DNA from: Pseudovirgaria hyperparasitica | Lineage: Eukaryota | Assembly (NCBI GenBank): GCA_010093815.1 | Contig: ML996592.1 | Length of the DNA stretch: 54,926 nt | Strand: one strand, 5' to 3' | In this document: in pieces, positions 1-54,926 of the stretch | How positions within the stretch are numbered: the stretch's first letter is position 1 | Layout of the letters: every line of letters starts with the position of its first letter | Made by a program: the position numbers and the translations under genes | Notes under the pieces: model-generated | What the model saw: the letters and a program-made list of their open reading frames with translations, nothing else | Told to the model about the DNA's origin: nothing | The model's database searches: none

Positions 1-682
1 GGGCTATAGAAGGAACCGAGTAAATAGATATATAAAGGGCTAACGAAAGCCTAAGTATCTATACTTATCTAAGCCCGAACGGGCGCTATAGGACTTCTAT
101 ACTATATCTATAAGAGAGGCGTTCCTAATACCTCCCTATAGTATAAGGCGTACGGCCGGAGAGGTATAATACGCCACTATCTAGCTATATACCCTAACCT
201 CTATATATAATAGTAATAGCTTATCTACGTCACGAAGACTTTAGATATTATATAATAGCTTAATAAGTATTCTAAGGACGTCTCCTAATAGATACTTATA
301 TATCTACTACTCCTCTAGTACTAGTAGACCTAGAAATATATACTAGAAGAGACCCGGTATACGCCGGTAGTAACCTAATATATACCGGAAGAACCCCGGG
401 AGAACCCCGATTATTAGTTAAGGATAGCCCTTAACTAATAACCTCCGTATCTATACGTGCTATCTAAGGGTAAAATAATAGTAATATAGGCTATAGGCTA
501 ATAGGCGTACCCTATAGCTATATACTTAAGACGAAATAGAGGTTTAATGAGATGTAGTTATAGATATAAGGAAGTTTTTCCCTATAGGGTTTCTTCTTAT
601 ATAGTGGCTTAGACTAGAGAAGGCATAGGCCTATAGAGTACTACTCTACCTAGTTATATAATATTATTATTATTATTATTAT
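1..682 (+). mobile_element. Tad1-like LINE family A, copy A1: 3' end (end of ORF2, 3' UTR, (TAT)n tail); continues off the left edge
   Basis: Near-identical to ~25303-25986 of copy A4; ends in ...CTACCTAGTTATATAAT(ATT)n. Confidence 0.9.
411..441. repeat. 31-bp palindrome copy 1 (LINE A1 ORF2 end)
   Basis: TTATTAGTTAAGGA-TAG-CCCTTAACTAATAA. Confidence 0.95.
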
Positions 683-2926
683 AGATATTATACTCCCCTT
701 AAGTTCTTTATTAAAAACTATAGCTAGAATCTTTATAAAGAATTCTCTTTACTTTAGAATATATCTAATTTTATCTATAGATACTAGAGTAAGTAAACCT
801 AGATAAAGATAGTATATATTTACTTCTAGGTCAGAAAATTCTAACTAATATTACTATATAATAACTAGTTTCTCTTCTTCTATTATAGACGGCTTATATT
901 TATAGTTAGAGTTAGAAATTATAGTACTATTAAGAATATTATAGTATATAGTACTATATCTTATACTATATTTATTATATATCTTTTATTTACCTTTTCT
1001 TAAGATCTTAAGCTTATTTTTCTTCTTAATTATAATATAATATAGTATAGTAATATTAGGTAGTATAGTTAGCCCTTTTAGATTTTATATAACTCTCTTA
1101 TCTTCTCTAGATAGAAGGTTAATCTAATAAAGCTTATATAATACTATTTATAATATCTCTATATTTAAATAATAAACCCTATACTTTAGAAGAGAAGGGT
1201 TCTACTAAGTAGGATTTTTAATATTAGTATTAGTAAGAATTAGTTACTTCTTATAGAGTATATATTAATTAATAGTAAGGTAGTAGAACTTTTTATTAAC
1301 CGTAACCGACTTTCTATTATTATTATAGTATAAGTAGCTATCTTTATAGAGAGAGTCTAACTTTTATAGTAGAATATAGAAGTTATTATCTTCTTTTATT
1401 ATAAAAGGTAATACTTTCTTTAAAGACTATATTTTTAATACTTAAAATAATACTATAAATCTATTTATAATATTCTTCTAGTAAAAGATATTATTAAGTT
1501 TTCTATAGAATATTAATACTATATAAATCTTAAGTTTATACTTATTAGAAAGGTAGATACTATAAGTTAGTATTATAAATCGGAGACCTTTAACTATGAT
1601 TCTAGAAGTAGAATAATTATAGACTAGTTTTCGTTTATTATATCTACTATTAAAGCTTTCTTTTTATTCTATATTAATTCTAATATATACTTTATAGAAT
1701 AGAAAAGTTTCTAATTTTATAGTTCTAATAATACTACTTATTATTTCTTTTATATAAGGGTACTTACTATATACTACTCGAGTTATAATAGAAACTATAT
1801 TATATTTTAGAGTAGTAGACTTCTTAATTCGTAACTTCTTACTCTTTATAGTCTTTTCTTCATTAATTTTACTTACTAAATAACCTTTAATATCTTTATT
1901 TCCTTTTAGCTTTTATTTATAATCTCTTTTAGTAGCTAGTTTTAGTAGAGTTAAGATATTTTTATTATCTAAAGTAACTTTAGCTAATTTATCTTTACTC
2001 TATACTATCTTTTATTTACTATAGATATAAGAGTAAGAAGAAATTAATAGTTATTTAAGATTATAGATAAAACTTATTAAGCTAGAGTCTCTATAAGGTT
2101 AAGGTAGAGAATAGAGAGATAAGTTATATATTAAGTTAAGAATAGATAAGAAGAAGATAAACTAATTAAGGAGAAGGTAAACTATACTTAGTAGTAAGAG
2201 TATCTATAAGCGTAACGTTACTATTACTACCTTTTATTAACGGTAGAGTAAAGTTTTCTCTTTACTAATACTAAGTTTATATTATTAAGAGACTTAATAG
2301 TAGTAAGTATAGTAATAATTATTTATAACTACTAAATAGTATTATCTTTATTATTAGCGTTATATATAGTAATACGTTCCCCTTAATAAATACTAGATAG
2401 TAGTCTATATTATATACTTAATAATCGATTAAGATATTACGTAGTAAGAAAGGCGTTCTCTAATCTAAGTATTAATCTATATAGATATAGTACTATAAGA
2501 ATACTTCTCTACTATTCTTACGGAATTCGTACTACTATATAGTAATAAATAATATTACTACGCCTTTCTTTATAGATTCTATCCTTTATATTATCTTACT
2601 TACTAGTACTACGAATGTTTAGAGAATATAATTATAGAAATAGTTATATATATAGATACGGTTTCGGTATAGTATGTTTTTTTAGATTTATAATATATCT
2701 AATATTAGATATAATACTTTAATAGACGCTTATACTTCTAAAGGATAACTATAAAAGAAGGAATATATATATATTATTAATAATAATTTAGAATTCTATC
2801 TATCTTAGGTCGGAACCTTTCGGTTTCTAATCTAAGCTAAAATTTTAATACTATATAAGAAACGCCTCTTAGTACTTAAGACTATAAATTTCTTTTATCT
2901 AGGTTCTCTCTTATAGCTTCTTATTT

Positions 2927-5900
2927 AAAACTTCTTATACTCTAAGAGACTAAAATTAGTTAATTTAGGGCGATATAGTAATTTATAGATATTAATTAAT
3001 AGAGTATACTAAGTATAATAACTTCTAATATATATATATATATATATATAGTATATAATATATAATAGTACTAATATATAGAGATACTATATATATATAC
3101 TTAAAAACTCTTTAGAGTAGTAAGTATAGACTACTACTAATAAACGCTAATATACTAACCCCCTTTATTAGTTAAGGGTAGCCCTTAACTAATAATTATA
3201 GCGGCCTTAGATACTAATATACCCTAGCTTCCACTAGGGATATCCCTACTACTAGTATAATAGAAATAGCTATATAGTAGTATATTCTAGAATAACTAAA
3301 CTACTATCTAGAAAATAAAGAATAACTAAGAGTATAAAATACTATAGATAACTAAGATAGAGGGAACTCCGCTAGGGGATACTCTTATAGATAAGATAGA
3401 ATACTAGATAGTATATATAGAAAGAGAGATTAAGAAGAGAGAGACTACCCTTCTTAATATCTTCCGGAGTCTAGTTTAGAATATCTAAGAACTTAATATA
3501 GAAGTAAAACGAGTACTAGAGTTAAACCTAGAGTCTAGACTAGACTAGATTAAGACTAGTCTATTAAAGATCCAGATAGGCCTTACCTAGAATAAACGCT
3601 CTAGTATATAGATATAGATTACTATACTAATAGATAGTATAACTAAGATAGTCTAGATACTAAGAATATCTAAGGAAGGAGCGTATAGTATATAAGTCGC
3701 TATCTAGAATAAGAAAGTACTTATATAAGTCTAGTAGACGTCCCTAAAGAATATTATTAATAAAATTAATAAATAGAAAGAAATATAGTTAAATATAGTT
3801 ATAGCTAAACTTACTCTAGAACGTATAGTACTAATAACTACTACTAATATAGTCTAGTAGACTATCTCCTATAACCTAAATATAATATATAATATCTTCT
3901 CTAGTATATCTATCTATATAAATATATATCTAATATAGATATATACTATCTCTATCTAGAGCTAAGTTATTAGAGATAATAATATTAAGTAAATAGAGAG
4001 ATCTAACGACTAGAAATACCCTAGAATTAAGATTATAAAGGTATAGTAGAAAAATATATAGAAAATTAAGATAAAATTAAAAAAATACTCTACTATAATA
4101 GTAGAGCTTAGAGACTCTACTCTTATCTATAGAATTATATAAGAAGACTTCTTAGCTAAAGGGGAACTACTTATAGTAGAACTATAGAACTAGATATAGA
4201 TAATAATCTAATACTTTAACTATTAAGAATATAGATATACTAGATAGAGATACTCTTAAAAGGCTATATACGGCTAGTATTTTTAAAGCTATAGTACCTA
4301 GGAATACCTCTACGGGACCTAGAGCGATAGTATATAGAATAGAGAAACTACTAAGTACTCTAACTATAATAGAAAATACCTATTCTAGTTAGTAATATAT
4401 ATAAAATATAAATAAGTTACTAAGTATATTAATACTATAAAGGTAAGAGAAGTAAGGTAGATATACTAGGCTATAAGATCTCTACTACCTACTCTAACCT
4501 TATCTATAATTATATCTACTAATCTATAAGAGGGCGAGAATAATATAGAATAGTATACTATATAGAGGAAGATAGGTTAACCCTAGAGTATTCTTAAGGT
4601 AGCTATAGTACGGGGATAGTCATGCCTTAATACTACTAGTATATAGGTCTAAGTATTCTCTAGTACCTAATAAGAAACTAAGATATACTTATTATTATAT
4701 AGATAAATATATAATATAAATAAGAAAACTAGACTATACTTCTTAACGAGATAGATACTATAATAATAGCTATCTAGAAGCTATATAAATACTACTAAAC
4801 TAATAAACTAATAATATACCTAGGGTACTATACTATCTACCCTCTAAGCCTAGATAGAAGAGTTCTATTCTATATATATAAATTAATTCTACTCTCTAAG
4901 TAGTTCTATATAAAAAAAGATAATCTCTAAATAATACTATATCTCTAGATAAATATAGAATCTTTCTATATCTATAATATCTATAACTAGAGAGAATTAC
5001 TTATACTAGATACTATACTAGAAGATATTATAGTACTAGAATAATATATTCTTCTAGATAACTTTAATCTCTACTATAGATAGTAAAGAGATCTAATAGT
5101 TATAAGAGAAGAACTTAGAGTAAGAGAACTATATATAAGATACTATAACCTTCTATACCTTCTTATATTATTTAGATAAATTATATAGAGGAAATATAAA
5201 TAGAATAAGAAGAGATCTATACTTAACCTTACTCTTATTATAGAATATATAAGCTATAGAGTATAATACTACTACCTAAGTAAGATATAGATAGACTCTA
5301 ACTATAAGTATATAGAGACTATAATAGATATATCTATATCTAATAAATAATAGAGAAGATAGCTCTAGAAAGATACTAACTAGAAGAAATATAGGGAGGA
5401 CCTAGAACTAGTAATTCTAGACCCCTCTATAGTTAATATATCTAATAGCCTAGCTATAGATAGAGCTATATAAGTCCTTCTTTAAGTCTTCTAAGACTTA
5501 AGAGATAAATATATACTATACTAAATATATAAGCCTCTAGATATAAGGGGTATACCTTAAATATATAAAAGTAGATAGAAAGTCTAGAGACTATATATAC
5601 GTGTATACTATATCTAGATAGCTAAGGTATAGAAGAAATAGAAAGAGATAATCTAATCTTATAATAGAACCCTCTATAATAAATAATATAAATACTAGTA
5701 TATAATTACTAATAAATATACATAATAAGCTATAGAGCTATAGTATATAGTAAAGTAGACTAAGGGTATAGATATACTAATACTACTACTACTAATACCT
5801 CCTCTAATATACTAGAGGAGAATATATACTATAAGCCCTAAAAAGATAGAGATCCTCTAAAAGATTATATTTTCCCCTCTAGAGCTAGTAGATCTATTAG

Positions 5901-6046
5901 ATATTAATAATACTATATATCTAGATATAGTTAATATCCCTATAGAGATTATAGAAGAGAATATACTTAATACTATTAAAGTACTTCTAAATAATAAAGT
6001 ATCTAGACTAGATAGAATACTAAATAGATGCCTTAAATATACTATA
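2927..6046 (+). mobile_element. LINE family A, copy A2 (heavily RIPed subfamily), 5' part: 5' UTR, ORF1, APE endonuclease, start of RT; interrupted by copy A3
   Basis: 5' end AAAACTTCTTATACTCTAAGAGACTAAAATTAGTTAATTTAGGG matches the 5' ends of A3 and A5; colinear with A4; relics of IQE, DFNLHH and KAPGPDG motifs. Confidence 0.85.
3165..3195. repeat. 31-bp palindrome copy 2 (LINE A2, just upstream of ORF1)
   Basis: TTATTAGTTAAGGG-TAG-CCCTTAACTAATAA. Confidence 0.95.
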
Positions 6047-6284
6047 ATAATAATAATAATAATATTATATAACTAGGTAGAGTAGTACTCTATAGGCCTA
6101 TGCCTCCTCTAGTCTAAGCCACTATATAAGAAGAAACCCCATAGGGAAAAAGTTCCTTATATCTATAACTACATCTCGTTAAACCTCTATTTCGTCTTAA
6201 GTATATAGCTATAGGGTACGCCTATTAGCCTATAGCCTATATTACCGTTATTTCGCCCTTAGGTAGTACGTATAGGTGTAGAGG

Positions 6285-6315
6285 TTATTAGTTAAGGGCT
6301 ACCCTTAACTAATAA
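6285..6315. repeat. 31-bp palindrome copy 3 (LINE A3 ORF2 end)
   Basis: TTATTAGTTAAGGG-CTA-CCCTTAACTAATAA. Confidence 0.95.
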
Positions 6316-7253
6316 TCGGGGTTCTCCCGGGGTTCTTCCGGTATATATCGGGTTACTACTAGCGTATACCGGGTCTCTTCCGGTATATATTTCTAGGTCT
6401 ACTAGTACTAGAGGAGTAGTAGATATATAAGTATCTATTAGGAGATATCCTTAGGGTACTTATTAAGCTATTATATGATATCTAAAGTCTTCGTAACGTA
6501 GATAAGCTATTACTATTATATATAGAGGTTAGGGTATATAGCTAGATAGTAGCGTATTATACCTCTCCGGCCGTACGCCTTATACTATAGGGAGGTATTA
6601 GGAACGCCTCTCTTATAGATATAGTATAGAAGTCCTATAGCGCCCGTTCGGGCTTAGATAAGTATAGATACTTAGGCTTTTATTAGCCCTTTATATATCT
6701 ATTTACTTAGTTCCTTCTATAGCCCTCGAATCTACTCTAGGTACCTATTCTACTAGAAGGTCTAGTAGATATAGAGTGCCTCTTTCTACTTATCTTAAGT
6801 CTATAACTATATATTTTTTATAAGTTCTTAAAGGCTCTACTAGTCTAGGAGAGCGTCTAGGTTATCTCGGACTTCTTATACTACTTAGCTAGAGTCGGCT
6901 TCTATTAATCACCTATACCGTATTTAATTCCGGCCTATATATAGGAGTACACGGTAATATATACTAATTTATATATATAGCGCGGCGAAAGTATATTCTA
7001 CGTTTCCTATACGTTCCTATACTTATTATTTAGTAAAGTATATTACCCTCTATATCTAGTAGAAGTTATATATACTTATAACGTCTATCTTACGTCGTAG
7101 TAGTACCATATTGGTAGCTTTATATACGCCTAATATAAGACGGAGTATACGGTTCTATATAGATTCGAGCTTTATTCGCCTAGTCTATATAAGGGCCGTA
7201 TACTAGTACTCGTGTCCGTACGTAAAGGCGGGTCGTACTATAGATATATATAG

Positions 7254-8138
7254 NNNNNNNNNNNNNNNNNNNNNNNNNNNNNNNNNNNNNNNNNNNNNNN
7301 NNNNNNNNNNNNNNNNNNNNNNNNNNNNNNNNNNNNNNNNNNNNNNNNNNNNNNNNNNNNNNNNNNNNNNNNNNNNNNNNNNNNNNNNNNNNNNNNNNNN
7401 NNNNNNNNNNNNNNNNNNNNNNNNNNNNNNNNNNNNNNNNNNNNNNNNNNNNNNNNNNNNNNNNNNNNNNNNNNNNNNNNNNNNNNNNNNNNNNNNNNNN
7501 NNNNNNNNNNNNNNNNNNNNNNNNNNNNNNNNNNNNNNNNNNNNNNNNNNNNNNNNNNNNNNNNNNNNNNNNNNNNNNNNNNNNNNNNNNNNNNNNNNNN
7601 NNNNNNNNNNNNNNNNNNNNNNNNNNNNNNNNNNNNNNNNNNNNNNNNNNNNNNNNNNNNNNNNNNNNNNNNNNNNNNNNNNNNNNNNNNNNNNNNNNNN
7701 NNNNNNNNNNNNNNNNNNNNNNNNNNNNNNNNNNNNNNNNNNNNNNNNNNNNNNNNNNNNNNNNNNNNNNNNNNNNNNNNNNNNNNNNNNNNNNNNNNNN
7801 NNNNNNNNNNNNNNNNNNNNNNNNNNNNNNNNNNNNNNNNNNNNNNNNNNNNNNNNNNNNNNNNNNNNNNNNNNNNNNNNNNNNNNNNNNNNNNNNNNNN
7901 NNNNNNNNNNNNNNNNNNNNNNNNNNNNNNNNNNNNNNNNNNNNNNNNNNNNNNNNNNNNNNNNNNNNNNNNNNNNNNNNNNNNNNNNNNNNNNNNNNNN
8001 NNNNNNNNNNNNNNNNNNNNNNNNNNNNNNNNNNNNNNNNNNNNNNNNNNNNNNNNNNNNNNNNNNNNNNNNNNNNNNNNNNNNNNNNNNNNNNNNNNNN
8101 NNNNNNNNNNNNNNNNNNNNNNNNNNNNNNNNNNNNNN
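7254..8138. other. Assembly gap (885 N) inside LINE A3
   Basis: N run; the equivalent segment in A4 is ~1.1 kb of RT. Confidence 1.
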
Positions 8139-10820
8139 TCTAATAGGTCTACTAGTTCCGGGAGAGGGAATATAGCCTTCTATAGGGCCTTAGTTTTCTT
8201 AAGGCTCGTAGAGTATATTCTCCCCTAATATATTAGGGGAGGCATAAGTAGCGGGGGTGTCGGAGTATCTATGCCCTTAGCCCATTTCGCTATACGCCAT
8301 AGCCCTATTACGTATTATATCTATTAACTAGTAATTATACGCTACTATTTACGCCTTTCGTTATAGAGGACTTTATCGCGTTATTATATTACTTTCTTCT
8401 ATTCTTCCTACGACTCGGGTGTTCTTATATAGTATACGCGTATGTATAGTCTTTAGGCGTCTTATCTACTTTCCTATACTTAAGGAATCCCCTTTGCTTC
8501 CGGGGGCTAGTATATTTAGTATAGTACGTGTTTATTTCTCGCATTCTAGTATATTTATAGGAGTATCTATACGGCCTAGTCTATGGCTAGGTCGTTAGAT
8601 ATATTAACTATAGAGGGATCTAGGATCGCCGATTCCAGGTCCTTTAGGTACTTTTCCTAGTTAGTATCCTTCTATATCTATTATCCCTATTATTTATTCG
8701 GGGTATATATATTTATTACGGTTTCTATGTATTTATAGTTGGAATCCGTCTATACCTAGCTTAGGCGGTAGTATTAGATCTAGTAACTAATATACTCCGT
8801 GGCGAAGGTAAGGTTAAGCATAGACCCGTCTTTATTCTATTTATATTTTTTCTATATAACTTATTCTATAGGTATAAGTAGGTATAGGAAGTCGTGGTAG
8901 CGGGTACGTAGTTCCCTTACTCTAAGTTCTTCCCTTACCACGGCTAGGCCTCCCTACTATTAGTAGTAGAGATTAAAGTCTTCTAGGAGGATATGTTACC
9001 CTAGTTCCGTAGTACTCTCGAGTATCTCGTCTAGTGTAAGTACACGTTATTAGTTATATATGTTATATATATATAGGGGGCCTATATCTATTTATAGGTA
9101 TAGTATTATCCTAAGGTTATCGCGCTTAGTATACGACTATAATAAGAGTAGTATTAACCTATAAATGTGGAAGAGGACTCGTCTTTCTAGTCCTAGAGGG
9201 TGTATAGTATAGTATCTAGGGTATATGGTTAGTTTACTCGTCTAGTAGTGTTTATAGGGTTCCTAGATAGCGAGTATTATAGCCCCGGTCTCTTCGAGGA
9301 GCGTCGCCTAGTTCTCTCTTTTATATTATATATTTATCTATATAATTTAGAGTATATTCTAGTCCCTTATTAGGTACTAGGGAGTATATATATCTATATA
9401 CTTATTCCTTAGAGGCGCGACTATCCTTACGCGGTAGCGGCTTTAACTATACCTTTTAGTCGTCCTATTATCTTTAGAATAGTCTACTATCCCGCCTAAC
9501 TACCTTCCGGAGGGGAGGTTAGGGGTATTATAAAGAAAGGGCCCGTAGTAGGTGTTATATTCTATAACTATCTCGCGCCTCTCGCTTTTATCGTACGAAT
9601 GTATTCTATGATCTATTTGCGTTTTATGTATGTTAACGACCACAACGGGTGTTTCCCGTTATAGTTTAAATACTATACTATATCCCTGTTTCTTAGTCCG
9701 TCTCCTTACGGTTTATAAGGGCACTTCTAGGTAGTGTGGTTTCTACGGTACTATCCGCACTTAGTCTTCTATAAGCACCTTTATATAGTATATCTATACC
9801 CTTAATAGTTAAAGTACTATATTATTATCTATGCCCTATTCTATGGCTCGGCTATAAGGAGCTCTCCTTCTACTAGGAATCCCTCCTATATAATACGTTA
9901 TATAAGGGCGGGGTCTTAGAGCTCTATAATTATAGTAGAGTGTTTTTTCGCCGTCGTCTTAATCGTCTATAGGTTCTTCTACTACGCTTTTACGATCTTA
10001 ATCCCTAGGTATTTTCGCGTGTTAGATTATTCTATACGCGTAATATCCTCCGCTCTAATAGCCTATCCCCGCACGGGTACTATATATACTATAATTAGGT
10101 ATATAGCTACTCTAATAGACGCGCCGGGGAAGATACTATCTATCGCGTTCGGATCTCGTAAGATGTTTTACTACGTAGTATTTATTATAGTAGTAAGTAC
10201 TATCCTATCTAGTATAACTTTAGTAGCCACGACGCTTAACTATATTCCTTTCTATTTATTAATCTTATTTATAATTTCCTTTGAAGATACCTATTAGACC
10301 TGCGCCAGCGTGTCCTTATTCTAGATTATAATATATATACTATATACTCTATCTATAGTCCTAGTAGTCCTTAGTGCGGTAGCTCCGGGTGTTACTATAA
10401 TCTAAGCCCACGTATTAGGGCGCTTACCTTAGGATAGCTCTTCCTAGATTCTCCGTAGGCTGGCTTCTATTTAGTCGAGCCTACTACTAGGTTCCTCTTA
10501 TAGCGACTTCCTTTCTTCCTCTATAATTTCTCTTAGATTCCGGATAAGGTCCCGGAATATATAAAGGAGGGTCTTCTTTCCCTTCTCGGCGTCCCTCTCT
10601 ACACGTATTACCTAGTATTTAATTTTATCTAGGAGGGTCTCCCCTCTCGGGGTCCCCTCGGTCTAGGTTATCTATAGCGCTTCGCACCCTTAGTTAGTTC
10701 CTATATTTTAGATAGGTGTCTAGCTATCTATATTAATATCGCTATATAGCCGTTTCTACCGTACTAGTAGGGGTATATCCGGCGTCTACCGGGGTATTAT
10801 GATACCTAAGGCCGCCATAG

Positions 10821-10851
10821 TTATTAGTTAAGGGTAGCCCTTAACTAATAA
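10821..10851. repeat. 31-bp palindrome copy 4 (LINE A3, just upstream of the ORF1 ATG; spacer inverted relative to the element)
   Basis: Plus strand reads GGG-TAG-CCC although the element is on the minus strand. Confidence 0.95.
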
Positions 10852-11087
10852 AAGGGGGTCGGCGTGTCGGCGTTTATTAGATATAGTCTATACTTATATT
10901 ATCGAAGAGTCTTTAAGCGTATATATATAGTATCTCTATACGTTAGTATCGTCGCGTATTATATACTATACGTATACACGTATGTCGGAGGTTATTATAC
11001 TCGGTATACTCTATCGTTTAATGTATGTAAATCGCTGTTTTACCCCGAATTAACTAGTTTAGTCCGTTGGGGTGTGAGAAGTTTTTT

Positions 11088-13283
11088 TTAAATATACTAT
11101 ATAGATAACCCTACTACTTATTAGTCTTACCTTCTAGGTATATACTAAGAATAGATACTATCTCTAAAGCTTCTAGACTATCTATACTATTATACTTCTA
11201 AAGCTAGAGAAGAACTCTAACTCCCTAAAAGAATAGAGACTAATTACCCTTCTCTTCTATCTTAGTAAGATACTTAAGATTATAATTATAAAGAAGATAA
11301 GTACTATAGTATAAGAATATAACCTTCTTCTAGCGAACTAGAAGATAAAGACTAGAAGCTCCCTAATTACTACTATCTAATATATTCTTAAAGTTATTTA
11401 GACTATATAGAAGTATAGATATATAGTAATATTACTCTCCCTTAATATAGCCGGCGTATTTAATAAGGTAAACTATATAAGACTTATCTATAATCTATGG
11501 AAGAAATATATACCTAAATAGATTATAAAGTTTATATAGTTCTTCCTTACTAAGAGAATTATCTAGATATATATCTCTAGATATTAAAGTAAATATAAGA
11601 AGATAATATATAGTATTCTATAAGGAAGTACTATCTCTCTAATTCTCTTTCTTTTCTTTACTATAGACCTTCTATAAGAGATATAATATATAGAGATAGT
11701 AGGATATACTAATAATATATACCTCCTAGCTATTAATAATTATACTAGTTTTATATATAAACTTCTTAAATAAGACTATAAGAGATATATCTAGTAGATA
11801 AAGTACTATAGAGTAAAGTTCGCCTCTAAGAAATACTAACTTATATACTTTATTAACTACTATAGAAGATAGACTACTAAGGAAGAAGAGTAATATTCTA
11901 GAATAGAGGCTTTTACTAAATTACTAATATAGAGTATATATATACTTAGTATTATAATTAATAATAAACTTAAATAGGGTCTATAGATTATATATACTAT
12001 ATCTAGGGCCCTTAAAAGAGAAACTACTATACGCTAGATATAGAGAACCACCTAGAATAAGGCGCGCTAGCTATACATCTCTATAGTATAACCTACCTTT
12101 ATATATAGATATAAGTACTAGTATACGGCCCTTCTATAGACTAGATAAATAAAGCTTAAGTCTATATAGAACTATATACTCTACCTTATATCTAGTATAT
12201 ATAAAGCTACCTATATAGTACTACTATAATATAAGATAAACGTAATAAATATATAAGACTTCTACTAGATATAAAGAGTAATATATATTACTAAATAATA
12301 AGTATAGAAATATAGGAGATATATAGAATATACTTTCGCTATACTATATATATAAGTTAGTATCTACTATTAAGCGCTACTATATATAGACTAAACCTAG
12401 ATATAATATAGATATCTAATAGAGATAGACTTAAATTAGATTATATAGAAGATAGAGAATAATCTAGATATCTCTCTAGACTAGTAGAACCCTTAAGAGC
12501 TTATATAGGCTATAAAATTATATATCTAGAATAAATAGAGAAAGACTCTCTAGATCTAATAGATATCTTAATAAAATAGATATCTAGAGTAGATTTAAGG
12601 ACTATAGAAGAAACTAAGTAAATAGATATATAAGAGACTTATAAAAGCCTAGATATTTATTCTCCTCTAAGCCTAAACGGAAGCTATAGAACTTCTATAC
12701 TATCTATACTAGAGGGGTATCTCTAATACGTCTCTATAGTATAAAGTATATAGCTAAAGAGGTATAATATAATACTACCTTATAATATATATAGACCTCT
12801 ATATATAAAGATAAATACTTATCTATATAATAAAGACCTCTAATATTATATACTAGCTTAATAAGTACCCTAAGAAGATTACCTAGTAGATACTTATATA
12901 CTTTCTACTCCCTTAGTACTAGTAGATCTAGATATATATACTAGAAGAAGCTAGATATATACTAGATAAGCCCTAGTATACGCCGGAAGAACTATAGAAG
13001 AACCCTAATTATTAGTTAAGAGTAGCCCTTAACTAATAACCTACGTACTCTATATATACTATCTAAGGGTAAAATAATAGTACTATAGAATATAGGTCTA
13101 TAGATATTTCTAATAGCTATATACTTAAAATAACGTAAAGACTTAATAAGATATAGTTATAGAGAGAAGGAAGTTTTTTCTTTTATAAAGGTTTCTTCTT
13201 ATATAATAGTCTAGACTAGAGAAGGTATATATCCATAGAGTAAACTACTCTACCTAGTTATATAATAATATTATTATTATTAT
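11088..13283 (+). mobile_element. LINE family A, copy A2, 3' part (RT, C-terminal zinc knuckle, 3' UTR, tail)
   Basis: Resumes exactly after the TSD; relics of LLSLD.AGAFDKV, PQGSTISPILF, GY.DD and KFAP.KY; (TAT)n tail to 13283. Confidence 0.88.
13009..13039. repeat. 31-bp palindrome copy 5 (LINE A2 ORF2 end)
   Basis: TTATTAGTTAAGAG-TAG-CCCTTAACTAATAA. Confidence 0.95.
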
Positions 13284-16200
13284 AGTTACTATAGATAATA
13301 AATATATTCTTTAAAGGTCTTAGAGAAAACTACTATATTATCTATATAGACTTTTATCTATAGAAACTCTTATAGAAGATTATTAAGTTTCTATTATATA
13401 TACTAGACGGAATTAATATAGTCTATAATAAGAACTTTTAGATATTCTTAACCCCTATAGATATTTACTATAAATTATTTATAATCTTCTTTTCTTACTA
13501 ACTATTAGTAAAATATACTTATAGCGTCTATTATTATAATATAGTAGTAATCTTAATAAGTCTAGAATATATTATCTATTCTTATTAATAGATAGAAATC
13601 CTTAATAGTAATGATATCAAGGTCTCTAATATTAATTACTATATATAGCTTCTATATTAGTCTATTTGATTTAGGGTTAAATACCTCTCTCTAGATAATA
13701 AAAACTAGAGAGCTAAATTATATAGACTTTTTACTATATTCTATTTTATTATTATTATAATGTCTATTAAAGGTTTTATTAATTACTTTATAGTTCTATA
13801 GACTAATATTATATACTCGAGTATATAACTTCTTAAGTTCTCTCTAGTTCTCTATAAGAATAAGCTTTACTTCCCTAGAGTTTATAATAGATTTTTTATC
13901 TTACTATAACTCTATAAATTCTTTAATAAGCTTCTTATATTTTATAGCTTTCTTATCTCTACTATAGAGTATTATTCTATTTAGAAGATAAGTCTTAAGC
14001 TTAGAATTAATATTTACGGCTTCTAAGGGAGGTAGAGTAGTAAGGTCTATATCTATATCTAAGATTTAGTAGTATTCTATAATATCTAGTTTATAGATTT
14101 TACTAAGTACTATATTTCTTAGAATTATAAGTATCTTATTTCTATTATTCTTAATTATAATTCCTCTACTACTAGAGTTAATTACTACTATATAAATTAT
14201 AACTTATCTTTTTCTAGTAGTAGAGAGATACTCTTTTATAGATTTAAAAAGTATATTATAATTATTTAGAAGGTTTCGTATATCTATAAGAACTATACCT
14301 CTTAAATTAGACTTAATAGATATAGAGTATTAAGCCCTTATAGTAATATTTAATTACCTTTTATATCTTAGATAGATACTTATAGAAGCTATAGTAATTT
14401 AACTATATAGAAATATAATTATATAGTTTTAAACTTTAATATCTATTTCTTCTAGACTAATAGTATTAATATCTATTAGTAGTTTTAGTACTAGGTTTTT
14501 AATAATATATACTTTATACTTAATAGTAACTATAATATTAGTTTCTTCTAAGGTAGTAGATACTATAAGGGTTATTTTAATAGACTTATTACTATTATAA
14601 ACCTTATTACTAATATCTATAACTATAGTTAGATATATAAGTTTTATAATATACCTTTTATAATCTAGTAGTACTATAGCTAACTAGTTTCTATTAATAA
14701 GACTTAGCTTTACTCTAGTATCTATAATAATTTATTTAGACTCTATAGTACTATTTAGTATTATATTTATTATAATATAGTTCTAATAATAAAAGTAATA
14801 GTCTTTAGTTTCTATCTACTTTATAGTACTTTTAATAACTTATAGTACTAGTAAAGATAGTAGAAACTTATCTACTATATATATATATAATTAACGGGTC
14901 TTTTTAGATACTTTTCTATAATATACTAATAAAGCTTATTATTAGAAGGAAACTTCTATCTATAGAGATAATAGTTTTTTACTACTATTCTTTTACTTCT
15001 CTAGGGTTTCTTAAGTAATAGTACTAGTAGAGTCTTAACTTCCTTAGTTCTTATAAAGAAAACTCCTACTAACTTTTCGTAAGGTTCTTTATCTAACTAG
15101 CTCTCTTTAGCTTACTCTTAAGTCTATCTACTCTAATAGTTATCTAGTAAGTCTTCTTTATTCTATAATTCTTCTTAATTAAGAAACTCTACTAGAACTA
15201 TATTATAATAGGTACGTTATAGCTTTATATAAGGTTATCTCTTAACTTATATAGAAGTTATTATAGTCTTTTTAAAGCTCTTTAGCTAATACTTACTATT
15301 TCCTTTATATAGATAACGGTCTCTTTCTTAATATTAGTTTTAACTATACTCTTTACTAGATCTTTACTTATTTATCTAAGAAGATATAACTTAGATTATT
15401 TTCTTACTTTCTTTTATTATCTAGTACTTATTAGAGCGGTTCTCTTATCTACTACTACTAGTATATTATATTCTATAGTTTCTATAAAAGTAGTTATTAT
15501 TTCTAACTTCTTTTTCTTTCTAAGGAAAGTAGTTTATCTAATACTAGTCTTATAATATTCTACTAGAAGGGAAGTTAAACTTACTCTACTTATAGAGTTC
15601 TTACTAGGTCTATAACTTCTATTTAAGCTATTTATAAAAGATATCTAGATCTATGTTTAATCTAGACTCCTCTATACTTACTCTAAATCTTAGATTAAGC
15701 TTATTCTAAGCTTAAGCTATTATAAGTACTTTAGACTTTAAATTTACTTCTTTATAAGCTCTAAGTATCTTTATAATATAGTTAGTAGTACTTTAGCCTC
15801 TATATAGATTCTCTAGACTATAAGTTAATTCTTAGAGTCTTTTTAGAGTAGTACTTAGAGATATAGAGAATCTCTTTTTAAGTTTCTCTATCTAGTACTT
15901 AAGTCTATCTCTACTAGTTAGACTTAACTTTATAATATTACTTAATTAGAAGCTATACTAGATTTATATAGTATCTCTTAGATACTTATAGAGATTATAA
16001 TAAATAATCTTTATAGAGTAAATATACTAATAATTTCTTATTATATTAATAAATGGCTAAATAGATCTATAATAGACTTTTCTATTCTTATTATAAATAT
16101 CTTCCGTTCTTAAGGAATCTATACTTAGATTAAAGAATCTAATATTCTCTATTCTAAACTTTATATCTCTAGAATTTATACTATTATTATTATTATAGTC

Positions 16201-16508
16201 TCTAGTTTCTATAGTTCTTTAGTAATAATATAGAGGTATATATAATCTATAATAGTAACTATAAGCTCTATTATTATCTCCCTATAGATTATTATCTAAG
16301 TCTTTACTTAGATTATTATTATTCCTTAAAACTCTTATTATAGACTAAGAGTATCTATAGAAGTTATTTCTAGATAGATAGTCTCTAGAATTTTCCTCTT
16401 TATTTCTTTTCTAAGGCCTTTCTTAAGAGAGCGTGACCCGGCTATTTCTATCTAGTTCTATTAGTAGATTTACCCTCTCTTAATTATTAAGTACTACTAA
16501 TACTAACA
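13284..16508 (-). mobile_element. Ty3/Gypsy relic 2 (gag, protease, RT), RIPed and truncated within RT
   Basis: De-RIPed minus-strand reading: gag-like IGFFDP...VYYR...CL.G.A..WY (~15950-16160); protease DTG..SLIDR.WL...V.GIG...NL..KLL.G.D (~14450-14730); RT PVFV.W, V.DIR.L, DA.S.FYQW, HRGQE, VY.DD.VVFSKTF.EH (~13300-13720); possible LTR start TGTTAG at 16508. Boundaries approximate. Confidence 0.75.
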
Positions 16509-18099
16509 TTATAATTTACGTAATTATTTCTATGCTTAGTATATTAGACTAGGCTTACTAAGCTATAATAGAAACTAGAATTAGAGTAGCTAGAATTAGA
16601 GACTTAAGACTTTAGAGTATTCTAACTTACTCTCTACTTCTCTTAGCTTCTTAGCTTAAGCTTTCTCTCTAGTAAGAATTCTCTAGTACTATAATTATCT
16701 TATAAGAATTAGAGATCTTAGATCTTATAGATTTATTATAAAACTCGAAGTCTTATAGTTTTATAGATCTTTTCTTTAATATAGTAGAAACTTTAATTAT
16801 TAATAGAGGGGATAAGAAAGGTAAGTTAACTTCTCTTAGCTATATAAAGTTTTAGAAGTTACTAAAATATTTAGATTAATAGAAATTTACTACTAGTCTT
16901 TTAATCTTTATAGCTTTAGTAGTAGCTAGATATATTCTATAATCTTTATTTATAAGATAGTTCTAGTTAGAAGAATATCTATCTTTCTAAGACTATTTAC
17001 CTCTAGACTATAAATAATTTTAATTTCTTAAGACTTCTAGGTATACGTAGATAATACCTTAAAGTAAGATAAGGGTATAGAGATTTCATTTATATAATAG
17101 ACTATCTTTAAAGTAATAAATAAGTTAATAAGCTATTTTAATAACTTACTCTAATAGCTTAGAAATTAGTTTCTTCTATAATACTAGTAAGGGAGCTAGT
17201 ATATCTTATATATTTCTAAGTATACTAAGAATTTTAGCTACGGGAGGCGCGGACATAAGCTTCTCTAGTATACTTAGATAATTAGAAATAGTTAGTAGAA
17301 ACCTACTCTAACCTAGAGTAGCTTATAGAAACTAGAGCTTTATATACTACTTATAGCGTCTAATTAGTACTAATCTATTTCTATAACGTAGGATTTAACT
17401 AGTTCTAAGTATAACTAGCTTTAATATAGTATCGCGTTCCTAGCTTTATAGAAACTAGTAAATTATAAGAAGTCTAAATCTTTAATATATAACTCGTTTA
17501 TAAATACTATTACTTATACTATATTTATATAATTCTCTAGAATAATTCTTACGGAATTTAGTATAGTAGGAATAAGATAAGGCTCTTAGTATAGATACTT
17601 ATTTCTATTTTTCTCTAGGAGTAAATCTTTATTTACTATTTCTATAGCTTCTTTCTTAGAACTTCTTTTATAATTTAATACTCTTATAAGTCTTAATAAT
17701 AGTAATAGTAACGAACGTTATCTAGTATCTCTATTCTTTTATCCTTACTAATTATCTTACTATATTTATAAACTTCTTTTACTAAATTTTATGAAAGTAT
17801 CTTTTATTTACTAAGTTAGAGTATTAATATCTTTTAATTTAGTTTTAGAGAACTAGTATATTAGAGCGTTAGTATCTTATATTTAACTAGTACTATCTTT
17901 CTTTCGAAAATAACTAGCTAGTAGTATACTTTTAGCTACTAAGATGTTAAGAATAGAGATATTATATCTTAGTTAAGTATTAGATTAGTTATTACTAGCT
18001 GCTTTATAGAATCTACGGCTATATATATAGAACCTTTAGTCTATGGTTCTTATTATTATCTATCTTCTTATTACTTTCTATAATAACTAAGGAGTTTAC

Positions 18100-20721
18100 T
18101 TTATTACTAATATTTATTATAAGTTTTTATATACTATTATACGTCTCTATATATCTCTATCTACTAATACTTATCTTTAATTCTTCTAAGGGTCCCTTTA
18201 CTATCTCTATAATCTATCTTATTATAAGTAGTAGTAATTATATATATTCTAGTATTTAGGTTCTTAACTATCTATATATATTAGTAATATCTATCTTCTC
18301 TCTACTAGAGTATCTAGTCTTATATAAGAAATTTAAGATAGTTAGTTATAAAGACCTTATATATATAATTAGTTAGGTTAGTTAGTCTCTTAAGTATAGT
18401 AAGATACTTTATAATTCTCTACTACTTATTACTATATTTATTAGTTAGAGATAACTTAATAGTAGTATAGTTAAGTACTTCTATTAAGTAATCTCTTCTA
18501 TAGATAGACTTAATTAATAATATTTCTAGTATATCTATATATAGAGCTATATCTATAAACTTATCTAGGTTAAAAGTAGAGATATCTAGTAGTTCTTCTC
18601 CCTTATATATTTAGAAGATACTATTAGTAACTATATTATTTTTACTAGATATATATCTAACTATAAAATTCTATAGTTAAATCTATATAAGCTATCTTAT
18701 AATAAGTACCTCTAGTAAGTTAGTTATAGTATAGTTAATTTAAGTAATAAGAGTATTTTTATCTATTACTATAATAAAGTATATACTATAGAGATATTAG
18801 TAGAACTTCTATAGTATATAGAGAAGGGCTTAGTATTCTAGCTTTATAGTATTATATTTTCTCTTAGCTTTTAACTATATTCTTCTATTATACTATAATA
18901 GTTAATATTTCTAGTTCTTATTCTTCTATATTAGCGTAGCTCCCTAGCTAATATTACTTAAGTCTATTACTAGAATAATATCTTCTATATCTATTCTATA
19001 CTATAGTATTATTAGTATTAGGGTAGTTATTAGAGCTTTCTTTAGCGTGTCTATTAAGGTCTATTTCTTAGATATCTATTATTATACTAACTTACTCTTT
19101 AATAGTATAAATAGTAGTAATACTATAACTATATATTCTAGAATCTATATATAGAAATAAATATATATACTAAGAAAGACTTATATATTTATTATATTTT
19201 TATATAGCTTCTATTCTCTAATAGTTATAATTTTCTTATTACTTAGCCGTCTCCCTTTAATATTATATATATATTCTATAATATTAGTAGCTTTAATATA
19301 TTATTAAGTCTTCTTACTACTTAGAGTATATCTAGTCTGCTTAATATCTATAAATTCTAGGTAGTATCTCTTTAGAGCTATACTTTATAGTAAGGCCTTT
19401 AATATCTAAGTTATCTAGAAATAGTAGAGCTCTCTCTAGAATATATTTCTATATAATAGTTAATATAATTCTAATAAACTAGGCTACTAAATTAGTAGCC
19501 CTCTAAGATAATATTATACTATATAATAACTCTAGAGATATTATAAAGTCTATAAGATCTTAATAATACTCTACTAGTAGAATCTAGTTATATTCTAAGA
19601 AGAAGTTAGTAAATATTAAGATAGCTATCTCTATAAAGTACTCTAAGAATTCTTTATATAATAGTAGTATAGCTATATCTTAAATTATAATATAATTAAT
19701 TTTAGTTACTAAGTTAATTAGTCTATAATCTTACTTCTTATTAGCTTTCTTCTTCTTCTCTATAAGAAAGTATATATTCTAATATAGACTACTATAGAGT
19801 TTAAGTCTTCTACTATTAAGATATTCTTTTAGAATTATAAGTACTTTTCTATAGAGAGCCCTTAGAATATTAAAGTTCTTAGTTTATTATACTTTATACT
19901 CTATTATTTAAATCTTCTATAGAGGTACTACTTTCTTATTAAACTTACTAAGATAGAAGAACTTCTATACTAGCGCCTTCTCTTAATATAGTAAGATTAT
20001 ATATAGAAGGTTAAGCTTTATAGAATATAATTCTATTTTAATCTTTAGCTAGCTTATATATAGAGGTATAAGATATATTTCTAGAGAGAGAGATATCTTT
20101 TAAGATTTAATTAGTCTTCTAAAGATATTAAGTTCTAAGTATATAGCTAGAAGAAGTATCTATTATATAATTATTTACTCTTACTAGTCTAGATACTCTA
20201 GTAGGTTTTAGGGAACCTTCTAATAGATCTTAGAGTTATTAATAGGGTATATTTTAGCTTACTTTCTTTTATATATAATAGCTATACTAAATATTTATAA
20301 TACCCCTAGCAGATATTATTATTAGAGACTAGTAGAGTCTACTATAAGCTACTCTATTATTATACTCTATTTATATATAAAGATAGTATATCTAGCTACT
20401 ATAACTAGAGTAGCTAAGTTATCTTTTCTTAATAACTAAATAATATTTCTAGACTAGATTTCTTTAGAAGGTATTCCTATATAACTTATCTCTATATCTA
20501 TATAAAAATATATCTTATTCCCTTTATTAGTAGACTTACTATCTCTTATTTAGTATAGATTATTAGTTAAGAATAGCTCTTAACTAATAATCTAACTTAA
20601 CTCTAGCTCTTAGAGATCTACTCTACTATATAGTTAGTCTCTAGCTATAGAATTAGTTTTCTTTTCTAAGACTAATATATATTTATCTAGGCTAGTTTTA
20701 AAGATTATATACTTTTATCTA
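18100..20721 (-). mobile_element. Ty3/Gypsy relic 1: pol (RT, RNase H, integrase HHCC), interrupted by LINE A4
   Basis: De-RIPed motifs: YKRK.AK..P; VAQF.R...PFLDD..KGP (~19410); RNase H IIL..DSS..GWGATL.Q, KLEC.ALL, FTVRH.PGK.N.VAD; integrase LHD..GH...KYWW..MY.DV..Y.KTC..CQ (~18110-18230). Left boundary approximate. Confidence 0.8.
20557..20593. repeat. Palindrome copy 6, inside Gypsy pol between protease and RT (arms extended to 37 bp)
   Basis: AGA-TTATTAGTTAAGAA-TAG-CTCTTAACTAATAA-TCT; lies outside the TSD-defined LINE A4. Confidence 0.9.
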
Positions 20722-20937
20722 AAAACGTCTCTTAAGACTATTTATATTATTCTATAGAGATATACATCTCAATCGATAGAGTACACCGAGTACACTAACT
20801 ACTACTATACGCACGTACGTGTAGCGTCGAAACCAAGACGTTATCGCCGTACAAAGATATATACATACCCTCTTAAAATCCTCACGGAGATAGAGGCACG
20901 GACTACGCTACTAGAACGCTAATATACCGACCCCCTT

Positions 20938-20968
20938 TTATTAGTTAAGGGCAGCCCTTAACTAATAA
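20938..20968. repeat. 31-bp palindrome copy 7 (LINE A4, upstream of ORF1); retains the un-RIPed CAG spacer
   Basis: TTATTAGTTAAGGG-CAG-CCCTTAACTAATAA. Confidence 0.95.
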
Positions 20969-23900
20969 ATATAGCGGCCTTAGGCACCGATATACCCCGG
21001 TATATACTGGATATACCCCTACCGGTACGATAGAAAAGGCCATATAGTAATATTACTAAGGGTAGCCATATACCTATCTAAAACGTAGAACATACCTAAA
21101 GGCGCACGCCGCTATAGATAGACGGAATAAAGGGGACCCCGAGAGGGGAAACCCTCCTAGATTATATTAACTACTAGGTAGCACGTGTAGAGAAGGAAGC
21201 CGGAGAGGGCTAGAAGACCCTTCTATATATATTCTAGAACCTTATCTAGAATCTAAAGGGAATTACGGAGAAGGAGAAGAAGATATAACTAGGAGGACCG
21301 GAGGGTAGGCTCGACTAAATAGAGGCTAGCCTACGTAGAATCTAGGAGGAACTTACTTAAGGTAAGCGCCCTAGTATATAGGTATAAATAGTAGTAATAC
21401 CGGAAGCTATACCACGGGCCCCCCGGACCGGTGACGCGGCGTATAGTATACGCGTTATAATCTAGGATAAGGACACCCTAGTATAGATCTAGCGAGCATC
21501 CCTAAAGGATATAGTAAGTAAGATTAATAAATAAAAGGGAATATAGTTAAATATTATCGCCGCTAAACTCACGCTAGAAGAAGTAGTACTTACTATAATA
21601 ACGAATATCGCGTAGTAGACTATCTCGCGCGATCCGAACGCGATTAGTAGTATCTTCCTAGGCGCCTCTATTAGGGCGGCTATATACCCGATATAGATAT
21701 ACTTAGTACCTATACGGGGATAGGCTATCGGAGCGGAGGATATTACGTGTATAGAATAATCTAACACGCGAAAATACCTAGAGATTAAGATCGTGAAAGC
21801 GTGGTAGAAGAACCTATAGACGATTAAGACGACGGCGAAAAAACACTCTACTATAATTATAGAGCTCCGAGACCCCGCCCTTATATAACGTATTATATAG
21901 GAGGGATTCCTAGTAGAAGGAGAGCTCCTTATAGCCGAGCCATAGAATAGGGCATAGATAATAATATAGTACTTTAACTATTAAGGGTATAGATATACTA
22001 TATAAAGGTGCTTATAGAAGACTAAGTGCGGATAGTACCGTAGAAACCACACTACCTAGAAGTGCCCTTATAAACCGTAAGGAGACGGACTAAGAAACAG
22101 GGATATAGTATAGTATTTAAACTATAACGGGAAACACCCGTTGTGGTCGTTAACATACATAAAACGCAAATAGATCATAGAATACATTCGTACGATAAAA
22201 GCGAGAGGCGCGAGATAGTTATAGAATATAACACCTACTACGGGCCCTTTCTTTATAATACCCCTAACCTCCCCTCCGGAAGGTAGTTAGGCGGGATAGT
22301 AGACTATTCTAAAGATAATAGGACGACTAAAAGGTATAGTTAAAGCCGCTACCGCGTAAGGATAGTCGCGCCTCTAAGGAATAAGTATATAGATATATAT
22401 ACTCCCTAGTACCTAATAAGGGACTAGAATATACTCTAAATTATATAGATAAATATATAATATAAAAGAGAGAACTAGGCGACGCTCCTCGAAGAGACCG
22501 GGGCTATAATACTCGCTATCTAGGAACCCTATAAACACTACTAGACGAGTAAACTAACCATATACCCTAGATACTATACTATACACCCTCTAGGACTAGA
22601 AAGACGAGTCCTCTTCCACATTTATAGGTTAATACTACTCTTATTATAGTCGTATACTAAGCGCGATAACCTTAGGATAATACTATACCTATAAATAGAT
22701 ATAGGCCCCCTATATATATATAACATATATAACTAATAACGTGTACTTACACTAGACGAGATACTCGAGAGTACTACGGAACTAGGGTAACATATCCTCC
22801 TAGAAGACTTTAATCTCTACTACTAATAGTAGGGAGGCCTAGCCGTGGTAAGGGAAGAACTTAGAGTAAGGGAACTACGTACCCGCTACCACGACTTCCT
22901 ATACCTACTTATACCTATAGAATAAGTTATATAGAAAAAATATAAATAGAATAAAGACGGGTCTATGCTTAACCTTACCTTCGCCACGGAGTATATTAGT
23001 TACTAGATCTAATACTACCGCCTAAGCTAGGTATAGACGGATTCCAACTATAAATACATAGAAACCGTAATAAATATATATACCCCGAATAAATAATAGG
23101 GATAATAGATATAGAAGGATACTAACTAGGAAAAGTACCTAAAGGACCTGGAATCGGCGATCCTAGATCCCTCTATAGTTAATATATCTAACGACCTAGC
23201 CATAGACTAGGCCGTATAGATACTCCTATAAATATACTAGAATGCGAGAAATAAACACGTACTATACTAAATATACTAGCCCCCGGAAGCAAAGGGGATT
23301 CCTTAAGTATAGGAAAGTAGATAAGACGCCTAAAGACTATACATACGCGTATACTATATAAGAACACCCGAGTCGTAGGAAGAATAGAAGAAAGTAATAT
23401 AATAACGCGATAAAGTCCTCTATAACGAAAGGCGTAAATAGTAGCGTATAATTACTAGTTAATAGATATAATACGTAATAGGGCTATGGCGTATAGCGAA
23501 ATGGGCTAAGGGCATAGATACTCCGACACCCCCGCTACTTATGCCTCCCCTAATATATTAGGGGAGAATATACTCTACGAGCCTTAAGAAAACTAAGGCC
23601 CTATAGAAGGCTATATTCCCTCTCCCGGAACTAGTAGACCTATTAGATATTCACGGTACCGAATATCTATATATAGTAGATATCCCCGAAGAAGTTACGG
23701 AGGAGGATATACTTAATATTATTAAGATACTTCTAAATAATAAAGTACCTAGACCAGATAGAATTCTAAATCGATGCCTAAAAAGTACTATAAAAGCGAC
23801 CCTACCGCTTATTACTTATATATTCTAAGTATACGTTATATAGGGGTACCACCCCTAGAGCTTCTAAGTTATCTATACTATTATACTCCCGAAACTAGAA

Positions 23901-25711
23901 AAGAGCTCTAACTCTCTAAAGGGATAGAGACTAATCGCCCTTCTCTTCTACCTAGGTAAGATACTAGAGGCTATAATAGCGAAGAAGATAAGTACCGCGG
24001 TATAGGAATATAATCTTCTCCCTCCGAACTAGAAGGCAAAGATAGATAGCTCCCTAATAATAGCTATCTAATATATTATTAAAGTCGTCTAGGCCGTATA
24101 GAAGTAGGGACGGGTAGTATCGCTCCTCTCCCTCGATATAGCCGGAGCGTTTAATAAGGTAAACTATATAAGACTTATTTATAACCTCCGGATAAGACGA
24201 ATACTAGAATAGATTATACGCTTTATATAGTTATTCCTTATAGGAAGAATAACTTAGATATATATCTCTAGATACTAGAGCGAATATAAAGAGACGGTAT
24301 ACGGCATCCTATAAGGGAGCACTATCTCTCCGATTCTATTCCTCTTCTTTACGGTAGACCTTCTTTAAGGAATAAAGTATATAGAGGTAGTCGGATACGC
24401 TAATAATATATACCTCCTAGCTATTAATAATAATACCAACCGAATATATAGAAGACTAGAATAGGACCACGAGAGGTGCCTCTAGTAGGTAAAACGCTAC
24501 GGAGCAAAGTTCGCCCCGGAGAAATACTAGCTTATATACTTTATTAATCGTTAAGGGAAATAGATAACTAGGGAAGGCGAATAACGCCCCCGAATCGACG
24601 TATTTAACGAACTCCTAGTATAAAGCATACGCGCGCTCGGAGTTATACTAGATAGCAAGCTTAAATGGGGACTATAAGTAGTATACGTCGTCTCTAGGGC
24701 CCTCTAGGTAGAAGCCGCCATACGACGGATTATAGCCTCTATATAGGGAACCGCCCGGGATAAGGCACGCTAGCTATATATATCTATAGTACGACCCGCC
24801 TTTACGTACGGACACGAGTACTAGTATACGGCCCTTATATAGACTAGGCGAATGAAGCTCGAATCCATATAGAACCGTATACTCCATCTTATATTAGGCG
24901 TATATAAAGCTACTAACACGGTGCTACTACGACGCGAGATAGACGTTATAAGTATATATAACTTCTACTAGATATAGAGGGTGGTATACTTTACTAAATA
25001 ATAAGTATAGGAACGTATAGGAAACGTAGAATACACTTTCGCCGCGCTATATACACGAATTAGTATATATTACCGCGTACTCCTATATATAGGCCGGAAT
25101 CGAATATAGTATAGGTGCTTAATAGAAGCCGACTCTAGCTAAGTAGTATAAGAAATCCGAGATAACCCGGACGCTCTCCTAGACCGGTAGAGCCTTTAAG
25201 AACTTATAAAAAATATACGGTTATGGACTTAAGATAAGTAGAAAGAGGCACTCCGTACCTACTAGACCTCCTAGTAGGATAGGTACCTAGAGTAGATTCG
25301 AGGGCCATAGAAGGAACCGAGTAAATAGATATATAAAGGGCTAATAAAAGCCTAAGTATCTATACTTATCTAAGCCCGAACGGGCGCTATAGGACTTCTA
25401 TACTACCTCTATAAGAGAGGCGTCCCTAACGTGTCTCTATAGTATAAGGCGTACGGCTAGAGAGGTATAATACGCCACTATCTAGCTACATACTCTAACC
25501 TCTATATATAACGGTAATAGCTTATCCACGTTATAAAGACTTTAGATATCGCATGATAGCTTAATAAGTACCCTAAGGACGTCTCCTAATGGATACTTAT
25601 ATATCTACTACTCCTCTAGTACTAGTAGACCTAGAAATATATACCGGAAGAGACCCGGTATACGCTAGTAGTAACCCGATATATACCGGAAGAACCCCGG
25701 GAGAACCCCGA

Positions 25712-25742
25712 TTATTAGTTAAGGGTAGCCCTTAACTAATAA
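25712..25742. repeat. 31-bp palindrome copy 8 (LINE A4 ORF2 end)
   Basis: TTATTAGTTAAGGG-TAG-CCCTTAACTAATAA. Confidence 0.95.
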
Positions 25743-26000
25743 CCTCTGTATCTATACGTGCTACCTAAGGGTAAAATAACGGTAATATAGGCTATAGGCT
25801 AATGGGCGTACTCTATAGCTATATACTTAAGACGAAATAGAGGTTTAACGAGATATAGTTATAGATATAAGGAAGTTTTTCCCTATGGGGTTTCTTCTTA
25901 TATAGTAGCTTAGACTAGAGGAGGCATAGGCCTATAGAGTACTACTCTACCTAGTTATATAATATTATTATTATTATTATTATTATTATACTTTTATCTA

Positions 26001-26575
26001 TAAATAGAATAAACTATTAATAATACTTATCTAGAAGCTAATCTTTATACTATAAAAGAGACTTATCTAATATATAGCTACCTAGAAATAAGATTATAAT
26101 TAAGTTTAGTATATATAAATATTAAAGTAGCTATAATAATCTATTTAATATAGATTAGATATTATTATACTATATCTATAAATAGTATACTATATTAAGT
26201 AGTACTAACTAGACTTAAGTCCTTTATATATAGTAGTATTAAAGATATAGAAAGTCTAAGATATATTATAGTATCTAGATAAATATTATTTACTTATATA
26301 CTACTATTAAGTAGTACTATACTTATTATTTACTAAGGGCTAACTTCTATAGAATACTATAGATACTTAGTTACTAGTCTTATAATTCTCTTCTTAAGCT
26401 AATTAATATCTTACTATATAATAGCTAATCTAGTAATATAAATTAGTACTAATATATTAAGTTTATTTATCTTAGAAGCTATAGTATAATTATTCTACCT
26501 CTTCTTCTTAGCCGTTTCTTCTTAAGTCTCTTAGACTTCTTAAGCTATAAAGTTAGAGACTTCTTTCTTAAATAC
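26001..26575 (-). mobile_element. Ty3/Gypsy relic 1, upstream part (aspartic protease)
   Basis: Continues across the A4 TSD; de-RIPed ALLD.G..VN.I (~26290-26320) and FV...LDHD.I.GQP (~26075-26120). Confidence 0.7.
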
Positions 26576-26819
26576 TATATAATAATAATAATATTATTAT
26601 ATAGCTATATAGAGTAGTTTACTCTATAGGTATATACTTTCTCTAGTCTAAGCTATTATATAAGAAGAAACCTTATATAGAAAAACTCCCTTCTCTCTAT
26701 AACTATATCTTATTAAGTCTTTATATCTTTCTAAGTATATAGCTATTAAATATACCTATAGACCTATAACCTATATTATTATTATTTTACCCTTAGATAG
26801 CACGTATAGAGTATAGAGA

Positions 26820-26851
26820 TTATTAGTTAAGGGTTACTCTTTAATTAATAG
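26820..26851. repeat. Palindrome copy 9 (LINE A5 ORF2 end; degenerate)
   Basis: TTATTAGTTAAGGG-TTA-CTCTTTAATTAATAG. Confidence 0.8.
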
Positions 26852-29800
26852 TTAGGGTTTTCCTAAGGTTCTTCTAGTATATACTAGAGTCTATCTAGTA
26901 TATATCTAGTTTCTTTTAGTATATATATCTAGGTCTATTAGTATTAAGGGAGTAGAAGATATATAAGTATCTACTAGATTATCTTCTTAGGGTATTTATT
27001 AAGCTAATATATAATATTAGAGGTCCGTATTATATAGATAAGTATTTATCTTTATATATAGAGATCCGGGTATATTATAAGATAGTATTATATTATATCT
27101 CTCTAGCTATATACTTTATACTATAGAGATATATCTAGGATATCTCTCTAATATAGATAGTATAGAAGTTTTATAGCTTCTATTTAGGCTTAGAGAAGAA
27201 TAGATATCTAGGCTTTTATAAGCCCTTTATATATCTATTTACTTAGTTTCTTCTATAGTTCTTAAATCTACTCTAGATATTTATTCTATTAGAATATCTA
27301 ATAGACTTAGAGAGTCTTTCTCTATTTATTCTAGATCTATAACTATATAGTCTATATAAGCTTCTAAGGATTCTACTAGTCTAGAGAGATATCTAGATTA
27401 TCTCTAATTTCTTATATAATCTAATTTAAGTCTATCTCTATTAGATACTTATACTATAGTTAAGTATAGTCTATACATAGTAGTACTTAATAGTAGATAC
27501 TAACTCTTATATATAGTATAGTAAAAGTATATTCTATATATTCTATATATTTCTATACTTATTATTTAATAAAGTATATTACTCTCTATATCTAGTAGAA
27601 GTTCTATATACTTATTACGTTTATCTCTCTTTATAATAGTACTATATTAGTAGCTTTATATATACTAGATATAAGATAGAGTATATAATTCTATATAGAC
27701 TTAAGCTTTATTTATCTAGCTTATATAAGAGCTATATACTAGTACTTATATCTATATATAAAGACGGATTATACTATAGAGATATATAGCTAGCGCGCCT
27801 TATTCTAGGTAGTTCTCTATATAGAGGCTATAATCTAGTATATAGTAACTTCTACCTTAAGGGCCCTAGATATAATATATATAATCTATAGTCTCTATTT
27901 AAGTTTATTATTAATTATAATACTAAGTATATATATACTCTATATTAGTAGTTTAGTAAAAGTATCTATTCTAGAGTATTACTCTCCCTTCTTAGTAGTC
28001 TATCTTCTATAGTAGTTAGTAAAGTATATAAGTTAGTATTTCTTAGAGACTAACTTTACTCTATAGTACGTTATCTACTAGAGATACCTCTTATAGTCTT
28101 ATTTAAGGTATTTATATATTAGATTAGTATTATTATTAATAGCTAGAAGATATATATTATTAGTATATTCTACTATCTCTATATATTATATTCTCTATAG
28201 AAGGTCTATAGTAAAGAAGAGGAAGAGAATTAGAGAGATAGTATTTTCTTATAGAATACTATATATTATTATCTTATATTTACTTTAATATCTAGAGATA
28301 TATATTTAGATAATTCTTTTAGTAAGAAAGGACTTTATAAACTTTATAATCTATTTAGATATATATCTCTTCTATAGATTATAGATAAGTCTTATATAGT
28401 TTATCTTATTAAATATACTAGCTATATTAAGAGAGAGTAGTATTACTATATATCTCTACTTCTATATAGTCTAGGTAACTTTAAGAATATATTAGATAGT
28501 AGTAATTAGAGAGCTTCTAGTCTTTATCTTCTAGTTTACTAGAAGAAGATTATATTTCTATATTATAATACTTATCTTCTTTATAATTATAGTCTTAAGT
28601 ATCTTACTAAGATAGAAAAGAAAGATAATTAGTCTCTATTCTTTTATAGAGTTAGAGTTCTTCTCTAGTTTTAGAAGTATAATAGTATAGATAGTTTAAA
28701 AGCTTTAGAGATAGTATCTATTCTTAGTATATATCTAGAAGATAAGACTAATAAGTAGTAGGGTTATCTATATAGTATATTTAAGATATTTATTTAGTAT
28801 TCTATCTAGTCTAGGCGCTTTATTATTTAGAAGTACTCTAATAGTATTAAGTATATTCTCTTCTATAATCTCTATAGAGATATTAACTATATCTAGATAT
28901 ATAGTATTATTTATATTAGATAGATCTACTAGCTCTAGAGAGAGAAATATAACTTTATAGAGAATCTCTATCTTTTCTAGACTTATAGTATATATTCTCT
29001 TCTAGTATATTAGGGGAGGTATTAGTAGTAGTAGCGTCGGTATATTTATACTCTTAGTCTACTTTACTATATATTATAGCTCTATAGCTTATTATATATA
29101 TCTATTAGTAATTATATATTAGTATTTATATTATTTATTATAGAGAGTTCTATTCTAAAATTAGATTATCTTCTTCTATTCCTTCTATATCTTAGCTATC
29201 TAGATATAATATATATATATAGTCTCTAGACTTTCTATCGTCTATATTATTTATTAGGTATAGATATATCTATTATAGTCTCTATATACTTATAGTTAGA
29301 GTCTATCTATATCTTACTTAGATAGTAGTATTATACTCTATAGCTTATATAATCTATAGTAAGAGTAAGGTTAAGTATAGATCTTTCTTTATTCTATTTA
29401 TATTTTCTCTATATAATTTATCTAATTAGTATAAGAAGGTATAGAAGGTTATAGTATCTTATATATAGTTCTCTTACTCTACGTTCTTCTCTTATAACTA
29501 TTAGATCTCTTTACTATCTATAGTAGAGATTAAAGTTATTTAGAAGGATATATTATTCTAGTACTATAATATCTTCTAGTATAGTATCTAGTATAAGTAA
29601 TTCTCTCTAGTTATAGATATTATAGATATAGAGAGATTCTATATTTATCTAGAGGTATAATATTATTTAGAGGTTATCTTATTTTATATAGAACTACTCT
29701 AAGAGCGGGATTAATTTATATATATAGAATAGAACTCTTCTATCTAGGTCTAGAGGGTAGATAGTATAGTATTCTAGATATATTATTAGTTTATTAGTTT

Positions 29801-31393
29801 AGTAGTATTTATATAGCTTCTAGATAGCTATTATTATAGTATCTATCTCTTCTAAGAGTATTACCTAGTTTTCTTATTTATATTATATATTTATCTATAT
29901 AATAATAAATATATTATAGCTCCTTATTAGATACTAGAAAATACTAAAGTCTATATACTAGTAGTAATAAGGCGTGATTATCTCTATATAGTAGCTACTT
30001 TAAGAATATCTCTAGATTAGCCTATCTTCCTCTATATAGTATACTATTATATATTATCTTAGCTTTCTTATAGATTTATAGATAAGATTAGAGTAGATAG
30101 TAGAGGTCTTATTTATAGTCTAGTATATCTATATTACTTCTCTTACCTTTATAGTATTAATATATTTAGTAACTTATTTATATTTTATATATATTACTAA
30201 CTATAATAGATAGTTTCTATTATAGTTAGAGTACTTAGAAGTATCTTTATTATATATATAGTTACTCTATACTTTATATAGGTATTTCTAGATACTATAG
30301 TTCTATTAGTACTATCTATAAATAGTCTTCTAAGAGTATCTCTATCTAGTATATCTATATCTCTAATAGTTAAAGTATTAGATTATTATCTATACTCTAT
30401 TCTATAGTTCTACTATAAGTAGCTCTTTCTTAGCTAAGAAGTCTTCTTATAAAATCTAATAGATAAGAATAGAGTCTTAGAGCTCTACTATTATAGTAGA
30501 GTACTTTTTTAATTTTACTTTAATTCTCTATATATTCTTCTACTATACTTTTATAATCTTAATTCTAGGGTACTTCTAGTTATTAGATTACTCTATTTCC
30601 TTAATAATATTAATACTAATAATATATCTCTAGATAGAGACTATATATAACTATATTAGATATATATTAGTATAGATAGATATACTAAAAAAGATATTAT
30701 TAGTTATATTTAGATTATAAAAGATAGTCTATTAGACTATATTAGTAATAGTAATTAATACTATATCTTCTAGAGTAAGTTTAGCTATATTTATATATAA
30801 CTATATTTCTTTCTATTTATTAATCTTATTAATTATATTCCTTAGAGATATCTTTTAGATCTATATAAGAACTTTATTATTCTAGATAATAATCTATATA
30901 CTATATATTTCTTCTATAGATATTCTTAGTATTTAAGCTATTCTAGTTATACTATCTAATAGTATTATAACTTATATCTAAGTAGTTAGATATTTCTTTT
31001 AGATAAGATCTTTCTAGATTCTTAGTAGACTAGTCTTAATCTAGTCTAGTCTAGACTTTAGACTTACTTCTAATATCTATTTTACTTCTATAGTAAGCTC
31101 TTTAATATTCTAGACTAGACTTTAGAAGATACTAAGAAGAGTAGTCTCTTCTTTCTTAATCTCTCTCTCTATATATACTATCTAATAGTTAATCTTATCT
31201 AGAAGAGTATTACTAGCTAGGGTTCTCTCTTTCTCTTTTATCTATAATATTTTATACTCTTAGTTATTTATTACTTTTTAAATAGAGGTTTAATTATTCT
31301 AGATTATTCTACTATATAGCTCTTTCTACTATATTAGTATTAGAGATATATCTAGTAGAAGCTAGGGTATATTAGTATATAAGACCTCTATAG

Positions 31394-31424
31394 TTATTAG
31401 TTAAGGGCTATTCTTAACTAATAA
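31394..31424. repeat. 31-bp palindrome copy 10 (LINE A5, upstream of ORF1)
   Basis: TTATTAGTTAAGGG-CTA-TTCTTAACTAATAA. Confidence 0.9.
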
Positions 31425-32404
31425 AAAGAGAGTTAATATATTAGTATTTAGTAGTAGTAGTCTATACTTATATTTTTAAAGAGTTTTTAAGTATATATAT
31501 ATAGTATCTCTATATATTAATATTATTATATTCTATATACTATATATATACGTGTATTAGAGATTATTATACTTAGTATACTCTATTAATTAATATATAT
31601 AGATTACTATATTACTCTAAATTAACTAGTTTAGTCTCTTAGAGTATAAAGAAGTTTTTCCTTTAATCTCTAATAGAGATATAATTTTAACTTAATTAAT
31701 CTTTATAATTCTTTTAGATATTAAGAAGGGGTTAGTATATAGATAACTTTTAATCTAATATTCTAATACTTAATAATAGAAGTAGAGTTCTTCTTTTTAA
31801 TATCTATCTCTTTCTACTTAGTTAATCTACTTTATCTTTAGTATCTTCTCTATCTTATAGTAGAATCTAGATTCTTTCTTCTAGTCTCTACTTATATATA
31901 TAGAATCTATAATAATATCTCTATTCTTATTCTTTCTAGTTATAGTATAATACTTATATAATTCTATAGCTACTATACTTCTTATTATAGTAACTATATT
32001 CTTTTTCTATTTCTTATTAGCTATCTTATACTACTTAGTATCTTCTAAGTTTATTATAATTTTCTTAATCTCTTCTATAAAGCTATAGTAGTCTATAATT
32101 TTTAGTAAAGAGACTATATATATATATTAGTAGAGTTTAAGAAGATATTTTAGAGATAACTAATTTTTATACTATCTTTCTAGTTATCTCTATTAGTACT
32201 TAGAAGAAGTCTATTAAATTTAAGTTAGTATTTATACTAAGATTAGCTATTAATCTATTTAAGTAATAAAAGCTTTTCTAAGGCCTTAGTCTTTTTTTTA
32301 TTATCTATAAATATATATTTAAGTTATAAAAAGAAGACTTTAGAGTTCTTATCTTTTATAGAGCTCTTTTTTTTCTAGAAGTATTATATTTAGTTTCTTT
32401 TATA

Positions 32405-32975
32405 TGTAAACTTAACCTCTACTATATCTAATAAGTTTATATAAGGTATTTCCTTATTAGGAATAGCTTAATATTAGTAATCGATATTACTAATATTATC
32501 TACTTATATATATAAATACTCTATACTCTTATAGAAGTTTCTAGAACCCTCTAGAAACTTCTAGAGGTCTTTAGAAACACGAACTTCTATAGAGTTCTAT
32601 TAGGTTCTACTATAGAGTCTATAAGTTCTATAGAGTTCTACTCTACTCTATTCTATTCTAAGGAAACTACTAGAGCTATAGAACATATACGTACGTCTAG
32701 AGGTCTAGAAGATTCCTATTATTAATTAAGAGAAGGATCTAGAATATATAAGAAGGAATATATAAGGAACGGTCTCTCTATGTATTTAGTTCTCTCTCTA
32801 TCTAGTCTTTACTTTAAGAATTATACTATATTCTTATTATCTTTAAGCTATACTCCGCCGATCCGTTTATTATATAATAGTCTATTATAGCTAGATCCTA
32901 TTATATAACTCTATTTAGATATATATTCCTTATATAAGGAATATTATATATCTATTTATACCTGCCCTTTTTACA
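32405..32975. mobile_element. Solo LTR (571 bp), RIPed
   Basis: Inverted termini TGTAAA...TTTACA; 5-bp TSD TTATA at 32400-32404 and 32976-32980; internal short tandem CTAGAA/CTATAGAG-type repeats and TATATAAG boxes. Confidence 0.8.
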
Positions 32976-34324
32976 TTATATACTAGTAGAGTATTATAGA
33001 TAATATTCTAATAGTATTCTAGAGATAGCTTTAGCTTAAATATAGATTATATCTTATAAAAACTATATAACTATAATAGATAGTCTTAGAAGATAGCTAT
33101 TTTACTATTTTAGAAGAATAGCTTCTAGTTCTTAAATTCTAATAGTTTCTAGTTAGTCTATAAAGATAAGACTATTTTTTAAGTAAAGACTTTAGTAGTC
33201 TATTTATAGTAGAGTTTAATTAATTCTAGAAGATTTAGTTTCTTATAATAAGAATCTCTTATTTAAAGACTTATAAGTATTATAGTAGATTAAAGATAGT
33301 TTTCTTAGTACTTTATAACTCTATATTTAAATCTAGGTCTTAGTCTAATTTACCTCTAATATTACTCTATATATTATCTCTAAAGTCTATAGTAAAGTAC
33401 TTAGAGAGTAAAATAGAATTAAACTTAATATTATAGAAATATAATTTATATATAGATATAAAAGTATTTATAGAATATAATAAGTTTAATAAGAGAGAAA
33501 GCTAGAGTCTACTTAGCTTTCTTAAGATATAGAATAGAGTATACTATTAAAAAAGAGACTTACTTAGACTTACTAAATAGAAAGAAAGTAATATAGATAT
33601 AGTATACTAGTATTAAGTATATCTAGAATTTACTCTTAATAAGTAATTAGCTAGAGAGTAGTAAGATCTACTTAGAAATATATTAATATTCTTAGAATTA
33701 CTTAAATTATAGCTAAAAATATAGTCTATATTAGAGATAATCTAATTATTTTAGTCTATATAGATAATATATTAGTTTTTATATCTAATACTAAAGATAT
33801 AGATAAATCTCTATTTAGAGATAACTAAGTAGTCTAAATTAGATATATCTAATCTAGAGTAAGCTAAATATTATCTAGATATAGAAATTAAGAGAGATAG
33901 AACTAAGAGTTCTATTATATTATTTTAATATTCTTTTATTAAGAACTTATTAATTAAGTTTAATAAAGAAAATATAAAGCTATCTAAAATTCCTTTATTA
34001 TTTGATATTAAATTAGATAAAAACCTATTATAGACTAAATTAAAAGATATTAGATAATTCTAAAGGGAAATTAGTTCTCTTATTAATTTAACTAGTCTAA
34101 CTAGATATAATCTAAAATATATAGTAGGCTATCTAGCTAGATTTATATCTAATCTAAGTCTAGAATACTTTAAAGCCTTAAATAAGCTATAGTAATATAT
34201 ATTATTACTAACTACCAAGTCCTCTTATATAATTATAGATAAACCGATGAGCCACTTTCAAAAAATTCTATGCCATAGCCAAAAAACACACTCCCCGAGC
34301 CGTCCTCCCTCCTTATATATAATC

Positions 34325-35593
34325 ATGTCTAGCTTAAAAGGACCTTCACGGACCCCCAAATCACAACTTTCGGCCAGTATGGAACACATTCGATATGCTG
34401 TTACCGCTGATCCCCTACCTCACCAACCCTTCACCTCCAGCTCCAGCAAGCCAGACCCGAATCAAAAACGAACTGACCCCTTCCAATTCGGCACCCGCGT
34501 GCTTCTTCCCAGTGACGACCCTTTTGCGTATAATGCCTGGGACCACGCCGTACCAGACGCTGAATACGCCTTGTTCGCCTTGGCACAATATGAGTTCCAG
34601 CGCTCTGCACCGGTCACGCCGTTTGACAAAATGCGATTCAACGCACAGCCCGAAAGATTCTGGAACGCATTCTACGGGAATAACACGAGTAATTTCTTCA
34701 AGGATCGCAAGTGGCTAGCGCAAGAGTTCCCAGTGCTAAATGCGATTACAAGCGAGGGTGCAGAATCTGCAGCACTGTTGGAGGTTGGTGCCGGGGTTGG
34801 AAATACAGCGTTTCCAGTGCTTGCTCTGAATAGGAATCCCAGGTTGAGGATTCATGCAGTAGATTTCAGCGTCAAGGCGGTTGAGCTGATGCGGGCGAAT
34901 GAGAACTACGTCGAGCCGATGATTCGCGCCGATGTGTGGGATGCGACGAGTGATATGCTGCCGCCAGGAGTGTGCGAAGGGAGTATAGATGTGGTCATTA
35001 TGGTTTTCGTATTCAGTGCGCTGGCACCAAAGCAGTGGGAGGCGTGTGTGAGGAACATCTGGAGAGTCCTGAAGCCGGGTGGCTGTGTGCTGTTTCGCGA
35101 TTATGGTCGAGGTGATTTAGCGCAAGTGCGATTCAAGAAGGGGAGATATCTGGAGGAGAACTTTTACATCAGGGGGGATGGAACGAGGGTTTATTTTTTT
35201 GAGAGGGAAGAATTACGGAACATATGGTTGGGAAGGATGTTCAAGAATGGCAATGATGAGAAAGAAGTCCATGTAGACAATAGGGAAGAGCTCGACGAGA
35301 GGGACACTGGGATTGAGGAAAGTCTTGACACACTCAGCGTGAGTATGAGAGCAGTCATGTCCGAACCGTCGCCAGCCTTCGAAGTCGTCAAGCTGGGCGT
35401 CGATCGACGAATGCTCGTTAACCGGCAACGCAAGATAAAGATGTACCGATGCTGGATGCAAGCAGTGTTCAAGAAGCCCGGTCCGACATCCCTTCTCGAT
35501 CAGTTATCTACAGACGCCATTTCACGTCAAAACATAGGCGACATTATGCCTCCAGAAGCAATGGACGAGGTAACAGTTAGAGCAATTCCCTAA
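34325..35593 (+). CDS. TRM140: tRNA N3-methylcytidine (m3C32) methyltransferase, Trm140/METTL2 family; single exon; start could instead be 34247 or 34379
   Basis: FGTR.L...FAYNAWD; WNAFY...NFFKDRKWL..EFP; SAM motif LEVGAGVGNTAFP; FRDYGRGDLAQVRFKKGR; ENFYIRGDGTRVYFF; DRRMLVNRQRKIKMYRCWMQ. Confidence 0.92.
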   Translation: MSSLKGPSRTPKSQLSASMEHIRYAVTADPLPHQPFTSSSSKPDPNQKRTDPFQFGTRVLLPSDDPFAYNAWDHAVPDAEYALFALAQYEFQRSAPVTPFDKMRFNAQPERFWNAFYGNNTSNFFKDRKWLAQEFPVLNAITSEGAESAALLEVGAGVGNTAFPVLALNRNPRLRIHAVDFSVKAVELMRANENYVEPMIRADVWDATSDMLPPGVCEGSIDVVIMVFVFSALAPKQWEACVRNIWRVLKPGGCVLFRDYGRGDLAQVRFKKGRYLEENFYIRGDGTRVYFFEREELRNIWLGRMFKNGNDEKEVHVDNREELDERDTGIEESLDTLSVSMRAVMSEPSPAFEVVKLGVDRRMLVNRQRKIKMYRCWMQAVFKKPGPTSLLDQLSTDAISRQNIGDIMPPEAMDEVTVRAIP

Positions 35594-35661
35594 AGCTGAG
35601 GAAACCGTACCTTGACGTTGTTTCTACATATTGCTTTATTGTCTACTGACTACTGTTTCAC

Positions 35662-37473
35662 TTACACCGCAAAGCCACCGGAGTTCATCTGCCTTGGCTC
35701 ACCCGCAGCCTCAAACGTTCCGTTACCTAACCTCCTCAACGCCTGGGCCGTACTACCTCCAGGCGCTACAAAAGTGATGTTATGCCCCTTCTCGCGCATA
35801 TAATCCACCGTATCGTTACTGTACGTAAACTCAAAGCTCGTGGTCAAGGGAATTAGCTGGTCATGCAAGCGCGGCTCTTTTAGTGCTTGCAGCGTTGTCA
35901 TGTTGCGGTCCAAGACATTCCATATGTTTTGTATGGTCGCTGTGGTGATGCGGCTACCCCCGGCGGCCCCGACGACAAGGTATAGCGTGCCATTGGGGAA
36001 CTCAACAATTACGGGCGACATGGACGAGAGTGGACGTTTACCAGGTCGGACGTAGTTGGCTGGGCTGGGGATATAGCCGAAGGCGTTGGTCACGTTCGGG
36101 ATGGAGAAGTCATTCATTTCGTCGTTCATGATTATACCGGACTCCGGGACTACGACTTGCGAACCAAAGAGCAAATTTATAGTCGTTGTAAGGGAAATAG
36201 CCATACCAGATGCATCTGCGACATTGATGTGTGAGGTCCCAGGGGTGTTGAGAATTTCAAGACCCTTGGGATCATATGCAGAAGCGTTCAAGGTGTGGGA
36301 GTCTGAGATGCGACCTTTCACTGCTAAGGCGAGGTCATTGGAGATCATGTCCTGGACGTACTCGTCCATATCTGCCAGGAATAGAGGGTCGCCGAGTTCG
36401 GTCCTCTGGTGTCAAGTCAGCTCGCTGAACAGCGCTACACGTGGTGTAGTCGCCAAACATACCATGCCGTACGCAAATTTCATCGCTTCATCCAACCTAT
36501 GTGTCGTGATGTTGAGCCCTGCTTCGCCAACTGCTTCATACTGCTGCAAGATGTTTAACGCTGCCAACGCCACAGGCCCACCCCCTGGCGCACCAATACT
36601 CGACACTTTGTATCCTCGGTAGTCAATCTGTGTAATGTTTCGGACTGCCACAGTGTAATTCTTCAGATCATCCAATGTCATCGTACCATTGCAGCTCTGC
36701 AACGTAGTAATCATTGCCTCAGCCAGCTCTCCTTCGTAAAAGGCATTCGGGCCACCGTTTGCGATCTTCTCCAGTGTATTCGCATACCGTGCCCGTGTGA
36801 TCGTCTGGTTCAATTGAAGCCTCGTCCCATTCGGCGCAAAGTCTTTCGCGAACTCTGCGTTATGCACCAGGAAATCCCCGGTGCTGCCTGAAGCTACAGC
36901 TGAGGCCATGTATGATATCAAATCCTCGTTGACACGCCACCCAAGTCGCGCGACCGCGATCGCGGGCGCCATCAACTCCGCCCAGCTAAACTTCCCACTT
37001 CCGTAGTTCTCATAGATGTGCTGAAGCCCACGAACCTCGCCTGGCACGCCGCTCGCTAGTCCGCCGTAGACACTTCCGTTCGAGTTATCCTTGTACATAT
37101 CCTCGTACGCTGCAGCTGGTGCAGTTTCCCGGAAGTCGACAAACTCGAACCGCTCCTTTTCAGATGTGCACAAGCTGTCCGGCTTGCGAATCAATCCAAA
37201 TCCACCACCTCCAACGCCACTGTGGTACATTCCCACAACGCCGACGCAAAAGACAGTTGCGACGAGAGCATCGGCGGCGTTGGAGCCATCCTTTAGAAAG
37301 GATGTGCCAATGCGGGCGCAGATGTCAGACTCGCAGGAGACGGCGCCAATGGTAGACTCGTGGGCCTGTCCGTGATAGTATGGCGAGTAGTCGGATCGTT
37401 GGCCATATAAGGTTGGGTTGGCGAACACAGGACTGAGGAGAAGGGCTACATATAAAGTCCGAGGGGGGGCCAT
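35662..37473 (-). CDS. GGT: Gamma-glutamyltranspeptidase (glutathione hydrolase), 584 aa; exons 37473-36463 and 36405-35662
   Basis: N-terminal hydrophobic signal; MYHSGVGGGGF, DFRETAP, SGVPGEVRG, autocatalytic G|TSH, TTTINLLFGS, NDEMNDFS, KRPLSSMSP, GAAGGSRI; phase-0 intron 36406-36462 (GTATGT...GCTGAC...CAG). Confidence 0.95.
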
Positions 37474-37656
37474 AGCCGGAAATTGGAAGTGCCAGCCAAA
37501 GGAAGACTAATTAGTTTTATCGACTTTTTAGACTCCCTCGAGTACTAAGTAAGCCCTCGCTATACGTAATAAGTAATACTAGGAGCATAAGAAAGATTAA
37601 GAAAGAAAGACTTAAGAGAAATATAAATAGCTTTATCTCTATAGATCTAGTTTAAA

Positions 37657-37671
37657 GAAGAAGAAGAAGAA

Positions 37672-37767
<96 letters not shown>
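37657..37767. repeat. Compound microsatellite (GAA)6(TAA)31
   Basis: Direct reading; produces the spurious poly-Y and poly-I ORFs. Confidence 0.98.
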
Positions 37768-38227
37768 GATAAAACGTGTTCACGGCAAAATGACCCCCCT
37801 TTTCGGCGGTCGTGACCGTCATTTTCGGCAGCATCTAGGTCGACCCCTCCCCCACCAAAACCATCGTCGCTGCCCAGCAGCCCTCCATCCGACCACCCCT
37901 CCACCCCTGCCTTCGTATCTTGCACAGGGCCAGGCACTGCTGCACATCGCCGCGACAGATGGGGAACGCGGCTGACGGTGTCGATGGCCTCGCATGGTCC
38001 AACTCCTGGATTCACACAGGTGCTAGCCGCCCTGTCGTAGACGAATGCTGTGCCTCATTCATTTCCTGCGCTGAGCGGCAAAGGTATTTAAGGCAGTCCA
38101 GCGCAGTCAGGTTCCTGCGCGGCAAGCGACACCCTGCCCTCGTCTCATCCTCCAACTCCTCTGTCTTTCTTTAAGCAGCTCGTGCAAGGTCTGTGGCAGC
38201 GTCTAACTCCCTCTCTTCCAGATCATC

Positions 38228-40496
38228 ATGGCCCCTCGTCGGCGATTAGATAATAAGGACGCAAAGCATCGCTCGGCGGAGTACTATATTAGCCAGCGCA
38301 AGACGTTCAACAAAGCCGAAGTCAACGTGCGAAACCACAGCCCGTCGACCAGGACGCTGAAGAATCTGGTCCACAAGAAATGGGAAGAGTATGGCCTAGC
38401 TATCCCTTCGTGACGAGACTTCCGCAGCCTGTTCTCCCTCGTGGAAGCCTAGTGTAAACTGACGTCCTCAATAGGTATTTTCGCATCGTGGACGGTGATG
38501 CTGTAGAGGCGCTCAAGAACTTCGAAATGATAGATATCTACGGTTTCTTTGACTGGTGGATCGAAGAGTCATGCGGAAGTTTTGACGCTTGCTCCACGTT
38601 GCAGACCTATTGGAACGTGCTGGGTCTTGTACGCCATGAAAATTTCCATCTGATGGTGGATCCGACCACAAAGGAAGAGGCCACGAATGTAAGTGAGCGT
38701 CAATCTTGCCACGAGGTCGCTCACCCCTTCACAGGCAAGGCAATCGCTTGCGGTAAAACATCGACTCCGAAAAGAACCCAAAGAAAAGCCGATCATGCGA
38801 GCGGAGGACGAGTTTGAGTGCCTCCAGACTCTATGGAGCTCCCGAGAGATCATCTTCGATTTGGAATTGCACCGCCTCGTGCTTGCTCTCATCATCCAGC
38901 TAGCGGGCATCACGGGTAACCGGCCGAAAGCACTCCTCACCCTTCGCTACAGGCACGTCCAGGTAGCCTTGCTTCCCGACCCTAGAGGGGGCAGCCGACC
39001 ACGGGTCTTGATCGAATTGAAATTTGAGCAGACCAAGGGTTACCTAGGTCAGAAGGATGCGTAAGTCCCTCCCCTTAAGTTCAAATGTGCAAAAGCTCAA
39101 CCTGAATGGCCTCTAGCAATACCATTCCTGTTCCAGATATCCTTAACGAGACTTGTTTGATGCTTTGTCCGCACATCACTCTTCTCGCCCTGGCCTTCAG
39201 GCGCGGCGCATTCGCCGTGCCCGATTTGACGCCGGCGCAGTTCTACGACCTGAAAGTGCTTCCTGGACAACGACAACAGTTGATTCCATGGAAAGAGGAG
39301 GTGCAAGACGACTATCTATTCCCGAGATCAGTGAAGACGTCACTGGGGATCGAGGTTGGCCATGATCACCTTCCATACGATTCCCTGCGCCAACGATTGG
39401 CCAAGATCGGCGAGGTCACCGGAATGGCATTGCCCGTAGGAGCGTATTGCTTCCGACGAGGGAATGGAGAAGCTTTGGACAGCAGCAGTAATGTTGCACG
39501 TTCTGACCAGGACGAATCTAGAGTGGCTAATGGGACACAGGCCACATCAGCGAGGCACAGCGTAATCTATGCCTACAACACGGGCCCAACTCGGCTGTAT
39601 TCCAGCGAAACTATCTATCGCGACACATCACTGCTGACACACAGGCGGCGTTCCGTGGACTCGAACCCCAGACGGATGTGATGCGTGTGGCTACCGGCAT
39701 GAGCCGTACTATCGACAAACGGCGCCCTACTCGCCTCAACCCGGAGCAGCAGGAAGAGGCTCATCGTCACCCTCGGGTACAGAAATTACTTCGGGAGAAA
39801 CTTGATCTGAAGGCGCAAATGAAGGACCACGGCCGAACTGTGAAGAGCTTCGAAGGTACTGCTCTGTATGATAGGTACCGGCTTGCTAAGCAAGCGTACG
39901 AGGGCGAATATATCTTCCAGCAGAGGTCGCTATTGAGACAAATGAAACAAGTCTTCAACTCTCAACAGCCCGTATTCGATATTGAGAGTCAGATACGCAA
40001 GACAGGCTCTGATAACGAGGATGGATCTAAGTCTCTTTTGTCGACGCGGCCCGAGCTGATACCTGAACGCGTTGCAGCACTTGAAGCTCTTTTGCAGCTA
40101 GTCCCATCCTCGCCGGGATCAGAACACGAAGACCGGGCTAAAGCCGTGCAGACACTTGTCGAATTAGCTCACGTACAAGACGGGCACCCCGTTGTCGTAC
40201 GGCGTCAAGCGCGTCGGCTCCTCAGTCCGCTCCCTGCGCCCGAGAGACCCCTATCCTTAGACTGTAAGCCACTGCAATGCTTCCTCTGCCTTGGGAACGC
40301 AAAGAACCCTGTGGCGCAGCGATCGTGGGAGTTTCACAGCAGAGGTGACTTGAAGAAGCATCTCCTTCGTCACGCGCAAAAGCATGAGGGCAAGTGGCCT
40401 CTTACATGTCCCATAGACGGGGAACGGATCATTCACCAGCAGCATTTGTTAAGTCATGCACACGCCAAACACAAGACGCCCTTGATTATAAGGTAA
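38228..40496 (+). CDS. DUF3435 tyrosine recombinase (Starship captain) with C-terminal C2H2-type fingers, 675 aa; exons 38228-38388, 38475-38688, 38735-39060, 39117-39487, 39541-40496
   Basis: Four GT-AG introns (86, 46, 56, 53 nt) join into a 2028-nt open frame; motifs STLQTYW, KEKP, LAGITGNRPKALL.LRY, TKGYLG, LCPH..LLALA, YCFRRGNG, SEAQRNLCLQH, VFQRNYLSR, MSRTIDKRRP, CFLC...KKH...H. Catalytic R-K-(Y)xxR-H-Y set present. Confidence 0.92.
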
Positions 40497-40621
40497 ACAT
40501 CTCTTCGCATGGTTTCATGCTACTAAAATTCGCAAATGCTATACTGCCCACCCTCCAGGCTTTCGCCACCATCATGTCTCGCACAGTGATTCGAACGCTC
40601 CGAAGTCTCTTGCAAAAGACT

Positions 40622-41416
40622 TCAGTGATGTATGCTACCAGGAGGAAAGAGATCGCGAAAGCCTCGTTCCGGGAAGACAAGTGAGAAATCACCGGAAATG
40701 ATACTATTGATTGCGATCGCGGGCGCAAGACGTTCAACGTACTTGTGCTGTAATACAGTAGATAATGCGCATGGTAGGTCACTGGCCATCGCATAACTTT
40801 CTAAGGTCGGTGTCACTGTAGGAGGCAGCAGAAAAATCTCAGGAGCATCTTCTACAGAGCCATCTCCACGCTGCTGTGCCAACTGTCGACTGATTTCGAT
40901 CGTGTCCCACTCTCCACTCTCTTCTTCATGTTTCTCATAGTCGTCGATATACTGTGCGATCTGGTTAAGGTCAATGTACCCTTTACAGTCGAACCATTTC
41001 CGTATTATCAAGCCCCATGTCCAAGGCCAGTTATCGTTCCATCGATACGATGCAGCATCAAGTTTAAGCCGAGCCGGGAGTAACGACGAGGGATCGATGT
41101 TGTGTTCGAAACAGGTGACGTGGAAAAATTTACGCTCGCGAACTCCAAGCATAATGCGGTAGTCGTCTTTGATCTCGACGTGTGAGCTCCTAGCCTCTTT
41201 CGCAAAATTACAACAGGCAGCTGAGCACCGCGCTCTTGCCATGTATTTGGGAGGCGTCAGCTGCAAGTAAGCTTCGAGGGTTAAATCATTGTCGAACTGC
41301 TGCACCAATAGTGTTCTTTGCTCCGCAATCGTTTCCTCGTCTGTCCCTGGAGGGTTTCTTGCACCCTCAGCAATATCTCTTGCTCCATCGTGCTCGGCAT
41401 TCTCTTCGGACATCAT
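40622..41416 (-). CDS. Hypothetical protein (264 aa) with a PARP-type zinc-finger-like motif, convergent with the captain
   Basis: Uninterrupted ORF; ARARCSAACC...IKDDYRIML...KFFHVTCFE resembles zf-PARP R.C..C...I....RI......HxxCF; followed by a Trp-rich WNDNWPWTWG segment. Confidence 0.65.
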   Translation of the reverse strand: MMSEENAEHDGARDIAEGARNPPGTDEETIAEQRTLLVQQFDNDLTLEAYLQLTPPKYMARARCSAACCNFAKEARSSHVEIKDDYRIMLGVRERKFFHVTCFEHNIDPSSLLPARLKLDAASYRWNDNWPWTWGLIIRKWFDCKGYIDLNQIAQYIDDYEKHEEESGEWDTIEISRQLAQQRGDGSVEDAPEIFLLPPTVTPTLESYAMASDLPCALSTVLQHKYVERLAPAIAINSIISGDFSLVFPERGFRDLFPPGSIHH

Positions 41417-43597
41417 GAGGTCTGCCGTAGAATCTTCGAATGAGACCTGCCTAAATTTTTTTCTTCGCCTGTTTGGTCTGCTTCGGTGGAGGCTAGATTG
41501 TGTACATTTGGAGAGCTTGTGAGCTGATGCAGAAATGCACTGGTGTGACCGAGGTGTCTTCCGTCAAGATGGGCCGATAGCCTTATTATAGAAGTAGAGA
41601 CGGATACCCTTGCATTTATATATCTGTCTCCTCAGCCAGAACATTGAGCACTTTGTTTGAGCGCGTGAAGGCACGGATTCGAGGGCATTCTGGTAAAGCG
41701 TTTCGATGGACTTCTAGAAGGACTTCGGATCCAAGCTCTCCCGCTACGCCGCACACAGACGACGCTTGGATGATAGGCCTCCATGCCTTTCCAGATTACC
41801 GGCATACGCTCTCAGTCACTTCTTTAAATCAGTGTTTCAACTGTTGAGGTATCAAGCTGCAGTCTTGTTTTAACAAGCCAGATTGGATTTGTAGCAGTCG
41901 CTGTTGGTATCCCAGCGGCAACGGCAGCGTAGGCGTGAACTATGGCCGCGTCTTCTCCGCACCCTAGCATCTGCGCTCCAAGATATTTACAGTTGCCGTA
42001 GACGTAGAATTTAATTGCAGTTGCAGGGACTACGCCTGCAAGGCTTGGCCCGAGACCTCGATAGAAGCCGCGCCAGCCTTCGGTATGGGAGATGGAGCCA
42101 ATGATCTGGAAGGTGCCGCGAATGTGGTCCTTCGATGGACCAAGAAAAGTAAGCCTGGACTGGACGGGAGACGCAGGAACGAGAGAAGGGCGGTGGTAAT
42201 CTGATTGGAGTCGAGTTCGCAGACCATCAAGCGGGGATGTAACAAGCGCTGTGGCTAATCCTCCATTGCTTTAAGCAACAAGTCAACTTTGTATAAGTAG
42301 ATCAAGGCTGTTCGTGACTTACGCGCCAGCAAGCAGATGTACCCAAGATCGTACCGGTCTCTGCTCTATCGAGCTACTATTTTTTGTCTTTGGAAGTATT
42401 GCTGAAGACTGAGAGCTGTGACGCATCGATTCCTGTGCCATTTTCGTGGTTCATCGACGGCTATGTGCGTGCAATGGAGTGCGAGCTACGACGAAACAAG
42501 TCGCGTTGAAACAGATGTACACGCATGCGACACAGAAGAATTCATTGGAAGACCAATCAAACGAGCAGTGAGAGAAAAATTGAGAGCGTGTTGATGAATA
42601 TGGAGCTTCTGTAATATCGCAGTGAAAATCTCGAGGAAACACGAATCTAAGCTGCGAGAAAGTCTTGGAGTTTCGGCAGAGCCGAGGAGTCCCCAGGGGC
42701 TGAGTCAAACAACCCGAGTCTTGCAACGTCTCCAAAGACTTTCAATTCGGACTGAGTGTAGTCTACAACAAGATAGTTCTTCCACTTCGAAATCAATTCG
42801 CGAAATCTGTAGGTTTTGCTCGTGAACGCGTTGCTCAGTATTGAGGACAGCCGTTAGCCACACAGTGCGCGACATGCTTGAACATTTCAAGTAATCGGCT
42901 CGACTATGACATGGATGTGCAGAAGTGGGCCCATTCACATGCCTACACGGTAGAAAATAAATTAGTCACACAAATGCGCCCAAATTGAATATTATCGATG
43001 CTCGCAGACTTCTACAATTCGCGCGTCGTTTTGACATTGCTGGACGGACGCTGACTAATCAAGAACGGAATGGGTCGTCCCATTTATTTAGCCTGAAACC
43101 TCTTCCAGTAGAAAAGCACAACACAGCGGGAACGCAAATTGTTGGAATTTAGTCGAAATAAAGCATCAGAATACGCGTGCCTGTGGCCGCGATAGTTGCT
43201 ACAGGTCATGGCGCGTCCCCCAACGCCCATTTGCACCTGCTTAGCTGCTGTTGCGGTCACAACGCGCCTGGACAACACACCCTGCGAGCAAGTCACGATC
43301 ACAACGCGTCCGTCAAAGCGAATGGCAGCCATCTAGCCAATCAAGCGAAGCGAAACATGACGACGAAGCCCAAGTACCCGATCACAATAGTCATCACCGA
43401 ATATACAGCCATCGACGGGCTCCCTGCAGAGCACTGCAGAGCCCAGCCACTCGACAATACTTGCAACATCCCGCATCAACAAGCTCTCGAATTGAACAGC
43501 ATCATCTCCTACTTGAATCGAACACCAGACACTCGGCATGCTACTGCAGATGCCACCCAATATTACAGTTATCAGACAGCCTCGCCCACTGTCGCCT

Positions 43598-43618
43598 CCC
43601 CCCCCCCCCCCCCCCCCC
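43598..43618. repeat. Poly-C tract (C21)
   Basis: Direct reading. Confidence 0.95.
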
Positions 43619-43619
43619 G

Positions 43620-43895
43620 AAAAAGCCGTGGAAAAGGATTGGTCACCCTCCAACACGCACCCGATAACGTCTGAGGAGATTCAAGCTGGAGCTCTCGTGC
43701 CTATTCTATCGACAGCTCGCACGAGCGGAGCGTCATATCCGTACATCAAGACCATTTATGTGCCACACAGTGCCAGTACTGACCTGGGTGGAACAAGCAG
43801 GTGCAGAAACTTCGGACGGCAATGTCGGAGTACGAAAACGACAGGTGGAGAATAATCGCGACCAAGGTTGGGAACGGTTTCTCTCTAGCCTCATG
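43620..43895 (+). pseudogene. Decayed MYB/SANT-domain gene fragment
   Basis: KKPWKRIG...RT (first repeat, decayed); putative intron 43741-43800 (GTACAT...ACTGAC...CAG); then VQKLRTAMSEYENDRWRIIATKVGNGFS, a fungal Myb-like helix-turn-helix, cut off at the dcl2 junction. Confidence 0.6.
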
Positions 43896-46800
43896 GATGG
43901 CACCTATGGCGCTCTCAACGATATCAGAGAAGACCTTCTCGGCCCTGGCTTGTTCCAATTCCGCCCAAGGATATTCATGGCCGTTGTATAGTGCCTCGAG
44001 AATTGCTGCACGAAGGCCTATATGACGCGCATGGATTGCATGCCGAGCTTGCAGTAAGTCTGGCGAGTTGTGACGCAAGAAATGATATAACGACCTGGTG
44101 AAGTCCTGGATTCCAGGTTCGGTGACGGAGTCCCACTTCCGTTTTGCCGTCTTTGGCAGATCGTAGCGCACTTCGGAGATCTTAAGCTCAAACATAAGAA
44201 AGGCGAGGAGGTATCCGTTGACAAGTGCGGTGCGGAACGTATGCATTAGAACGTGCGACAGCGGTGGATTGTGTGCGTACAATCTTGTCGAGATAATGTA
44301 GTCGATCACGGCATCGCCGAGGAACTCGAGTCTTTGGTAGGAGCTTATTCGCTCATGGTGCGGTGGTGAGTACGATGGGTGAGTCAAGGCTTCAGTAAGA
44401 AGAGATACTCGATCAAAGGTGTGGCCTAACAGTTCTTCGACCGGTTTGAAACGCGAGGGCGGAATACCAGTTGTTTCTGGGGTCGCTGAGAAGAGAATCT
44501 TGTTGGCATCATGTATCGAAAGCTATGGTTCCCGGGGAAGTAAAATCTGCATGCATGTCAATGCATCAGATATCCGACCTCTAGACAAATATGATGCGCC
44601 TATCAAGGACTCAACAACATCGGCCAAGGTTTTAGTAGAAAAATTGTCTTTCTGCTTGGCTTCTTGTTTTTCATATTGTCGAGCGTGCACATCAGATAAG
44701 TATTGCGGTCGCCACTTGACACCGGTAAATCCTGTTCGGATGATGTATTGATCGAGACCAGCATCCAGAGATGCTTTGGCAAGGTATCCATTTGAGACGG
44801 TGCGTCCTTTCTCGGCTGTGAGATAGCTCTCTGGCCAGGTAAGATTTCTTGCCATTAGGCGGATCGAAGAGGCGAACTTGAGTAAGGCATCACCGAGATA
44901 TTCCATGCGCTGATAGTTTACATGCTCTCTAGCCGACGTGGCACACAAAGCTGTCAAAACGAGATGCACATCAGTGAAACCAACATGAGCAAATATGCCA
45001 GCGGAAAGATTTTGGGCCACCATGTAAACTTCTAGACGATGCAAGACGCAAGGCGCAAAGGTCACAGCAGTGACAAGATCTGCTGGCAACATTTCGATGA
45101 CACTGTCCGCCAGTTCAAGTTCCAATACAGCTGTATACGCTGAATTTTGCTTTTCCCGGGCATCCACTTGGTGGAGGAAGTCTTTTCTCTTTGGAAACTT
45201 ATTCACCTTCAAAACATATTCCTTGGATCCTTGTGATTGTTCATCTCCTCTTTTATATATTTTTTGGAGTACAAATCGTTCACTGGCTCCATGACGCCGC
45301 ACCAATCCAAGACGACTTGAATGGCCATCCATGATTGGATGCTTCTCGAGGATCGTTGCTGGTAGAGCCCCAGATGTGGTCGCTACAAAGTCGTCGACTG
45401 CAGAAGTACTAAGCTCTACGTTGGGTAATAGAAGCACGACAAAGTCGAACTTGTTGGAAACTAAGCGGTGTGAACCCAGACTTGACGACAAGAGATGATA
45501 GGCGACTTTTTGAAGCGACTCGACCAGATCGTCTTCTATATGCATGGGTTGGTCCCTCTGGAGCTCATAGGAGACCTCGTATACCAGCGACTTGTTCCAA
45601 TATAGATTGTATGGTGGAATTGTAGGTAAAGGCATGGTCGTCATCACGTCAAACTCACAATTGTGGTTAGCACTAGAGAACCGGATGCGATACGTGTAGC
45701 GCTGGTCTCCTATAGCCGTCGCGTGAAGGGTCCAAGGATCCATCTTTGGATTGACTGGTACCATGGCTGGGCGGTCACCTATCATATCGCATTTAGGTGC
45801 TTCATTAACCTCACCATGCAAAGGCAACAAATTGCTGCCAATCAATCCGGCTTCATGCAAGGCCTTGTAGGCTTGAAAAGCAGCATCCTTTCTCGCGTCT
45901 TTCTCATTTTTCCACTTCGAAATACCCTTGTGACGTCGGAGAGAGGCGTCCACAGCCAGTGGAAGGGTAACCTCTGCCGAAAAACAGCCTTCGTTATCTG
46001 TATCGAGTTTAAATTCAGGTTGGTGGTCCGTATGTGGACTTGTCCTCAGGGTGGCGCAAAAATGAAAAAGATGAGGCAATACGCCATCGGAAGTAAGTAA
46101 GGCTCTATAGACAGCTAGTAAGCAAAGCATTGCGAATGAGAACAGACCAGGGTCTGTACTACTTACTGCGTCGAGGCAACATACAAGCTGTAGTCATCAG
46201 CCTCGTCGATTAACTCTGTACTGTTCATAGGCTTGATCTGACGCGACTCATCGGCATACTCGTCTTTCAGGATCTGCTCTAGTGTGGACCATTTTGTCAC
46301 CGAAGACGACTCTGATGCATTTTGAGGTATCATGATCACGAAACTCGAGGCCAATTTTCTGGCCCTGCCTCTGCGCTGCACATACATCTTCAGGTTTGTT
46401 GGCGCATCGAAACATATCACGACGTTACAATTTGGGACATCAATGCCTTCCTCAAGGACACTGGTGGTAACTATGAGGTTTTTACGACCCTCTCGAAAGT
46501 CCTTCAAGGTTTGGTCTTGACCTTTGATATCAACCAGTTCTGCAACGTCCTCGGATCGACTCGGAGATGAAGAAGTACCCACGAAAGCCCCAACCTGGAA
46601 AGACTGTTTTAGGTCGAGATCATTTCCGATCACATCTTCAAGAGCATTCACCACAGCTCGTCTTTCGGCGAAGATAAGACCCCTGAAGTCCTTGTGGTAT
46701 GCTTTCTTGAGATAGCTTATCAGGGCAGTAGCCTTAGCAGATGTACCCTCAGCAGGAGACCCAGAAGATACTAGTGCTACAATTTTGCGAAGCAATGCCA

Positions 46801-48010
46801 TCAGATGAGTCTTTTCTCGCCCGGACCAGCCGAGCATATGTGACTCCTCGTTCATTTCAACCGCGTCTTTGAGCCGGTCTACACACCGCACGATGTAACG
46901 TTCAGCTGCAATTGCGCCAAGCTGCTCACAAACGCTATAAGCCCTAGACTGAATGGACTTCAGCTGTTCCAGGCAATATGGATTCCTTCGCGAATGCCTT
47001 ACTAAGTTTGCATTCGGCGGTCGGATCGTAGCGCATCCTTTCATACAAGTCCTGGATATACGGATCACTCGCGAGATCATAACCTTGGTATGCTTCCTGT
47101 AGTGCTGTCATAATGGCATTACTTCTAATATTTCGCATTGAGAGGTCGACCTGAAAGAATACTGGTTCCAAATTAGGTCGATGCACGTGCTGCAAGAATT
47201 CAGTCTGATGGATCTTAGGAATGGTGACGTGAGAATCCAAGTTCTGCTCGATTGTTCTGAGAATGTCAGAGACCGGCAGATATTATATCTAGTGTACGTA
47301 CTGCAAAGCTTTTGGATCGCTGTTGATCACTGGGCTTGCGGTGAGACCGAGAATTGGCGGTACTAATGATGGGTTCTTTCGTCGCATTGTGTGATAGAAA
47401 TCATTCATAATCCTGTCCATTGGATGGTTCTTAGTACAATGATGGGCTGGGTGGCGTTAGAGATACAGCATTACTATATTGATCAGACATACCCTCGTCA
47501 AAAATGAGCAAAGCCAGTCTGGTCATTGGAACAAAACCATGGGTCAGAGCTTGAGCGAGTATATCCAACGTCGAAACGACTACACTCATATTGTAAAGCA
47601 CTGCATCCCACGTTCGCTGGTCGGTCCACGTGTCGACATTCTCGATGCTTGTGAGTTTTCAAATCTGGTAAGCCGGTAGTAGTGTCTGGAATACTTGATA
47701 CTGTTGATTGCACAGAGCCACAGTCGGAGCTATAAACCAGACAACCTGAATGTCAATTAACCTTGAATCAAACACGTGACCAGCTCCAGGCAGTGACAGA
47801 CATACTTTATACGGGTCGCAAGTCTCTAACTCTGTTCGAGCTCTACTAATGGCTATGTGGGTCTTGCCGCTACCAGTATCCATCTATAAACGAACATTAG
47901 CCACAGAAAGGCATAGAATGGGAAAGCAGTCTCAGACTTGCCGCCACGATTATGTTTTTCTCAAGGCTCTTCTCCAGCATTTCAGTTTGTTAGGACCAAA
48001 ACCGAAACAT
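43893..48010 (-). pseudogene. dcl2: Dicer-like 2 pseudogene: DExH helicase, helicase C, Dicer-dimer domain, RNase IIIa, truncated RNase IIIb; no dsRBD
   Basis: Motifs [131 protein letters not shown]. Introns 47884-47941 (GC-AG), 47746-47805, 47447-47492, 47257-47301, 46105-46166. Disablements: TAA 47990-47992, TGA 47659-47661, frameshift ~46986, TAG 44523-44525, 3' truncation ~43893. Confidence 0.93.
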
Positions 48011-51000
48011 TTCGTTCTCCCGAGCGATATCGATCGGTCTGAAACTTGCACAAACGAAGCGGCTCCCACGAATCTACGTATTCTTATGGTTGAGATCATA
48101 CAAGTCTTATGGTACGGTTCGTCAGGTTTATAGGGTTATTTAAAGCAGGAAGAAATCGTCGAGGAAAGGGTGATGAGCAACAGGAGTCCTAGACAGCTGG
48201 GTGTAAACCGACAGACGCATTTCGCCATGAAGGCTCATCAGGGACTAAGATTTGTTGTTCTTTTGTAGATGAAAGCGTCGGTCAGTTGTACCACAGACCT
48301 CCGATTGGAATGTGCAGCCATTCCAAATCATACTACAGTCACCTAGTCACGTTCTCCCCGAGAATCGCTGTATATGCACGCATGGTTTTAAAGGAGTCCT
48401 GCTAGTGGTCTTGGTCTTGAGTTTAGGGGATCTTTTGTGCCATGTATCTTGCACTCCTCAGTCGTTGGATACTCAGAACAATTGACGCACTATTGGCCTA
48501 CTACACATGCACGCACAGATGTGCCCGGCGCTACAGATCGGACCGTTCTGGTTACCAGGGAACATCATGACACCGCCACACTATCCCTAAGACAAGCGAC
48601 TGAAGACGGGGGGCTGTAATTCAGGCTAGAGCCTGGTTCTGTGTGGTCGGGAATACTGGTACCGAAGACGCCAGTGGCAGGGGAAGGGTGTAACGTGGCC
48701 CTTCCGGAGACTGATGGCGAGCCTTCAGCAAGGGCGGAATGTGCGGCCTGTCCGCTCGCATATACGGCAGCCTACCTATCAGCCGTCACGATATGGTATC
48801 CACTCCTTCCTCTGGTGAGACTCGATTTTAGTGGTGCCGGTGAAGCATAGCCAAGCCAACTGACAAGGTGTAACGAGTGGGTCTCTTCTCGGACGCTCGC
48901 GTTGGAATATGCGGCGCTCGAAACCCCCTTGCTCTCAGGCATGCCTGGTCGACCCTTGCCATTTGAAAACGGACTAAGGTCCAGAGTGTCGTTTCTGCGT
49001 CCCCCAAACGGGGAAAGCAGTCTCTGCGGGTAGGCTGGGGGTGTAGTTCTCTGCTAGAGCATTCCACGGCGGTCGTGAAACGCTTTCCAGCTGGTGAACG
49101 GAGTCGACCCCCTCGAGGTTGGCACCAGGCTTGGCCGCAAAGCCCCCCAGCATCGTAAAACTACTCATTCTCCCTTCGTTGCGAAGCTCCTCACAGCACG
49201 TGAAATTGTCCTACATTATTACCGTCATGTCTCCATCTAATCATGAGAAGCAACCAAAACCACAAATCGACAGTACGGTCTCAGGGGCGTCAGGCCGTCT
49301 GATGGCAAAGGGGACTTGGACCTACAAGCAAACTGATGTCCGTCAGCAAGCAGGTACATGGTGATGTCTGTCCACACATCTACGGTGATGACGTTGTATT
49401 GTTTCTCATGCTCAAATACCATCGAATTTAACCATGGCCCGCATCTCCAAACGAATGCGAGTGTTCAGCTATGCCCGTCAAATTTTCAATTATGGTCATG
49501 GTACGTACGCCTTTGGAGAAAGAACCGTAAAGTGCTGCCCTCACTATTCATGATTAAAAGTACCAAACAGATAAGCAATATTCTTGACGCTTCACAGGTT
49601 CGCGACCGTCCTGACATCTACCAGATATTCCATCATAAAGAGGCTTCATACATTGTTCTGGAGGACATGGCAAGCCACAACGGCCTTGCAAATCCCTCAG
49701 CTAAGTACATCTAACTGTTTCTTTCCCAATGCAATCATTCACCAGAACGTGTCTGCCGTAATGGGACTCGCCGCTTGCCTTCTCTCTCGGACACATATAC
49801 TCACTCAGTAACCACAAGCATTGAGGGGAGCCAGTACCATCAGTGATTCATCCTCATAACACACCAGAATCTAAATTTATAGAATAGATTCTCTAGCGAG
49901 TTCATTTCCGAAAGCCTGCTAAATACATGCAGTAAATCGATTGCGCGTTCCGTCTGACCTACACGTTATGATGGGGTTGAAAGATAGTTGCAGCACATCA
50001 AGCACAATTACAAGAGGGCACAATGATAGATACTGTGGGTCTTCCTCCACCACCCCTGACAGGGTGACGCAGTATACGGGCGGCTGGTGTGCGACAAAGC
50101 GGCACTGGCACTACTGATCGTCGTATGCGGGATCAAAAGTAAGTCCTCCCGCTTGAGATTGCTTCGATGTATGGGTGCATGGATTGCTGCCAAGAGCAGC
50201 TTTATCCTGCCAAATCACACCATGCAGGATATCCCTGCACAACGAATTGGAATCAACAGGAGGATCGCTTCGAAATTGAGAATCTCGAGGAGGTTCACAT
50301 TCTGGAGCAGAAGGTTTAGACCTAATATTGTGACCATAATGATCAATACAGCACTTCGCCAACCTCTCATGATGATGGCGGTTGGGGATAAAGTTTGGTT
50401 GTCGTGGGACTAGAAGACTGGAGATACACAGCAGTGGGTAAGGACGGGGGGAGGGGGGACTACGATTGTGGACTCGGATTCTCCAGTCCCTCATGCACTC
50501 AAGTTCAAGTTCGATGGCGAAAGAAGGACATGTGCACGACGATAGTAGGCAAGTCTCTGCACCGTGAAGGATCAACCTGTCTTGGGGGCAACACGTCCCT
50601 GCTGTAGGCCCCTCATCTCCTTCCCAAAGGTTTGAAGTACCTGTGACTAATTAATAATGTATTATGAACAAGGGAAGGAGTGTCGTCTAGATGACACGAT
50701 GCTAGAAATCATCCATGCAATGTAATCAGTGACAAGAGCATTGGTCTCACCTATGAATCGATTGGGCAGCTTAGGCGAAATCCTACCGGCACAAGCCATG
50801 GGTATAGGTAGCTCTTATGCAGAATAGCAGAGCCTTTAGCAATATGACCCATCGTTACAGTTGGCCCCCTCCATCCTGTCATTTTGGAACTATAGTTTGC
50901 TATGCATAAGTGGCTTAAGGATAAACGTACTAAAAGGGTCTCTTTGCATAATATTACAGGCTCTAGTGACCTTAAAATTGCCCTAGTTGAATGAACGAAA

Positions 51001-51221
51001 TGAGACGCAAATATTCTAGACATCTAGGAATTTAAGTAAAGCTCTAGCTCTTCCAAATGAAATATGCGTTAAGATGGAGTTCCATCACCATTTCCAATTT
51101 TCCTTTGATCGTCCACCTTCCACGACGTCTTTCCAACTTGTTTTCAACTCGATAGCAACGCCCTCGAAATTATAAGACAGGTGTATGAGAGGTCCAGCTC
51201 AACATGCCAACCACACAATAC

Positions 51222-52516
51222 TCAATAGAAGGCCCTAACATAATCTCCTCCGACCTCTCTCTCATCCACATTCGCCAACTCATAGATCTTCTCAACACGA
51301 ACCACATCCAAGCCCTTGCCTAAAGGGCTCAGTGCATCGCTCCTAAGAACACATGAAAACACCATATCCCACCCCTGAACGCCTGACGCATAGAATGCTT
51401 CGGCGGCCGCACTCTCTCTGCTCCCGAATCTCAGTACCTTGAAGACCTTCTCTGTCGGACTCGGCCCTCGTGCGCTAAAGCCCGGGGCCATGCAGGTGAC
51501 ACATGTGTACACGTCGTCGTCCAGTGGTGCAGCAAACACGCGACTAGCCCATACTCTTGGAATGCTGGCGTTCAGGAGAGACTGCTTTCCCCGTTTGGGC
51601 GACGCAGAAGTCTAGGGGGAGATTGGCCGAATGGTAATTACTGTCCGCAGCCGACAGTCTTGATGGTAGTCCCAAGTTGAAACTGTTCAGATCGATACTT
51701 CGAACGACGAGTGCAGCGATTGCAAGCCTTGACGGCAGGGATACCAGCACATCAATGCGAAAGTCTTTAGACTCTACAACAGTTTTGGATAGTACATTGC
51801 TGAGATATAGATAGTCAAGTAAGAGTTCCAGCTTCATGAAATGACTCTTATGGTATAATGCCAGTAGCAGCCCCCTGAGCCCACCTCGCCTCACCATCAC
51901 CCTTGCGTAAGGACTTTGAAACTTCAATCACGAGTCAACAACTACCACTTATCCGTATCCCACCACCAGGGTTCGGAAAGCACATCCCGCTGTGCTGGGG
52001 TCCTCTCTGGCAGGTCTGGTTCACAGTCCCAAAACTTAAGGACACTATTTTCACTCATCGACCAAACCCTCTCTGATATGTTGCCAACACTGGCGTTATC
52101 GACCGGTAGCCCGATATCCACATGGGCCGCGTCACGATTATCAAGTCGCTGCTGATCTGGAGGCAATCCTGTGTGATTGGCCTAGTCAGGATGCTCGGTG
52201 AGAGACACCTCTTCCTGACCGCCGATCAAGTGCGTTTGTCCGTAACGTAATGCAGAAGAGTCCGCAGCATCGGAGGTAATTTCGACCACAGCACGTCGTG
52301 GCTATAGTCACTGCATATTGAGACCTCGTGAGGCGTGGCGCGTCGATGATCCATGGGACAGTATGCTTCGTATTTAATGTTTTCGTACTCTTGGCGTCCA
52401 TTAAGAGCTGCAGTGCGGGGCGGGCTCGGGGGTTGGTCAGTCTTGTTGACATCGTAAGGCCTCCGGATCCGTTCTCGCACCAGACGTAGGTAGAGTTTCT
52501 TAGTGCGCCCTATCAT
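51222..52516 (-). pseudogene. Chain of same-strand ORF fragments; probable decayed gene of unknown family
   Basis: Four minus-strand ORFs (52516-52226, 52166-51942, 51927-51544, 51539-51222) with protein-like composition, separated by stops or short frame changes; no domain recognised. Confidence 0.4.
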
Positions 52517-52736
52517 GCTAATAAGAGAAGAGAAAAAGAGGTTACCTAGGATAAGTCAGAACAAGGAGACTGCCAGTTTGAGCAATACTCGGTAAAGTAA
52601 CGAGTATGATAGCAGATTTCTATACCTGTGTGGCTATCTGAGTATAGTTTGTTCAGTGATGGATTCGTTCTATGTTTACTGTGGTATCACGCCGAACAGT
52701 TGCTAGCGCCAATTTGACTTCCTACCCAGGGGGGGC

Positions 52737-53274
52737 TGTGACGGAACAACTTGACTTGCATACTTAGTGCATCAATCTACAGGCAAGTAGCCCAACATAC
52801 GGCTAAACCGTGGCCCTGACCGCAAAAAAAACGTAGAGGCTGCGTGTTTAAGTCCAAAGCATCATCGTCTTGTATTACAAGGATGCTACCTTGTTGTACA
52901 TAAGATGGTCTACTAAAGAGGCAATCCTATGCGGTTTAATAAAACCAAATATAAGCATCAATTAAGACTAAGCTGCATTCTTTACGCATATTAATTTAAG
53001 TCGCCAATGAACGGTAAAGAAAGAGTGTTACGGCAGTCTACGGAGCCAGCGAGGTACCAAAAATAACGTAGCACCTAAGTAATTCTATAAATAAATCAAC
53101 GCAGCCAAATCAAAAACAGTACAAAAAGGCCAAAACAGTGATTAGTAATGACCGACCTCTTATAAGCGATGTTTTCGGAGGGAAGATCTAGGTTAACTAC
53201 GGCATGCCATATCCACTTCCTAATGTGCTTCCACCAGTCGCAGTGGACTTTATAGTTAGGGTCGGTGCGTCACA
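52737..53274. mobile_element. Possible LTR or DNA-transposon terminus remnant
   Basis: 7-bp inverted termini TGTGACG...CGTCACA, 538 bp apart, directly preceded by AGGGGGGGC (PPT-like); no TSD. Confidence 0.3.
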
Positions 53275-54155
53275 CTAGGCTCTCGCTTTACTATATGCGG
53301 GGTCTCTAGATAATACATTAAGACTAAATAATTACCATGCCAGCTTAACAATGCAAAACCGGCAGATTCTAAGCGCAGAAGAAGTATTATGACTCTGTAT
53401 TTTCCATAACTAAATCTAGAATAACAGTACCGCTAATGTTTGTAGGATTCAAATTAGTAAATCCACTGTTAATAGGACCATCATATTCACATGGGTGGCT
53501 ACCATGACTTTATGTCAGTGTGTGGCTAAATCCGAGGAAGTTAAACCGTATAATCGAGCCGACGGGTACATTAAGAGCTTCTAGAGAGAACTTAAACTAC
53601 CCACCAGCCCCTATAGCCATAGAGAGAATATTAGGATCGCTGTGAGTACCATTCCACAGGACAAGGCGTCTTACTAACGGGATAGGAGTTTGCATTCCAA
53701 ACATCTTTAGGCATGGCAAAATTTGTACGCTTATCCGAGTTTTTAAGTAAGATATAAGGGCATCCAATGGTTTTAGAATCTCTAATCTCGGATCCAGATC
53801 CACACCCTCCTAACATCTTAAAACACCCTCGATCCGGGAACTATATAGTAAACTTAATATCCGGAAATCGGGATTCCTCAAGAATATATAATGATAAAAG
53901 GCGAGCATCCTCTCACGGTCATCGAGGATCTATTGCTTAAACTATCACATATATGTTCTACTGCTCTCTGAGCATTATCAACAATGGCTACTACCGTCTA
54001 AGCTGCTCCAACCTCCCTTCCAGTGCAAAAGTCCAAGTCGGCTTTTTGTCAGGCACGTGCCTGCCAGTTGATTATACATGTGTGCAGCAGTCGTATATAA
54101 GCAGTGTGCTCCACCCTTGAAGCAGTAGCTTCAAGATTCGGTCCTTTTGGTGTAG

Positions 54156-54503
54156 TTGGTTGGTGCGTGGAGCCCGCCTCCTTACACTTTTACTTACCCA
54201 ACTTCATCCACCAACGCTTCACTTGATAAAAACCCTGCGGAGGAGTCGAGCGAAGATGAGCATGACGAAGAACTGGCCAAATCGGAGGATTTTAATCCTG
54301 ACTCTCTCAAGAAAGAGGAGCGCGAGGAATGGGAAAACGAAATCAAAGAAATGGAGAAAGCCAAGCAGAAAGGTGAAAAACCAAAGAAGGTGAAAGCTGA
54401 AAGAGCGGTTGATTGGACCGACGAGTTGCTAGGCCCAAGACCAACAAAGAAACGAACAGATACAAGCAGGTATTACTGCTGCGAAAAAGAGTTGGACAAG
54501 TAA
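54156..54503 (+). pseudogene. Charged (E/K-rich) coding fragment of unknown gene; probable terminal exon or pseudogene
   Basis: Protein-like EESSEDEHDEE...EEREEWENEIKEMEKAKQK...VDWTDELLG, preceded by TGTAG (acceptor-like); the upstream ATG at ~53984 hits TAA after five codons. Confidence 0.35.
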
Positions 54504-54544
54504 AGCGCCTCCAAACAGAAATATTCGTAAGCTACATCATGACG

Positions 54545-54926
54545 GTTAGTTAGTTAGTTAGTTAGTTAGTTAATTCCTACACGGTTTCAGCCGCGATTAC
54601 TCCGCAGCTATGCCCGGCAGAGAGGACCTGTCAAACAGCCGACGCGTTCCGGATCATTTGATTGATCCGTCCCGCCCCACGTCGCCCTATCGCGAACGAC
54701 AAGACCAGCTGTCCCAGCATCCTCCCGTTGCTTCTCCAACTACTATTTACATTGGCCTGTCACGCCTGTGTAACATAGCAGTTCTACTAATTGTACTGCT
54801 GATCTAGGCTCCTTAAGGCTCTCGCCTTGTGTTCCCAACCCGTATACCTAGAGTCTCCCCCCAGTGCTCGACTTCGCCTACGCGTCCCTGACCCGGAATT
54901 GCCCAAGGGTCTCCGTCCGTTCTATA
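54545..54926 (-). mobile_element. 3' end of a second Tad1-like LINE family (B) with a (TAAC)7 tail; continues off the right edge
   Basis: Minus strand: ...RTETLGQFRVRDA* (typical LINE ORF2 end; stop at 54878-54880), ~300-nt 3' UTR with stem-loop AGCTGCG-GAGTAAT-CGCGGCT, then (TAAC)7 at 54545-54572. Confidence 0.7.

Follow-up and report, generated by a model that had tools for sequence, protein, structure and literature searches.

The ten copies of a 31-nt palindrome that we followed through the window, i.e. the whole stretch of 54,926 nt analyzed from Pseudovirgaria hyperparasitica (contig ML996592.1, assembly GCA_010093815.1), show that, in genome annotation, this motif marks a single LINE family; it is no new element shared between classes of transposable elements. 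Our leading, still tentative explanation is that the palindrome is a built-in cis element of a single fungal LINE, high in copy number and degraded by RIP, in which it may well act as a pair of RNA hairpins for the recognition of the 5' and 3' ends.

The motif TTATTAGTTAAGGG-YAG-CCCTTAACTAATAA was found with at most 3 mismatches at nine of the ten coordinates listed in an earlier note on this DNA and did not occur in 100 dinucleotide shuffles; at the remaining coordinate (26820) a decayed palindrome is present, which differs by 7 mismatches or else by an indel. Among the other nine, every deviation from the consensus is G>A or C>T, as is typical of RIP. A scan allowing up to 8 mismatches revealed no eleventh site in the window, and none in 20 shuffles. 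A single LINE accounts for nine of the palindromes: eight lie in its four full-length copies and one in a fifth copy, which is cut by the window start and contributes its 3' site (411) only, while the tenth (20560) is the sole copy outside the LINE in 54.9 kb (Table 1). As had been claimed, the motif occurs twice in each LINE copy having both ends, i.e. in 4 of 4 full-length copies (3165 and 13009, 10821 and 6285, 20938 and 25712, 31394 and 26820), with both palindromes in the same orientation within each element. The unrelated flanks of the two LINE sites were likewise confirmed, the gain from extending the alignment past the palindrome being about 2 bits. With so small a gain, we rejected the idea that the palindromes are the core of a longer inverted repeat. 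The letters next to the motif differ by kind of site (GA/CC and TT/NT at the LINE sites, TA-GA/TC-TA at 20560), and no consistent target-site duplication is common to the three kinds of site (LINE 5', LINE 3' and 20560). In metagenome contigs, prokaryote genomes and viral contigs a RIP-degenerate pattern of the motif gave no matches.

Table 1. Positions of LINE copies, palindromes and further features in the window
Feature	Position	Strand	Remarks
LINE copy c1	1..690	+	3' part only, cut by window start; (TTA)n tail
3'-site palindrome of c1	411..441	+	GGA variant
LINE copy c2	2927..6047	+	5' part; interrupted by nested c3, continues as c4
5'-site palindrome of c2	3165..3195	+	
LINE copy c3	6036..11091	-	full length, nested in c2/c4; duplication AAATATACTAT; N run 7254-8138
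3'-site palindrome of c3	6285..6315	-	
5'-site palindrome of c3	10821..10851	-	next come CT and the ORF1 ATG, which is preserved (10818-10816); central base T on the sense strand (CTA; others TAG/CAG)
LINE copy c4	11088..13293	+	3' continuation of c2
3'-site palindrome of c2/c4	13009..13039	+	GAG variant
RT_RNaseH domain	18745..18982	-	E 1.8e-9; in non-LINE block 13293-20734
Palindrome outside the LINE	20556..20594	+	core 20560-20590; GAA..CTC variant; symmetry out to TAGA..TCTA
LINE copy c5	20734..25993	+	least RIPed; without ~50 nt at the 5' end
Genes of c5	ORF1 start 20971; ORF2 ~22401 to 25715; RVT_1 ~23907-24575	+	
5'-site palindrome of c5	20938..20968	+	un-RIPed centre GGGCAGCCC
3'-site palindrome of c5	25712..25742	+	RT frame stop TAG 25716-25718
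LINE copy c6	26571..31666	-	full length, heavily RIPed
3'-site palindrome of c6	26820..26850	-	decayed; 7 mismatches or indel
5'-site palindrome of c6	31394..31424	-	GAA variant

Each element is built of a leader of ~235 nt, the first palindrome, 2 nt, the ORF1 ATG, ORF1, ORF2 with its stop within the second palindrome, a trailer of ~250 nt and a (TTA)n tail, which we observed at all five LINE 3' ends. Both placements given in the earlier note proved correct: the 5' site ends 2 nt before the ORF1 start, with the ATG retained in c3, and the RT frame of c5 enters a TAG within the 3' palindrome. The nested copy c3 carries leader and trailer inside an 11-bp target duplication. The palindromes therefore lie within the mobile unit, and leader and trailer transpose together with the rest of it. 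With one site ~235 nt from the 5' end and the other ~250 nt ahead of the tail, there is no conflict with the rule that LINEs have no terminal repeats, against which the motif had been set, and the self-comparison of the window detected no long terminal repeats of the LINE either.

Judged from its sequence, the element is a non-LTR retrotransposon, namely an APE-type LINE with ORF1 upstream of ORF2. RVT_1 was found in the c5 frame (E 1.3e-11), and ORF2 has 23558 matches among library proteins at E <=0.001, the best reaching 4e-122 over residues 37-1079. The N-terminal endonuclease of ORF2 is assigned by homology alone, with alignments to P0001 and others that begin at query residues 8-37; the endonuclease domains PF03372 and PF14529 are present in relatives, and the Pfam endonuclease gave no score on the RIPed ORF2 of the window itself. 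The frame after the 5' palindrome is homologous to the ORF1 of a related locus (L007) over the knuckle region (E 2e-12) and showed no match to the ORF1 of another one (L020). Two subfamilies can be told apart, which are 67-77% identical to each other at a transversion divergence of ~8-9%, and both palindromes are present in both. The family is amplified, with 20923 contig pieces of run X1 mapping on the window, and it is 5'-truncated in c5, which begins at model position 50. All copies in the window are dead (RIP-degraded), and a search for an unmutated ORF2 of this family returned only relatives at <=35% identity.

For the palindrome itself the description as 14-bp arms with a 3-nt spacer had to be refined, as the true symmetry is 15-1-15 (31 nt); in c5, the least-mutated copy, the 5' site is a perfect 15-1-15 dyad with an un-RIPed centre. 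As RNA, it is predicted to fold into a hairpin of -15.8 kcal/mol (z -4.9; none of 200 shuffles was as good), and a duplex between the 5' and the 3' copy is calculated at -43.6 kcal/mol compared to -34.9 kcal/mol for both local hairpins summed, the cost of closing a 4.7-kb loop being excluded from the duplex value. Such a symmetry, in which the outer letters of the loop (C and G) are complementary as well, would be as fitting for a site in double-stranded DNA as for an RNA hairpin. Rfam covariance models had no match at E <=1 on either strand of positions 1-34000. In the contigs of a second sample (X3/X4) we observed a version of the LINE with 566 differences, mostly T>C and A>G, and one of these contigs covers the 41 nt of 20927-20967, where the 5' palindrome lies, and differs there at no more than 3 positions. 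The pre-RIP form with six C/G sites that had been proposed is therefore unsupported, and by the same little-mutated contig so are the peptide readings derived from it (HQSRAALD* and IISQG[QL]PLTDD). Dating the TA dinucleotides of the arms from the window alone was rejected as well, as even c5 has lost ~83% of its CpA/TpG (index 0.20 compared to 1.18 in the GC-rich half). In 16.8% of the 31-column windows of the LINE alignment, non-RIP changes are as rare as in the 5' palindrome; for these dead copies, conservation of the palindrome does not exceed the background and is uninformative.

The copy at 20560 was said to lie inside a Gypsy pol and to speak for a cis-acting system across classes of transposable elements. 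Its flanks are indeed non-LINE, so that the LINE-derived flanks that the earlier note had named as counting against it were not observed. A RIP-tolerant Smith–Waterman comparison of the flanks with the LINE yielded low-complexity noise only. The Gypsy pol is unconfirmed, the only LTR-retrotransposon signal being the RT_RNaseH domain at a distance of 1.6 kb on the minus strand. For this Gypsy-like block we detected no LTR pair, the domain search of 18900-20758 and of the blocks beyond c5 and c6 found nothing, and the homologue search around 20560 was empty; the loci retrieved for comparison contained no LTR-element pol that could be used as a probe. The copy matches the 3'-site version of the LINE over 37 nt (20558-20594 only), which takes in a GA left of the core and a YCT right of it, and descent from the LINE is therefore the simpler account. 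By this match the copy would most readily be a piece of the LINE, 37 nt long, that another repeat family carries and that has no function of its own. A cis-acting role of the palindrome is plausible; a cross-class system is not supported, as that part of the claim hangs on one LINE-like copy.

According to our preferred explanation, each copy of the palindrome would fold into a 14-bp hairpin on the transcript. The two copies are identical palindromes and therefore also complementary to each other, so that they could form a matched pair of handles by which the proteins of the element, or direct pairing of 5' and 3' RNA, would link the beginning of ORF1 with the point where ORF2 ends; RNA with its ends linked in this manner might then be selected as full-length template for target-primed reverse transcription. 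How a LINE chooses its own full-length RNA, and what part the 5' end has in the second-strand steps, is understood for few animal elements only, and a high-copy fungal LINE with an identical simple hairpin at each coding border would be an easy test system for end-to-end recognition.

Among the related LINE loci having both ends, the twin palindrome was found in 0 of 14. Perfect 5'–3' complementarity of 11–13 nt is present in 3 of these 14 loci, compared to 5 of 384 control pairs with at least 11 nt and none with at least 13 nt, which gives a weak lead that complementary ends may recur in relatives. A duplex-energy test of 5'–3' pairing in the 14 relatives detected no signal. This missing signal, the relatives without a twin palindrome, the distance of the 3' hairpin from the tail (~250 nt), the lack of an Rfam match and a symmetry that suits DNA as well all count against the hairpin-pair reading. 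A more far-reaching version, which we regard as possible but rather doubtful, is that the twin palindromes are a device for communication between the 5' and 3' ends, either by switching between two local hairpins and one 31-bp duplex or by a bridge of a dimeric element protein. Only full-length RNA would then be copied and its two ends be delivered to the two target strands, and the complementarities in the three relatives would be versions of the same principle.

The stop codons offer another explanation, in which the palindrome would be translational punctuation, i.e. a stop cassette combined with a hairpin: the upstream copy would end translation that arrives from the leader or from read-through transcripts 2 nt before the ORF1 AUG and allow termination–reinitiation, and the downstream copy would end ORF2. 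The present-day palindrome indeed contains stops in all three frames of both strands, TAA TAA stands 2 nt ahead of the preserved ATG and the RT frame ends in the 3' copy; moreover, stop–start coupling beside an RNA structure is known from the SART1 LINE. We nevertheless consider this unlikely. Some TA dinucleotides of the palindrome may be RIP products, and as the little-mutated contig leaves room for as many as 3 differences, the stops are not all proven original; besides, the calculated hairpin is weak for ribosome control, and the identity of the two palindromes is left unexplained. The candidate that the earlier note put first is a site on double-stranded DNA at both coding borders, where a dimeric protein would act, e.g. 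a transcription factor of the host or a factor related to chromatin or silencing. It would fit the perfect dyad of c5, a symmetry that is independent of orientation and the existence of a copy outside the LINE. But this copy is single in 54.9 kb and LINE-derived in look, the metagenome, prokaryote-genome and viral collections had no match, and the placement right where ORF1 starts and ORF2 stops suits a role at the transcript level better, which makes such a site improbable.

We assign a similarly low probability to a historical by-product without function, for instance a fold-back or template-switch scar left by reverse transcription that was duplicated to the other border, e.g. during an exchange of the coding block or of a UTR, and was then inherited from a very successful master copy. 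In a family as hugely amplified as this one any feature of the master copy would be found everywhere, and conservation at background level and relatives without the twin palindrome agree with this. However, it is improbable that two independent scars would have given identical 31-bp copies placed precisely at the start and stop borders, and both copies were kept in two subfamilies despite their divergence, the 5' one also in the little-mutated version. Least of all do we believe in the tiny mobile palindrome suggested before, an independent mobile or recombinogenic unit that would have colonized the LINE twice and another repeat family once. Unrelated flanks at three kinds of site, and TA on either side of a 35-bp version at 20560, are what it has in its favor; both LINE sites are without TA flanks, and the lack of a consistent target duplication argues against it. 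Neither subfamily shows an empty LINE site, the little-mutated copy has its 5' site filled, the rest of the non-LINE window holds no further site at up to 8 mismatches and the copy at 20560 has extra flank letters in common with the LINE 3' site.

The hairpin-pair explanation can be compared with several known systems. Fungal Tad1-like LINEs (Neurospora Tad1 and relatives) have two ORFs, APE and RT and a zinc-knuckle ORF1, and they duplicate their target, become truncated at the 5' end and are heavily RIPed in the AT-rich blocks of ascomycetes. Our element shares the two ORFs, APE and RT, a knuckle-homologous ORF1, the duplication, the 5' truncation and the heavy RIP, and we take it to be probably Tad1-like, a clade name that comes from its fungal-type relatives. 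To our knowledge, identical palindromes bracketing the coding region have not been described for such LINEs, and full-text literature searches gave no account of them around a LINE coding region.

In LINEs of the stringent type, as the account of eel UnaL2 and zebrafish ZfL2 in PMC4176376 describes, ORF2 binds a cognate 3' stem-loop. Our element would share with them a short perfect stem-loop in the 3' UTR of an APE-type LINE, before a short tandem-repeat tail. By analogy, the stem-loop would be a plausible protein handle for the choice of template. Unlike the stringent LINEs, which belong to L2 and not to the fungal Tad1-like relatives, this LINE has an identical second copy at the ORF1 start, and its 3' copy, which takes in the end of ORF2, lies ~250 nt away from the tail. 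The stem-loops of stringent LINEs are usually closer to the tail than this.

For R2, the part of PMC2346776 on 5' RNA states that it positions one protein subunit for second-strand cleavage. By analogy, RNA elements near both transcript ends might guide the protein of our element as well, one per target DNA strand; however, R2 has two unlike complex folds instead of two identical simple palindromes, and it differs from this LINE in its single ORF, its restriction-like endonuclease and its site specificity. The original work on the 5' and 3' protein-binding RNA segments of R2 is reportedly that of Christensen and colleagues. In flaviviruses, cyclization sequences at the 5' and 3' ends are complementary, compete with local hairpins and join the RNA ends for the polymerase. 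The two palindromes of this LINE are complementary too and could compete with local hairpins in a similar manner, although flaviviruses are viral RNA replicons with distinct, non-palindromic 5' and 3' partners, whereas the partners in the LINE are identical palindromes.

The palindrome is a real feature of the window and belongs to one LINE family. The pattern TTATTAGTTAAGGG-YAG-CCCTTAACTAATAA was matched with at most 3 mismatches at nine of the ten sites proposed in the earlier note and in 0 of 100 dinucleotide shuffles, while the tenth site, at 26820, is present only as a decayed copy (7 mismatches or an indel). At up to 8 mismatches no further site was found in the 54.9-kb window, nor in 20 shuffles. 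All departures from the consensus in the nine good sites are G>A or C>T, and the left 34 kb of the window is AT-rich (GC 0.21-0.39), with a RIP-type index (CpA+TpG)/(ApC+GpT) of 0.01-0.22 compared to 1.18 in the GC-rich right part. The centre of the least-mutated copy is GGGCAGCCC, from which we infer a true symmetry of 15-1-15. The palindrome before ORF1 in LINE copy c3 (10851-10821, sense = minus) has the centre CTA, where the sense strand of all other LINE copies shows TAG or CAG; the T for A is either one transversion or a flipped palindrome.

By self-comparison and profile search the repeats were sorted into one LINE family with copies c1 to c6 (listed in the table). Copies c1, c3 and c5 form one subfamily (mutually 90-95% alike), c2/c4 and c6 a second one (86-89% alike), and identity between the two is 67-77% with ~8-9% transversions. 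We assign the element to the LINEs because the c5 frame matches RVT_1, the ORF2 translation (stops as X) matches 23558 library proteins at E <=0.001 (best match 4e-122, spanning residues 37-1079), relatives contain the endonuclease families PF03372 and PF14529, the frame upstream of ORF2 is homologous to ORF1 of the related metagenome locus L007 (E 2e-12), an 11-bp target duplication, AAATATACTAT, surrounds the nested c3, and a (TTA)n tail ends 5 of 5 LINE 3' ends. No homology of the same upstream frame to the ORF1 of locus L020 was found. A run of 885 N within c3 (7254-8138), an assembly gap or masked stretch, produces apparent six-frame 'ORFs' there.

Coordinates of the LINE copies in the window and of complementary leader and trailer segments in related metagenome loci
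Feature	Coordinates	Strand	Description	Method
c1	1-690		LINE 3' part, cut by window start	self-comparison, profile search
c2	2927-6047		continues as c4 (11088-13293); single element split by c3	
c3	6036-11091	minus	nested inside c2/c4	
c5	20734-25993		without ~50 nt at 5' end	
c6	26571-31666	minus		
L006	93-105 with 4821-4833		leader with trailer	
L008	103-115 with 6517-6529		leader with trailer	
L017	115-125 with 5227-5237		leader with trailer	

As the earlier note had claimed, the palindrome occurs twice per LINE, in all four full-length elements. The 5' copy lies 234-238 nt inward from the LINE 5' end, whose position was set from three copies that differ in their outer flanks, and is followed after 2 nt by the ORF1 ATG, preserved in c3 (10818-10816) and elsewhere RIPed to ATA; the 2-nt spacing and the preserved ATG agree with the earlier note. 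The 3' copy lies 245-251 nt ahead of the tail end. The RT frame of c5 reaches a TAG (25716-25718) within it, 26 codons downstream of the last conserved ORF2 motif, and homologue tails from that motif measure 8-25 residues, which is consistent with ORF2 terminating at the 3' palindrome or immediately ahead of it. Extending the profile alignment beyond the 31 nt adds only ~2 bits, which confirms that the two sites have unrelated flanks. Leader and trailer travel with the palindromes, as shown by the nested c3. The palindromes are thus internal borders of the coding block and not terminal repeats.

The copy at 20560 lies outside the LINE copies. The LINE profile matches it over 20558-20594 only and does not extend into its flanks; within these limits it resembles the 3'-site version, having GA at the left and YCT at the right in common, and its symmetry extends locally to TAGA..TCTA. 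The surrounding block (13293-20734) contains a single domain match, RT_RNaseH (minus, ~18745-18982), and neither a further domain nor a homologue nor an LTR pair was found in it, so the placement of the 20560 copy 'inside Gypsy pol' is still a guess. A 161-nt contig from the probable source sample sits on 20423-20583 with 12 other letters, so the junction with the palindrome also occurs in one or more paralogues of the repeat. Since the motif belongs to one LINE family and the letters flanking 20560 are LINE-like, the system shared across transposon classes that had been proposed is unsupported.

The window alone is indecisive on the state before RIP, because even c5 has lost ~83% of CpA/TpG. 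X3 and X4 are two sequencing runs of a second sample that bears the same species label. Their contigs contain a LINE version differing from c5 at 566 places (21622-25578), nearly all T>C and A>G, and this version is a little-mutated copy. One such contig on 20927-20967 ends inside the palindrome and has only 3 other letters, compared to 6 changes needed for the pre-RIP form suggested earlier, which leaves that form without support for the 5' site. The little-mutated X3/X4 contig skips 25170-25447 (276 nt), with 4 other letters instead, and one contig each of the runs X1 and X2 skips it as well; a conserved C-terminal part of ORF2 is encoded in this stretch, which makes the X3/X4 version an internal-deletion variant.

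Among the dead LINE copies the palindrome is not specially conserved: in a four-copy alignment 16.8% of the 31-column windows have as few non-RIP changes as the 5' palindrome or fewer. Its arms are nearly free of RIP targets. No Rfam family matches, and the motif pattern was not found in metagenome, prokaryote and viral collections, nor does any of 80 related LINE loci from metagenomes carry it; in none of the 14 related loci with both ends is a palindrome common to both borders, and a full-text literature search found no description of paired border palindromes of this type. A second related LINE family (L039:5885, L044:5894, L052:3836, L065:1866) carries the palindrome GTCTAGTAAGG-C-CCCTACTAGAC and variants once per element, ~110 nt upstream of the ORF2 match, with inner letters resembling the window motif (TAGT-AAGG / CCTT-ACTA). 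At L024 a 19-nt direct repeat (~315 and ~6338), most likely a target-site duplication, lies on either side of a related LINE.

We regard the palindromes as a variant of LINE cis hairpins, a known kind. As RNA each copy is computed to form a 14-bp hairpin (-15.8 kcal/mol, z ~-4.9). In the least-mutated 5' context (c3, 10780-10880, minus; -32.5 kcal/mol, z -3.9) a predicted outer helix, GCCGACC/GGCGGC, would close around both the hairpin and the ORF1 AUG. Being identical palindromes, the copies are also mutually complementary, and the computed 5' x 3' duplex reaches -43.6 compared to -34.9 kcal/mol for both hairpins, the cost of loop closure being left out. We favour, with slightly less than even confidence, the reading that they are a transcript-level handle pair: the ORF1 start would be tied to the ORF2 end, via the element's own proteins or direct RNA pairing, and this linking would select full-length RNA as the template for target-primed reverse transcription. 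The same logic appears in two published cases: stringent LINEs, in which ORF2 binds a cognate 3' stem-loop (PMC4176376), and R2, in which the 5' RNA places a subunit for second-strand cleavage (PMC2346776). Perfect leader-trailer complementarity of 11-13 nt in 3 of the 14 related loci may be a weak lead toward such end-linking; 5 of 384 control pairs reach at least 11 nt and 0 reach 13. An energy-based test of leader-trailer pairing in the related loci gave no signal. The related L013 has kept part of the L006 3' partner.

One rival to the handle pair is a three-frame stop cassette, after which translation would restart at the AUG that follows 2 nt later; the palindrome does have stops in every frame on both strands. 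It could also be read as a double-stranded DNA dyad for a putative dimeric protein, or as a functionless scar that was inherited. The idea of an independent mobile palindrome is disfavoured, as the sites have no common target duplication, no empty site was seen and the flank letters at 20560 are LINE-like.

Right where the AT-rich part meets the GC-rich one, at 34196-37506, lie a methyltransferase ORF and, divided between two frames, a gamma-glutamyltranspeptidase gene. Further right, two adjacent frames at 39106-40493 (+), either intron-split or frameshifted, both match DUF3435 (1.9e-34 and 2.4e-45), the family to which the 'captain' tyrosine recombinases of Starships belong. A Dicer-like gene with Helicase_C, Dicer_dimer and two Ribonuclease_3 domains (43749-47107, minus) is located ~10 kb away from the block of RIPed repeats.

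Follow-up and report, generated by a model that had tools for sequence, protein, structure and literature searches.

Does the Dicer-like gene that lies beside a Starship recombinase gene in Pseudovirgaria hyperparasitica ride in a giant transposon, is it the ruin of the fungus's own dcl2, or did it come to lie there in some other way? In Neurospora and Cryphonectria, DCL2 is the Dicer that serves quelling and antiviral defence. We analysed a window of 54,926 nucleotides (contig ML996592.1, assembly GCA_010093815.1), which is the end of its scaffold. A sequence-only reading of this window had described a near-complete dcl2 with five introns, disabled by three stops, one frameshift and loss of its C-terminus, and had offered either capture by the transposon or destruction of the native gene as the explanation. 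Pfam, tblastn and a splice-site model confirmed the near-complete, five-intron gene:

43896..48010, minus strand: DCL2-type Dicer pseudogene, six exons and five introns (Pfam, tblastn, splice sites)
48010-47942, 47883-47806, 47745-47493, 47446-47302, 47256-46167 and 46104-43896, minus strand: exons of the Dicer pseudogene

The introns measure 58, 60, 46, 45 and 62 nt, and four of the five have GT..AG borders, the donor of intron 1 being GC (GCAAGT). With the Lepidopterella DCL2 (P0002) as a tblastn query, residues 31-1311 were matched at the locus in five pieces; P0007 was also used as a query. Pfam families in the open frames were DEAD (9e-06) and Helicase_C (7.3e-19), in a helicase part that is interrupted by the TAA and TGA listed below, followed by the Dicer dimerisation domain (Dicer_dimer, PF03368; 6.4e-24) and then Ribonuclease_3 (PF00636) twice. 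Helicase motif I and DEAH are readable in the sequence. The gene thus resembles ascomycete DCL2 in having helicase, Dicer dimerisation and two RNase III domains in the same order, with catalytic residues kept. The JGI model P0001 (1121 aa) maps onto the locus, and its residues E768, D772, D862, E865, E929, D933, D1063 and E1066, which are all the catalytic acidic residues of both RNase III domains, are invariant across 10 aligned sequences, P0001 included, suggesting that decay of the gene is recent.

All named relatives of the window's Dicer are called 'Dicer-like protein 2', the rest being unnamed, and the nearest named proteins are from Dothideomycetes (42-45% identity). In PMC12663654, filamentous-ascomycete DCL2 forms the 'As1' clade. 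Our gene tree, built of DCL2-type sequences only and holding no DCL1, placed the window's gene among Dothideomycete DCL2s; capture from a distant donor is therefore not indicated.

We scored the lesion sites against 67 full-length Dicer homologues:

47990..47992, minus strand: in-frame TAA, where 58 of 67 homologues have Tyr
47659..47661, minus strand: in-frame TGA replacing an Arg found in 47 of 67 homologues
46978..46979, minus strand: 2-bp deletion (frameshift), where 66 of 67 homologues conserve a Thr
44523..44525, minus strand: in-frame TAG replacing a Trp found in 47 of 67 homologues

Dicer homology ends at 43896, and the homologues continue for a median of 129 more C-terminal residues. 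The read-through product comprises 1282 codons with X at the four breaks. Exon 5 contains 17 stops as it stands and 0 when the two extra letters of the RNA form (see below) are supplied. Both tblastn and the alignment to full-length homologues bore out the three stops, the frameshift and the C-terminal loss. Unlike ascomycete DCL2, the window's gene has no full-length open frame, being broken four times and lacking its last ~129 residues, and it exists in several copies. This copy probably makes no working Dicer, and the annotated 'ribonuclease III' P0001 is a patched-up pseudogene model. The RIP indices of 43896-48010 (TpA/ApT, 0.68; (CpA+TpG)/(ApC+GpT), 1.26) are values of normal genes, in agreement with the previous statement that the gene is not RIP-saturated; the corresponding values for the block at 1-34 kb are 1.5-1.7 and 0.02-0.21.

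Copies elsewhere in the genome were assessed via contigs of four public runs, two of DNA (X1, X2) and two RNA-like (X3, X4), the latter so classed since their contigs skip GT..AG introns. Depths are contig depths, not read depths, and are given per contig, because summed depth is no copy number. Across 35000-41671 the contigs matched the window with 0 differences, at depths of 214-287 (X1) and 230-280 (X2), as for single-copy DNA. Within the Dicer gene, X1 reached 1360 at 45880-46629 (1 difference from the window) and 1361 at 47037-47561 (0 differences), and X2 reached 1133.5 at 46217-47631 (0 differences). The Dicer segment therefore stands at ~4-6 times single-copy depth in the contigs of the public DNA runs.

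The copies differ at two of the lesions. A T>C change at 44524, which turns the TAG into TGG, accounted for all of the depth in the DNA runs (558.5 of 558.5 in X1, 451.8 of 451.8 in X2) and for none in the RNA-like runs (0 of 152.3 in X3, 0 of 80 in X4). By contrast, a TG inserted behind 46978 accounted for all of the depth in X3 (69.7 of 69.7) and X4 (27.5 of 27.5) and for none in X1 (0 of 1433.3) or X2 (0 of 1133.5). The form with the 2-bp deletion is thus the sole form in DNA contigs at that site, and the RNA-like contigs have an intact frame at 46978 yet keep the TAG. One RNA-like contig, covering 43896-46020, has 47 differences in 2125 nt. Copy differences were drawn from the rows listed in the contig comparison, part of a longer table, and 11 of the 23 listed within coding sequence are synonymous. 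At least one Dicer copy is transcribed. In terms of the lesions first described, the public-run contigs (not reads) uphold the 2-bp deletion, in DNA contigs, and the TAG, in RNA-like contigs only, in the rows listed, which leave out the TAA and TGA. The lesions are unphased, such that the window's Dicer could be a mosaic of copies, and no copy is shown whole, as the RNA-like contigs keep the TAG. Protein searches returned no second close protein among 101 matches, nor among 40 matches, and the proteome has one gene model of this Dicer type despite the 4-6-fold depth. The assembly under-represents a duplicated Dicer family.

The surroundings of the Dicer gene fall into a single-copy side and a repeated side:

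1..34000: AT-rich block, heavily RIP-mutated (RIP indices)
34196..35590, plus strand: methyltransferase gene
35662..37506, minus strand: gamma-glutamyltranspeptidase gene with one intron (36406-36462), the single-copy left neighbour of the captain
38228..40496, plus strand: DUF3435 tyrosine-recombinase ('captain') gene, 675 aa, intact and spliced
38389-38474, 38689-38734, 39061-39116 and 39488-39540, plus strand: captain introns, with GT..AG joints in X3 and X4
40622..41563, minus strand: open frame of 313 codons (orf313), single copy, with RNA-like contig cover
41642..41671: boundary where single-copy DNA (left) meets repeated DNA (right) and contigs of all four runs break
41650..42270, minus strand: mitochondrial carrier gene copy lacking its 3' end (Pfam Mito_carr, 3e-24), leftmost in the repeated zone
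43801..43895, plus strand: exon-like piece that belongs to a different transcribed gene and directly adjoins the Dicer at its breakpoint (43895/43896)
48300..54926: repeat zone to the scaffold end, with a summed depth, which is no copy number, of 5-80 times single copy

At the junction, contig pieces end at 41671 and start at 41642, and X1 depth is 214-287 on the left versus 715-1361 on the right. The carrier copy (depth 715 in X1 and 627 in X2) occurs in all four runs in another form, set apart by 7-11 differences and by a gap of 23 nt. RNA-like contigs match the exon-like piece at 43800-43895 only, their sequence being unlike the window on either side. An exception in the repeat zone is 52862-54076, where summed depth is ~1.3-1.6 times single copy. 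No Pfam family was found in 14 open frames of 48.8-54.5 kb (from 48775) or in four of 42.5-43.7 kb. orf313 matched no named family, its look-alikes being unnamed ascomycete proteins, and no RIP-mutated relics of any captain or Dicer gene were found elsewhere in the window.

The distance of 3.4 kb between captain and Dicer that had been given is correct, as the captain ends at 40496 and the nearer edge of the Dicer remnant is at 43896. Once spliced, the captain reads through without a stop and matches P0142 exactly; its hit to the DUF3435 profile scores 391 bits and spans positions 2-417 of the 418. RNA-like contigs X3 and X4 show that the captain is transcribed and spliced, and in the DNA-run contigs it is single copy together with its left flank. 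The starfish supplement, which includes it in Table S3, lists it as psehyp1_505659 in fam05, gives one recombinase for the genome (scaffold 28, 181344-183609) and equates fam05 with Prometheus (Table S4 and Table 1); starfish totals are 559 elements versus 10,212 solo recombinases (PMC11162782). In Table S8, the row for this genome reads 1, 1, 0, taken here as 1 recombinase and 0 elements (PMC11162782). The DUF3435 domain, starfish listing and orientation of the recombinase gene all fit a captain that is the first gene reading into a candidate element, and the genome's one captain can now be marked as intact and transcribed.

The proposal that the window's gene is the fungus's sole and native dcl2, inactivated in situ and leaving the strain partly RNAi-deficient, is highly improbable. 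Vertical descent does predict the grouping with Dothideomycete DCL2s. By contrast, supplementary file 6 of PMC12663654 has two Dicers of P. hyperparasitica annotated elsewhere in the assembly, a DCL1 of 1590 aa and a DCL2 of 1480 aa, so that the species has an annotated DCL2 besides the window's gene. The 1480-aa DCL2 is not among the relatives listed in the protein and profile searches, so that either gene may be the true orthologue, a point in favour of the proposal; the best 150 of 24,294 profile matches include none with a length of 1480 or 1590 aa, and the names of the 10 top profile matches are those of other species. The Dicer segment is also multi-copy (~4-6 copies), with single lesions absent from other copies, and the window's copy breaks off at 43896, where a fragment of a different gene adjoins it. 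These data contradict the earlier suggestion that the native dcl2 was destroyed and RNAi lost. RNA silencing is probably retained in P. hyperparasitica, since the assembly has further annotated Dicers. A further explanation, also unlikely, is that several paralogues were collapsed or mixed at the scaffold end into the consensus that the window gives for its Dicer, with the lesions perhaps in different copies and at least one copy perhaps whole and working. Consistent with such an assembly mosaic, the scaffold ends in repeats 7 kb beyond the Dicer gene, the window's T at 44524 never occurs in DNA contigs, six of the seven listed window letters at 41.8-42.7 kb are likewise never found in DNA contigs (the seventh, at 41828, is found in X2), the RNA-like form joins the TAG with an intact frame at 46978, and a single gene model contrasts with the depth of the segment. 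However, each of the two lesions covered by the rows listed recurs in one or more runs of this organism, and the frameshift is the sole DNA-contig form at 4-6-fold depth, suggesting that most Dicer copies are broken.

That the Dicer copy is Starship cargo is one candidate explanation. A single-copy Prometheus-family Starship that starts at ~37.5-38.2 kb and runs past the scaffold end, with the carrier fragment, Dicer copy and repeats as cargo derived from copies elsewhere in the genome, is possible but doubtful. The captain is intact, transcribed, assigned to fam05 and oriented into the mosaic; ordinary single-copy genes lie to its left, and an orphan frame, gene fragments and repeats to its right. 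A captain at the edge of single-copy genes, pointing into accessory-looking DNA, has the look of a Starship 5' end, and, according to PMC11162782, the upstream boundary of a Starship tends to lie no more than 2 kb from its captain. A figure legend in PMC9156397 names 'Ago1 (Argonaute)' among the genes drawn in Starships, which is likewise an RNA-silencing gene near a captain; unlike the window's Dicer, which is dead and of unproven membership, that Ago1 lies inside defined elements. Against a Starship here, we found within the window no direct or inverted repeat shared between the region upstream of the captain and the DNA downstream, and Rfam gave 0 matches in the window, which therefore offers no 5S or tRNA target. 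The window offers only 14.4 kb of sequence past the captain before the scaffold ends, and starfish called no element in this genome (PMC11162782). Although the locus resembles Prometheus Starships in its intact fam05 DUF3435 captain with accessory-looking DNA 3' of it, it differs in that the captain is single copy and the neighbouring Dicer segment multi-copy, with the change at 41642-41671, and in that it is represented by its captain, without known ends, target-site repeats or empty site. The other Dicer copies cannot lie behind such captains, because one recombinase was found in the assembly. Among 79 metagenome loci with Dicer relatives, most of them short, none had a captain relative near the Dicer gene, and none matched any of the 15 frames that flank the window's Dicer. 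When 3393 open frames from metagenome loci of at least 6 kb were compared with the window, all 93 matches were to the Dicer gene and 0 lay outside it; the shortness of most loci gives this comparison little weight. The literature searched, including a term search of PMC12910237, held no report of a Dicer inside a Starship. One preprint mentions Starship, captain and Dicer; the Dicer there is not cargo. Since the one Starship-type recombinase of the genome occurs in single copy, we infer that the Dicer family was amplified otherwise than by Starship transposition.

The explanation we favour, with little more than even confidence, is that the window holds a dead, 3'-truncated DCL2-type copy from a small family of near-identical copies (~4-6 by contig depth), set in a mosaic of gene pieces and repeats. 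The Dicer copies would have arisen by DNA-level duplication, as their kept introns suggest, and the duplication would have occurred after RIP last acted, or without RIP. The copies would sit in a mosaic of high-copy repeats and truncated gene pieces (from a mitochondrial carrier, from Dicer and, as one exon, from a further gene), which begins 1.15 kb downstream of the captain and extends to the scaffold end. Dispersed segmental duplicates and gene-fragment mosaics occur in repeat-rich compartments of fungal genomes. The window shares with these truncated copies of unrelated genes, sharp breakpoints, high-copy repeats and an assembly end; it differs in that its copies are without RIP mutation although the adjacent 34 kb are RIP-mutated.

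A further-reaching interpretation is decidedly unlikely: that a DCL2-type lineage is now accessory, multi-copy DNA in this mycoparasite, with one copy the cargo of the genome's only Starship, and that transcribed, truncated copies act on silencing as decoys or as repeated small-RNA triggers against the Dicer family, which would make them a mobile modifier of host RNA silencing. Were the Dicer copy inside a Starship, a giant transposon would be carrying a nuclease of the silencing pathway, which would bear on the arms race that fungal genomes wage with viruses and mobile DNA.

Minus-strand frames between 43746 and 47883 encode the Pfam domains DEAD, Helicase_C, Dicer_dimer and two RNase III domains. 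In a protein search, the open reading frame at 44523–46193 (minus strand) was 99% identical to P0001, the public 1121-aa model 'ribonuclease III [Pseudovirgaria hyperparasitica]'; the second-best protein was Lepidopterella palustris Dicer-like protein 2 (P0002; 42% identity), residues 31–1311 of which are covered by the window in five pieces (tblastn). The gene model has six exons and five introns of 58, 60, 46, 45 and 62 nt, with GT..AG boundaries in 4/5 introns and a GCAAGT donor in the first. Its read-through, with X at the breaks, comprises 1282 codons and four breaks, and we compared these lesion sites with 67 full-length homologues:

47992–47990, minus strand: TAA stop; Tyr in 58 of 67 homologues
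47661–47659, minus strand: TGA stop; Arg in 47 of 67 homologues
46979/46978, minus strand: 2-bp frameshift deletion; Thr in 66 of 67 homologues
44525–44523, minus strand: TAG stop; Trp in 47 of 67 homologues

Past 43896, the homologues continue for a median of 129 residues (n = 67 full-length). All eight catalytic acidic residues are retained, and the RIP indices of the remnant are those of an ordinary gene, in contrast to the extreme RIP mutation of 1–34 kb. The lesions at conserved residues, the kept catalytic residues and the RIP indices thus bear out the sequence-only reading of a disabled dcl2 that is not RIP-saturated. P0001 (43746–47408, minus strand) starts downstream of the TGA, past the second stop, and bypasses both the TAG and the frameshift by means of introns, at the cost of conserved coding sequence; listed RNA-like contigs read through the 'intron' around the TAG, unspliced. 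P0001 is a patched pseudogene.

The RIP-mutated block itself extends over 34 kb (1–34000), with (CpA+TpG)/(ApC+GpT) of 0.02–0.21 and two islands of 37–39% G+C at 8–11 kb and 21–26 kb. Within it, 7001–8225 is an extreme AT-only segment (8.8% G+C), in which each of the six frames is open over at least about 300 codons. Because the block directly adjoins un-mutated multi-copy DNA, RIP has seemingly been inactive since the copies arose.

Four public runs contain the Dicer stretch, and we compared all of them, as contigs, over 35000–54926. Contigs of X3 and X4 omit four GT..AG stretches in the captain (a Starship-type DUF3435 tyrosine-recombinase gene, 38228–40496, plus strand) and one in the neighbouring GGT (gamma-glutamyltranspeptidase) gene, indicating that these two runs behave as RNA; X1 and X2 are DNA runs. 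Over 35000–41671, the DNA contigs were identical to the window, at depths of 214–287 (X1) and 230–280 (X2). At 41642–41671, contigs broke in 4/4 runs, with differences and greater depth rightward. The carrier fragment had depths of 715 (X1) and 627 (X2), with 7–8 differences and a 23-nt gap relative to the window. Dicer pieces with no or almost no differences from the window reached 1360 and 1361 (X1) and 1133.5 (X2), about 4–6 times the single-copy figure, and the 3' part of the gene had two coexisting forms of similar depth (e.g. 376/748 at 45162–45270). Right of the Dicer gene, summed contig depth rose to as much as 10–80 times single copy, and depth was near single copy at 52862–54076. The commonest repeat in the stretch (53620–54284; summed depth ~80 times single copy) matched no family that we found. 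A 33-nt inverted repeat (48993–49025 and 51577–51609; 97% complementary) surrounds 2.6 kb of the high-copy zone, and its two arms may be the termini of a non-autonomous DNA transposon; the enclosed 2.6 kb yielded no Pfam family.

The Dicer copies differ from one another. The comparison of lesions covered the 2-bp deletion and the TAG, in contigs from which rare forms had been dropped and whose variant forms were read site by site, unphased. The deletion was present in the DNA contigs, where the two extra letters behind 46978 were found in 0/1433.3 and 0/1133.5; they were present in the RNA-like contigs (69.7/69.7 in X3, 27.5/27.5 in X4), and exon 5 with them added is open, restoring a conserved Thr-Tyr-Cys. 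By contrast, the TAG stood only in the RNA-like contigs, which retain the window's T at 44524; the DNA contigs have C, giving TGG (Trp), in 558.5/558.5 (X1) and 451.8/451.8 (X2). An RNA-like contig over 43896–46020 had 47 differences from the window in 2125 places, and a joint from 47742 to 47806 shows that intron 2 is spliced in some Dicer copy. Eleven of the 23 coding-sequence differences listed were synonymous, and transitions made up 140 of 210 places of change in X1. One DNA contig each in X1 and X2 skips 69 nt (47922–47990), taking in the TAA with some of exon 1 and some of intron 1; one side is backed by 30 letters only, and the skip may be a false join or come from a further copy that carries a deletion.

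The truncation lies among other gene fragments. RNA-like contigs match 43800–43895 alone, with both flanks unlike the window, and the window has a branch-point-like tactgac and a cag just before this piece, indicating that it is an exon-like piece of another gene; it abuts the Dicer gene exactly at the end of homology. The carrier gene is cut at the 41.65-kb junction, and all that was found of it is the first repeat plus the beginning of the second. The region is therefore a mosaic of truncated gene copies. A 21-C homopolymer (43598–43618), where reads also seem to be cut, lies in the spacer from the carrier fragment to the Dicer remnant.

With introns removed, the captain reads open over 675 codons, with DUF3435 frames at 39106–40496 (Pfam). 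Its protein is identical to P0142 (EJ05DRAFT_505659), with a full-length DUF3435 match, and the closest relatives of its last exon are from Lepidopterella (55% identity) and Coniosporium (53%). For this genome, the supplement of the starfish paper lists one recombinase, psehyp1_505659 (psehyp1_scaffold28, 181344–183609), assigned to fam05, which is Prometheus in main-text Table 1 (PMC11162782). The scaffold offset (181344 − 38228 = 143116) plus 54926 gives 198042, and the P0001 contig is 198,042 nt, so the window is the scaffold end and only 14.4 kb lie downstream of the captain. The interval from the GGT gene to the captain contains an array of 31 AAT units (37673–37765), at which public-run contigs are cut. 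In the interval from the captain to the repeat junction is a single-copy, transcribed, 313-codon open frame (40622–41563, minus strand), one of an unnamed family of hypothetical proteins in ascomycetes.

The proposal that the Dicer gene is Starship cargo may hold, given the state and orientation of the captain and its position at the border of accessory-looking DNA. However, Starship ends are missing, the scaffold is short beyond the captain, and a single-copy captain is at odds with a multi-copy Dicer. This mismatch and the presence of one recombinase in the assembly speak against spread of the Dicer copies by the Starship. A figure legend names Argonaute among genes drawn in Starships (PMC9156397); we found no report of a Dicer inside one in the literature searched on Starships, captains and Dicer.

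Capture from a distant donor is not indicated. In a quick tree built by maximum likelihood from 32 DCL2-type rows, with no DCL1 row, the remnant grouped with three environmental proteins, all unnamed (support 98), nested in a clade that also has Patellaria, Lepidopterella and Pleosporales (95) and then Botryosphaeriales (100); its branch length was 0.88, versus a median of 0.47. P. hyperparasitica belongs to the Dothideomycete order Acrospermales and is placed in Pleosporomycetidae by Haridas et al. (PMC7082219). The tree position and this placement agree, and fit vertical descent within Dothideomycetes, with no sign of a distant donor.

In the protein collection (101 and 40 hits), this species supplied no close relative beyond P0001, and hence the other Dicer copies seen in the run data are unannotated; they are probably absent from the assembly. 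Three Dicers are listed for the assembly in supplementary file 6 of PMC12663654: the 1121-aa model, which its authors term non-canonical and left out of their tree, a 1590-aa DCL1 and a 1480-aa DCL2. Proteins of 1480 or 1590 aa were absent from the 101 and 40 protein-search hits and from the best 150 of 24,294 profile hits. With the DCL1 and DCL2 of that list and a multi-copy Dicer segment, the suggestion that RNAi was partly lost through destruction of the native dcl2 is not supported. The best account is that the remnant belongs to a small, duplicated family of DCL2-type genes and is a truncated copy in decay, within a mosaic of repeats and gene fragments.
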